From Campylobacterota bacterium (GTDB taxonomy: Bacteria; Campylobacterota; Campylobacteria; Campylobacterales; Sulfurovaceae), in contig JAYEOM010000060.1 in NCBI GenBank assembly GCA_034722955.1, positions 1 to 14,728 on the forward strand: 14,728 bases of DNA. Direction: 5' to 3'. The notes beneath the pieces were generated by a model. It did not search any database. It worked only from the letters and a program-made list of their open reading frames with translations, and was not told where the DNA came from. How positions within the stretch are numbered: the stretch's first letter is position 1; each line of letters opens with the position of its first letter. The position numbers were made by a program, and so were the translations under genes. Positions 1 through 14,728 of this stretch are shown here, in pieces.

Positions 1-49
1 CCCTATGCTCTATACTATCCATATGGGTAGATTTGTTTTGTACACTTCC

Positions 50-2788
50 TTATGAAAAGATGTATAGTGAATCCCTGACACTCTCTATATCAAATGTCTC
101 TACACTATCTTGATATGCTATATCATCCAGCTCTATACTATACTCATGCTCCATATCACTTTTTAGATCTGTCAATATATCCAGTTTGTGCATCTGCACA
201 AATGTATCTTTGGTAGCTTCAAGAAGAGTATCTATATCACAGGCATGAGTCCCAAATGAGTCATGTATAGTGGCAAAAGAGTCTGTACCTTTTTTTTGTG
301 ACTCCAGAACAGTTAAAAACAGATGAGTGGCATCTAGCGAGTGGATAAAGTTGGGGGATATGCCTTTGGTCTGTTCTGTGTGATCTATCTTGTCTGTAGG
401 TATTCTGATCTGTATAGAGTATTTTTTGCCATTGTATTTTGTGGATATCTTATCTATCTTGGTCTTGAACTCTTCTTGTATCACCTCTAGTCCTATGATG
501 GGTGTCTTCCATCTCAACTCTCTGTTTTGTTTTGCTGACTTATTGGCTATCTTCTTCATCCACTCTTTATAGGTGCTCGATGATGATAGCTCTTGGCTCA
601 TAGCCTCCCCTATCTTGTCCCTTAGATATATAGAGATAGCATCTGTAGTCGCTTCATCCCATTGCAGTTTTTCTTGCAGATTGTCATTCAAATAATCTTT
701 TATCTGTGATAGTTTTGCATCGGCTCCTGCCCCATAAACTTCTGTCATGACATTTTTCTTGGTCAAATCCCTGCTAATCTCCAGATAGATTTCATCTATA
801 TATTTTTTCTCTATCCTTATCTCCGTTTTATCTTTTTTGATGATATATCCACTATCTCTATCTATCAGCTCTTTTGTCTTGATGGCAACATCTTTATAGA
901 TATCATTAGGTGTTTCTTGATCTTTTGATGGCAAAACATTGACTTTTGATGCTCCCTTTTTGTCTCGCAGGAGTGCAGTGATATGCTGGAAGCCATTGTT
1001 TGAGCCATCCATAGCTATAGGCAGAGCTGACTTGAAGTTGTCAGGATCTTCGATAAATCCTCTATACTCATAAGCAAATGCTAGAAAGCCATAGGGTTTA
1101 TCTGCCTTCCGCAAAAATGTACTATCAAATCTATCTCTGTTTGCAAAAATTCCAAGAATATCATCTTTGTGTATATCTATCCAATTGACCCTGTCATCAA
1201 AAGATATCTTGTCCTCGCCATAGAGATTTGCTCCGTGGATCTTGAACCACCTCTCACCACTCTCTCCTAGAGGCTTCTTGATAGCAAATCTCAGCAGTGC
1301 TTTTGCCAAATCGTCTCCTTGGGGATTGAGTAGTGGCTGTGCAGGGTATGTTCTGCCTCTGAAGTCTACCTGCCATACGAAGTATATCTCATCATATTTT
1401 GCATATTTTTTGGCTTTTTCGATAGTGAGTTTATCGATATTGATTTCACATTCGAGTGTACCAATGCCAGTCAGCACCTCCTGATGTGCCTCTCTCGCTC
1501 TTTTTTGTTCCTGATATTTCTCTAGGATATTTTCGTCTATCTTCTCCTCGGAAAACCCCATCTCTTCGAGCAGCTCTTTTTGTCCTTGAAGTTTTGTCTT
1601 TATCTCTTTGAGGGAGCTGTATCTTTTTTCTTTCTCTTTTTTCAGCTCTTTTATCCTCTCTTTTGCTTGCTCTTTCAGCAGCTTTAGATGACTCTCTATA
1701 TCATCGATCAGATCACTGTTTATCTGCCATTTGGTATCTTGTATTATATTGATGGCCTTGAGCAGTTTGGGGCTAAATGTCTCCCTGCGACTCTCTACAT
1801 TTTGTCCGTCTCTTTTGGTCTTTGATTTCATTATAGATAGGTCGTATTTTGGCGAGCTATCCAAATCCCTGAGAAACCCTCCATCATCTATAGTCGTCCA
1901 TGGAGTCGGGGGAACAATCATAGGTTCAAATGATGGTGGTGTATATTTGAGTATCGCATTGTATATGTTTCGGCTCTCTTTTTCAAATGCTTTGCTAAAT
2001 TTATAGTTCAGAAAGCCCCCATCTTTTTCGTACTCTTCTAAGATACCCAAATTTATCAATTCGGCAAAGAGCTCTATGGCTACATCTATCTCTGTATCGT
2101 TTTCCCAAGCCTCTATCTTGAGCTTGTCTCTTTTGAATCTAAAGGCGACATGTTCAAAGAGAGACTCTGCTATAGTATTGGTGATCCCTTGCCTGCTTGT
2201 AGAGTTGTCATCTTCGCTATGTAGATCTTTGACTAGTAAACCAGATAGAGTCTGGAGTGTTATCCATGCCACTTCACCACTGCTGAGCAGTATGGTGGCT
2301 AGAGACATAACCTGCTCTTTCTGCTTGAGCCCCAGCTCCTCTATACTGCTCTGTAGATCTACATTTTTATCTTTGAGTATTTCAAAAGTTCTCTTGATGA
2401 CAGATGCTTCGACTCTACCCTCTCTTTTGACTTTTTTAGGATTGAGACCGTAGATGGATTTGTCATTTACCTTGTCTTGCAATCCTATGGCAATATTTTT
2501 GGCTTTTTCTTTGAGATTGTAGTCTGGCAAACTCTCCTCGCCATACAGTTTGCATATCTCGCTTTTGTATCTATCGCTGATAAATATCTTCTCTATTACT
2601 TTGGGCATCTTTTTATTTCTCAGGGTACAGATCTCATCTGAGAGTCTCTTGAGATATATTTTGCTGAAGGTATCTTTGGTTGATCGTTTTTGATTTTTTG
2701 ATTTTTTGTCAATGATCTTTTGCATTTTCTCTTCAAAATCTTCGATAGTCTGTGATTGTAGTTTTAGCTGTTTTTCTCGCAGATTCAT
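50..2788 (-). CDS. T7/T3/SP6-like single-subunit DNA-dependent RNA polymerase (about 912 aa)
   Basis: All hallmark motifs are present in order: PMIVPPTPW, DFRGRTYP, LNPQGDDLAKALL, WFKIHGANLYG-DK, ADKP-FLA, motif A PIAMDGSNNGFQH, DIY, motif B RDLTKKNVMTEVYGA, PNFIHSLDATHL and motif C IHDSFGTH. Start moved from 2824 to the ATG at 2788 (MNLREK), which has AAAAGGT 7 nt upstream. Confidence 0.96.
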   Translation of the reverse strand: MNLREKQLKLQSQTIEDFEEKMQKIIDKKSKNQKRSTKDTFSKIYLKRLSDEICTLRNKKMPKVIEKIFISDRYKSEICKLYGEESLPDYNLKEKAKNIAIGLQDKVNDKSIYGLNPKKVKREGRVEASVIKRTFEILKDKNVDLQSSIEELGLKQKEQVMSLATILLSSGEVAWITLQTLSGLLVKDLHSEDDNSTSRQGITNTIAESLFEHVAFRFKRDKLKIEAWENDTEIDVAIELFAELINLGILEEYEKDGGFLNYKFSKAFEKESRNIYNAILKYTPPSFEPMIVPPTPWTTIDDGGFLRDLDSSPKYDLSIMKSKTKRDGQNVESRRETFSPKLLKAINIIQDTKWQINSDLIDDIESHLKLLKEQAKERIKELKKEKEKRYSSLKEIKTKLQGQKELLEEMGFSEEKIDENILEKYQEQKRAREAHQEVLTGIGTLECEINIDKLTIEKAKKYAKYDEIYFVWQVDFRGRTYPAQPLLNPQGDDLAKALLRFAIKKPLGESGERWFKIHGANLYGEDKISFDDRVNWIDIHKDDILGIFANRDRFDSTFLRKADKPYGFLAFAYEYRGFIEDPDNFKSALPIAMDGSNNGFQHITALLRDKKGASKVNVLPSKDQETPNDIYKDVAIKTKELIDRDSGYIIKKDKTEIRIEKKYIDEIYLEISRDLTKKNVMTEVYGAGADAKLSQIKDYLNDNLQEKLQWDEATTDAISIYLRDKIGEAMSQELSSSSTYKEWMKKIANKSAKQNRELRWKTPIIGLEVIQEEFKTKIDKISTKYNGKKYSIQIRIPTDKIDHTEQTKGISPNFIHSLDATHLFLTVLESQKKGTDSFATIHDSFGTHACDIDTLLEATKDTFVQMHKLDILTDLKSDMEHEYSIELDDIAYQDSVETFDIESVRDSLYIFS

Positions 2789-2805
2789 TGCTTTACCTTT
2801 TTGAT

Positions 2806-2827
2806 AGTTTGCACATATAGACAAAAG
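2806..2827 (+). repeat. 22-bp direct repeat copy 1, AGTTTGCACATATAGACAAAAG; candidate phage-type RNAP promoter
   Basis: Identical to 2878-2899. The CACATATA-G core resembles the T7 CACTATA-G and SP6 GACACTATA-G initiation regions. The repeat is seen directly; promoter function is inferred. Confidence 0.75.
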
Positions 2828-2877
2828 AGTCTCGTCTTAGATTTTAGATTATATCTATATTTAGTTGAGATTTCTAA

Positions 2878-2899
2878 AGTTTGCACATATAGACAAAAG
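2878..2899 (+). repeat. 22-bp direct repeat copy 2; candidate phage-type RNAP promoter
   Basis: Identical to 2806-2827, offset by 72 bp. Confidence 0.75.
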
Positions 2900-2941
2900 G
2901 TTTCAAAGCTTTGCGTCAAAATATAATACAAAGGAGAGTCA

Positions 2942-2995
2942 ATGCTATGTGAATTAGTATGCATTATAGTTAAAGAGATAGAAGAGAACCTTTAA
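2942..2995 (+). CDS. Mini-ORF A, 17 aa (MLCELVCIIVKEIEENL)
   Basis: Strong SD AAAGGAG just upstream of ATG 2942; stop TAA at 2993-2995. No recognisable homology. Confidence 0.4.
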   Translation: MLCELVCIIVKEIEENL

Positions 2996-3008
2996 CATAA
3001 AAAAATAC

Positions 3009-3049
3009 TGCCTGTGATGGCTAGAGATACTCGAAACAAAGAGTACTCA
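3009..3049 (+). repeat. 41-bp repeat R1 copy 1 (GCC-TGTGAT-GGC hairpin plus TACTC-N8-GAGTA hairpin)
   Basis: 38/41 identical to 3307-3347 by eye alignment. Confidence 0.85.
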
Positions 3050-3078
3050 TCATATTTAATACCACAAAAAGGATCCAA

Positions 3079-3165
3079 ATGATACCGATTCCAGTATGTA
3101 TACAGATTGTGACTGTTGTTGCAACAGCTGTAGCAGGGAAAAAGTTGTTGTCGGATAAAAAGTAA
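3079..3165 (+). CDS. Mini-ORF B, 28-aa hydrophobic peptide (MIPIPVCIQIVTVVATAVAGKKLLSDKK)
   Basis: SD AAAAGGA upstream of ATG 3079. About 19 hydrophobic residues followed by a lysine-rich tail, as in single-pass membrane peptides. Confidence 0.55.
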   Translation: MIPIPVCIQIVTVVATAVAGKKLLSDKK

Positions 3166-3177
3166 GGCTTATGCCTT

Positions 3178-3200
3178 TATGTGTAGCTTGAGATAGCTAT
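3178..3200 (+). repeat. 23-bp repeat R2 copy 1 (TAGCT-TGAGAT-AGCTA hairpin)
   Basis: 21/23 identical to 3590-3612. Confidence 0.8.
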
Positions 3201-3227
3201 CTACCATTTATTACAAAAGGAGCTTAA

Positions 3228-3284
3228 ATGCTGAAATTAGAAAAACTCACAACCGTTGTGCTGCCTCCGGTTCTATGGGTGTAG
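3228..3284 (+). CDS. Mini-ORF C, 18 aa (MLKLEKLTTVVLPPVLWV)
   Basis: Strong SD AAAAGGAG upstream of ATG 3228. Its start context (TACA-AAGGAG...AATGCT) mirrors mini-ORF A. Confidence 0.4.
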   Translation: MLKLEKLTTVVLPPVLWV

Positions 3285-3306
3285 TGTGTTTGCAGAGATA
3301 GTGTGT

Positions 3307-3347
3307 TGCCTGAGATGGCTAGAGATACTCAAACCAAAGAGTACTCA
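3307..3347 (+). repeat. 41-bp repeat R1 copy 2
   Basis: 38/41 identical to 3009-3049. All three differences fall in predicted loops. Confidence 0.85.
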
Positions 3348-3370
3348 AAATTTTTTTCAAAAGGATTGCA

Positions 3371-3583
3371 GTGAGAGTATCGTATCACGCGGGTGAGAGG
3401 TTTTTACAGAGGGTATTCAAGTTTAGAGACTATACCAAAAAGCAGGTTTTAAATGCTATGAAATTGATAGAGAGAGATATATCCCATATCGAGTATCGCC
3501 ATTCAAACTTTGTACTGCCCTCTTTTCCCAACTACAGATGTATCGTAGCGGACAATACTTTAGTGACCATCGTACCCAAATGA
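3371..3583 (+). CDS. Small protein D, 70 aa, possible RelE/BECR-fold (DUF4258-like) RNase
   Basis: GTG start with SD AAAAGGA. The N-terminal S-x-HA-x-ERF-x-QR and C-terminal LVTI strand are a pattern seen in small BECR-type proteins. The fold call is an inference. Confidence 0.65.
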   Translation: MRVSYHAGERFLQRVFKFRDYTKKQVLNAMKLIERDISHIEYRHSNFVLPSFPNYRCIVADNTLVTIVPK

Positions 3584-3589
3584 TGAGTC

Positions 3590-3619
3590 TATGCGTAGCT
3601 TGAAATAGCTATTTTTTTT
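3590..3619 (+). terminator. R2 copy 2 hairpin (TAGCT-TGAAAT-AGCTA) followed by T8; candidate intrinsic terminator of the mini-ORF array
   Basis: 5-6 bp stem with a T-tract at 3612-3619. It overlaps the stop codon and last Lys codons of the convergent minus-strand gene, so the T-run may partly reflect coding. Confidence 0.5.
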
Positions 3620-5426
3620 GCATTTTCAAGATCTCATCTCTAAACTCCAATATTTCACTTTTGCTGAAACTATGCTCATCAAAACCAAAAAATCCAAACC
3701 CACCCCCATAGTAGGCTTTTTGCTCCTCTACTATATGTCGAAACATTGTGACTATCTTCTCTATACCATCTCCATAGTAGTTGAGTTTGCTGTCGTTGTA
3801 GATCAGTATATTTTTACCATAGAGTCTGTCGGCTATAGGTGAAAACTTATCTGTGAATGCCTTGACTACTGTAGTATTTCCCTCTTTTTTTTGCATTTTT
3901 ATAGATTCTATCGCCAATTGCTCATCTTTTTTGGTAACTCCTTGGGCTTTTCTATCTTTTTTGCGTATCTCATCTATCTCGTTTTGGCTTGCACCAAACT
4001 CTCTCATAGCTGGTATGTATCCGCTGTCATTGAGGGCTATGAGCATCTCCTGCCTGCTCAGTTGTACCCCTAGCGTATCAGCTACCTGTTCCAGTGAACT
4101 CTTGTTTTTTTGTTTCTCATTGTGGTGGTCTATAGTTAGATAGTTTGCCGGTAGTTCTATATCTTCTATGAGTTCTATACCTATATATAGATAGTTGTTT
4201 TTGAGTCGGTCGCTATAGCTACCGAGCTTTGCCCCCCATGATAGAGAGTGATCATAGTAGACTTGAGCATATCTATCTAGCAGCTTTTTGATAGTTCTCA
4301 TCTCCAGGTCATATCCGCCGAGTAGAAAAACTCTCTTTTTTAGTTGGAAAAATGGTGATATCTTTTTGTGAAATTTCTTTGTACCAAAGGTATGGGCATT
4401 GTATATCTCTATACTATTTGTGATCGCTCTGAGTTTTGCATTTTTGCCAAACAGTGTTTTGGGTTTTTGTATTTTGTGGCTATTGTCAGGATATATATTG
4501 ATGATCATATTTTTGCTGTCATCACCGAAGTATCCCAGCAGGGAGTCGCTCTTGTAGATGATATCCTGAGCTGATATATTGTCTCCGAGTTTGCACTCTA
4601 TGGTATAGATATGGTTCTCCTTGATAGCCAGTATATCAAACTCGTTGAATATCTCTATATCATAGGGATCATCCTCTGCAGAGTCAAAGAGCAGTACCGC
4701 ACCCACTTTAATATCGTCAAAATCGTAACACAAAAGGCTAAGATAGGTAAACTCCTCAAACAGCGTACCAAAATAACTGATATTTCTCAATGCCCTGTAG
4801 TCACTCCCTATCATACCTAGATCTATAAGAGCCTCTATCTGCCCAGGGTATGCAGAGGCTATCGCCTGTAGTCTGTTCTGGTGCAGGTATCTCCTGATCC
4901 TAAAGAGGATATTGAAGTCGCCAAAGAGCAGCAGCAGTGACTTTTTTTTGCTCAATATCTTCGCTTTATCTATCTCATTGGTGAGTTGATAACCCAGAGA
5001 GAGTACAAAGTCATCTACCATCATGTTGTGGGTGATAGTGTGACTGCCAAATCCACTCTCATCTATCAGATTGTAGCTATTTTCGAACTTGTCATAGGCT
5101 ACTATCTTGCCCCCATTGTGTAGGATAGACCCAGAGAGTACGACTAGCAGTGCGGTATCTGCATTGGTGGCATTGAGATAGAGTTCTGTAGTATCGATAC
5201 CATTGATATGGTTTTGGATGGAGAGCATATCTGCCTTGGAGTCCTCGTCTACCTCTATGAGCTCCACCTCTTGTGCTAGTGATACTATCCATCTCTGTAT
5301 CTTGAGTGCATAGTGCTTCTCTTTGTCGTCGTAGATGAGTATATGTTTGGTTGTTCTATCTATAAATTCAAAGATGATGGGTACAAGCTCGTGGAGGTCT
5401 CTGCTGATGATAGTGATGAGTGTCAT
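3609..5426 (-). CDS. Fusion of a Card1/Can2-like CARF + PD-(D/E)xK nuclease (DUF1887-like) with a C-terminal NrN-like DHH phosphodiesterase (about 605 aa)
   Basis: N-terminal Rossmann/CARF-like start MTLITIIS...LYLNATNAD. Nuclease motifs GTLFEEF and NEFDILAIKENHIYTIECKLG. From about 4340 a second domain: RVFLLGGYDLEM, LSWGAKL, IDHH, SSLEQVA, NDSGYIPAM, DRKAQGVT. The ATG at 5426 is preferred because the 5630 start would overlap corA. Confidence 0.75.
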   Translation of the reverse strand: MTLITIISRDLHELVPIIFEFIDRTTKHILIYDDKEKHYALKIQRWIVSLAQEVELIEVDEDSKADMLSIQNHINGIDTTELYLNATNADTALLVVLSGSILHNGGKIVAYDKFENSYNLIDESGFGSHTITHNMMVDDFVLSLGYQLTNEIDKAKILSKKKSLLLLFGDFNILFRIRRYLHQNRLQAIASAYPGQIEALIDLGMIGSDYRALRNISYFGTLFEEFTYLSLLCYDFDDIKVGAVLLFDSAEDDPYDIEIFNEFDILAIKENHIYTIECKLGDNISAQDIIYKSDSLLGYFGDDSKNMIINIYPDNSHKIQKPKTLFGKNAKLRAITNSIEIYNAHTFGTKKFHKKISPFFQLKKRVFLLGGYDLEMRTIKKLLDRYAQVYYDHSLSWGAKLGSYSDRLKNNYLYIGIELIEDIELPANYLTIDHHNEKQKNKSSLEQVADTLGVQLSRQEMLIALNDSGYIPAMREFGASQNEIDEIRKKDRKAQGVTKKDEQLAIESIKMQKKEGNTTVVKAFTDKFSPIADRLYGKNILIYNDSKLNYYGDGIEKIVTMFRHIVEEQKAYYGGGFGFFGFDEHSFSKSEILEFRDEILKMQKK

Positions 5427-5486
5427 ATCGCTACTTTTTAATTTAATTTTATCCAAAAGTGCTATCATAAGAGCTAAAGGATTTGT
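5427..5486. promoter_or_regulatory. 60-bp divergent promoter region between the CARF-nuclease/NrN gene and corA
   Basis: Plus strand: extended -10 TGcTATCAT at 5460-5468 and SD AAAGGA at 5476-5481. Minus strand: -10-like TATGAT (5469-5464) and TAAAAT (5451-5446). Confidence 0.5.
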
Positions 5487-6767
5487 ATGCCACAAGATAT
5501 ATATAGTTGCCATACTTTTATGTTGCCATTTATCATAGAGTGCTATGATCACAAGAGAGAGATCATCGAAGCCAAAAGCTGGCAATATAAGGAACACAAA
5601 GACAACTATAATGAGATAGCATATTTTCATAGCTTCTTCAAAGATAGTATGTTTACCAAAGATAAGGATGCAAACTCTTCATTTTATACCAAAGATGAGT
5701 ATAGGGATAGTCAGTTTGTCATCAGCAGATCAAAAGAGTATGAATTAAATCTTAAAAGTGTAAACCTTAGAGTGTTTAAGACAGGTGTAGGGATATTATC
5801 TTTTCATATAGAAAATAGATCATATTCAGATATCAAAGATATCCTGGAAATCAATGACTATGGCAGGAGAATCTATCCCGAATATTTAGATGAAAAACTC
5901 CAATGCACTCTTGTCCCAAACTATATTCGATTAAAAGATATAAAAGAAGATTTTAGATACGATCAACAACCCACAAAAATAAAACTCTCAAAAATCATAA
6001 CAGAGTTTCTACCAGAAGAGAAAATAAGAACAGCCATAGATGATAGAATGTTCGTTATAAGTTTTTACAAAAACAGTAGTTTTTCAAATGATCTGAAAAG
6101 AGATTATATGAAAAATAGTAAGTGGTATGAGTATATTTTCATAGATGGAAATGGTCTCAATGTCCAAAATCGTGAAATGCAAAACAATCTAGTCAAAAAA
6201 GCCACCTATCCCAGATGGCAGGGCTATGGTACTATGTATGGTATCAGCAGATACTCTTTTGTATGTGTGGCAGATGAGAGTGAGTTTATCAGAGAGACTG
6301 TTGAGGTGCATATGCAGACGATCTATTTTCAGATGTTTTCTCTACTCTTGATGCTGAGGGCTACTATATTGAAGTTCTCCAAAGAGGTGAGTGATATAGC
6401 TAAAGAGATAGACACTAAAGGCACAGATATTAAAGTCGAAGATCTATACAAACGATATATACAGTTCGTAAATAGCTTCTACTTCAGAGAGATAACAGCC
6501 AAAGACCAAGGTCTAGAGCTATATGATCAAGCTAGAGAGATACTGAGGATAGATAGTGACATCAAAGACTTGGACAATGAGATAGGGGAATTGCATAGAT
6601 ATGTCTCAATGATAGAGGGCAATGAGAATACCAAAAAAATGGATAGATTGCAATATTGGGGTTTTCCTCTGCTCTTTTTGTCTCTTATCACTGGTTTTTT
6701 TGGTATGAATATATTCCCACAAGGCTTTTTAGACACCATATCCAATTGGCTTAAAGCGTTATTTTAA
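5487..6767 (+). CDS. corA: CRISPR type III-associated CorA-family membrane effector
   Basis: Large soluble N-terminal domain (IDDRMFV, TYPRWQGYGTMYGISRYSFV, YFREITAKDQGLELY), then a TM helix ending in the CorA signature ITGFFGMN. First gene of the cmr operon. Confidence 0.88.
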   Translation: MPQDIYSCHTFMLPFIIECYDHKREIIEAKSWQYKEHKDNYNEIAYFHSFFKDSMFTKDKDANSSFYTKDEYRDSQFVISRSKEYELNLKSVNLRVFKTGVGILSFHIENRSYSDIKDILEINDYGRRIYPEYLDEKLQCTLVPNYIRLKDIKEDFRYDQQPTKIKLSKIITEFLPEEKIRTAIDDRMFVISFYKNSSFSNDLKRDYMKNSKWYEYIFIDGNGLNVQNREMQNNLVKKATYPRWQGYGTMYGISRYSFVCVADESEFIRETVEVHMQTIYFQMFSLLLMLRATILKFSKEVSDIAKEIDTKGTDIKVEDLYKRYIQFVNSFYFREITAKDQGLELYDQAREILRIDSDIKDLDNEIGELHRYVSMIEGNENTKKMDRLQYWGFPLLFLSLITGFFGMNIFPQGFLDTISNWLKALF

Positions 6768-6776
6768 GGAAAAAAA

Positions 6777-7787
6777 ATGAACAAAAGTAAATTTAAGGCA
6801 GAGTTCACACTGAAACAGCACACCCCAATCATCCATTTCCAGAGTGGTCAGAACGGAGCAACGCTGAGGGCTACAGAGTTGAAACCGAAGTTTGACAGGT
6901 TTTTATTGCACAATGTTGAAGATATCCCATTCATCAAAAATGCCAATGGACACAAATCATTGGATTATAAAGTAACTATTGCAATAAATGGGCAAGGGGT
7001 TAAAGGCACTCCCAACAACTTTTTGTATTTTGCCAATAATTCAGCTCAAGGAGATGAATTTAAATACACTATCAAAAGTCAGAGTGTTATCGTTACTTTC
7101 TTTTCATACAGAACTGATTTGATAGAATCAATAAATAGATATTTTAATGATTTTTTACTGATTACAAACTTTGGATCCAGAAGTACAAAAGGGTATGGTA
7201 GTTTTGGTAAAAGTATAGAGAATGCTGAAACTGTATTAAGAAAATATTATCCAATTGTCTTCAAGATAACAAATGTTGGCGACATAAGTAAATGGGAAGT
7301 TAAAGTTGACACTATTCACAAAAAATTAAAATCTGGAATCAATTTCATACAATATCATAAATCTTTACTTTTCCAATACATGTGTACCCAAAACATTAGA
7401 TGGGAAAAGAGAAATATCAAAGAGAAGTTTTCAGTTTTAGCAACAGGAAAGCCCCCGATAGACTGCGATACAAGAGGTCAATATAGATATATCAGAGCGA
7501 TGTTGGGAACTGCCGGTATCAATGAATATGACAGAGGTAACAAAACTGTAACGATAGATGGTGGAGAGATAGAGAGGTTTGCCTCTCCAATTATTTATAA
7601 AATTATTGGAAACAGCATATATCTTCTAGGAGATAAAAGTTATGAAAAGATAATGGGTAAACCTTTTATTTTTCAGTATAAACAAAGCAGTTTCACCATT
7701 AATACACCATCCAAAAGTGAATTTGATTTGCATAAATTTTTAAAGTTTGTAGAGAAAAATGACAATATAATCAGTGAGGTAAAATAG
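6777..7787 (+). CDS. cmr1: Type III-B RAMP Cmr1 (B. fragilis-like)
   Basis: LKQHTPIIHFQ...ATLRATELKPKFDRFL N-terminus, G-rich loop NFGSRSTKGYGSF, ERFASPI; lies directly before cas10. Confidence 0.85.
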   Translation: MNKSKFKAEFTLKQHTPIIHFQSGQNGATLRATELKPKFDRFLLHNVEDIPFIKNANGHKSLDYKVTIAINGQGVKGTPNNFLYFANNSAQGDEFKYTIKSQSVIVTFFSYRTDLIESINRYFNDFLLITNFGSRSTKGYGSFGKSIENAETVLRKYYPIVFKITNVGDISKWEVKVDTIHKKLKSGINFIQYHKSLLFQYMCTQNIRWEKRNIKEKFSVLATGKPPIDCDTRGQYRYIRAMLGTAGINEYDRGNKTVTIDGGEIERFASPIIYKIIGNSIYLLGDKSYEKIMGKPFIFQYKQSSFTINTPSKSEFDLHKFLKFVEKNDNIISEVK

Positions 7788-9056
7788 ATGACCTACATAG
7801 CACTAACCATAGGACCGATATACAAGACACTGGCAAATGCCAAGAATCCCAAAGAGCTTTTTGCAAGTAGCTATATCTTTAGCTATATTATGAGAAATAT
7901 CATCAAAGAGTTCAAGAGTAGAGAGTTTGTCATCCCCTATATAAAAGATGACTCTATCTTTGATGAGAGCAGTAAAGTGGGTCTTTTTCACGACAGATTT
8001 ATTTTTAAGTCACAAGAGCAAGAGAGTGATATCTATAAACTAAAAAGAGTCATTGAAAATATCTCAAAAGATACAGCATCCAAGCTAGGGTTGAATCATA
8101 AAGATGTAGAAGAGTATCTACAGATAAATTATTTGGCAAAAGAGATAGGTGATGAAAATCCCATAGAAGCACTCAGCCCCTATCTAGATACAAAAGAGCT
8201 TTTTTATCAACTCTCTTCTAGTGATAGCTTTATCTCATCTCTTAGCAGAAAAAAGGGAGACAGAGATAATTTTCTTACAGCCAATAAAAATATCATAGAT
8301 GATTTGAAGAAGCTTTCGTATCATAAATACTACTGTGTCGTGCATGCCGATGGTGACAAGATGGGCGAAGCTATCAAAGATAAAGCCAATATAGAAAATA
8401 TCTCCAAAAGTCTTTTTGGTTACTGTATGGAGTCAAACCATCTCATACGAGAGTTTGGAGGTCAAACCATCTTTGCAGGGGGTGATGACTTGATGTTTAT
8501 AGCACCTACGATCTCAAGAGATAGAACAAAAACTATTTTTGACTTATGCGAAGATATATCACAAAGTTTCAACATAGATAAGGCAACACTGAGTTTTGGT
8601 ATCAGTATAAACTATATAAAATATCCACTCTATGAAGCAGTAGAAAACTCAAGAGAGTTACTTTTTGACAAAGCAAAAAATGAGCAGAGAAACAACATAG
8701 CCTTCAATATCACAAAACACAGCGGTCAAAGCTTCAGTACTGTGATACACAAAGGTGATGATGAAATTTACAGTAAATTTTTAGCTTTTACCTCAAGTGT
8801 AAATGACAAAGACAATATCGGTAACTTCCTAGACTCAATACATCACAAGATAGCTACATATGAAACCACATTGTCAAATATCAAAAATGACAAAACCAAA
8901 CTAACAAACTTTTTTGTTAACTACTTCAATAAAGATGAGCATAAAAATAACAAAGAGTTTTTTGATCATTTAGTGGATTTCATCTATGTAGCAACCATAG
9001 AACAAGTCTATACAACACTTAGATTTATCAAGTTTATTCAAGGAGATAAGTCATGA
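7788..9056 (+). CDS. cas10: Cas10/Cmr2, compact, no HD domain, intact GGDD palm
   Basis: YIALTIGPI...ELFASSYIFS, YCVVHADGDKMG, IFAGGDDLMF, TLSFGISI..KYPLYEA. Confidence 0.95.
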   Translation: MTYIALTIGPIYKTLANAKNPKELFASSYIFSYIMRNIIKEFKSREFVIPYIKDDSIFDESSKVGLFHDRFIFKSQEQESDIYKLKRVIENISKDTASKLGLNHKDVEEYLQINYLAKEIGDENPIEALSPYLDTKELFYQLSSSDSFISSLSRKKGDRDNFLTANKNIIDDLKKLSYHKYYCVVHADGDKMGEAIKDKANIENISKSLFGYCMESNHLIREFGGQTIFAGGDDLMFIAPTISRDRTKTIFDLCEDISQSFNIDKATLSFGISINYIKYPLYEAVENSRELLFDKAKNEQRNNIAFNITKHSGQSFSTVIHKGDDEIYSKFLAFTSSVNDKDNIGNFLDSIHHKIATYETTLSNIKNDKTKLTNFFVNYFNKDEHKNNKEFFDHLVDFIYVATIEQVYTTLRFIKFIQGDKS

Positions 9057-9376
9057 TAGATATTGAAAAAATAAAAAAAGATATTCCTGTAATGCTGAAA
9101 TCTTTAGATATAAACAAAATCATCCTTTTTGGCAGTTATGCTTATGGAACCCCTCACAAAGACAGTGATTTGGATATCTGTATAGTTGAAGAAAAGGTAG
9201 TGTCAAAAATGCAAGAAAAGAGAGAGATCAGAAAACTTCTTGGCGAGATAGATATGCCAATGGATATTATTCTAGTAGATGAAGATTACTATCAAACTCA
9301 TAGTGATAAAAATTGGATAAATACTGCCCTATATGATGCCAGACAAAAAGGAGAGATTTTATATGAAAAAGAATGA
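9053..9376 (+). CDS. Minimal nucleotidyltransferase (MNT) antitoxin-like protein
   Basis: IILFGSYAYG...DSDLDI Pol-beta motif plus a third Asp in MDII; 107 aa. Confidence 0.9.
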   Translation: MIDIEKIKKDIPVMLKSLDINKIILFGSYAYGTPHKDSDLDICIVEEKVVSKMQEKREIRKLLGEIDMPMDIILVDEDYYQTHSDKNWINTALYDARQKGEILYEKE

Positions 9377-9767
9377 TATAAAAAATAGTGCCGATCTATT
9401 TTTGTATAAAGCAATAATTGATTTCAATACTGCAAAAGCTATTTTTAAAAGCTTTGAAAATGATGATATTGAGATATATATAGAAAAAATATATTTTGAT
9501 TTGCAGCAAAGCAGTGAAAAGCTTCTCAAAAACCTTCTATCCAAAAATGGTGTAGATGTTCCAAAGATTCACGATATAAAGCAATTAATAAGAGTTTGTG
9601 AAAAAAACAATATCAATCTTATGAGTAGAGTAGAGGTATTGATAGATTTGAGTGATTATGCAGTGGAAGGTCGCTATGACATTATCTGTGATGATATATC
9701 AAATAGTGATCTCTATTTTGAATTGGTAGAACAGTTTATAATATTTGTAAAAGGAGACAAAGCATGA
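9363..9767 (+). CDS. HEPN-domain protein (MNT-HEPN pair)
   Basis: FDLQQSSEKLLK...VPKIHDIKQL...DYAVEGRY fits the HEPN family consensus (F-x-x-QQ-x-x-EK-x-LK...P-x-x-HD...RY). ATG 9363 with a GGAG SD is preferred over 9333. Confidence 0.85.
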   Translation: MKKNDIKNSADLFLYKAIIDFNTAKAIFKSFENDDIEIYIEKIYFDLQQSSEKLLKNLLSKNGVDVPKIHDIKQLIRVCEKNNINLMSRVEVLIDLSDYAVEGRYDIICDDISNSDLYFELVEQFIIFVKGDKA

Positions 9768-10729
9768 GATATCTAGTCACGCTTACACCACTAGAGCCTT
9801 TTCTGTTCGGAGGAGATACGACTTTTGGCAAGAAGGGCGATGAGGAGAAAGGCACCTATCTGGTCAAATCACGGCAATTCCCTCAACAGAGTGCAGTTTT
9901 GGGGATGCTCAAAAAAGAGATCATGACCCAGTCAGGAGTTTTGACACGCAAAGTGAGAGGTGAATGGGTAGATAAGCAGAAGAAAAAAGAGGCAGAAGCT
10001 CTAGTAGGAGTTGAAAAATTTGATATAGGCTCTGAAGGTTTACAGGATTTTGGTATTATCAAATCTCTTGGTTCGATCTTTTTGATACAGGAGCAAAAAC
10101 AATATATCAAAAAAGTAGATATTGATTCTTATACTTACAAAGATGGCTTACTAGAAAGCTATAATCCAGAAATAGATATTTATGATAATTTTGTAGAGAC
10201 AAAAACAAGTGAAAAATTATCATCAGGCGATATCTTCAAACCCATAGAGCAGACAGGCAACAAGACAGGAGGAGAGGATGACTCACTCTTCAAAAAAACC
10301 TCCTATCTACTAAAATATGATTTCAAGTTTGCATTTTATCTTGAGTGCGAGTATGAGTTGAGAGACTCCATCATCCATCTAGGAGCAGACAGAAGCAGCT
10401 TCAAGCTGGAGATCAGAGAGGATAATGACAGTTTGGAGTATAGTGATGAAAATGGCTATTTGACACTCATGAGCGATGCCTATATCACTCTACCTATCAA
10501 AGAACATTGTGTTTTTGCTATTACTAGTGAGATAAGTTTCCAGAGCTTACAGAACAAAAAGCATGCGACCAAGAGTAATGCATTTCAAAAAAGTACAAAA
10601 ATATTTCTCTATGAGAAAGGTTCAGTTTTTATAAACCCATCGGATGAACTAGTAAAAAACCTAAACAATAAAAACTGCCAACGGATCGGTTACAATAAAC
10701 ACACTTACGAAAAAGGACAAAATAGATGA
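9764..10729 (+). CDS. cmr3: Cmr3 (Cas5-family RAMP)
   Basis: YLVTLTPLEPFLFGG, S..FPQQSAVLGML, LGADRSSF, LYEKGSVF, IGYN; position in the operon. Confidence 0.9.
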   Translation: MRYLVTLTPLEPFLFGGDTTFGKKGDEEKGTYLVKSRQFPQQSAVLGMLKKEIMTQSGVLTRKVRGEWVDKQKKKEAEALVGVEKFDIGSEGLQDFGIIKSLGSIFLIQEQKQYIKKVDIDSYTYKDGLLESYNPEIDIYDNFVETKTSEKLSSGDIFKPIEQTGNKTGGEDDSLFKKTSYLLKYDFKFAFYLECEYELRDSIIHLGADRSSFKLEIREDNDSLEYSDENGYLTLMSDAYITLPIKEHCVFAITSEISFQSLQNKKHATKSNAFQKSTKIFLYEKGSVFINPSDELVKNLNNKNCQRIGYNKHTYEKGQNR

Positions 10730-11574
10730 AAACAGAACTATACACCATAGAGACACTCAGCAACCTCCATGTAGGAGCAGGGGATATCAACTTTGATGTC
10801 ATAGACAACCAAGTGCAGAGAGATGCCATCACCAACCTGCCCAATATCAATAGCAGTAGTCTAAAGGGTGCCTTTAGAGAGCATTTCACACAGTATGATA
10901 GTGATGGCAAAAAGCTGGATGATACACTGATGGTCAAGTATATCTTTGGAGGTGCCAATGATGATGAGAACTCTCATGCTACAGGAGCCTATAGTTTCTT
11001 TGAGGCACAGCTACTTACTCGACCAGTACGAAGCGATGCCAAGCCATACTTCAACGCTACAAGCCCCTCAGTCATCAAGAGTCTGTTAGATACGATAGAA
11101 AATTTCGATATAGAGTTTAATAAAGAATTAACACAAGCACTTACAAACCTTTCAAAGTTGAATCCTCAAAAAAATAATCCTATTATCTTTGAAGATATTC
11201 CAAAGACCAGACTCGAAGATGATCCAGCCAAATATCAAAACTTTGATGTCTCGAAACTTACAGAATTTTTAGGTGTTGATCTTGCACTCTTTGCAGATAG
11301 TGATTTCGCAGAATTAGACCTGCCTGTACTAGCTAGAAATGCACTCGAAAATGGAGTGAGCCAAAACCTCTGGTATGAAGAGGTCGTACCCAAAAAGTCC
11401 AAGTTTTTCTTCTGCATCGGCAAACCAAATATAGACAATACAGACCCAAAAGATTATGATCAGAAGATCAAAGGGTTTGAAAACAGATTTGGCACAGAGG
11501 GTCACAAAGTACAGTTGGGAGCCAACAAATCCATAGGGTATGGATTTAGTCTGGTCAAAAAGGTATCGTTATGA
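10726..11574 (+). CDS. cmr4: Cmr4 (Cas7-family backbone RNase)
   Basis: LHVGAG...VIDNQVQRD...PNINSSSLKGAFRE, ARNALENGVSQNLWYEEVVP, QLGANKSIGYG. Confidence 0.95.
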   Translation: MKTELYTIETLSNLHVGAGDINFDVIDNQVQRDAITNLPNINSSSLKGAFREHFTQYDSDGKKLDDTLMVKYIFGGANDDENSHATGAYSFFEAQLLTRPVRSDAKPYFNATSPSVIKSLLDTIENFDIEFNKELTQALTNLSKLNPQKNNPIIFEDIPKTRLEDDPAKYQNFDVSKLTEFLGVDLALFADSDFAELDLPVLARNALENGVSQNLWYEEVVPKKSKFFFCIGKPNIDNTDPKDYDQKIKGFENRFGTEGHKVQLGANKSIGYGFSLVKKVSL

Positions 11575-11957
11575 GCAAGAAGAGCATAGAGAGGTATATA
11601 CCCAAGGCGATAAAGGTGTTGGATGCTACTTTTGATGACGGTGTTATCCCATCAGCTTACAATGGATATATATCTTCATTTGGTGCGAGTGTGATGCAGA
11701 GTGGACTGCTACCTACGCTAGCACTATTTGAAAATACCAATGCCTCCACAAAGGAGAACAAAGAGTATCTATCGTATCTCATAGTCAATATCCTAAGAGA
11801 CAACAGAGATGATGTTTCACTCCTGAGAGAGGTATTGGTTAGAGAAGAGCGTGGAGAGAGTCGCAACCATCTCAAAGAGCAGATACTAGATATATCTATA
11901 GCCATCAAGTTAAGTATCAGAACTTTCAAGCTCAAAAAAGGTGATAAAGATGAGTAA
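11571..11957 (+). CDS. cmr5: Cmr5 (Cas11 small subunit)
   Basis: 128 aa, helical, YNGYISSFGASVMQSGLLPTLA; lies between cmr4 and cmr6. Confidence 0.88.
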   Translation: MSKKSIERYIPKAIKVLDATFDDGVIPSAYNGYISSFGASVMQSGLLPTLALFENTNASTKENKEYLSYLIVNILRDNRDDVSLLREVLVREERGESRNHLKEQILDISIAIKLSIRTFKLKKGDKDE

Positions 11958-12900
11958 TCCAAATCTAGGTTGGCTCTTTTATAAGGATTATTTCACCGCT
12001 ATAAGAGACTGGACCAATCCAAAAGCAAATGAAAAGGATATATCCAGAAAAGTAGATGAGTTGATAAAAAAAACTCCAACCATAAAAGAGACAGAGATAC
12101 TAGGCTCTACACACTTCAAAGCTACCACTACTTATCCAGGACTGCTGCTAGGCAGCGGCAATGCACATGAATTGCCAGGTATTGAAGGTCAAGCCATATT
12201 GGGCTTTCACTTCGACTACACCAGCGGATTGCCCATCATCCAAGGCTCATCTATCAAGGGAGTGCTGAGAAGTGCGTTCAGACATTGGGAATATATAGCA
12301 GAGATCGGGGGTGAGACTTTAGTCTCACTGATAGATGTAGAGAACTTGGAAAGAGAGATATTTGACAACGGTGATATATTTTTCGATGCACAGATCATCA
12401 GTGGCGGCAGGATACTAGGCGATGACTACATCACACCACACGGTGACGATCTACTCAAGAATCCCATACCCCTGAGATTTATCAAAGTCCTGCCCAATGT
12501 GACATTTAGGTTTGATTTTGAGTTGAGTGACGGGATTTTGGAAAAGGATAAAAAAATCATACTCTTTACTAAAATAATAGAAGATTTAGGAGTAGGAGCA
12601 AAAACCAATGTAGGGTATGGGAAGTTTGATATAGAGGATATGGAGCAACAGATAAAAAAGGAGCAACAAAAACTCAAGAGAGAAGAGGCGGAGAGTAGAG
12701 TAACTAGTGCTAATGATGACTACAGTAAAGCCATCGCACTAATAGATGCCACTATAAAATTGGACAATAAGCTTTTTAAAAATTTACGAGATGAAGTTGA
12801 ACTAGATAGCCATGAAAAGAGCAAGGTCAAAGAACATTTTGATAGCAAATTTGAGGGTGATAGTAAATTTAAAAACAGGATACACAAGATATTAACTTAA
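11950..12900 (+). CDS. cmr6: Cmr6 (RAMP)
   Basis: NLGWLFYK, YPGLLLGSG, GFHFDYTSGLPIIQGSSIKGVLRS, DYITPH, NPIPLRFIKV, GVGAKTNVGYG. ATG 11950 is preferred over GTG 11941. Confidence 0.93.
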   Translation: MSNPNLGWLFYKDYFTAIRDWTNPKANEKDISRKVDELIKKTPTIKETEILGSTHFKATTTYPGLLLGSGNAHELPGIEGQAILGFHFDYTSGLPIIQGSSIKGVLRSAFRHWEYIAEIGGETLVSLIDVENLEREIFDNGDIFFDAQIISGGRILGDDYITPHGDDLLKNPIPLRFIKVLPNVTFRFDFELSDGILEKDKKIILFTKIIEDLGVGAKTNVGYGKFDIEDMEQQIKKEQQKLKREEAESRVTSANDDYSKAIALIDATIKLDNKLFKNLRDEVELDSHEKSKVKEHFDSKFEGDSKFKNRIHKILT

Positions 12901-12946
12901 TATTTTGCTCAAGAAAGGTATTTTGTCATTGGGAGAAAACACACTT

Positions 12947-12967
12947 TATGTATGTTATAATACATAC
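12947..12967 (+). promoter_or_regulatory. Extended -10 promoter TGtTATAAT (12953-12961) within an inverted repeat (GTATGT-TATAAT-ACATAC); likely TA operator
   Basis: Perfect TATAAT flanked by 6-bp inverted arms, about 30 bp upstream of the antitoxin GTG with its SD AAGGAG. Confidence 0.7.
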
Positions 12968-12990
12968 TATTTATCAGAAGGAGAGCAAAA

Positions 12991-13227
12991 GTGACCATAC
13001 GAAAAAACTTTACTATGTCAGACTCTGTTGTGATGGATTTGGAATATCTCGCTAAAAAATTGCACAAAAAACAGTCTCAAGTGATACAAGAGCTTATAGT
13101 CCATAAAATGAAAGAGTTTGAAAAAGAAAAAAAACTAGATATGCTGGAGAAGATATCGGGAATATTTACGGGCAAGATACCTGAAGACATATCGATACAA
13201 TCCATAAAGTCAGATAGTGAAAATTAG
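12991..13227 (+). CDS. Ribbon-helix-helix (CopG/VapB-like) antitoxin
   Basis: N-terminal strand IRKNFTMS followed by two helices (..LEYLAKK..KQSQVIQELI); overlaps the PIN gene. Confidence 0.75.
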   Translation: MTIRKNFTMSDSVVMDLEYLAKKLHKKQSQVIQELIVHKMKEFEKEKKLDMLEKISGIFTGKIPEDISIQSIKSDSEN

Positions 13228-13648
13228 AAGGATTTTTTTTGATGCCAATATTTTCAACGATATATTTGATGAAAACAGAGTCCATCATAACTCTAGCAAA
13301 GAGTCTTTGCTCTATGCTCTGCAAAATGATATAAGATGCTGTACCAGTTGTGATATAGTTACCAATATCTACTACATAACTGCCAAATACACTTCAAAAA
13401 ATCAAGCATTGGATGCCCTTGACTACCTAAAAGAGATAGTGGAGATCATCCCTTTTTCTTACGAAGAACTCACCATTGCGATAGATCTGATGAAGAGAGA
13501 CGGTGAGTATAAGGATATGGAGGATACTATACAGTATATTTTAGCTATAGAGCAGCATTGTGACTTGATCATCTCAAATGATAAACGATTTGTCTCTAAA
13601 GAGATAGAGTGCGTAAGCAGTGATGATTTTGCAAATTCTCGCAGATAG
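13217..13648 (+). CDS. vapC: PIN-domain (VapC-like) toxin
   Basis: IFFDANIFND, DMEDTIQY, IISNDKRF acidic PIN motifs; 143 aa. Confidence 0.88.
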   Translation: MKIRRIFFDANIFNDIFDENRVHHNSSKESLLYALQNDIRCCTSCDIVTNIYYITAKYTSKNQALDALDYLKEIVEIIPFSYEELTIAIDLMKRDGEYKDMEDTIQYILAIEQHCDLIISNDKRFVSKEIECVSSDDFANSRR

Positions 13649-13656
13649 AAAAGTCA

Positions 13657-14728
13657 ATGTATACAAAACCTCTCTCCTACATCACCCTCCCGTCAGCTCT
13701 CAAGGATGCCTACGAGGAGATCAGCAAGCTCTCCAGTGGACTTGATGAGGTGAGCTATGCAGAGTTCGAGAGGGAGCTTGGCAAAAATATAGCACAACTA
13801 TCACAAAGACTCCAAAGCGGACTCTACTCCCCAGAACCACTCAAAAAGATAGAGATAGACAAGCCAAACTCTGATGAGAAGCGCCCCATAGCCCTATCTG
13901 CCATCAAAGACAAGATAGTCCAGAGAGTGCTATATAAAAATCTAAATCCATACTTTGACAAGCTCTTCTCTGACAAATCCTACGCCTACAGACCTGACAA
14001 ATCTACCATAAAAGCGATCAATAGAACTACGGATTTCCTGAACAAAAAGAGACTGCATATCGTCAAGACCGATATCGACGATTTTTTTGAAACTATAGAC
14101 CATGATATACTTCTAGAGATACTCGATACTCATATCTCAGACAAAAGCATCACGCGGCTCATATCACTCTTTGTGCAGGTGGGAGGGTTTCAAAACTTTG
14201 ACTATAGTAGCCATCTGCAGGGCATCCATCAGGGGGATATACTCTCCCCGCTCCTCTCCAATATCTATCTGGATGTTATGGATAGATTTCTAGAGAAGCA
14301 TGATATCGCTTTTGTGAGATATGCCGATGACTTTGTAATGCTCTTTAAGAGCAAAAATGAAGCCTATGGTACCCTCAAAGAGTTGAGAAAATTTCTCAAA
14401 ACCATAAAGCTGACTCTCAACAAAGAGAAGACCAGCGTCACACATATCAGTGATGGTTTTGACTTTTTAGGTATAGAGTTCAAAGGCAGAAACAGGCATA
14501 TCCAAAACGAAAGACTCCAAAGATCCGTATCCAAGATAGCCCAACTCTCCAAGACAAAGCTGGGATTTGCAGCGTTTACCAAAGAGCTAAACAGCTATCT
14601 ACTGTCGCTCAAAAACTACTATCTCAAGATACTCACACCCAATGCCCCACAACACAAGCTACTCCAGGATGCCCTCATAGCTACCCTATCACACAAAGTT
14701 TATCTCTCCAAAAAGTCAAAAGAGATCA
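13657..14728 (+). CDS. Group II intron-like CRISPR-associated reverse transcriptase, 3'-truncated by the window edge (probably RT-Cas1)
   Basis: Hand translation from ATG 13657 stays open to the window end: SSGLDEVS (RT0), IDKPNSDEKRPIAL, KDKIVQ, SYAYRP, KTDIDDFFETIDH, GIHQGDILSPLLSNIYL, FVRYADDF (YADD at 14320-14331), FDFLG. The Cas1 part is not visible and is inferred from context. Confidence 0.92.
   Translation, partial: MYTKPLSYITLPSALKDAYEEISKLSSGLDEVSYAEFERELGKNIAQLSQRLQSGLYSPEPLKKIEIDKPNSDEKRPIALSAIKDKIVQRVLYKNLNPYFDKLFSDKSYAYRPDKSTIKAINRTTDFLNKKRLHIVKTDIDDFFETIDHDILLEILDTHISDKSITRLISLFVQVGGFQNFDYSSHLQGIHQGDILSPLLSNIYLDVMDRFLEKHDIAFVRYADDFVMLFKSKNEAYGTLKELRKFLKTIKLTLNKEKTSVTHISDGFDFLGIEFKGRNRHIQNERLQRSVSKIAQLSKTKLGFAAFTKELNSYLLSLKNYYLKILTPNAPQHKLLQDALIATLSHKVYLSKKSKEI

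Follow-up and report, generated by a model that had tools for sequence, protein, structure and literature searches.

A T7-type RNA polymerase as a probable private transcription unit of type III-B CRISPR loci with CorA and NrN

[quoted passage not shown] 2023, PMC10600005). The window, that is, the whole stretch of DNA analysed here, is an entire contig of 14,728 bp (C60) and has in common with these systems Cmr1, Cmr3-6, a short GGDD Cas10 and a CRISPR-type CorA; the NrN DHH phosphodiesterase (separate or CorA-fused) and RT-Cas1 are likewise shared. SAM-AMP, as opposed to cyclic oligoadenylate, is the signal to be expected of such a locus. What the module adds is a CARF-PD-(D/E)xK nuclease, a T7-like single-subunit RNAP and a cassette of promoter-like motifs and micro-ORFs, and the literature searched does not mention a CRISPR-linked T7-type RNAP module. 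A phage-type RNAP fixed in a CRISPR locus together with promoters and tiny genes suggests a transcription circuit inside an immune system.

The RNAP gene occupies 50..2788 on the minus strand and encodes 912 aa. An ORF list has it begin with a TTG at 2824; more likely, translation starts from the ATG at 2788, which is preceded by an AAGGT ribosome-binding site and gives a length equal to that of database cluster P0001. The ORF matches PF00940 (RNA_pol, E 6.8e-94) and phrog_414 ('RNA polymerase', E 1.6e-164), and a profile alignment with T7 RNAP (PDB 1aro, E 2.4e-107) spans T7 residues 260-883, in which motif A (DGSnnGfQH), motif B (RSlTKknVMTevYG), motif C (HDSFGT) and a C-terminal YFFS are present. 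The catalytic residues D594, K677, Y685 and D843 are invariant in 27/27 family sequences; together with the alignment, this confirms the full-length enzyme with intact motifs A, B and C that an earlier sequence-only reading had recognised. An AlphaFold model (pLDDT 85) matches the T7 RNAP-promoter complex 1cez over 884 columns (Foldseek, E 5.7e-34, TM 0.64/0.68), the next-best solved matches being mitochondrial RNAPs. For the RNAP itself, domain and structure searches found neither a signal-sensing domain nor a promoter motif. The stop codon lies 49 nt from the contig end, and since the window is the whole contig, the left flank is unreadable; the window does lack phage structural, replication and integrase genes, as that reading stated, an absence that is therefore uninformative about this flank. 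Independent Logan contigs extend about 42-55 nt further left, with a single contig spanning window positions 1-12627 and another run bridging 2463-3417. In one run, an assembly-graph branch is seen at 2947-2976.

The window RNAP belongs to a distinct clade. In a tree with 59 phage, metagenome and eukaryote RNAPs for comparison, 49 non-redundant RNAPs group together on one side of a single branch with support 100, and the best-segment identity of the RNAP to any viral contig is at most 36%. Two members, L111 (59% identity) and L167 (96% to L113), were placed by sequence identity alone because their N-termini are cut. In L015, the RNAP is split across two frames.

Linkage of this clade to CRISPR loci is recurrent. 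At least one CRISPR-module marker is present in 21 of the 26 clade loci. All loci derive from MAGs or metagenomes whose habitats and lineages are related, and locus counts are therefore not counts of independent events. CARF nuclease, NrN, CorA or Cmr genes occur in 18/26, and the five loci devoid of markers are contigs of 2.1-5.0 kb. Phage SSB, primase-helicase, DNA polymerase or portal genes were found in 0/26 clade loci, compared with phage markers in 111/143 and CRISPR markers in 0/143 of the loci with other, ordinary phage RNAPs. Five gene orders keep the RNAP, CARF-PD-(D/E)xK nuclease, NrN, CorA and cmr genes together; in the commonest, the CARF-nuclease gene and the RNAP start overlap (by 4-13 nt in L010, L011 and L016), and in L113 and L167, where both genes share a strand, 4 nt separate the RNAP from corA downstream. 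The CARF nuclease is missing from three loci with adequate flank (L012, L014 and L118), which keep the RNAP and the cassette. An RT gene is visible in 8/26 loci; most of the remaining ones are truncated short of its position. The module is flanked by housekeeping genes, which vary between loci and, in relatives, adjoin its RNAP end (purL/mnmE/yidC/rnpA, rplU/mdh/fabH, pyrD, uvrC, hisB/PBP2, gltBD/accD/aroB, cobS); IS elements adjoin it in L109 and L012. The hosts form a group of bacteria from vents and brines. In a 401-genome sample of the phylum, the RNAP is absent from 4/5 CorA-positive genomes, and CorA systems therefore function without it. The RNAP is a recurrent, dedicated component of type III-B/CorA defence loci and not a chance neighbour. 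That it was a dedicated part of the locus had been proposed from the window, with a homologue tree and neighbourhood scoring as the check, and the fully supported clade, with its 21 CRISPR-linked loci and no phage-linked one, bears the proposal out.

The nearest CRISPR-associated gene lies 820 nt from the RNAP start, in agreement with the roughly 0.8 kb estimated earlier. This gene, at 3609..5426 on the minus strand, encodes a fusion of CARF, PD-(D/E)xK nuclease and NrN (DHH) phosphodiesterase; the ORF list starts it at 5630, and alignment gives M69 (position 5426). PADLOC identifies both parts (CARF4--CARF_PDDEXK, 1.2e-42; DHH_CorA, 3.1e-73), the NrN part keeps the DHH motif and matches PDB 9lq9 (E 3.6e-51), and E..DD..NEFD..ECK is invariant in 13/13 sequences. 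On the plus strand follow the CRISPR-associated CorA-like membrane protein (5487..6767; PADLOC CorA 2.8e-113, with a weak Pfam CorA match of 8.1e-4) and the cmr operon (6777..12900), assigned by profile searches and comprising Cmr1 (6777-7787), a 422-aa Cas10 with GGDD retained (7788-9056; best solved relative 9lq5_B, E 8e-37), an MNT-HEPN pair (9053-9376 and 9333-9767), Cmr3 (9764-10729), Cmr4 (10726-11574), Cmr5 (11571-11957) and Cmr6 (11941-12900). A 78-aa/PIN pair separates Cmr6 from a reverse transcriptase of the RT-Cas1 kind (13657..14727, plus strand; PADLOC RT 3.5e-80, Cas1_IIIb 1.2e-61; RVT_1 5.8e-38), which is cut by the contig end; on this side, Logan contigs continue 1,133 nt beyond the window.

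Wherever a locus has enough flank, the cassette adjoins the RNAP; it contains T7-like promoter motifs, a covarying two-hairpin leader, micro-ORFs of 10-28 aa and a protein of 70-77 aa. In the window, a direct repeat (D14) provides two plus-strand copies of a promoter-like motif (TTTGCACATATAGACAAAAG) at 2808..2827 and, 72 nt past the first, at 2880..2899, for which starts at G2820 and G2892 are predicted by analogy with T7. Both point into the cassette, are the only exact copies of this variant in the 2.5-Mb genome and are conserved on the cassette strand in L007 and L008; their core, ...ATATA/G, resembles the ...CTATA/G of annotated T7 promoters. A 19-nt motif (CCCAASTRGTGACTAAAGA), searched with up to 2 mismatches in five whole genomes, gave 17 matches, all in cassettes and on one strand, with 0 matches outside cassettes and 0 for the reversed control; its core GACTAAA/G differs from the annotated T7 CACTAAA/G at 1/8 positions. 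In these genomes, nrn-corA, cmr and RT genes have no promoter motif upstream, and the arrays on C43 and C109 of the window's genome carry no copy. Motif variants track RNAP subclades, and the type-C loci L113 and L126 give just 0-1 matches to the promoter and hairpin patterns. From their sequence and placement, we infer that these motifs serve as promoters and thereby mark a promoter-specific enzyme with a defined regulon.

Hairpin elements punctuate the same strand of the cassette. The two-hairpin leader, recognised from a direct repeat, motif comparison and folding, occurs at 3010..3048 (P1 GCC-TGTGAT-GGC, then P2) and again at 3308..3346, and a variant at 3183..3200 (TAGCT-TGAGAT-AGCTA) keeps an identical P1 loop with compensatory stem changes. 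The first copy folds with a minimum free energy of -13.8 kcal/mol (z -3.27). Across 36 leader units, 86.3% of cells are paired versus 71.9% in shuffles, and double changes number 38 versus 13.2, a value reached by 0/500 shuffles; single-sequence folds reproduce the covariation-supported structure. The motif is kept in 17/19 cassettes. Within cassettes, 64 copies occupy the cassette strand and 0 the opposite one, and 5 fall outside; the 143 control loci (1.61 Mb) contain 77 copies. At 3595..3620, a hairpin of the leader family followed by eight T residues forms a terminator-like cassette end, which also covers the stop of the convergent CARF-NrN gene; this arrangement recurs in L008 and L110.

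Three micro-ORFs and a small protein gene are embedded among these elements, all on the plus strand. Micro-ORF a (2942..2995; 17 aa, MLCELVCIIVKEIEENL), which has a ribosome-binding site, belongs to a Cys-rich '..CELICIILK' family with relatives in L008, L009, L010, L011, L014, L016, L112 and L131. Micro-ORF b (3079..3165; 28 aa, MIPIPVCIQIVTVVATAVAGKKLLSDKK), of the 'MIPIP' family, carries a charged tail after a hydrophobic helix and is conserved as a peptide in at least 13 loci, and micro-ORF c (3228..3284; 18 aa, MLKLEKLTTVVLPPVLWV), of the '..FLPPLxWL' family, is so conserved in nearly all cassettes. Peptide-level conservation of these families persists even where the RNAPs are about 30% identical, and the peptides have no known relatives. 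The small conserved protein (3371..3583; 70 aa, HAxERFLQRV... motif) is found by tblastn in 19/26 family loci, is 51-80% identical in 8/8 aligned loci and has 231 database clusters. Its model (pLDDT 90.7) gives weak fold matches to ParE, RelE and colicin D (VIA Z 4-5, maximum 5.0; Foldseek E 0.6 at best) and weakly suggests a RelE/ParE-like toxin; the protein's sequence matches neither RelE nor ParE families, and it carries no CARF domain. Within the 401-genome sample, the protein occurs at full strength solely in the RNAP-bearing genome and is absent from the four CorA-positive genomes without the RNAP. A solitary distant homologue (36% identity) is surrounded by housekeeping genes in G154.

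It is probable that a domesticated T7-type RNAP and its own promoters constitute a private transcription unit in this type III-B Cmr/CorA/NrN (SAM-AMP-type) locus. The mini-ORF cassette, a target already suggested by the sequence-only reading, is most likely what the RNAP transcribes, because T7-like promoter motifs occur only there and all point into the mini-ORFs. Such transcription would be independent of host RNAP and might, as that reading supposed, occur during phage shut-off. In the window, it would start near G2820 and G2892, pass through 2942-3583 and end at the hairpin and T-run at 3595-3620, each transcript carrying the two-hairpin leader. The predicted products, a single RelE/ParE-like protein plus small peptides that are hydrophobic or rich in Cys, could provide an extra toxic or membrane-directed immune output beside the CorA channel. 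The CARF nuclease is the obvious candidate link between this circuit and the Cas10 signal, its overlap with the RNAP start in the commonest gene order suggesting a tie to signalling.

The same anatomy would also underlie a guard or addiction module, in which the RNAP keeps putative toxin genes (for the RelE/ParE-like protein and membrane peptides) transcribed regardless of host RNAP, a labile host-made antidote restrains them and the cell is killed upon locus loss, Cas inhibition or phage shut-off of host transcription. Such a module would shield the CRISPR locus or act as its backup instead of being fired by the Cas10 signal, which accords with an RNAP that has no recognised sensing domain or promoter motif of its own, with the retention of RNAP and cassette in the three loci without the CARF nuclease, and with an operon that already embeds other toxin-antitoxin pairs (MNT-HEPN and PIN). 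However, neither an antidote gene nor an antisense element was identified, and the tight CARF-nuclease/RNAP coupling speaks for a signalling tie; this explanation is considered unlikely.

Type III targeting requires target transcripts and RT-Cas1 takes spacers from RNA, so the RNAP might instead feed RNA to the CRISPR machinery by transcribing invading or nicked DNA for detection of silent targets by Cmr and spacer uptake by RT-Cas1. An RT gene in eight of the 26 loci and a usual neighbour, the PD-(D/E)xK nuclease, able to nick DNA, would suit this role. It is nevertheless quite improbable, as the conserved, strictly local promoter motifs face the micro-ORF cassette only and 0/11 assembled spacers of the window's genome match the cassette or loci. 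The earlier suggestion that substrates for Cmr or RT-Cas1 are made from such promoters is spoken against by the lack of any motif facing the cas genes or elsewhere in the five genomes, and that interpretation is thus upheld in part, for the dedicated component and the cassette target. If anything, still less probable is transcription of the cas operon or CRISPR arrays, by which immunity would outlast phage inhibition of host RNAP: a host-RNAP-independent polymerase within a defence locus fits it, and the arrays are out of view, since neither the window nor the majority of loci extends past the RT gene, yet 17/17 motif matches are in cassettes, and the window's genome has its two cassette copies only. 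Least probable by far is a T7-like prophage or island remnant that happens to adjoin a CRISPR locus, the other origin once entertained. The unseen left flank, the assembly-graph branch and the IS elements beside two modules would allow for it; it is contradicted by linkage that recurs over five gene orders at RNAP identities down to about 28-34%, by the lack of phage genes in the clade loci, by the Logan contigs that span the junction and by the true T7-like prophages of the phylum, which, unlike the module, carry integrase, gp2.5 SSB, endonuclease, primase-helicase and DNA polymerase.

As a probable private transcription unit, the module can be set beside several known systems. Card1 is a CARF-PD-(D/E)xK effector of type III systems, Cami1 is a CARF-RelE protein with a RelE-type toxin as type III output, and CreTA places small toxins within cas loci. 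The small protein, a candidate toxin, would likewise be tied to a CRISPR locus; unlike Cami1, it has no CARF domain or fused sensor, and its control would run via a dedicated polymerase and not, as in CreTA, via crRNA-like repression. Can2 is a further CARF-PD-(D/E)xK effector of type III systems (PMC7969007), and Crf4 is named with PD-(D/E)xK (PMC12669027). As in Can2, Card1 and Crf4, CARF is joined to a nuclease with the catalytic D...ExK retained in the module protein, which differs in being NrN-fused (window and L008) or in the overlap of its gene with the RNAP start.

T7-group phage RNAPs (Autographiviridae gene 1; PF00940, phrog_414) have a fold in common with the clade RNAP over about 880 residues, with catalytic motifs A, B and C identical in kind and a similar C-terminus. 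Their profiles leave the N-terminal 220-400 residues of clade RNAPs unmatched, and the clade, unlike them, includes forms of 1,070-1,130 aa with an insert of about 130 aa between motifs A and B and has chromosomal genes beside housekeeping genes, never beside phage replication or structural genes. Annotated T7 promoters share the -7..+1 core with the module's promoter-like motifs, and in T7 the tandem promoters phi1.1A and phi1.1B, 75 nt apart, precede genes 1.1 and 1.2; in phage and window alike, tandem promoters or promoter-like motifs and small genes adjoin the polymerase gene. Mitochondrial RNAP, a phage-type enzyme domesticated by an organelle, is likewise a T7-like polymerase adopted by a cellular genome. 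Compared with it, the window system, for whose RNAP no accessory initiation factors were identified, has a bacterial host, a tiny local regulon and linkage to an immune locus.

The polymerase gene of the window (50-2788, - strand) encodes, on the evidence of sequence and structure modelling, a real and intact T7-like RNA polymerase (RNAP). Its product matches PF00940 at E 6.8e-94 (315.6 bits against a cut-off of 22) and phrog_414 at E 1.6e-164; Pfam RPOL_N reaches only 22.7 bits, under its cut-off of 30.1. A profile of the family formed by this enzyme and its relatives covers residues 260-883 of T7 RNAP (1aro), including motifs A-C as well as the aromatic motif at the C-terminus, and D594, K677, Y685 and D843 are invariant in 27/27 family sequences, which bears out the claim of the sequence-only reading that a single-subunit RNAP with all three motifs is intact here. 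The structure model (pLDDT 85) aligns by Foldseek with the T7 RNAP-promoter complex 1cez (E 5.7e-34, 884 columns, TM 0.64/0.68) and is predicted to comprise the whole enzyme fold, with the N-terminal domain and the specificity-loop region.

A gap of 820 nt, containing many repeats and small open reading frames (ORFs) on the + strand, lies between the RNAP and a fusion protein composed of a CARF domain, a PD-(D/E)xK nuclease and NrN, the DHH phosphodiesterase of CorA-associated type III-B systems (3609-5426, - strand). The longest-ORF call for this gene (3609-5630) has 68 extra N-terminal residues that are absent from all homologues and overlaps the start of corA; with a start at 5426, the CARF-NrN gene and corA (5487-6767) are divergent and separated by 60 nt. 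CorA is followed by Cmr1, a short Cas10, an MNT (107 aa) and HEPN (144 aa) pair inserted in the cmr operon between cas10 and cmr3 (9053-9767), and Cmr3, Cmr4, Cmr5 and Cmr6 in series. Between cmr6 and the reverse transcriptase (RT) gene lie a 78-aa ORF and a gene for a PIN-domain protein (143 aa), which overlap by 11 nt (12991-13648); the CRISPR-type RT at the right end of the window is interrupted by the contig end. The MNT-HEPN insertion is also found in one related locus (L008, 2571-3294), and the 78-aa/PIN pair resembles a VapBC-type toxin-antitoxin pair.

PADLOC and NCBIfam models identify Cmr1 (1.2e-70), Cas10b (1.1e-57), Cmr3 (9.2e-130), Cmr4 (3.9e-44), Cmr6 (3.3e-23) and, under its cut-off, Cmr5 (2.9e-4), so that the window holds the full set of Cmr1, Cas10/Cmr2 and Cmr3-6. 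PADLOC also recognizes CorA (2.8e-113) and DHH_CorA (3.1e-73), the NrN part of the fusion aligns with the solved NrN 9lq9 (E 3.6e-51) and retains the DHH motif, and Cas10 aligns with 9lq5_B (E 8e-37), its GGDD motif being retained and aligned. By gene content, the locus is assigned to the CorA/NrN kind of type III-B system, for which SAM-AMP signalling was demonstrated by Chi et al. 2023 (PMC10600005); we infer that SAM-AMP may likewise be synthesized in the window locus and sensed by its CorA. Cas10 (7788-9056) has 422 aa against 600 aa in 9lq5_B, its best solved relative, residues 114-234 of that chain being skipped in the alignment; the Cas10 proteins of related loci range from 425 to 452 aa, the L012 gene being split into 380 + 87 aa.

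The window is the complete contig C60 (14,728 bp) of genome G000 (2.5 Mb in 140 contigs, completeness 99.97%, contamination 0.61%), which belongs to Campylobacterota ('Epsilonproteobacteria') according to database names, and contains no CRISPR array. Two arrays are located elsewhere at contig ends, on C43 (16522-17071) and C109 (38-352), and the repeats of both end in ATTGAAAC. Outside the window the genome also has three Cas1 matches, one of them in a 750-aa open frame adjoining the C109 array; arrays and Cas1 matches together involve contigs C43, C109, C71 and C106. Regular repeats on contigs C28, C80 and C86 were considered as CRISPR candidates and rejected, having the appearance of coding or other tandem repeats. 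The 11 spacers of the C43 and C109 arrays gave no match beyond chance 13-19-mers to the cassette, the genome or the collected loci, and no self-targeting was found.

Assembly support for the window comes from Logan contigs of four runs, all from one study. A contig of run X1, which may be the source sample, covers 1-12627 with one difference, and a single contig of run X3 bridges 2463-3417. Run X2 has two contigs that adjoin at 2947-2976, and a side contig of 388 nt contains the same 30 nt; the break points to strain variation or to a repeat immediately upstream of the first leader hairpin. Since contigs of several runs span it, the junction between RNAP and cassette is not the artefact of one assembler. 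To the left, the Logan contigs reach only about 42-55 nt beyond position 1.

Relatives of the RNAP form, by sequence comparison, a separate clade. A word-indexed protein search returned 26 relatives, of which 18 database clusters (P0002-P0019) share 39-77% identity with it and are all unnamed or 'hypothetical'. An exhaustive profile search gave 10,308 matches; the top 23 (at least 496 bits) are proteins of 900-1,132 aa or fragments, most of them aligned from the first positions of the profile, and from rank 24 on the matches are proteins of 783-938 aa aligned mainly over positions 400-904. A scan of IMG/VR yielded 73 loci, none above 36% identity on the best segment. The sequence-only reading had proposed a tree of RNAP homologues and a scoring of their neighbourhoods as checks; the neighbourhood scores favour linkage of the enzyme to CRISPR. 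For the tree, sequences from loci and databases were combined, rows more than 90% identical were removed, and the outgroup was thinned to every second row (39/77 locus rows and 15/30 representatives); the resulting FastTree phylogeny has 108 rows, and a branch with a support of 100 separates the 49 pre-labelled family rows from all others, FastTree supports being local only. One member, in L015 (10025-12612), is split over two frames of 678 + 184 aa (669 aa from the first ATG); it represents a frameshift or a decayed copy and still adjoins a CARF nuclease and the small protein.

The neighbourhoods were scored across 169 RNAP-bearing loci: 13 from a scan with a single genome for each species, the top 80 among at least 560 in JGI metagenomes, and the viral and genome loci. 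The screen consisted of tblastn with marker proteins from the window, L010 and phage loci, genes were called by our own ORF picks, and scanning the called ORFs with PADLOC and Pfam confirmed the marker identities. Twenty-six loci carry a family RNAP, two of them (L111, 59% identity; L167, 96% to L113) having cut N-termini and being assigned to the clade by identity. At least one CRISPR-module marker is present in 21 of these 26, the CARF nuclease, NrN, CorA or Cmr in 18, and phage markers (SSB, primase-helicase, DNA polymerase or portal) in none; the five marker-less loci are contigs of 2.1-5.0 kb. Among the 143 loci with other RNAPs, neither CRISPR-module markers nor CARF nuclease, NrN, CorA or Cmr were found in any, and 111 carry phage markers.

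At least five gene orders exist among the family loci. In order A (the window, L007 and L008), cmr and corA occupy one strand, and the CARF-nuclease-NrN gene, a backward-facing cassette and the RNAP the opposite one. Order B is that of L010, L011, L012, L014, L016, L112, L114, L120 and L131, and in part of L015 and L017; here 4-13 nt at the RNAP start are shared with the CARF-nuclease gene, and an opposite-strand cassette, an nrn-corA fusion, cmr1-6 and RT-cas1 follow. The RNAP ends 4 nt upstream of corA on the same strand in order C (L113 and L167), the CARF nuclease lies 13 nt after the RNAP in order D (L117), and order E (L118) comprises cmr genes, cassette and RNAP. On the outside, the modules are flanked by ordinary chromosomal genes, which vary by locus (purL-mnmE-yidC-rnpA; rplU-mdh-fabH; pyrD; uvrC; hisB-lptA-PBP2; thiE-accD-gltDB-recO-aroB; cobS; pyrF-acs). 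No tRNA gene was detected in the window or at the module borders of seven loci, the exception being a tRNA-Ser some 4 kb past the nuclease gene in L117. Insertion sequence genes border the module on its RNAP side in L109 (2496-4335; an IS605 OrfB/TnpB-like gene and a resolvase-type transposase), and in L012 a transposase fragment (4-300) does so where the CARF nuclease is missing.

PF00940 was found in 4/401 high-quality genomes of the phylum, namely the window genome, G197, G379 and G346. In G197 and G379 an 826-aa RNAP resides within a classic T7-like prophage with a gp2.5 SSB, an endonuclease, a primase-helicase and a DNA polymerase, to which G379 adds an integrase fragment; together with L018 and L024, these are the contrast cases in which an RNAP is accompanied by phage markers. 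G346 has two PF00940 matches, one in an open frame of 3,434 aa and one in an RNAP frame of 644 aa, a pair that we take to be N4-like. CRISPR-type CorA occurs in 5/401 genomes, and the four besides the window genome have neither the RNAP nor the small protein. From these genome and locus counts, every clade RNAP seen with enough flank sits in a CorA/Cmr locus, and most sampled CorA loci are without an RNAP. Among 60 closer relatives, the RNAP is present in G006 only. This congener has two members of the clade, one with 76% identity on C373 (L003/L006) and a 1,075-aa long-form copy on another short contig, C175 (L004).

The cassette is a stretch of 0.8-3 kb between the RNAP and its neighbours that contains the same parts throughout, the cis elements being those of loci other than type C. 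In order B, every cassette unit opens with the promoter-like motif ATTTTCCCAAGTGGTGACTAAAGAAAGA; the corresponding motifs of L117 and L118 are ...GGCGACTATAGAGA and ...GGTGAGTATAGAAAGA, and that of the window clade, ATTT..AAGT.T..ACATATAGACAAAA, is present twice per locus (in the window at 2808 and 2880, + strand). The variants of the motif differ in step with the RNAP subclades. In the T7 record, which annotates 13 promoters, 6 read CACTATA|G and 5 CACTAAA|G, and the core ..ACTA(A/T)A|G is common to the T7 and the cassette motifs. The motif of orders B and D occurs 38 times in cassettes on the cassette strand, once on the opposite strand and 9 times elsewhere in the loci, compared with 42 occurrences in 1.61 Mb of control loci. 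Five whole genomes contain 17 matches to a longer 19-nt pattern, 17/17 in cassettes and none elsewhere, and no match to the reversed pattern. In its own genome the window motif is found in two exact copies, besides a chance match with three mismatches. The ~20-bp cassette motifs are candidate promoters at which the RNAP may initiate specifically. In window 1-5700, predicted sigma-70 promoters (19 vs 17.8 in shuffles) and terminators (4 vs 3.5) do not exceed shuffled sequence.

About 10 nt after each B-type promoter lies the hairpin GCC-TGAGAT-GGC, followed by a second, bulged hairpin. The stem variants GTC/GAC, GGC/GCC and AGCT/AGCT are compensatory, and single-sequence folds give the same structure. 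In a covariation test of 36 units chosen by promoter and position, the hairpin not being used for the choice, 86.3% of cells are paired against 71.9% in shuffles and 20-49% in slid controls, and double-sided changes number 38 vs 13.2 in shuffles (0/500 shuffles as high), statistics that overstate independence because units within one locus are related copies. The hairpin motif appears 64 times in cassettes on the cassette strand, never on the opposite strand and 5 times outside cassettes; Rfam gave no match at gathering score over the window, nor at E up to 1 over 2780-3640. The window cassette ends at 3595-3620 with a hairpin of the same family and a T-run. The possibility that these hairpins represent a CRISPR repeat or mini-array was rejected: only the ...GAAAC end is common to the hairpin motif and the repeats of the genome, and the copies stand about 150-340 nt apart with ORFs between them.

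Each micro-ORF of the cassette has a ribosome-binding site, and the peptide families are conserved across the clade. They include MIPIPxCxQ...GK(K/E)LL, 26-28 aa with a hydrophobic helix and a charged tail (window 3079-3165), ...FLPPLxWL of 16-23 aa (3228-3284), ..PLCELICIILK of 13-17 aa (2942-2995), and MGICICFP.. of 10-11 aa, which was not found in the window. The cassette also encodes a protein of 70-77 aa (window 3371-3583), with 51-80% identity in 8/8 aligned loci, whose family comprises 231 database clusters. Membership of the RelE/ParE/HigB family by sequence was rejected, Pfam giving no match in 8/8 members even at E up to 10; no PHROG matched, nor did any PDB sequence below E 0.66. 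The structure model (pLDDT 90.7) is alpha-alpha-beta-beta-beta, with helices at 5-15 and 23-37 and strands at 46-49, 52-60 and 63-69, and the nearest solved folds are those of ParE, RelE, HigB, PfiT, colicin D and CdiA-CT toxins; these matches are weak (Foldseek E 0.6 or worse, VIA Z 4-5), and the predicted RelE/ParE-like fold is regarded as a lead. A protein atlas returned only unnamed Campylobacterota clusters and leads below 0.9, and no longer, fused forms were present among 8,000 candidates, which is weak evidence. A distant homologue with 36% identity, in which the HAAKRFLQRV start is kept, lies on contig C48 of G154 (3861-4082; L191/L192) between purH, an HU gene and metabolic genes, RNAP and CRISPR markers being absent within 14 kb.

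The CARF nuclease is the usual partner of the RNAP and is often translationally coupled to it, three loci being without it. The window protein matches CARF4--CARF_PDDEXK (PADLOC, 1.2e-42) with both the CARF domain and the PD-(D/E)xK core, and NEFD and ECK are invariant in 13/13 CARF nuclease sequences; it is a putative nuclease with an intact catalytic motif. The protein is the candidate link between the Cas10 signal and the RNAP. A complex prediction for residues 1-600 of the L010 RNAP with its CARF nuclease scored 0.00, was run without controls and is evidence neither way. In L014 (120-1670), L114 (4419-6104) and L126 (4019-4333), the family RNAP adjoins a protein with AAA-ATPase_like (PF09820) and PDDEXK_9 domains, which in L014 occupies the usual place of the CARF-PD-(D/E)xK nuclease. 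The RNAP may have a second kind of PD-(D/E)xK partner.

The function proposed for the module rests on comparative genomics of metagenome-assembled genomes and metagenome contigs from related lineages and habitats. The RNAP probably transcribes the micro-ORFs and the small protein behind its local motifs, as a promoter-specific type of polymerase is always found here with a few strictly local, co-varying motifs. This distribution contradicts the alternative that the enzyme transcribes cas genes or arrays: the 19-nt motif lies 17/17 in cassettes and nowhere else in five whole genomes. A prophage remnant is likewise contradicted by phage markers in 0/26 clade loci against 111/143 loci with other RNAPs. 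Under two further, less likely rivals, the module would serve as a guard or addiction module, or the RNAP would supply RNA for Cmr or RT-Cas1.

As for the purpose of transcribing the cassette, our best, though tentative, guess is an additional output, toxic or dormancy-inducing and independent of host RNAP, because the products resemble small membrane peptides together with a RelE/ParE-like protein, and a membrane channel is the known effector of the locus. A more complete reading, which as a whole we consider rather unlikely, is a private polymerase gated by a second messenger. Recognition of target RNA by Cmr would lead to production of the Cas10 signal, which the CARF-PD-(D/E)xK partner would sense, thereby releasing or activating the domesticated T7-type RNAP. 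The RNAP would then start a burst of transcription at its own promoters, and the transcripts, all with the two-hairpin leader, would encode the RelE/ParE-like protein and membrane micropeptides. CRISPR immunity would in this way gain a transcriptional amplifier that works despite phage shutdown of host RNAP.

If the module functions in this manner, no T7-type RNAP domesticated in a bacterial chromosome would have had a regulon of its own before this one, and the gated polymerase would be the first case of a phage-type RNAP with a defined regulon serving a cell outside its organelles. The module would offer a testable system of one polymerase, a promoter of ~20 nt, a leader RNA and a few micro-ORFs, and would bear on the expression of immune loci during phage takeover, on unexplained CorA/SAM-AMP partners and on micropeptides in defence. 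As several co-varying variants exist, it would also provide new orthogonal polymerase-promoter pairs, along with a conserved RNA motif.

Full-text searches, subscription-only papers aside, brought up no paper in which a T7-like or single-subunit RNAP is connected with type III CRISPR, CARF, CorA or defence islands. An RNAP is mentioned neither in Chi et al. 2023 (PMC10600005) nor in the SAM-AMP lyase paper (PMC12255297), and neither RNAP nor T7-like appears in the main text and one supplement each of Hoikkala 2024 (PMC11229360) and Shah 2018 (PMC6546367). The same holds for the main texts of the 2025 classification (PMC12669027) and of Shmakov 2018 (10.1101/270033), whose supplements, on FTP in the latter case, could name a low-ranked RNAP neighbour. 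Within these limits of the literature, the RNAP module is undescribed; its parts belong to known families, and the circuit of polymerase, promoter and micro-ORFs has no described counterpart as a CRISPR accessory. Type III CRISPR systems convey small-molecule signals to nucleases, proteases, channels and transcription factors. An orthogonal transcription machine acting as a CRISPR accessory would, if confirmed, constitute a new kind of type III output.

Follow-up and report, generated by a model that had tools for sequence, protein, structure and literature searches.

A 22-nt sequence present in two identical copies beside the gene for a T7-type RNA polymerase in a Campylobacterota genome is probably the cognate promoter of that polymerase, as judged from sequence comparison. 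This reading had been proposed in an earlier note on the same DNA, and its sequence-level predictions were borne out: the element recurs opposite the polymerase gene in homologous loci, has a core of the expected pattern, does not look like a host promoter and is missing where the polymerase is missing. The window, i.e., the whole stretch of DNA that was analysed (14,728 nt), is one complete contig (C60) of a source genome assembled into 140 contigs (2,512,544 bases, 40% G+C). The features at the center of the argument are the following.

50..2788, minus strand: gene for a T7-type single-subunit RNA polymerase, 912 aa (PF00940, E 6.6e-94)
2806..2827, plus strand: promoter-like repeat copy 1 (P1), AGTTTGCACATATAGACAAAAG, exact 22-mer, predicted +1 at G2820
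2848..2876, minus strand: host sigma-70-type promoter of the polymerase gene, TAGAAA-17 nt-TATAAT, between both repeats (consensus scan, 10 of 12 positions)
2878..2899, plus strand: promoter-like repeat copy 2 (P2), AGTTTGCACATATAGACAAAAG, exact 22-mer, predicted +1 at G2892

The polymerase is an intact T7-type enzyme, based on its domain match, its aligned residues and its modelled fold. Its start codon is the ATG at 2788 on the minus strand, in agreement with the N-termini of homologues. The best solved relative is the T7 RNA polymerase (E 2.7e-70, residues 279-880 aligning with T7 260-850), and alignment to the T7 record shows that the T7 catalytic positions are retained as D594, K677, Y685, and D843, which we take from the T7 literature to be the catalytic Asp, Lys, Tyr, and Asp, respectively. 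The specificity loop can also be aligned to that of T7; the position of T7 Q758 is conserved in all loci but one, and those aligned to T7 748 and 756 are variable among loci. In the T7 enzyme, the AT-rich recognition loop belongs to the N-terminal region, and the N-terminal region of the window polymerase aligns unreliably with the T7 part bearing this loop. An AlphaFold model (pLDDT 86, pTM 0.81) displays a T7-like fold over the full length, and its best structural match is the T7 promoter complex 1cez (TM 0.64/0.67), elongation complexes scoring about 0.5. A polymerase with both its catalytic residues and its specificity loop is thus encoded in the same element as the repeats. Single-subunit polymerases are found in phages, organelles, and linear plasmids, and the closest phage enzymes share about 32% identity with this one across 77% of its length. 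The family is rare, being present in 3 of 400 other genomes of the order and in 1 of 60 relatives, and PADLOC has no model for it.

As the earlier note had stated, the two 22-mers on the plus strand match without any mismatch, they lie upstream of the polymerase start and on the opposite strand, and G2820 and G2892 are the bases that directly follow TATA in the two copies. Its description of the copies as tandem was less apt: they are direct repeats, 72 nt apart from start to start. Given the polymerase ATG at 2788, copy 1 is located 18 nt and copy 2 90 nt upstream of the start codon. P1 falls within the predicted 5' leader of the divergent polymerase mRNA, and the upstream edge of P2 abuts the -35-like hexamer of the minus-strand host-type promoter, with its predicted +1, G2892, 50 nt 5' of the first micro-ORF. 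Similarity between the copies covers 29 nt at 90% (2799-2827 versus 2871-2899) and ends sharply, and the 50-nt spacer between them is unrelated to the sequence 3' of copy 2, which argues for conservation of a short element and not for duplication of a segment.

Within the window, AGTTTGCACATATAGACAAAAG has only these two matches at up to 3 mismatches; 200 dinucleotide-preserving shuffles gave a mean of 0.00 matches to the 22-mer, and none of them reached two. Searching the whole genome at up to 3 mismatches also returned the window pair only. The next-nearest site (4 mismatches, C79:1001) is surrounded by unrelated sequence, and at up to 6 mismatches across the genome only unrelated sites were otherwise found. 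In DNA contigs from four runs (X2-X5), related strains span both repeats with few differences in 2804-2919, one of these being a 1-nt deletion at 2839, between the copies. The repeat folds at only -1.3 and -0.6 kcal/mol (z 0.2 to 0.9), no better than shuffled sequences, and thus lacks the stable hairpin of an N4-type promoter. No Rfam family matched the window at gathering scores, and none matched 2780-3650 at E values up to 5.

Both copies point toward an array of very short ORFs, interspersed with two repeated non-coding elements named E and H and arranged as follows (L-numbers designate homologous loci).

2942..2995, plus strand: micro-ORF C, 17 aa, MLCELVC..., with an AGGAG ribosome-binding site 5 nt upstream; relatives in L012, L009, L016, L015, and L007
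3009..3054, plus strand: element E copy 1, GCCTGTGATGG and a hairpin with a GAAAnnAA loop; conserved in polymerase-linked arrays
3079..3165, plus strand: micro-ORF A, 28 aa, hydrophobic, MIPIPVCIQIV...; kept in L010 (two copies), L012, L013, L016, and L007
3180..3199, plus strand: element H copy 1, hairpin TGTGTAGCTTGAGATAGCTA; repeat family D13
3228..3284, plus strand: micro-ORF B, 18 aa, ...VVLPPVLWV; relatives in 8 loci
3307..3352, plus strand: element E copy 2, 88% to copy 1; repeat family D4
3371..3583, plus strand: ORF D, 70 aa, ...SYHAGERFLQRVF..., last gene of the array; conserved across loci
3592..3619, plus strand: element H copy 2 (hairpin 3592-3611), then T8; weak fold, -3.5 kcal/mol as DNA

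The strongest support for the promoter reading comes from homologous loci, which were drawn from a genome-collection contig (L007, the sole locus returned by a single-protein scan), from a metagenome scan (L008-L087), and from related genomes. The DNA upstream of the polymerase gene could be read in 13 loci, the window included, and the motif is present in 10 of them (window, L005, L007, L009, L010, L012, L013, L015, L016, and L017), on the strand opposite the polymerase gene and 25-175 nt from its start codon. The earlier note had reasoned that absence of the repeat beside homologous polymerase genes would speak against a promoter; where it was found, it is always divergent from the polymerase gene and precedes small ORFs. 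The three loci without such a motif upstream of the polymerase gene (L018, L019, and L023) encode more distant polymerases (36-43% identity over partial alignments) and have no E/H array upstream. Searching four related genomes with an 18-mer added nothing beyond L005. In one genome, G097, an 18-nt version of the motif gave 23 matches at 3 mismatches versus 3 for the reversed control, scattered over many contigs.

With the copies aligned on the base that follows TATA, the motif consensus consists of ATTTTCAAAG, a variable stretch of five bases, the core ACATATA, and GA, after which the sequence is rich in A. Its conservation profile comprises a fixed core from -7 to +2, a variable segment at about -12 to -8, and purine-rich transcribed bases; the 9 contiguous bases that make up the invariant block have no partner to pair with. 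Of the 19 copies from which the profile described below was built, 16 have GA right after TATA, as the window does; in L012, TATA is followed by AG, and L010 has TACA followed by GG. The element thereby combines an A/T-rich segment suited to melting at -4 to -1 with a purine (G) start, and it is one contiguous unit of about 20-23 bp (about -17 to +6) and not a bipartite -35/-10 arrangement, a span that is kept in the other loci. Copies within one locus show 1-3 differences in 21 positions or none at all, a similarity that could also stem from recent duplication or gene conversion. Differences between loci are centred on the five bases at about -12 to -8, the ACATATA core being near-invariant. 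A shared core with a locus-specific stretch at -12 to -8 is seen in about 10 related loci, uncorrected for kinship, and with so few related loci this variation, and its covariation with the specificity loop, are inseparable from shared descent. The motif is retained across loci whose polymerases are only 37-59% identical.

Each locus carries 2-4 copies, and the motif usually recurs further out from the polymerase gene. All copies point away from this gene; what follows them is either a small ORF with a ribosome-binding site, at a distance of 22-57 nt, or, close by, an E element or another copy. In the clade of the window (window, L010, and L012), no further copies precede the inner ORFs, and the motif is therefore not needed ahead of every gene.

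The motif is also concentrated on the array strand. A loose pattern had 22 matches in the 9,115 nt of array strand, versus 39 in the other 178,589 strand-nt of the same loci, and these 39 matches show no extended similarity. A profile was built from 19 motif copies, the two of the window included, and searched against 3.58 Mb, consisting of the whole genome and 1.07 Mb of loci, among them dozens of T7-like phage contigs. Above 13 bits there were just the training copies, which match by construction, and nothing else exceeded 10.4 bits; the best-scoring matches were the two window copies, both part of the training set. The L005 variants were missed by the profile, showing that divergent versions can escape it. 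The earlier note had envisaged further copies at CRISPR leaders or cas genes, an expectation that was not borne out, either in the genome (mismatch searches) or in the loci (profile), and the apparent regulon would consist of the peptide array alone.

Relatives of ORF D allow the polymerase and the array genes to be considered separately. Such relatives exist in 11 of 400 other genomes of the order, 3 of which also carry the polymerase, along with array elements. The remaining 8 gave no PF00940 match, under conditions where two positive-control genomes matched, and neither E nor H nor an extended motif was present within 1.5 kb on each side of their D genes, the only matches being two isolated core-like ones 500-700 nt away. 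Since the motif, E, and H are missing where the polymerase is missing even though D is present, these cis elements travel with the polymerase and not with the cargo gene. Copies are thus found 5' of genes and in gene orientation, and are absent without the polymerase. Two of the three polymerase-bearing genomes with ORF D belong to a distant polymerase clade, in which a different repeat, CCCAAGTRGTGACTAAAGAGAA, directly precedes each E and may be that clade's own promoter. In this clade (L099, G117:C39, 4100-4700, and L106, G097:C47), the array is convergent with the polymerase gene.

Transcription of the polymerase gene itself is likely to follow a different route. Inspection by eye of the DNA separating the motif from the polymerase ATG revealed a TAnnAT box in 9 of 9 loci, in many cases with TG ahead of it; in this phylum, sigma-70-type -10 hexamers (TAnAAT type, ending in T) are often TGn-extended. 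The motif copies, also inspected by eye, have no TAnnAT box in register and do not qualify as sigma-70-type promoters. This suggests that the polymerase gene is transcribed by the host enzyme and the array is not. No conserved host-type promoter was seen by eye on the array strand upstream of the first motif copy. A host-transcribed polymerase that transcribes the rest by itself is the logic of the early and late genes of T7. In the same 9 loci, the motif and the -10 box of the polymerase gene are arranged back to back, the upstream half of the motif overlapping the region about 12-32 nt upstream of this box. Judging by this geometry, and by the position of copy 1 in the polymerase leader, autoregulation of the polymerase, by binding to the repeat or by head-on firing, is plausible, and occupancy or firing would probably damp polymerase synthesis.

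The proposed sequence of events would run as follows. The host polymerase would transcribe the polymerase gene from the sigma-70-type promoter located between the repeats, and the single-subunit enzyme would then bind the contiguous element from about -17 to +6. The TATA segment would melt and transcription would start on the plus strand at G2820 or G2892, yielding one transcript with a purine-rich leader that presumably extends through C, A, B, and ORF D to the hairpin and T-run at about 3592-3619. Occupancy or firing of the repeats would probably feed back on the polymerase gene as outlined above. An auxiliary factor for the polymerase, as used by mitochondrial polymerases, is possible.

The repeats could instead be operators, or a special type of promoter for the host RNA polymerase acting with some regulator or sigma factor, which would control both the polymerase gene and the array. 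The position of the two copies, one upstream of the -35 element of the polymerase-gene promoter and the other in its leader, is indeed a classic repressor geometry; the window copy contains a partial dyad, TTTG-N3-ATAT-N3-CAAA (12 of 18 positions), and the 70-aa product of ORF D could bind DNA. However, the dyad is, by eye, not retained in other loci, and no regulator, sigma factor, or DNA-binding domain was found in the conserved module, so that the combination of a conserved dyad and a nearby regulator gene expected for a dimeric factor is not seen here. Further copies are hundreds of nt from the polymerase gene, right before small ORFs and in a single orientation, which is hard to reconcile with operators of the polymerase gene, as are the lack of a TAnnAT box in register and the absence of such a site at the ORF D relatives of polymerase-free genomes. 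Consensus elements of sigma-54 and sigma-28 fit the conserved positions of the motif poorly. Control by a regulator or sigma factor of the host is, on balance, unlikely.

Another possibility is that the motif acts in RNA processing, stability or translation, or marks a junction of cassette duplication, transcription starting elsewhere. The array is modular and its non-coding elements E and H look structural; moreover, in several loci the motif is directly 3' of the E hairpin and shares its 3' arm, and copy 1 would be transcribed as its complement in the polymerase leader. Against such a role, the repeat forms no stable fold, its invariant 9-mer is unpaired, no conserved host-type promoter was seen by eye 5' of the first copy on the array strand, and no recombinase is conserved in the loci, making an RNA signal or a duplication junction a rather improbable account of the repeat. 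As for a chance event or a neutral local duplication without function, the existence of only two copies in the genome could be viewed in this light, but the shuffling result and the sharp edges of the similarity argue against it, and conservation across loci with such divergent polymerases already contradicts it; we regard it as extremely improbable. The cognate promoter of the adjacent T7-type polymerase is hence the explanation retained here.

If so, the cargo of this promoter would be an unusual one. The short ORFs C, A, B, and D have good ribosome-binding sites, and the order logic of the array recurs across loci, with D always last. Recognizable peptide motifs are ..LPPxLWV in B, HAGERFLQRVF in D, and two cysteines in C, whose members are 12-17-mers. 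None of the products A, B, C, and D could be assigned to a family, and ORF D has no match in Pfam, NCBIfam, PADLOC, or PHROGs. In a protein atlas, D-like proteins are seen in phages as well.

Two copies each of E and H are located between the ORFs of the window. In the window, element E consists of GCCTGWGATGG and a hairpin. Across loci, GCCTGWGAYGG is invariant, and the hairpin that comes after it has 6 bp and a GAAAnnAA loop; 27 copies were found in polymerase-linked arrays (L005, L007, L009, L010, L012, L013, L015, L016, L017, L099, and L101). Its stem shows covariation: all 6 of 6 pairs are changed on both sides, and 85% of cells are paired versus 24-60% when slid. An E element has peptide B or C on its 5' side and A or D on its 3' side, or it lies shortly 3' of a promoter copy; it may be a 5'-leader, attenuator or processing element specific to polymerase-linked arrays. 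A kinship of E with CRISPR repeats was considered and dropped: the L016 repeat shares 8 nt with the complement of E, but no such match is seen for L015, L101, L018, and L011. A hammerhead-like reading of E was ruled out on inspection. The H hairpin, TGYGTAGCTTGARATAGCTA, is placed 3' of both peptide A and protein D; it is conserved in other loci, where changes on one side of its stem are compensated on the other (by eye). A T-run is found 3' of the last H copy only, and H copy 2 with its T8 is likely the end of the array transcript.

The polymerase and its array are embedded in a CRISPR-Cas environment, whose features in the window are listed here.

3609..5630, minus strand: CARF4-PD-(D/E)xK nuclease fused to a CorA-associated DHH hydrolase, convergent with the array (PADLOC DHH_CorA 3.1e-73, CARF4--CARF_PDDEXK 1.2e-42)
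5487..12900, plus strand: type III-B module with CorA-like effector, Cmr1, Cas10/Cmr2, MNT/HEPN pair, Cmr3, Cmr4, Cmr5, and Cmr6 (domain and PADLOC matches)
5487-6767, plus strand: CRISPR-type CorA
9053-9767: minimal nucleotidyltransferase/HEPN pair between cas10 and cmr3
13217-14727: PIN-domain gene, then a reverse transcriptase running off the contig end

The longest ORF of the CARF-nuclease-DHH gene overlaps the CorA start by 144 nt; since homologues are about 600 aa long and the family match begins at residue 69, its true start is probably an internal Met downstream of 5630. By its gene content, the DNA next to the array is a type III-B/CorA CRISPR-Cas locus, with the polymerase and the array at its edge; Cas10/Cmr2, Cmr1, Cmr3-6, a CRISPR-type CorA, and a CorA-associated DHH hydrolase occur together in it. 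The contig does not include the CRISPR array of this locus. Linkage to III-B/CorA genes is seen in all loci with enough flanking sequence (window, L009, L012, L013, L015, L019, and L016), the L016 set being partial, with a CARF-nuclease gene and a CRISPR array by the polymerase. Ordinary chromosomal genes lie outside these CRISPR-polymerase loci, and there are no phage genes around the polymerase. In Campylobacterota, the polymerase and the peptide array accompany type III-B/CorA CRISPR loci as a conserved accessory. An MNT/HEPN insertion adjoining cas10 or cmr3 is also present in L009, L012, L013, and L019. Among the result listings of a literature search, there was no report of a single-subunit polymerase linked to CRISPR, and a term search found neither "RNA polymerase" nor "RNAP" in three papers on type III accessories and CorA signalling (PMC10600005, PMC11229360, and PMC6546367).

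The closest known systems are the polymerase-promoter pairs of the T7 group (T7, T3, SP6, and K11), which likewise combine a single-subunit polymerase, alike in fold and catalytic motifs, with a contiguous element of about 22 nt that has TATA right before a G start. The T7 promoter phi1.1A shares TATA and the following GA with the window motif in register, even though in-register identity outside -4 to +2 is low, at about 9 of 23 positions by our own count. As in the T7 group, loci share a core, a short upstream stretch varies, and the transcribed start is purine-rich. The polymerase gene of T7 (gene 1) is served by a host-type promoter, as the window polymerase gene would be. Unlike the T7-group enzymes, however, the window polymerase is chromosomal, has no phage genes nearby and is found inside a type III-B CRISPR-Cas locus; its core is ACATATAGA and not that of the T7 group, and a few micro-ORFs are its only apparent targets. 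Mitochondrial single-subunit RNA polymerases belong to the same polymerase family, and in yeast mitochondria, promoters are short A/T-rich nonamers that end at the start site, to which the L012 variant, ACATATAAGA, bears an apparent resemblance. In contrast to the T7 enzyme, mitochondrial enzymes show lower sequence similarity to the window polymerase; they need separate initiation factors, and no initiation-factor gene is evident here.

With regard to the CRISPR module, type III-B systems with CorA and DHH (NrN-type) accessories are of the SAM-AMP signalling type (PMC10600005). The loci described here resemble them in their CorA-like effector, DHH hydrolase, Cas10, Cmr1, and Cmr3-6, the same set being present in the 7 loci with enough flank, but add the polymerase gene and the peptide array, and in the window the DHH hydrolase is fused to a CARF-nuclease. 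Toxin modules tied to CRISPR loci are known as CreTA, and small toxic peptides from type I toxin-antitoxin systems. The very small hydrophobic peptide encoded beside cas genes by ORF A (28 aa) is reminiscent of both and would, if toxic, suit the notion of a toxic cargo linked to CRISPR function. In contrast to CreTA, no antitoxin RNA or CRISPR-repeat-like element was identified at the array, whose expression would apparently depend on a dedicated polymerase and not on Cascade repression.

The mechanism proposed here would thus be that of a phage-type promoter, its novelty residing in the chromosomal, CRISPR-linked setting and in the micro-peptide cargo. Tentatively, and with less confidence than for the promoter itself, one can imagine that a T7-type RNA polymerase domesticated by Campylobacterota forms, with its private promoters, a host-independent circuit for III-B/CorA CRISPR, whose sole cargo would be the micro-peptides A (possibly membrane-active), B, and C and protein D, punctuated by the RNA elements E and H. 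Should a phage silence or take over host transcription, or should the CRISPR signal rise, growth-arresting products might in this way be kept on or be switched on, as an abortive-infection or back-up arm of CRISPR immunity; we consider such a role conceivable but doubtful. If true, a chromosomal polymerase in a III-B/CorA locus that is aimed only at micro-peptides would represent a new kind of CRISPR accessory, and would raise the question of whether an immune system can use its own transcription machine to remain expressed when host transcription is attacked. In practical terms, the window provides a candidate for an uncharacterised, compact polymerase/promoter pair for method development, and since the sister pairs (L009, L013, L015/L016, and L005) differ in the presumed specificity bases, they could serve as a ready-made set for orthogonal expression.

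Lastly, some observations concern CRISPR arrays in the source genome and in related loci. Two arrays of the source genome (C43, 16520-17071, and C109, 38-360) have related repeats ending in GGGGATTGAAAC, and the C43 repeat carries the 8-mer ACATATAG in its loop. A link between this 8-mer and the promoter core was considered and discarded as probably due to chance, the related C109 repeat being devoid of ACATATAG and the flanks being unlike the motif. In addition, the leaders of CRISPR arrays located by polymerase genes contain up to four copies of TTTGCGAACTTTT at intervals of about 100 nt (L016, 6100-6440; L015, about 12750; and L011, 4640-4870), and one of the L011 copies lies directly 3' of a ACATATAGG core.

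Follow-up and report, generated by a model that had tools for sequence, protein, structure and literature searches.

Single-subunit RNA polymerases have been described in phages, organelles and a handful of plasmids. In phages of the T7 group the hairpins between cistrons are long RNase III sites, and the attC sites of integrons are long imperfect palindromes. On the CRISPR side, the ECF sigma pair DdvS/DdvA is said to serve type III CRISPR as dedicated transcription factors. In the CalpL-CalpT-CalpS system it is sigma release that is wired to type III CRISPR (PMC11229360). CorA/NrN type III-B CRISPR-Cas systems use SAM-AMP signalling (Chi et al. 2023, PMC10600005); an nrn-corA fusion has been reported in Aliarcobacter butzleri in the same paper, the main text of which contains zero occurrences of 'RNA polymerase'. 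Literature searches, which for PMC6546367 and PMC11229360 covered passages of the main text, gave no description of the unit presented below.

The window, that is, the whole stretch of 14,728 nucleotides analysed here, carries a gene for a T7-type RNA polymerase and, divergent from it, an apparently intergenic region that an earlier note had interpreted as a small-peptide transcript, punctuated by repeats and driven by the adjacent polymerase. The four co-oriented ORFs on which that proposal was built are all present on the plus strand, each led by a Shine-Dalgarno (SD) motif: ORF A (2942..2995, 17 aa, MLCELVCII..., two Cys; SD at 2930), ORF B (3079..3165, 28 aa, a hydrophobic segment and a Lys-rich tail; SD at 3068), ORF C (3228..3284, 18 aa, C-terminal LPPVLWV; SD at 3216) and ORF D (3371..3583, 70 aa, GTG start; SD at 3360). 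B and D come from an ORF listing with a floor of 20 aa; A and C lie below that floor and were read from the sequence and with a script. All four SD motifs are AAAGGA on the plus strand, 5-6 nt before the start and within 690 bp of one another; in the whole 14.7-kb window the hexamer occurs 13 times on both strands, about as expected (shuffle mean 13.2). T7-like repeats, joint occurrence of polymerase and array in 10 loci and coding-type evolution of the peptides all fit the proposed transcript. With a probability of roughly 0.7, we consider the region to be the expressed half of a self-contained, orthogonal micro-protein transcription unit, probably an accessory of CRISPR. The whole unit is shorter than 4 kb.

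The polymerase gene (53..2790, minus strand; 912 aa from the ATG at 2790, stop at 50-52) matches PF00940 with an E-value of 6.8e-94 over residues 517-903 and phrog_414, 'RNA polymerase', with 1.5e-164. Its translation contains DGSNNGFQH, TKKNVMTEVYG and IHDSFGT, so that the catalytic Asp and the K/Y/G motifs are intact; we take DGSNNGFQH, K..VMTEVYG and HDSFGT to be the T7 motifs A, B and C, as judged by reading the translation. The polymerase clade has about 15 further members. The gene is probably transcribed by the host enzyme: a sigma-70-like TAGAAA-17-TATAAT at 2848..2876 on the minus strand, the sole match of a consensus scan in 2700-3700, is a candidate host promoter, assigned by its position; such sites are not enriched (one found against a shuffle mean of 3.7).

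Between the divergent polymerase gene (2790..53) and ORF A lie two identical promoter-like repeats, P1 (2808..2827, plus strand, ..GCACATATAGACAAAAG) and P2 (2880..2899, plus strand, 43 nt before ORF A). They form an exact 20-mer pair with a T7-like TATAG core, where zero were expected in 200 shuffles, and the 20-mer aligns with 10 further instances in four other loci. This gives a first class of 12 instances in five loci with the common sequence ..GACATATAGAMAAA; a second class comprises seven instances in three genomes and shares TTCCCAAGTAGTGACTAAAGAG. Genome-wide, both classes are confined to the array, with two sites and one chance match in G000, the genome of the window, and three sites each in G117 and G097. 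The third match in G000 (contig C93, up to 3 mismatches) was discarded as a promoter and is attributed to chance because it lies inside a 645-aa gene. The idea that the polymerase also drives cas genes or CRISPR arrays was dropped likewise, there being no further copy in G000, G117 or G097. A promoter-like start of contig C120 was set aside too; it leads into an unrelated IS-like contig. The repeats thus have the properties of T7-group promoters, being conserved over about 20 bp, repeated before the transcription unit and limited to the polymerase's own targets, and from this we infer that P1 and P2 are promoters of the adjacent polymerase, with predicted starts at G2820 and G2892. The earlier note mentioned neither the 20-mers nor the hairpin motif common to the R1 and R2 repeats nor the CRISPR link described below.

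Polymerase and array occur together in 10 loci in all, the present one and nine more from relatives and metagenomes, in which the polymerase is 30-77% identical; one carrier is an uncultured Nitratiruptor MAG. Nine arrays could be analysed in full, and the tenth (G351) is interrupted by a contig end. A scan of genome contigs with a single protein yields one locus only; an alignment query would reach further. The comparison across relatives that the earlier note had called for shows both the repeats and the ORF families conserved in the nine further loci, and its expectation of constant punctuation with variable cargo holds in part. Order, copy number and presence of the cassettes do vary, from A-B-C-D here to A-C-B-B-E-D in L021 and D-B-E-C in G117, but the cassettes all come from one small set of peptide families: A, B, C and D recur in shuffled order, and a family E found elsewhere is absent here.

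Beyond the array the window is occupied by a type III-B CRISPR-Cas locus. A convergent gene (3609..5630, minus strand) encodes a CARF-PD-(D/E)xK nuclease fused to the CorA-associated DHH phosphodiesterase NrN (PADLOC: CARF4--CARF_PDDEXK, 1.2e-42; DHH_CorA, 3.1e-73); homologs align from residue ~61-69, and the true start is probably further downstream. It is followed on the plus strand (5487..14727, open at the 3' end) by genes for the CorA effector, Cmr1, Cas10b, an MNT/HEPN pair, Cmr3-6, a PIN protein and a reverse transcriptase. The same company is kept elsewhere: CorA, NrN, Cmr and Cas10 genes lie within about 2 kb of the unit in seven of the seven loci with enough flank, in a small sample of partly related genomes in which three of the 10 loci lack an informative flank. 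The unit borders on the CorA/NrN type III-B locus or is embedded in it, in at least three gene orders, so that conserved adjacency across diverged genomes and gene orders, the mark of an accessory module, is seen in all seven informative loci. In an order-wide sample of 401 genomes the polymerase is present in four and CorA in 18. In three of the four polymerase genomes CorA is present and lies next to the polymerase; in the fourth, a MAG that is 85% complete, the polymerase is on a 2.3-kb contig. Polymerase and peptide array are found in 4 of the 18 CorA genomes, and none of polymerase, ORF D or array in the other 14, within the stretches examined; the unit is therefore dispensable for the CorA type III-B system. 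In this bacterial order it accompanies CorA/NrN type III-B loci as a conserved, optional neighbour. At its other flank in L021 are rplU and housekeeping genes. No sensor domain for a Cas10 signal (CARF, SAVED or similar) was found in the polymerases or in ORF D, and an extra sensor domain in the longer related polymerases was considered and rejected, the only addition seen being an insertion within the polymerase domain.

Adjacency of this kind could also arise if the unit were a stranded fragment of a mobile element, a phage-like early region that plays no part in CRISPR immunity, owes its place beside CorA loci to defence-island clustering or to preferential insertion and may even be at odds with its host. 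We regard this as unlikely, though it is the strongest of the alternatives. In its parts (polymerase, promoters, small early genes) the unit corresponds to an early region of the T7 group, and several features of the loci have a mobile look: one genome, G006, holds two diverged copies (G006a and G006b), metagenome contigs contain paralogous pieces, contigs break at these loci in several assemblies, and in G117 an IS3-like transposase gene, recognised by eye, flanks the polymerase. In addition, the 38 nt at the start of contig C109, in the same genome as the window, adjoin a CRISPR repeat in the manner of a spacer and resemble the leader of the G006b array (score 20, against 11-14 for the 11 other spacers and a mean of 12.6 and maximum of 17 in 200 shuffles), in an orientation in which a crRNA would pair with the sense leader RNA of that array; this resemblance fits an invader better than a partner. 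Against a passenger stands the absence of integrase, replication, structural and lysis genes from all 10 loci. Among viral contigs no close relative emerged, the best polymerase in IMG/VR being 32% identical. The polymerases (33-59%) diverge to much the same degree as the adjacent cas genes (32-67%), which suggests long co-inheritance, and the linkage has outlasted at least three rearrangements, including one in G097 that leaves the CARF-nuclease ORF (379-1566) and the polymerase ORF (1554-4802) overlapping by 13 nt. The purifying selection on the mini-ORFs documented below points in the same direction.

The order A-R1-B-R2-C-R1-D-R2 given in the earlier note is the one we find. R1 occurs at 3009..3049 (R1a) and 3307..3347 (R1b), both on the plus strand, with 38 of 41 positions identical (92.7%; E = 7e-9 by blastn-short against the whole 2.5-Mb genome). 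The R2 pair (3178-3200 and 3590-3612) agrees at 21 of 23 positions; taken alone it is not significant genome-wide (E = 1.7), yet it is kept in relatives. The same search found no copy of R1 or R2 elsewhere in the 2.5-Mb genome. The 5' part of R1 and R2 turn out to be one hairpin motif, with a stem of 3-6 bp and a U-GNRA-U loop, which we call hairpin 1; R1 adds a hairpin 2 with an A-rich 8-nt loop and covarying stems. In R1a these are 3010-3021 (GCC-UGUGAU-GGC) and 3024-3032/3041-3048, in R1b 3308-3319 and 3322-3330/3339-3346. The R2a element (3164..3200, plus strand) comprises an AAGGC..GCCUU hairpin (3164-3177) and a hairpin 1 variant at 3183-3200 (GUAGCU-UGAGAU-AGCUAU), and R2b (3590..3619, plus strand), which overlaps the stop of the convergent gene, a variant at 3595-3612 followed by T8. 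This same hairpin with a T-run also ends the array in G006a, L021, L022 and L023, and R2b is likely to be the terminator of the array.

That these elements fold as RNA is indicated by covariation, on which the case for the hairpins rests, the folding energies of the spacers being unremarkable (z -2.66, -0.20, +0.35 and -1.16). In the set of 23 R1 copies 84.6% of cells pair, against 22-48% when the partners are slid, and the covariation score of 0.394 (0.188 in shuffles) is reached by none of 500 shuffles. Hairpin 2 shows compensatory changes in seven of its eight pairs, and RNAalifold recovers both R1 hairpins unaided. Of 40 copies of hairpin 1, 24 close with C-G and 13 with U-A, and every loop is a GNRA (GAGA, GUGA, GCGA, GAAA or GUAA). 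For hairpin 1 one control, slid by -3, gives 72% pairing against 76%, nearly as much because the motif is partly palindromic, and its covariation is mostly the single difference between R1 and R2. Strand specificity is pronounced, with 44 sense and 2 antisense matches to the hairpin 1 pattern in 8,809 nt (shuffle mean 3.9, maximum 10), and the motif may precede or follow a promoter but always lies inside a transcribed spacer. Rfam 15 gave no match at the gathering score in the window and none at E<=1 in 2780-3660; tRNA and tmRNA genes are absent. Two known motifs were considered for R1 and discarded. As a CRISPR repeat (it starts GTTGCC and one copy ends GAAAC) it differs from the genome's real repeats on contigs C43 and C109, and GAAAC is not conserved; as a hammerhead core (CUGA..) it has a fourth loop base that varies between A, U and C, and Rfam is negative. 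The array as a whole is no CRISPR array either, having two repeat types, 'spacers' that are conserved ORFs of 8-77 codons, and repeats unrelated to those of C43 and C109. In IMG/VR the hairpin 1 15-mer matches at least 116 stretches; the 80 loci listed have one match each, as by chance, and none of these 80 is array-like.

The earlier note had compared the layout with integron cassettes, and R1 and R2 might accordingly be read as sites acting at the DNA level, at which an integron-like system would recombine to take up and rearrange mini-genes. The cassettes do vary in order and copy number while the punctuation is kept, the repeats form hairpins as attC sites do, and copies are more similar within a locus than between loci. 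The analogy nevertheless fails mechanistically, and we judge this origin very improbable: no recombinase, tyrosine or other, is encoded in the window or the related loci (14 window ORFs and 13 L021 ORFs scanned), and the conserved unit, a GNRA stem-loop of 12-18 nt (41 nt with the second hairpin), is far shorter than attC. The motif is strictly on the coding strand and always in the transcribed spacer, as an RNA signal would be; in our reading R1 and R2 are RNA elements and not DNA recombination sites.

The mini-ORFs evolve as coding sequence under purifying selection. In loci with polymerases only 30-60% identical the peptide families keep frame, start, SD spacing and residues, and changes are mostly synonymous. 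Homologs of ORF A are found in G006a, L022, L021, the Nitratiruptor MAG, G006b, G097 and G351; those of G006a and L022 specify an identical 13-aa peptide, with 0 non-synonymous and 3 synonymous changes. ORF B is present in all nine fully analysed arrays, and its start also in G351; pN/pS is 0.13-0.27 in seven of 10 pairs and 0.41-0.69 in the other three, all of which involve the second, duplicated copy in L023. ORF C, too, is in nine of nine arrays, with pN/pS of 0.12-0.18 in the five computable pairs. As the earlier note had claimed, the scaffold carries unrelated cargo, A being unrelated to C and B to D, so that the layout cannot stem from one duplication; the decay of a single tandem duplication, which the note itself had named as a refutation, is excluded, the families of A/C and B/D being conserved where polymerases are only ~30-40% identical. 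That A-C are not genes, the frames being there by chance in a non-coding structured RNA or a decaying tandem duplication, is the least credible reading of all: A and C have merely 17-18 codons and no peptide belongs to a database family, but the coding signature, the unrelated sequences and the lack of any Rfam match even at E<=1 speak against it.

As to what the products might do, peptide B, in its 28 aa, combines a stretch of some 19 hydrophobic residues with a KK tail, as judged by reading, and has no Pfam match; it is in this respect a small hydrophobic peptide of the type I toxin kind. The only promoter-like site on the minus strand in 2700-3700 is the one at 2876-2848, outside the ORFs, by a consensus scan that cannot exclude a promoter for an antisense RNA. 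ORF D belongs to a small family in which His6 and Arg14 never vary (56 cluster representatives at E<=1e-3 among 1.84 billion; pN/pS 0.26), and distant homologs occur in the absence of any polymerase. It has no Pfam, NCBIfam, PADLOC or PHROG match. Its AF2 model (pLDDT 94.7) predicts an alpha-alpha-beta3 fold with the topology of RelE/ParE, in which two N-terminal helices lie on an antiparallel sheet of 3-4 strands, and the structural similarity to ParE, RelE, HigB and colicin D is weak but recurrent (Z 3.4-5.1; Foldseek E>=0.7): by their titles, about 16 of the top 20 VIA-align rows, in the same Z range, are ParE, RelE, PrpT, PfiT, colicin D or CdiA-CT. At the sequence level none of 52 family members matches the RelE, ParE, HigB or YoeB Pfam models at E<=1, and a PDB profile search returned unrelated chains at E>=0.15. 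The ESM Atlas gave only unnamed Campylobacterota clusters, a viral cluster (0.88) and DUF3781 (0.86), none at a trusted level. No antitoxin gene is constant beside ORF D, which from locus to locus is preceded by C, E, A, B, an orphan or no gene at all. Judging from the model, ORF D is possibly an RNA-binding or RNA-cutting protein.

In the transcription unit that we favour, the polymerase would recognise P1 and P2, which point away from its own gene, and produce from them a single short transcript that stops at the R2b hairpin and T-run, at about 3619. This transcript would encode the three micro-proteins A, B and C and the small protein D, each translated from its own SD. R1 and R2 would most likely mark cistron boundaries, as signals for processing, stability or partial termination, and their repetition would permit cassettes to be reshuffled by recombination. 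The unit would act as an accessory of the neighbouring type III-B system; our preferred guess is an expression channel immune to shut-off of the host RNA polymerase that delivers membrane-active, perhaps toxic, peptides and an RNase-like protein. More tentatively, and with considerable doubt, one may see in it a new type III CRISPR ancillary module, in which a domesticated T7-type polymerase serves as a phage-shut-off-proof channel targeting only a GNRA-hairpin micro-operon, whose membrane-active micropeptides and RelE-like RNase execute or tune a CorA/SAM-AMP abortive response, with the hairpins as recognition sites of ORF D or the polymerase.

A chromosomal single-subunit polymerase devoted solely to a private micro-operon would amount to an orthogonal expression system that occurs naturally in a bacterium. 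That it is found time and again in CorA/NrN type III-B loci suggests that certain CRISPR systems own a transcription machine which, if true, bears on what besides the CorA channel executes SAM-AMP-type immunity. The unit also offers four or five conserved micro-protein families of 8-28 residues, a compact RNA motif of two hairpins in which loop bases are invariant and, as potential tools, two new polymerase/promoter pairs.

Compared with the T7-group phage module, the unit has a polymerase of the same family (PF00940/phrog_414) and promoters that are short, conserved and repeated ahead of small genes, with TATAG or TAAAG in the start region; its cistrons are separated by hairpins, and a hairpin with a U-run closes it. 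It differs in being chromosomal, with no other phage gene, in a promoter set confined to a transcription unit of less than 1.5 kb, in a polymerase only ~30% identical to any viral-contig homolog, in peptides and an ORF D that belong to no PHROG phage family, and in hairpins that are short GNRA-capped stems. With integron arrays it shares co-oriented small cassettes, conserved hairpin punctuation and variable order and content, but it has neither an integrase nor attC-sized sites, its cargo comes from five families only and its punctuation is RNA-like. Set beside small toxin systems, that is, type I toxins (hydrophobic peptides of <60 aa) and RelE/ParE toxins, peptide B resembles a single-pass membrane peptide, and the ORF D model weakly matches ParE, RelE, HigB and colicin D; on the other hand, the consensus scan showed no antisense RNA promoter, an antitoxin gene and a constant partner upstream of D were not found, and there is no sequence-family membership.

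The neighbours in the window, CorA, the DHH phosphodiesterase NrN, Cmr1-6, Cas10b and a reverse transcriptase at the adaptation end, are those of the CorA/NrN type III-B systems, and nrn-corA fusions are present in G117 and G097 as well. With CalpL-CalpT-CalpS and DdvS/DdvA the unit has in common that a private transcription device is encoded with a type III locus; a signal-sensing link was not found in the unit. Those devices are sigma factors and act by redirecting the host polymerase; in the present case the device is an entire, unrelated polymerase that brings its own promoters and a fixed cargo of micro-genes.

The four mini-ORFs of the window, the T7-type RNA polymerase gene to their left and the promoter-like sites between them probably (about 0.8) make up a single expression unit, for which architecture, conservation, selection on the coding frames, covariation in the hairpins and linkage are established. 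The earlier note had placed four co-oriented, Shine-Dalgarno-led frames (A-D) and two alternating repeats (R1 and R2) at 2930..3619, and re-reading of the sequence, an ORF listing and a script bore out all of its coordinates. The window is one entire contig of a 2.5-Mb, 99.97%-complete assembly. On the plus strand, ORFs B (3079-3165) and D (3371-3583, GTG start) are recovered by the ORF listing, and ORFs A (2942-2995) and C (3228-3284), which fall under its 20-aa floor, by sequence reading and script. With both strands counted together, the window has 13 AAAGGA motifs; four of them lie at the array, all on the plus strand, each 5-6 nt ahead of a mini-ORF start. The copies of R1 (3009-3049 and 3307-3347) are identical at 38/41 positions (E 7e-9 against the whole genome) and those of R2 (3178-3200 and 3590-3612) at 21/23 (E 1.7, so R2 alone is not significant); no further copies of either were found elsewhere in the 2.5-Mb genome. 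Metagenome contigs (runs X1-X3) carry a minor variant of 2947-2976 that branches within ORF A at 2976 and, on separate low-identity contigs, a paralogous ORF B start with an R2-like piece (corresponding to 3079-3196), which implies more such units in the same community.

The array was found again wherever this polymerase clade had flanking DNA: twice in a same-genus genome (G006a, at 86% DNA identity, and G006b, with a polymerase 33-41% identical), in an uncultured Nitratiruptor MAG, in three metagenome contigs (L021-L023) and in three genomes from other families of the order (G117, G097 and G351). Peptide families and gene orders were extracted by a script over nine arrays, and the same families recur in all nine: A (CxxxC-type, 13-19 aa), B (MIPIP, a hydrophobic stretch, then KK; 20-28 aa), C (LPPxxW, 15-23 aa), D (70-77 aa) and E (ICI(C)F, 8-11 aa), the last not in the window. 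The order is A-B-C-D in the window, G006a and L022, A-C-B-B-E-D in L021, D-B-E-C in G117 and D-B-A-C in G097. By Nei-Gojobori counts, pN/pS is 0.13-0.27 in seven of ten family B pairs (0.41-0.69 in the three with the second copy of L023), 0.12-0.18 in the five computable pairs of family C, and 0.26 for family D; the family A peptides of G006a and L022 are identical, with three synonymous changes between them. Judged from the sequences, this substitution pattern is that of translated genes, and such coding-type pN/pS rules out a single decaying duplication, named beforehand as the refuting alternative.

The minus-strand gene left of the array encodes a 912-aa T7-type single-subunit RNA polymerase (PF00940, E 6.8e-94; phrog_414, E 1.5e-164), and in its translation what we take to be the catalytic motifs seem intact. 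Its clade comprises about 22 proteins with identities of at least 33%, nearly all without a name. Between its start (2790) and ORF A an exact 20-mer occurs twice on the plus strand, at 2808 (P1) and 2880 (P2), where shuffles expect 0; its core CATATAG, followed by an A-rich stretch, looks like the start-site region of promoters of the T7 group. Genome-wide, with up to three mismatches allowed, the sole other match falls within a 645-aa gene. Two classes of promoter motif are conserved, class 1 at 12 sites in five loci and class 2 at seven sites in three genomes; G117 and G097 hold three class-2 copies each, every one within the array. The array alone is the apparent regulon of the polymerase. 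A single sigma-70-like site (2876-2848, minus strand) could, by position alone, be the promoter of the polymerase gene. In the G006 genome, a long near-perfect inverted repeat, seen by eye, is located between the second polymerase gene start and the first promoter-like site of that gene (L017, G006:C175, about 3400-3520).

R1 and R2 share hairpin 1, a 3-6-bp stem closed by U-GNRA-U with the loops GAGA, GUGA, GCGA, GAAA or GUAA, and R1 carries in addition hairpin 2, with an A-rich loop of 8 nt. Over 23 R1 copies, 84.6% of cells pair, compared with 22-48% when the partners are slid; the covariation score lies above all 500 shuffles, and compensatory changes affect seven of the eight pairs of hairpin 2. 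Both R1 hairpins are predicted unaided by RNAalifold, and single-sequence folds agree. For hairpin 1, one slid control pairs almost as well as the real structure. Of 40 copies of this hairpin, 24 close with C-G and 13 with U-A, and G117 and G097 also show a switch of the middle pair to G-C or U-A. In 8,809 nt, a search for the hairpin-1 pattern gives 44 hits on the coding strand versus two on the opposite one (shuffle mean 3.9), with three of the 44 lying within ORFs, probably by chance. Folding energies of the array spacers are ordinary, and Rfam families gave no match. Class-1 loci are laid out as ORF-hairpin-(promoter)-SD-ORF, and G117, G097 and G351 as ORF-promoter-hairpin-SD-ORF; since the hairpin precedes the promoter in the former and follows it in the latter, we regard the hairpins as transcribed spacer elements, and the differing order rules out terminators at a fixed position. 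A T-run follows the last hairpin of each array.

Right of the array lies a CorA/NrN type III-B CRISPR-Cas locus. A convergent gene encodes a 673-aa protein, a CARF-PD-(D/E)xK nuclease fused to a CorA-associated DHH phosphodiesterase, to which homologs align only from residue ~61-69, so that the real start codon probably lies further in; the longest ORFs of this gene and the divergent CorA gene overlap by 144 nt (5487-5630). Beyond it follow CorA, Cmr1, Cas10b, an MNT/HEPN pair, Cmr3-6, a PIN protein and a reverse transcriptase. Within this type III-B operon, the nucleotidyltransferase (MNT) and HEPN genes sit between cas10 and cmr3 (9053-9767). The interval from cmr6 to the reverse transcriptase gene (12991-13648) contains a 78-aa ORF and, after it, the PIN-domain protein, in a VapBC-like arrangement.

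The unit is next to or inside such a locus in all seven cases with enough flank (the window, G006a, L021, L022, G117, G097 and G351); three other loci end too soon. In the window-type arrangement, polymerase and array are divergent and face the CARF-NrN gene; in G097 the polymerase lies downstream of a CARF-nuclease ORF, with an NrN-CorA fusion after the convergent array; in G117 an IS-like gene flanks the polymerase. This last frame, read by eye, is of the IS3-like transposase orfA type (L078, G117:C39, 1-300, minus strand). The CARF-PD-(D/E)xK nuclease ORF of G097 overlaps the polymerase ORF by 13 nt (L079, G097:C47, 1554-1566), which suggests co-transcription. Among 401 genomes sampled evenly from the order, mutually related and hence surveyed without statistics, 4 carry the polymerase, 12 carry ORF D and 18 carry CorA; three of the four with the polymerase also have CorA, the fourth being a MAG of 85% completeness with a contig of 2.3 kb, and for 14 of the 18 CorA genomes the stretches fetched contain no array.

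A profile search with ORF D over 1.84 billion representatives returned 56 proteins at E<=1e-3, all of 55-146 aa; His6 and Arg14 are invariant in the family, and Pfam, NCBIfam, PADLOC and PHROG models gave no match. AlphaFold gives a confident model (pLDDT 94.7) of helix-helix-three-strand topology, and structure searches return recurrent but weak ParE, RelE, HigB, PrpT, colicin D and CdiA-CT chains (Foldseek E at least 0.7, Z 3.4-5.1). A toxin or abortive-infection role of the products is a possibility that we consider less likely than not. ORF D forms no classic toxin-antitoxin pair, because no fixed gene lies upstream of it. Eight genomes that lack the polymerase have more distant homologs of ORF D, at 30-40% identity. 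Upstream of two of these polymerase-free homologs (L080, G124:C43, 979-2397; L081, G320:C53, 8031-9530) lies a similar 470-500-aa CxxC-motif protein, possibly a different partner of the family.

That the unit is a phage is not evident: no phage, plasmid or recombinase genes were found accompanying it, the best IMG/VR polymerase is 32% identical, and the far flank of L021 carries rplU and housekeeping genes. Contig C109 of the same genome, outside the window, opens with 38 nt (C109:1-38) that adjoin a 37-nt CRISPR repeat, in an array whose leftward reading is shown by the cas2 gene upstream. Against the promoter-proximal leader of the G006b array this stretch scores 20, compared with 11-14 for the other 11 spacers and a maximum of 17 in 200 shuffles, and it is oriented such that the crRNA could pair with sense leader RNA. 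The likeness may mean that related units are at times taken for foreign, or that their abundant RNA is sampled by the RT-linked adaptation module.

We envisage that the host polymerase would transcribe the gene of the single-subunit enzyme, which would then fire from P1 and P2 to yield a roughly 0.8-kb RNA with A-D. The hairpins may mark cistron boundaries, for processing, stability or partial termination, and may provide homology for cassette reshuffling; the membrane-type micropeptides and the RNase-like protein could work alongside type III-B CorA immunity or at a step after it, and we lean towards a functional link of the unit to CRISPR. A full-text literature search turned up no paper linking a T7-type polymerase with either type III CRISPR or a peptide array of this kind, and 'RNA polymerase' has 0 occurrences in the main texts of PMC10600005, PMC11229360 and PMC6546367, whose supplements may list accessory clusters. 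The Cas10 of the window (7788-9056) is only 422 aa long, with Cmr2_N and palm2 matches and no HD-domain hit, and this size and domain make-up fit a signalling-only CorA-type system.

Follow-up and report, generated by a model that had tools for sequence, protein, structure and literature searches.

A conserved structured RNA element in micro-ORF cassettes beside T7-like RNA polymerase genes of type III-B CRISPR loci

The polymerase locus and its four hairpins

We analysed a stretch of 14,728 nucleotides from a Campylobacterota bacterium of the Sulfurovaceae (assembly GCA_034722955.1, contig JAYEOM010000060.1), referred to here as the window, in which a gene for a T7-like single-subunit RNA polymerase, a cassette of micro-ORFs and the genes of a type III-B CRISPR system lie side by side (Table 1). 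The polymerase matches Pfam PF00940 (E 6.8e-94) and the RNA polymerase family PHROG 414 (E 1.5e-164), and its residues D594, K677, Y685, H842 and D843, which we take to be the equivalents of the T7 catalytic residues, are invariant in 20 homologues. On the far side of the cassette, the product of the convergent gene matches the PADLOC models CARF4--CARF_PDDEXK (E 1.2e-42) and DHH_CorA (E 3.1e-73), and the last hairpin of the cassette, with its T-run, overlaps the stop codon of this gene. The cassette recurs inside CorA/CARF-nuclease type III-B CRISPR loci, with Cas10 present in 12 and Cmr1 in 14 of 29 loci; the remaining loci are mostly cut off before the point where these genes could be seen.

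Table 1. Features of the window, with positions counted from its first nucleotide
Feature	Position	Strand	Details
T7-like single-subunit RNA polymerase gene	50..2791	-	913 aa from ATG at 2791; divergent from the cassette
Promoter-like 21-mer, copy 1	2807..2827	+	
Promoter-like 21-mer, copy 2	2879..2899	+	42 nt upstream of micro-ORF 1
Micro-ORF 1	2942..2995	+	17 aa, LCELVCII type; related MANPLCELVCIILG peptides in L016-L019, L021, L025, L026
Class A P1, copy 1	3010..3021	+	GCC / U-GUGA-U / GGC; R1 match 3006-3060, E 2.2e-14
P2, copy 1	3024..3048	+	3+5 bp stem, one-base bulge, octaloop GAAACAAA
Micro-ORF 2	3079..3165	+	28 aa, hydrophobic, MIPIPxC...GK type; start 57 nt past P1 end
Class B, copy 1	3178..3199	+	flank TATGTG, then TAGCT / U-GAGA-U / AGCTA (3184-3199)
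Micro-ORF 3	3228..3284	+	18 aa, ...LPPVLWV type
Class A P1, copy 2	3308..3319	+	GCC / U-GAGA-U / GGC; R1 match 3304-3358, E 4.5e-15
P2, copy 2, and T-run	3322..3357	+	P2 3322-3346, then 7 T (3351-3357); possible attenuator ahead of the 70-aa gene
Gene for 70-aa conserved protein (YHAGERFLQRVF...)	3371..3583	+	model topology beta-alpha-alpha-beta-beta-beta
Class B, copy 2, and T-run	3590..3619	+	flank TATGCG, stem-loop TAGCT / U-GAAA-U / AGCTA (3596-3611), then 8 T (3612-3619); putative cassette terminator
CARF / PD-(D/E)xK nuclease fused to CorA-associated DHH hydrolase	3609..5630	-	
CRISPR-associated CorA, Cmr1, Cas10b/Cmr2, MNT-HEPN pair, Cmr3, Cmr4, Cmr5, Cmr6 (type III-B)	5487..12900	+	

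Four hairpins with a GNRA-type loop punctuate the cassette, two on a GCC/GGC stem (class A) and two on a TAGCT/AGCTA stem (class B). Their coordinates, as listed in an earlier reading made from the sequence alone, proved exact, and they begin 14, 18, 23 and 12 nt past the stop codons of the three micro-ORFs and of the 70-aa gene, respectively. Starts of successive hairpins are 174, 124 and 288 nt apart, with conserved ORFs between the copies, and the four copies represent two paralogous pairs within longer repeats. Chance does not account for them: the genome (2,512,544 bases, both strands counted) has 20 occurrences of the loose pattern GCYTGNRATRGC, and 4 of these fall inside the same 602 bases. 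When the window hairpins were folded, P1 and the second hairpin P2 were the minimum-energy folds of the single sequences; the predicted energy of the class B hairpin was weak, at -5.9 kcal/mol. Two further features had escaped the sequence-only reading, namely a second, bulged hairpin (P2) that starts 2 nt past each GCC copy and a conserved 5' flank, TATGYG, on the TAGCT copies.

Covariation and loop conservation across homologous loci

Homologous loci were retrieved by similarity to the T7-like polymerase protein (28-77% identity), independently of the motif. We built the covariance model that the sequence-only reading had called for, designated R1, and searched the genome and these loci. With a threshold of E<=1, R1 yielded 112 matches, all of them in the window or in loci L001-L028, and no match in the phage-type polymerase loci L029-L050 (215,071 bases, same threshold). 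At E<=0.001 there were 89 matches in 263,164 bases, every one on the micro-ORF strand. The whole genome contained two, both at this cassette, and among 61 related genomes strong matches were found only in the two that carry the polymerase. A match in G033 (E 4.3e-6) was rejected as a false positive, being unpaired and inside a ribosomal-protein coding region; G046, outside the polymerase-bearing genomes, gave a match at E 7.6e-4. Rfam 15 returned a single unrelated weak match (8425-8476) for the whole window at E<=1, and nothing on the element in L007, L013, L020 and L021 at E<=0.1. The hairpin element is previously undescribed, and no Rfam family matches it.

Alignment of the matches defined the two classes. 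Class A combines the GCC/GGC stem of 3 bp and a hexaloop U-GNRA-Y (P1) with an ever-present P2 hairpin, which begins 2-6 nt further on and has a stem of 6-10 bp with a 1-2 nt bulge, free to vary in sequence, and an octaloop R-A-A-N-N-N-A-A. Class B has UAUGYG as its 5' flank, followed by a stem of 5 bp with the loop U-GNRA-U/A. In the R1 matches the P1 loop reads U-GNRA-Y in 89 of 89 copies (6 nt long in 88, 7 nt in one), a figure partly built into the model, since GNRA was required by the pattern with which the R1 seeds were picked. G-N-R-A is likewise present in the 21 aligned class B copies; the loop, flanked by U and Y and lacking a Watson-Crick closing pair, is a putative GNRA tetraloop. 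The P2 loop is 8 nt long in 87 of 89 matches, with A at position 2 in 87/87, at position 3 in 84/87, at position 7 in 87/87 and at position 8 in 85/87.

Whereas the loops are nearly constant, the stems change in a compensatory manner. Of 781 pair cells, 91.0% were paired, compared to 70.4% in shuffled controls and 44-49% when the partners were slid by one column, and none of 500 shuffles reached the observed value, although these controls overstate the significance as many copies are paralogues within one locus. The covariation score was 0.555 against 0.184. The first P1 pair occurs as GC (69), GU (13), AU (3) and CG (1), the second as CG (70), UA (11), GC (6) and UG (2), each of the four inner pairs of P2 has changed on both sides, and the stem of P2 copy 1 has compensatory changes in L001 and other loci. 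Among class B matches, picked by flank and loop alone, 20 of 21 have all five pairs, three of which show changes on both sides. In addition, G-U cells, which can pair in the sense strand only, outnumber A-C cells by 51 to 20. The sequence-only reading had pointed to covariation of the closing pair; this is true between the two classes in the window but does not extend across homologues, where each class has its own constant pair (C-G in 89/89 class A, U-A in 20/21 class B copies), and it is P2 and the outer pairs of the stem that truly covary. We also considered, and rejected, a docking of the GNRA loop into P2, as the N and R letters change within L014 and L021 with P2 constant and without covariation.

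The selection on RNA structure proposed in the sequence-only reading gains strong support from the covarying stems, the sense-strand G-U bias and the GNRA loops. The four hairpins are almost certainly copies of one conserved, structured, sense-strand RNA element.

Position relative to promoters, start codons and terminators

Within the cassettes the element occurs once per cistron at a characteristic place. Of the 71 matches without a U-run, 68 are followed by a Shine-Dalgarno site and a start codon; this codon lies a median of 54 nt past the end of P1 (quartiles 52 and 57), with 63 of 68 cases within 45-65 nt. On the upstream side, the 17-nt core of the promoter-like 21-mer is found twice in the genome, both times in this cassette, and related ACATATAGA elements occupy the same places in L001, L003, L007-L009 and L011. 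We take these elements to be promoters on the strength of their likeness to T7-group promoters, beside their conservation and position. In the distant subfamily P1 follows the presumed start of T7/SP6-type promoters by ~11 nt, and 43 of 67 R1 matches have a promoter within 34 nt upstream.

A further count was anchored on promoters and made without the model. There were 57 promoter matches on the cassette strand and 2 on the other; 48 of the 57 are followed within 4-14 nt by a 3-bp stem with a U-G-N-R-A-N loop, P1 lying 7-10 nt past the promoter core in 36 of these 48 canonical cases, three more carry the motif in a form missed by the rule, and ~6 are followed by a deviant hairpin or by none. 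The close subfamily, which includes the window, has a promoter-like element between P2 and the Shine-Dalgarno site in 9 of 22 matches, and messages begun there would be without the tag. By its position in the polymerase loci, the element is a predicted leader of transcripts of the T7-like polymerase. A search for sequencing runs that cover positions 2000-4500 of the window found four, all of them DNA contigs from a single study, and no RNA run.

Some copies resemble intrinsic terminators. P2 is followed by a U-run in 18 of 89 matches, 13 of them at the end of a cassette, and in the window the fourth hairpin runs directly into its T-run, as does the class B hairpin that ends the cassette in L003, L005 and L006. 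The third hairpin resembles a terminator in part, with seven T starting 4 nt past P2, and the first two, like 71 of the 89 matches, have no U-run. The class I terminators of T7-type polymerases share the arrangement of hairpin and U-run with the fourth hairpin and the 13 terminal P1-P2 copies, but the many copies without a U-run, the conserved upstream P1 and the fixed loop letters are foreign to intrinsic terminators.

The sequence-only reading had a hairpin follow every mini-ORF. That description is correct for the window, but it does not hold as a conserved relation, for the fixed distance runs instead to the next start codon and to the promoter. Judged by this spacing, the hairpins are better read as putative leader and terminator tags.

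Candidate functions of the element

The arrangement suggests a transcription unit, divergent or convergent to the polymerase gene, that the element would punctuate, with one tag before each micro-ORF and one further tag with a U-run at the end as terminator. We consider it probable that the hairpin marks the polymerase's own transcripts. P1 has little stability by itself and the loop letters stay fixed as the stems drift, so that the loops are probably read by a trans-acting factor; that the hairpin serves as a factor-binding or processing site has, in our estimate, slightly less than an even chance. Under the mechanism we prefer, a protein encoded in the cassette would bind or cut at the tag; this would fix where each micro-ORF message begins and ends, shield its 5' and 3' termini and govern its level of expression. 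Overall, a transcript tag bound or cut by a cassette protein is the best explanation, and we regard it as about evenly poised between right and wrong.

Candidate readers would be the polymerase itself or the 70-aa protein, which is present in 23 of 29 loci. The family of this protein comprises 238 clusters encoded on metagenome contigs, and its AF2 model has a mean pLDDT of 94.9. Neither the window protein nor any of 22 family members matched a Pfam family at E<0.09; there was no NCBIfam, PADLOC or PHROG match, a sequence-profile search of the PDB gave matches only at E>1, Foldseek gave none at E<=0.001, and its Atlas neighbours are unnamed clusters. A wide structural search returned many RelE, ParE, HigB, colicin D and CdiA toxins among its top rows, with a best Z of 5.1, values that lie in the range the search tool calls common; the model weakly resembles RelE/ParE-type ribonuclease toxins. 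Prediction of a complex between the polymerase and the 70-aa protein gave a score of 0.15 (mark 0.32), which speaks neither for nor against one.

Cis-acting hairpins recognised by way of a GNRA-type loop are an established type of signal; none is known for a single-subunit T7-type polymerase. Lambda boxB, which the sequence-only reading had offered as an analogue, has a 5-bp stem and a GNRA-like pentaloop, is bound by N protein and needs boxA and Nus factors. The element shares with boxB its small size, its place near the promoter in nascent RNA, a GNRA-type loop and the expectation that the loop rather than the stem sequence is read. Unlike boxB, which acts on the multisubunit host polymerase, it has a U-GNRA-Y hexaloop (7 nt in one copy) on a class A stem of 3 bp or a class B stem of 5 bp, is as a rule joined by an obligatory second hairpin, goes with a single-subunit T7-type enzyme and is found at terminators as well; no arginine-rich N-like protein was seen, and the only conserved small protein is without a Pfam family. 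The put RNA of phage HK022 (~70 nt) attaches directly to the host polymerase and keeps it from terminating. It is likewise a two-hairpin cis-acting RNA downstream of a promoter, but here the pair measures ~40 nt, recurs ahead of each cistron and, with a U-run, forms the terminator too. A rival view is that the T7-like polymerase itself reads the hairpin as a nascent-RNA signal, pausing soon past promoter escape and ahead of each ribosome-binding site when there is no U-run, terminating when there is one, or else loading an antitermination state of the kind that boxB and put confer on the host polymerase. The position of P1 just past the presumed start site fits such a signal, as do the weak class B hairpin directly before eight U at the cassette end in the window and its counterparts, the retention of P1 just upstream of all 13 terminal P2 terminators, and the strict co-occurrence of the element with this polymerase clade. 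However, antitermination tags placed right at terminators would be self-defeating, a purely transcriptional signal does not predict the tight spacing to the start codon, P1 lies outside the terminator stem in P2-type terminators, and no T7-type polymerase is known to read an RNA hairpin sequence-specifically; we consider this view unlikely.

Somewhat less likely still is a passive structure without a reader, which would stabilise fast, ribosome-free transcripts of the polymerase against host RNases, keep neighbouring cistrons from misfolding together or bound a ribosome standby site. The presence of a single copy in each cistron, at constant spacing ahead of the ribosome-binding site, would suit this role, P1 and P2 are minimum-energy folds, and T7 messages rely on terminal stem-loops for their stability. 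RNase III sites in T7 form long duplexes of ~20 bp that are irregular and have no conserved loops, and their cleavage leaves protective hairpins at message ends; like the element, they are structured intercistronic punctuation of T7-type transcripts, often beside promoters. Here, in contrast, the stems are short (3-9 bp), P1 and P2 being far from the ~20-bp duplex with internal loop of such sites, and the conserved information resides in the loops. A passive role leaves unexplained why the letters U, G, A and Y of the P1 loop and the four A's of the P2 loop are invariant between polymerases of only 28% identity while the stems drift, and a 3-bp stem is a poor stabiliser. In the distant subfamily, moreover, P1 is preceded by ~10 unpaired bases at the presumed 5' end. 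Such a layout is ill suited to simple protection of the 5' end, a point that also weighs against the mechanism preferred above.

That P1-P2 is a ligand-sensing leader, for instance for the second messenger of the neighbouring Cas10, which would couple target recognition to micro-ORF expression, seems very unlikely. Its invariant nucleotides are concentrated in two loops, as in small aptamers, it is embedded in CorA/DHH type III-B loci and P2 doubles as a terminator stem in 13 copies; against this, the variable A/U-rich spacer showed neither an alternative pairing to the ribosome-binding site nor an expression platform, loop-helix docking was not evident in L014 and L021, and no Rfam riboswitch matched. 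We place even less weight on cleavage by the host Cas6, as raised by the sequence-only reading together with a comparison to the host's CRISPR repeat. The genome does have a Cas6 gene, on contig C11 away from the cassette, the locus around the cassette is of type III-B, and a small hairpin repeated along one transcript, which would yield hairpin-tagged products when cut at its base, recalls a Cas6-cut repeat. The comparison revealed no resemblance, however, as P1 has no stem or loop in common with the repeats of the two genome arrays (contigs C43 and C109) or with those of L007, L009 and L028, and the copies form no regular array: translated micro-ORFs with their own promoters and ribosome-binding sites, not spacers, lie between them. 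Nor was a cas6 gene seen on non-systematic inspection of the fetched loci, and 30 spacers from five arrays had no meaningful match to the cassettes (the sole match was 17 nt). Already disfavoured, and the least probable of all, is an inverted repeat bound by a protein at the DNA level or left over from a tandem duplication of the R1 and R2 repeats, as the two paralogous pairs might suggest; the single-strand orientation of all matches, the excess of G-U over A-C cells, the compensatory changes across loci, the asymmetric loop and the persistence of the element with polymerases sharing only 28-40% identity all argue for an RNA.

The transcript tag could, finally, be one part of a larger system. 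In a more speculative extension, which we think rather improbable as a whole, the hairpin pair would be an RNA address tag for an orthogonal expression unit of the type III-B CRISPR system that converts a Cas10 signal into a burst of membrane-active peptides. The T7-like polymerase would belong to one operon with the CARF-nuclease, beside CorA/DHH and Cmr1-6, and would transcribe only the tagged micro-ORFs, which encode hydrophobic, cysteine-rich peptides of 7-28 aa, and the 70-aa gene, while a reader specific to the U-GNRA-Y and R-A-A-N-N-N-A-A loops would gate or process the messages. Full-text searches of the literature returned no paper linking a T7-like polymerase with type III CRISPR; a passage of PMC3417536 deals with an unrelated type of polymerase.

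Taken together, our results suggest that the signal belongs to a private grammar that is complete in itself, with a promoter, a leader tag, a ribosome-binding site and a terminator that bears the tag, and that has been kept between polymerases whose identity drops to 28%. Covariance model R1 provides a specific handle for finding such cassettes, and the motif supplies a precise set of mutations for testing the control of an orthogonal transcription unit. If the reading as an address tag is true, CRISPR immunity would have in these loci a new effector arm, equipped with a promoter, leader and terminator grammar of its own.

Hairpins of the micro-ORF cassette

All four hairpins described in the sequence-only reading are present in the window, and each follows a stop codon, starting 14, 18, 23 and 12 nt past the stops of plus-strand ORFs of 17, 28, 18 and 70 aa. 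A loose version of the motif matched 20 times on both strands of the 2.5-Mb genome, and since four of these 20 matches fall in the hairpin region, the hairpins are not a chance pattern. Two features had been overlooked: a bulged second hairpin, P2, which begins 2 nt past each GCC copy (P1), and a 5' flank, TATGYG, conserved on each TAGCT copy. We refer to P1 with P2 as class A, and to the flanked TAGCT hairpins as class B. In single-sequence folds P1 and P2 were the minimum-energy structures, with modest z-scores.

Features of the window
Feature	Positions	Strand	Remarks
T7-like single-subunit RNA polymerase	50-2791	minus	Pfam PF00940, E 6.8e-94
Intergenic region	2792-3608		between the polymerase and 673-aa protein genes
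Promoter-like elements	2807-2827; 2879-2899
Micro-ORFs	2942-2995; 3079-3165; 3228-3284	plus
P1, class A (copies 1 and 3)	3010-3021; 3308-3319
P2, class A	3024-3048; 3322-3346		bulged
Class B hairpins (copies 2 and 4)	3184-3199; 3596-3611
70-aa protein	3371-3583	plus
673-aa protein	3609-5630	minus
Nucleotidyltransferase/HEPN pair	9053-9767		inserted between cmr2 and cmr3; homologues seen only in L003 and L012
PIN-domain gene, then reverse transcriptase	13217-14727		RVT_1, E 5.8e-38; runs off contig end

For comparison, loci were collected by the polymerase protein, independently of the motif, yielding one Nitratiruptor contig (L001), 38 metagenome and 11 viral loci. The window and L001-L028 form a family with polymerase identities of 28-77%, and L029-L050 are phage-type polymerase loci outside it. 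Although its polymerase is just 40% identical, L001 repeats the whole window layout: a pair of promoter-like elements, one TAGCT hairpin, two GCC hairpins that each have a P2, and a terminal terminator, together with a MIPI...C peptide, an ...LPPVLW peptide and the 70-aa protein. The P2 stems of L001 and the window differ by compensatory changes. Class B hairpins were restricted to the window's own, close subfamily.

Across the family, the micro-ORF products are peptides of 7-28 aa that group into conserved families (MIPIPxC...GKELL, ...FLPPxxW, ...PLCELVCIILG, MINLPxPLPLF and MGxCIC...). Peptides of the MIPIPxC...GKELL type combine a hydrophobic helix with a charged tail, and the micro-ORF peptides could be membrane-active effectors. 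The family of the 70-aa protein comprises 238 clusters, none of which has a name or a Pfam domain, and its residues H6, R10, R14, D36 and K70 are invariant. The predicted structure of the protein, of high confidence (mean pLDDT 94.9), has a beta-alpha-alpha-beta-beta-beta topology, and the top structural matches were weak (best Z 5.1) and mostly toxins of the RelE, ParE, HigB and colicin D type; we regard the RelE/ParE-like topology of the model as a lead rather than as membership.

Conservation and specificity of the RNA structure

A covariance model of class A, R1, was seeded with 50 copies picked by pattern. At E<=1 it gave 112 matches, all within family loci and none in the 215,071 bases of the phage-type loci. 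At E<=0.001 it gave 89 matches in 263,164 bases, excluding L015, which duplicates part of L013; every one of the 89 is on the micro-ORF strand. In the resulting alignment, which is model-fitted and in which many copies are same-locus paralogues, 91.0% of 781 pair cells were paired, compared to 70.4% after shuffling (0 of 500 shuffles reached the observed value) and just 44-49% with the partners shifted over by one column. Covariation scored 0.555 versus 0.184. The outermost P1 pair varied (GC 69, GU 13, AU 3, CG 1), as did the second (CG 70, UA 11, GC 6, UG 2), and the loop-adjacent pair was CG in 89/89. All four inner pairs of P2 showed changes on both sides. G-U cells (51) outnumbered A-C cells (20), indicating that pairing occurs on the sense strand. 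In keeping with the GNRA variants noted earlier, the P1 loop reads U-G-N-R-A-Y in all 89 matches, one with an extra base; the seeds had, however, been selected for GNRA loops. In 87/89 the P2 loop has 8 nt and the sequence R-A-A-N-N-N-A-A; its positions 2, 3, 7 and 8 are A in 84-87 of these 87.

Given these properties of the seeds and alignment, we made two model-free counts. The promoter pattern matched 57 times on the cassette strand versus twice on the opposite strand, and in 48 of the 57 a U-G-N-R-A-N loop on a 3-bp stem comes 4-14 nt later; another three do have the motif, although the rule overlooked it, and some six deviate. For class B, 20 of 21 matches selected by 5' flank and loop only have 5/5 pairs. 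In the alignment of 21 class B rows, three of the five stem pairs show changes on both sides; these aligned rows were pre-filtered for pairing, so that their 100% pairing is by construction. Covarying stems, the sense-strand G-U excess and the GNRA loop of all 89 matches strongly support the earlier suggestion of selection on RNA structure.

The element also co-occurs with the polymerase. Searching the window's own genome with R1 returned only the two window copies. The polymerase is present in 2 of 61 related genomes, and strong R1 matches were confined to these two (two in G000, six in G006). A match in G033 was a false positive inside a ribosomal-protein gene. Rfam 15 contained no family matching the element.

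Placement of the hairpin and its genomic context

A U-run closely follows P2 in 18 of the 89 R1 matches, 13 at the cassette end and five internal, including window copy 3. The other 71 are followed by a ribosome-binding site and start codon in 68 cases, with the start codon at a median of 54 nt from the P1 end (quartiles 52 and 57; 63/68 within 45-65 nt). In the distant subfamily (L013-L028), every micro-ORF comes with a promoter, a tag and a ribosome-binding site of its own, and a highly conserved promoter-like sequence lies upstream of P1 in 43/67 matches. If transcription begins at the G of the promoter's ...AAAG/TATAG end, which we take to be the start site from its likeness to T7-group promoters, P1 would start at about +11. 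In the close subfamily, a promoter-like ACATATAGA element is more often found downstream of P2 (9/22 matches). The consensus is of two types: the close subfamily has ...TTGCACATATAGACAAAAG, the distant one ...CCCAASTGGTGACTAAAGA or ...GGYGASTATAGA, and both look like T7/SP6-group promoters. The hairpin does follow every mini-ORF in the window, but its spacing from the stop codon before it is not what is conserved; its conserved ties are with the next cistron, the promoter and the terminator.

PADLOC and Pfam identified the window's neighbours as a fusion of a CARF/PD-(D/E)xK nuclease with a CorA-associated DHH hydrolase, CRISPR-associated CorA, Cmr1, Cas10b and Cmr3-6; no PADLOC model matched the polymerase or the 70-aa protein. 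By ORF clustering, the 70-aa protein occurs in 23 of 29 loci, CARF-nuclease, DHH or CorA proteins in 21, Cmr1 in 14, Cas10 in 12 and Cmr3 in 10, most other loci stopping short of where these genes would come. The polymerase and micro-ORF cassette are embedded in CorA/DHH/CARF-nuclease type III-B loci in the window (50-12900) and in L003, L006, L009, L011, L013, L014, L016-L019, L021, L025 and L028. The CARF-nuclease gene of distant-subfamily loci overlaps the start of the polymerase gene. Together, this embedding and overlap point to a functional link between the single-subunit polymerase and CRISPR signalling.

Two polymerases, in L013 (6866-10366, 1166 aa) and L020 (2965-6366, 1133 aa), are longer than the usual 900-1080 aa or so; no separate CARF-nuclease gene was seen in L013, and a fusion is possible. 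In three distant-subfamily loci an AAA-ATPase-like/PD-(D/E)xK protein (PF09820 + PF08011) adjoins the polymerase (L014 4419-6104, L021 4910-6595, L023 120-1670). CRISPR arrays whose 37-nt repeats have ...TTTYGAGAC at their end adjoin polymerase or Cmr genes in L007 (6506-6743), L009 (11844-12910) and L028 (121-300). The window's contig has no array, those of its genome lying on contigs C43 and C109. The 30 CRISPR spacers compared, taken from five arrays, showed no targeting of the cassette.

Possible roles of the tag

Taken together, the hairpin element is a real structured sense-strand RNA tag on the transcripts of the polymerase cassette. Fixed loop letters over drifting stems, in a hairpin of just 3 bp, argue that the loops are read in trans by a putative factor. 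Most of the pattern would be accounted for by a site that is bound or processed: one tag per cistron, the occurrence of tag and promoter in either order, and the keeping of P1 just upstream of the terminator hairpin, by which all messages could have their ends and beginnings at one type of site.

The main rival is a pause or termination signal directed at the polymerase. We consider it less probable that the hairpins would passively stabilise the transcripts, and less probable again that the hairpin pair would sense a ligand. Least likely of these is cleavage by Cas6, which the sequence-only reading had entertained, as the local CRISPR repeats are unlike P1. Among known signals the element comes nearest to lambda boxB, HK022 put, T7 RNase III sites and terminal stem-loops, intrinsic terminators and Cas6 repeat hairpins. 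It lacks the geometry that defines boxB, RNase III sites or CRISPR repeats, and only a minority of copies, the 18/89 with a U-run, fit the definition of an intrinsic terminator.

A full-text literature search found no paper that connects type III CRISPR to a T7-like polymerase and none that describes the hairpin motif, and the genetic unit carrying the hairpin appears to be undescribed so far. While the hairpin belongs to a known sort of signal, the polymerase/cassette unit around it is apparently new, and its two promoter-like types, if real promoters, would set the specificity of the polymerase.

Follow-up and report, generated by a model that had tools for sequence, protein, structure and literature searches.

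Which second messenger is read by a CARF nuclease that shares one polypeptide with an enzyme degrading SAM-AMP? This question was raised by a 605-aa gene product encoded at 3609..5426 on the minus strand of the window, i.e., the whole stretch of 14,728 nucleotides of Campylobacterota DNA analyzed here, in which a CARF domain, a PD-(D/E)xK nuclease and a predicted NrN domain follow one another. In the available text of the sources, every characterized Can2/Card1 protein binds cA4 (Zhu 2021; Hoikkala 2024), and SAM-AMP signalling is described with CorA as its one known effector and with a requirement for SAM-AMP degradation that is left unexplained (PMC12255297). The reading favored here, with a probability of about one half, was that the fusion would act in a type III-B system signalling through SAM-AMP as a second effector, of the self-limiting kind, with SAM-AMP as its putative activator.

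The frame of the fusion gene was open from 5630 to 3609, consistent with the single uninterrupted ORF (3609..5426) that had been claimed from the letters of the window. The stop codon was located at 3609-3611 and the ATG at 5424-5426 was taken as the true start, because the N-terminal MTLITI was conserved in 24/24 aligned members of the family and corA starts divergently at 5487. The gene was present in a single copy in its source genome. That genome is a fragmented metagenome-assembled genome (140 contigs, 99.97% complete), which gave some ground for regarding the fusion as an artefact, namely a misassembly, a frameshift or a stop codon recently lost in one genome. However, the junction was covered by contigs from four runs of one study, all of them DNA; the window itself may derive from two of these runs, while run X3 was from another sample, and its contig spanned 4267-4977 across the junction with 0 differences and 0 gaps. 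Both domains were also found in 70 of 121 retrieved proteins, 68 of which did not come from the window, each of these representing one cluster at 90% identity, and their identities ranged from 35 to 83%. The AF2 model was confident across the junction as well. Recurrence in other genomes and reads had been proposed as a check in the sequence-only reading, and these data supplied it: the fusion is a diversified family, a sequencing error or one-off stop loss at the junction was excluded by the recurrence and the independent contigs, and an artefact was given next to no credence. No RNA data covering the window were found among the matched runs (the same four DNA runs), and no family reached its gathering score in an Rfam scan of the window.

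Three parts of the protein were delimited. Residues 1-127 (5046..5426) formed the CARF domain, a Rossmann-like sensor recognized by VIA-align, secondary structure and conservation; residues 128-362 (4341..5045) comprised a helical linker and the PD-(D/E)xK nuclease domain, placed by profile comparison with the PDB; and residues 363-605 (3612..4340) formed the NrN domain, a predicted DHH-family SAM-AMP phosphodiesterase identified by PDB and fold matches. No family was returned by Pfam or NCBIfam at E<=0.01. When the limit was raised to E<=10, the only Pfam matches were Card1_endonuc (E 0.01) and the restriction-endonuclease-like CDI_toxin_EC869_like (E 0.09), and no DHH model was obtained even at this threshold. 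The PADLOC models CARF4--CARF_PDDEXK and DHH_CorA matched residues 1-350 (E 9.6e-43) and 364-599 (E 2.4e-73), respectively. The AF2 model (pLDDT 90.9, pTM 0.87) was aligned to Can2 (7bdv) over 320 residues within residues 1-361 with a VIA-align Z of 26.9, in agreement with Foldseek, and to Card1 (6xl1) with a Z of 24.3, and proteins with a CARF domain only were aligned over residues 1-123/128 with Z of 12-13. A profile of the CARF-nuclease part retrieved Can2 7bdv (E 1.7e-27) and Card1 6wxw (E 5.8e-21) from the PDB. The catalytic residues of the nuclease were E262/D264 in NEFD, E277 and K279 in ECK, and Y291-K292; they were invariant across 20 to 24 family sequences, and D264 was aligned to Card1 D294, the residue mutated in 6xl1. 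The predicted complex of two copies of residues 1-355 scored 0.37, against a mark of 0.42.

The C-terminal part matched the PDB entry of NrN, 9lq9, in phmmer (E 2.9e-51), and its model was superimposed on B. fragilis NrN 9lqa over 242 residues with a Z of 32.3, an rmsd of 1.8 A and 44% identity; the Foldseek TM against solved NrN was 0.90. The motifs GGxDLEM (E375), DHH (D433-H435, at 4122-4130), ND (D467) and RxxDRxxQGV were present. The residues changed in the mutant entries 9lqa (E21A) and 9lqc (D119A) correspond to E375 and D467, and these two, together with D433-H434-H435, were invariant in 24/24 family sequences. On this sequence and fold evidence, the C-terminal domain is an NrN-type predicted SAM-AMP phosphodiesterase with intact catalytic residues. 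Domain HMMs and a structure model, which the sequence-only reading had called for, thus bore out its naming of a Card1-like CARF nuclease and an NrN-like DHH enzyme, and its positions fitted too: the nuclease motif put at about 4585-4650 contains D264, E277 and K279 at 4590-4637, IDHH at 4122-4133 is I432-H435, and the DHH domain said to start at about 4340 begins near residue 363. In the accessible part of Chi 2023, NrN cuts SAM-AMP and does not cut cA2, cA3, cA4, cA6 or pApA.

The distribution of NrN raised the possibility that the fusion is mainly a regulated or localized NrN serving CorA immunity, whose delivery, dosage or allosteric control would be the purpose of the fusion, with the CARF-nuclease acting as a scaffold or responding to something else. 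The domain behaved as a mobile module. Among 149 distinct NrN domains, 97 were stand-alone, 34 were fused to CorA and 18 to a CARF nuclease, in line with the prior remark that NrN mostly occurs alone or linked to corA, and 22 changes of architecture were counted on the NrN tree, on which midpoint rooting gave no clear origin of the nuclease-fused form. Besides, CorA immunity in B. fragilis depends on NrN or a lyase to degrade SAM-AMP, for a reason not understood in the text available (PMC12255297), and no further NrN gene was found beside corA in the window. In contrast, the catalytic residues of the nuclease and the ligand face of the CARF domain were invariant, which would be needless for a mere scaffold, and one locus (L006) retained the fusion though its CorA already bears an NrN domain. 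A protein serving mainly as a localized NrN was therefore considered unlikely.

The family was examined further at the level of loci and trees. Complete fused genes were found in the window and in 17 other loci. In the CARF-nuclease tree (117 rows) the basal branches were fused and the stand-alone forms were nested within them, and only 5 changes between the fused and stand-alone states were counted compared with a mean of 38.9 in shuffles. CorA, free or NrN-fused, was encoded in the same sequence as the fusion in 12/18 fused loci, the remaining 6/18 being short contigs or cut by a contig end; no cas or corA gene was found within 10 kb upstream in two fused loci (L007 and L117), which counted against the favored reading. 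In Campylobacterota loci NrN was attached to the nuclease (window), to CorA (L051, L132 and L185) or to both (L006). Stand-alone CARF nucleases with 36-43% identity were encoded upstream of NrN-CorA fusions in L051 and in L009, where the contig ends inside the NrN ORF. No relatives of the fusion were found in IMG/VR viral contigs. The CARF-nuclease-NrN fusion was not described in the accessible portions of the literature searched on SAM-AMP, NrN and CARF, and the supplementary tables of PMC12669027 and the Makarova 2020 CARF classification may list it. The architecture may have gone unremarked because Pfam and NCBIfam miss the NrN domain here.

The neighboring genes pointed to the signal produced in this locus. 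A CRISPR-associated CorA membrane effector (5487..6767, plus strand; PADLOC CorA E 2.8e-113) is arranged head-to-head with the fusion gene across an intergenic region of 60 nt. It is followed on the same strand by cmr1 (6777..7787; PADLOC Cmr1 E 1.2e-70), a cas10/cmr2 gene (7788..9056) whose 422-aa product lacks an HD domain and was identified by Pfam, NCBIfam and PADLOC, and cmr3 (9764-10729), cmr4 (10726-11574), cmr5 (11571-11957) and cmr6 (11941-12900), identified by Pfam and NCBIfam, so the CorA and type III-B context described earlier was confirmed. The Cas10 carried GGDD at 231-234, and its D69 and E137 were equivalent to D70 and E151 of B. fragilis Cas10, which, in the text available of Chi 2023, line the SAM site as an acidic pair that marks SAM-AMP synthases. 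D69, E137 and G231-G232-D233-D234 were invariant in 9/9 Cas10s from such loci, and the best PDB match was Bfr Cmr2 9lq5 (E 1.3e-79), compared with 2.8e-30 for a cOA-making Cmr2. The Cas10 next to the fusion is thus one with the signature of SAM-AMP synthases, for which SAM-AMP synthesis is predicted. In the 99.97% complete source genome no second Cas10 was found, the two other matches being GGDEF or HD-GYP signalling proteins. CRISPR arrays are located on contigs C43 and C109.

These findings weighed on the alternative that the CARF domain senses a cyclic oligoadenylate, likeliest cA4. Its source would be this Cas10, through a side reaction, or a different type III system, and the protein would link cOA and SAM-AMP signalling. 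Such an account is in keeping with the membership of the CARF-nuclease part in the Can2/Card1 fold and sequence family. In addition, the double mutant of Bfr Cas10 shifts toward pppApA synthesis according to the available part of Chi 2023, and few changes would then separate the two Cas10 chemistries. The single Cas10 of the source genome, with its SAM-AMP signature, spoke against it, as did the specificity of NrN: since cA2-cA6 are left uncut, the activator of a cOA sensor would escape the enzyme to which that sensor is joined. Effectors with different signals also seldom share one locus, as far as the accessible text of Hoikkala 2024 goes. Counts of Cas10 in other genomes with the fusion were rough because the profile PF22335 also matches GGDEF proteins at about 25-36 bits, and only matches of at least 60 bits were followed up. 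Among four other fusion genomes, Cas10 matches over the Pfam cut-off outside the fusion locus were found only in G401, in which two such matches, on another contig than the fusion locus, would suit a cOA signal; the sole over-cut-off match of G402 was on the contig of its fusion locus, one marginal match on another contig was obtained for G172/G403, and G404 had no match over the cut-off, which, like the further matches of G401, counted against the favored reading. The former suggestion of a node coupling this Cmr with a second type III system that makes cOA was consequently not supported for the source genome, in which one Cas10 was found. The self-limiting SAM-AMP effector was favored because of the NrN fusion, the SAM-AMP signature of Cas10 and the lack of any other Cas10 in the genome. 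The same three features support the idea of a self-limiting nuclease adapted to SAM-AMP as it was first put forward, which stands as something we infer and not as a demonstration.

The ligand face of the CARF domain was compared with that of cA4-binding proteins. Across 111 sequences, residues D33, D60-E61-D62, D90, G106, Y111-D112, N116 and N119 were conserved at 1.00 and N85 at 0.99; these residues are placed at the C-terminal ends of strands b2-b5, and their conservation was checked in 24 sequences too. Judged from this pattern, the ligand face is under strong constraint. D90 was conserved at 1.00 in the family, whereas in the outgroup L prevailed (0.7) and D was not among the three commonest residues (9/10 rows); likewise, G106 was at 1.00 in the family compared with A at 0.7 in the outgroup. 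D90 aligned with Can2 T98, the neighbor of the phosphate-binding K99. Counting against the favored reading, the D90 signature was not universal, as three divergent NrN-CorA-adjacent proteins (L132, L185 and L037) retained an outgroup-like TDG[YF] loop. The cA4 contacts that Can1 and Can2 have in common are S19, T42, K99 and Y118 of Can2 in the text available of Zhu 2021, and this set was incomplete in the fusion: T42 was replaced by D33 and K99 by T91, a variable position, two changes of the four that weighed against a cOA ligand. Y118 corresponded to A110, or to Y111 if the alignment was shifted by one. The 7bdv alignment begins at profile position 28, hence S19 was mapped through Card1 to S8 (S/N/H/T in the family), Card1 S11 being assumed to equal Can2 S19.

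Differently, the stand-alone relatives moderated what these replacements could say. D33, E61, D62, N85, Y111, D112, N116 and N119 were common to relatives with 25-34% identity, and among the nearest stand-alone proteins, which share most of the pocket residues, one belonged to the type III-A Csm locus L212, which also encodes a CARF-RelE effector, and another to the type III-D locus L207, where Csx23 and Csx20 are present; these partners are of the cA4 type. Despite the lost Can2 contacts cA4 may still be bound, because relatives in cOA-type loci share D33, and the pocket as a whole is probably compatible with cA4, because those relatives share most of its residues. The argument that an acidic pocket means a ligand other than cA4 was no longer treated as a strong one, as the same residues occur in relatives within III-A and III-D loci. 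Taken with the evidence from Cas10 and NrN, cyclic oligoadenylate sensing by the fusion was held to have a low probability. Another conceivable case is a CARF domain that binds some other small molecule, such as SAM, a breakdown product of SAM-AMP or another nucleotide, or nothing. An Asp is found at the T42 position in VC1899 as well, which is not activated by cA4 in the accessible part of Zhu 2021, and for 10/12 loci of stand-alone relatives the surrounding stretch of about 9 kb yielded no CRISPR genes, selected neighbors having been family-scanned. A preceding phmmer screen with the proteins of the window had found no CRISPR genes near any of the 12 relatives, and the PADLOC family scans recognized L207 and L212 as type III loci that it had missed, i.e., as false negatives. 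The tight fusion and the synteny with NrN, CorA and Cmr argued for one pathway instead, and an unrelated ligand, or none, was regarded as quite improbable.

A further gene of the locus encodes a T7-like single-subunit RNA polymerase of 924 aa (50..2824, minus strand), which matched PF00940 (E 6.8e-94) and T7 RNA polymerase 1aro (E 2.9e-70). The gene was intact, shares the strand of the fusion gene and lies 785 nt downstream of it. Repeats of 29 nt occur at 2799-2899. In the 1aro alignment, the T7 stretches AFDGS, TKRSVMT, LAYGS and IHDSFGT were aligned with conserved residues of the polymerase of the window, and we take these stretches to hold T7 D537, K631, Y639 and D812. Synteny of such a polymerase gene with the CARF-nuclease gene was observed in 9 complete loci and one truncated locus. 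Without recourse to the host polymerase, the enzyme might transcribe the locus or the DNA of an invader. No report tying a single-subunit RNA polymerase to type III CRISPR was found in the literature searched, and the term RNA polymerase was absent from the portions of text examined of bioRxiv 10.1101/270033 and PMC6546367.

If the fusion is a self-limiting SAM-AMP effector, the following course can be proposed. The Cmr complex would bind target RNA, and Cas10 would join SAM and ATP to SAM-AMP, which would open CorA and also bind the CARF domain of the fusion, switching on the nuclease against DNA and/or RNA. The tethered NrN would hydrolyze SAM-AMP to SAM and AMP beside the sensor, and the activity of the nuclease would be short-lived and thresholded because its activator is degraded next to the sensor. 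SAM-AMP has no two-fold symmetry, and CARF dimers of the Can2 type bind a symmetric ring, a mismatch that speaks against SAM-AMP as the ligand. Speculatively, the two-fold site, which in Can2 takes up a single cA4, could accommodate two SAM-AMP molecules, with D90 toward the methionine end. The fuller proposal, in which the CARF domain of the family is a SAM-AMP receptor, NrN acts in cis and the T7-like RNA polymerase is an accessory of the CRISPR locus, is possible, with the odds somewhat against it. If true, no earlier CARF domain would have been shown to respond to a messenger other than a cyclic oligoadenylate, and SAM-AMP would gain its first effector besides CorA; an NrN acting in cis on each effector would also help to account for the dependence of immunity on SAM-AMP degradation, beyond a simple off-switch. 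The family provides a soluble, assayable protein with which to ask whether CARF domains can read SAM-AMP, and it bears on whether Cas10s of the CorA type give one or two signals and on why NrN must be physically near its effectors. CARF domains would gain a wider range of ligands if SAM-AMP is sensed, and sensing of cA4 would break the rule of one signal for one locus.

The closest known proteins each resemble a part of this architecture. Can2 and Card1 (7bdv, 6wxw and 6xl1) share with the fusion the two-domain fold over residues 1-362 (Z 24-27), the catalytic D...ExK and an origin in type III CRISPR loci, whereas the fusion adds a C-terminal NrN domain, sits in a locus of the SAM-AMP type and has the cA4-contacting K99 and T42 of Can2 replaced. 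The orphan Card1-like VC1899 of Vibrio cholerae (1xmx) has the same fold (Z 26.7) and the Asp mentioned above, and differs in the lack of an NrN domain. NrN of B. fragilis (9lq9-9lqc) is likewise corA-linked in a type III-B locus, with equivalents of its E21, D119 and DHH conserved in the fusion, but it is a free protein of 260 aa and not the C-terminal domain of a nuclease effector. In the NrN-CorA fusions of Aliarcobacter butzleri and relatives and of Beggiatoa (EDN71418), as given in the text available of Chi 2023 and Shmakov 2018, NrN is also joined in one polypeptide to an effector from its own locus; the partner there is a membrane protein, and here it is a soluble CARF nuclease. Csx1-Crn2 and Csm6 ("Fuse to defuse", accessible part; PDB 8y7g) likewise carry an effector and an enzyme degrading a CRISPR second messenger on one polypeptide. 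The degrading enzyme is a ring nuclease in those proteins and a predicted DHH SAM-AMP phosphodiesterase in the fusion, whose activator is putative. The fusion would thus be, we infer, the SAM-AMP counterpart of these self-limiting cOA effectors.

The window is one complete contig (C60; 14,728 bp) of a 2.5-Mb metagenome-assembled genome (MAG) of 140 contigs with an estimated completeness of 99.97%. The fusion gene is encoded on its minus strand (3609-5426), in a reading frame that ran uninterrupted from 5630 to 3609. The ATG at 5426 proved correct as its start; the MTLITI N-terminus was found in 24 of 24 aligned members, and the divergent corA starts at 5487, leaving 60 nt between the two starts. 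The protein matched no Pfam or NCBIfam family at E<=0.01, and at E<=10 Pfam gave Card1_endonuc (E 0.01) and CDI_toxin_EC869_like (E 0.09) and no DHH model. The PADLOC profiles recovered both domains, CARF4--CARF_PDDEXK at residues 1-350 (E 9.6e-43) and DHH_CorA at residues 364-599 (E 2.4e-73), and residues 361-600 matched the solved NrN of B. fragilis (E 2.9e-51). The AlphaFold2 model, for which an alignment of 24 sequences was the input, reached a pLDDT of 90.9 and a pTM of 0.87 and was confident across the domain junction. By superposition of this model, residues 363-604 fitted SAM-AMP-bound NrN 9lqa (Z 32.3, rmsd 1.8 A, 44% identity; found by Foldseek too), and residues 1-361 fitted cA4-bound Can2 7bdv (Z 26.9) as well as VC1899, Cdn1 and Card1 (Z 24-27). 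The Card1-like nuclease and NrN-like halves proposed in the sequence-only reading were thus both recovered, and its motifs were located where it had placed them, D264/E277/K279 of the PD-(D/E)xK site at 4590-4637 and IDHH at 4122-4133.

Relatives were sought in a collection of 5.8 billion proteins, which returned 167 matches, and the best 120 of these were used; a set of 121 sequences, two of them from the window, was sorted by architecture with domain-wise phmmer. Among the matches listed, 70 of 121 sequences contained both domains, 47 were CARF nucleases standing alone (about 376-428 aa) and 4 were NrN-CorA fusions; the two-domain proteins beyond the window numbered 68, each representing one 90%-identity cluster, at 35-83% identity. 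Scanning of one-genome-per-species contigs and metagenome contigs revealed the complete fused gene in 17 further loci, hosted by Campylobacterota MAGs (Epsilonproteobacteria, Campylobacteraceae, Sulfurimonas, Nitratifractor and Nautiliaceae) and, in one case, by a bin labelled Gracilibacteria. The fusion is sporadic in the window's class, because only 2 of 401 evenly sampled genomes (G000, that of the window, and G172) carried the complete form. Logan contigs from four runs of a single study covered the gene. The window itself may have come from two of the four, and a contig of run X3, a separate sample, spanned 4267-4977 and with it the junction near 4341-4361 without a single difference or gap. 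A sequencing error or one-off stop loss at the junction, which had been considered from the sequence, was contradicted by this recurrence in clusters and loci and by the X3 contig, and the chance of an artefact is negligible. Another run, X2, contained a 3,120-nt contig (record 3, depth 10) that matched only 3610-3628 and 5435-5452, with about 1.4 kb between its two matches versus 1.8 kb in the window; it may derive from a co-occurring strain in which this position is occupied by a different or shorter gene.

For the active sites, a profile built from 20 CARF-nuclease domains found Can2 (E 1.7e-27) and Card1 (E 5.8e-21). In the profile alignment, Card1 D294 (mutated in 6xl1) aligned with D264 of the fusion, and Card1 IECK with E277-C-K279. 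E375 and D467 correspond to the NrN substrate-trap positions E21A (9lqa/9lqb) and D119A (9lqc), and, like the DHH triad and the R-x-x-D-R-x-x-Q-G-V block, they were invariant in 24/24 fused proteins. Given the catalytic residues present and this invariance of the NrN residues, both the nuclease and the NrN domain look active.

The genes by the fusion are, in order, CorA (E 2.8e-113), Cmr1, Cas10, a nucleotidyltransferase-HEPN pair, Cmr3, Cmr4, Cmr5 and Cmr6. CorA, free or fused, was present on the same sequence in 12 of the 18 fused loci (window included); the six in which it was not seen are on contigs just 1.9-6.8 kb long or have only one flank sequenced, as in L007 and L117, where nothing CRISPR-like was found within 10 kb upstream of the fusion. 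The window Cas10 is 422 aa long without an HD domain, and its best solved relative was B. fragilis Cmr2 (profile E 1.3e-79 vs 2.8e-30 for Pyrococcus Cmr2). Chi et al. (2023) describe two residues of CorA-1 Cas10s, D70 and E151, as absolutely conserved and as lining SAM at its methionine end; the D70N/E151R variant no longer makes SAM-AMP. In the same study, NrN cleaved SAM-AMP and not cA2, cA3, cA4, cA6 or pApA. By alignment, D69 and E137 of the window Cas10 are the equivalents of D70 and E151, and D69, E137 and GGDD were invariant in 9/9 Cas10s from fusion-type loci. A second Cas10 was sought in the window's genome with PF22335 and TIGR02578 profiles and was not found, so the earlier suggestion of a node to a second type III system was unsupported in this genome. 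Matches on its contigs C18 and C28 were rejected as a PAS-GGDEF protein and a periplasmic-binding/GAF/HD-GYP/GGDEF protein. In other fusion genomes, matches over the Pfam cut-off were counted: G402 had one Cas10 match on the contig of its own fusion locus, G401 had three (one on the fusion-locus contig, two on another contig), G172 (same genome as G403) had one marginal match on another contig, and G404 had none.

The best explanation, with a probability of about 0.5, is that the fusion acts as a SAM-AMP-activated, self-limiting nuclease: SAM-AMP would switch on the CARF nuclease, and the attached NrN would remove SAM-AMP and limit nuclease activity. This is suggested by the characterised homologue of the fused NrN, which removes SAM-AMP and nothing else, and by the SAM-AMP signature of the only Cas10 in the genome. 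Alternatively, the fusion could mainly be a tethered or regulated NrN serving CorA, as immunity by the B. fragilis system depends on the degradation of SAM-AMP (available text of PMC12255297). We consider this improbable; the sensor face and the nuclease site are each under strong constraint, which argues for a SAM-AMP-activated nuclease.

The ligand of the CARF was approached through cA4 contacts. In the portions of Zhu et al. (2021) covered, the contacts common to Can2 and Can1 are Can2 S19, T42, K99 and Y118, and the insensitivity of VC1899 to cA4 is attributed to acidic replacements. In the fusion, T42 is replaced by D33, invariant in the family, and K99 by the variable T91, Y118 falls at A110/Y111, and an invariant D90 stands in place of Can2 T98, adjoining K99. 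S19 was mapped to S8 (S/N/H/T across the family) by way of the Card1 alignment, that of 7bdv beginning at profile position 28, with Card1 S11 assumed to be the equivalent of Can2 S19. The conserved CARF residues D33, D60-E61-D62, N85, D90, G106, Y111-D112, N116 and N119 (conservation in 111 sequences 0.99 for N85 and 1.00 for the others) lie in the AlphaFold2 model where strands b2-b5 have their C-terminal ends, on the face that usually binds the ligand in a CARF. This acidic face was considered as evidence against cA4 and dropped, because the same residues occur in relatives from cyclic oligoadenylate (cOA)-type loci. Twelve stand-alone relatives of 25-34% identity in complete Campylobacteria genomes had D33, E61, D62, N85, Y111, D112, N116 and N119 in common with the fusion, and the seven scanned matched CARF4--CARF_PDDEXK at E 4.5e-73 to 2.4e-153 vs 9.6e-43 for the fusion. 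Two of the relatives lie in cOA-type loci: L212 is of type III-A (Csm) and also encodes a CARF-RelE effector, Cas6, WYL and RT-Cas1, and L207 is of type III-D and encodes Cas10d, Csx23 and Csx20. We take Cami1, Csx23 and Csx20 to be cA4-linked names. Because relatives sharing the conserved residues occur in these loci, the ancestral ligand of the Card1-like lineage was probably cA4. Retention of cOA sensing by the fused CARF is nevertheless unlikely in our estimate: effectors within one locus as a rule use one common signal (available text of Hoikkala 2024), which argues for SAM-AMP activation here.

The NrN-linked set (111 sequences) was also compared with an outgroup of 10 stand-alone sequences, L204 and L212 being left out. 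D90 reached 1.00 in the former, and the outgroup had Leu (0.7) in a TDG[LM] loop, with no D among the top three residues at this position (9/10 rows); G106 was at 1.00 vs Ala 0.7, and further differences were K64, D66 and T5. The divergent nucleases of L132, L185 and L037, which are NrN-CorA-adjacent, retained TDG[YF], and therefore no clean ligand signature emerged from this comparison. That the CARF binds another ligand or none is regarded as highly improbable.

Architecture was examined on two trees. The quick maximum-likelihood tree of CARF nucleases contained 117 rows (64 fused, 53 alone), after exclusion of P0001 and 5 short fused fragments. Two Tannerella CARF4 proteins, themselves on a very long branch, served as its root. 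Fused lineages were basal and stand-alone forms nested, mostly in one clade of 44, with 5 changes of state vs a mean of 38.9 in label shuffles, at least 4 of the 5 being forced by well-supported branches. As the rooting is weak, the derivation of stand-alone from fused forms is a suggestion only. The FastTree tree of 149 distinct NrN domains (97 free, 34 CorA-fused, 18 nuclease-fused) required at least 22 architecture changes, so NrN is a mobile module. Gene maps showed NrN joined to either neighbour: nuclease-NrN with separate CorA in the window, L002-L004, L109, L110 and L113-L115, and separate nuclease with NrN-CorA in L132, L185 and L051, the last with an RNA polymerase gene between the two. 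In a Nitratifractor MAG (L006:10001-14285; also G172:C27 and L119), nuclease-NrN is directly followed by NrN-CorA, each effector having its own NrN domain. In L002, the closest relative of the window's locus (fusion 80% identical), an IS200-like Y1 transposase gene (2273-2824) lies between corA and the fusion gene. L037 was rejected as a split fusion; its nuclease gene is followed by an NrN ORF ended by the contig end.

A T7-type single-subunit RNA polymerase of 924 aa is encoded downstream of the fusion at 50-2824 (-) (PF00940 E 6.8e-94; T7 RNAP E 2.9e-70). The T7 stretches AFDGS, TKRSVMT, LAYGS and IHDSFGT, presumably those of catalytic D537, K631, Y639 and D812 (T7 numbering), aligned with its conserved residues. 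Homologues adjoin the CARF-nuclease gene in 7/18 fused loci: the window, L003 (12740-15418), L008 (3496-4545), L109 (9662-12334), L116 (3279-6053), L118 (5818-8448; between cmr1 and corA) and L121 (3581-6451; order nuclease-NrN, RNAP, CorA, Cmr1, Cas10). L005, whose fusion is truncated at the start of the contig, has the polymerase too, as do the stand-alone-nuclease loci L009 (1753-4980) and L051 (1554-4802), where its ORF and the nuclease gene share 4 and 13 nt, respectively. The polymerase gene thus accompanies the CARF-nuclease gene within CorA type III-B loci; it was absent from L004, L006 and L007, fused loci with enough sequence. Only 4/401 class genomes had such a polymerase, the other three just 32-34% identical to the window's, and identity to phage polymerases was at most about 33%. 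[quoted passage not shown] The fusion and polymerase genes are 785 nt apart, and this gap contains two repeat pairs, 29-nt direct repeats (90% identical; 2799-2827 and 2871-2899, at and just upstream of the polymerase start) and 49-nt repeats (88% identical; 3009-3057 and 3307-3355, with a third, partial copy at 14113-14129 within the reverse transcriptase gene). They had no Rfam match and could be regulatory or promoter sites.

Between cas10 and cmr3, a minimal nucleotidyltransferase and a HEPN gene (9053-9376 and 9333-9767, (+)) resemble a MntA/HepT-type toxin-antitoxin pair. The same insertion was found in L003 (5710-6033 and 5310-5723), whose fusion is 65% identical to the window's, and not in L004 or L109. 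A PIN-domain gene (13217-13648, (+)) and a reverse transcriptase (13657-14727, (+)) lie 3' of cmr6. The latter runs off the contig end, and its match to the group II intron RT/maturase model reached 271 bits (cut-off 300 bits); it may be CRISPR-associated rather than a mobile intron, since a reverse transcriptase also follows cmr6 in L003, L004 (fragment) and L185. No CRISPR array stands beside the Cmr locus on the window contig. Arrays of the genome were located at contig ends (C43:16522-17071 and C109:38-354), their repeats of 30 and 37 nt sharing 3'-terminal ATTGAAAC; Cas1 was found on C109, C106 and C71, in long ORFs of 750, 427 and 705 aa, and Cas6 on C11. Based on these locations, the arrays of the window's type III-B system are probably on other contigs.

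In a few of the 162 NrN loci examined, Can2-like genes of another CARF4 subfamily (PDLC01880-type) were detected, two in Tannerella L079 (9461-10519 and 21110-22213), one each in L066, L164 and L173, and a fragment in L025. They are stand-alone genes whose N-x-S-E-G-T loop is more canonical, and the CorA/NrN type III-B loci that contain them belong to Bacteroidota (Tannerella and others). The different subfamily in these loci indicates that SAM-AMP-type loci acquired Can2-like nucleases more than once. [quoted passage not shown] NrN fused to CorA has already been described (available text of Chi 2023 and Shmakov 2018); the parts of the present protein are known, and their combination is new to the literature searched.
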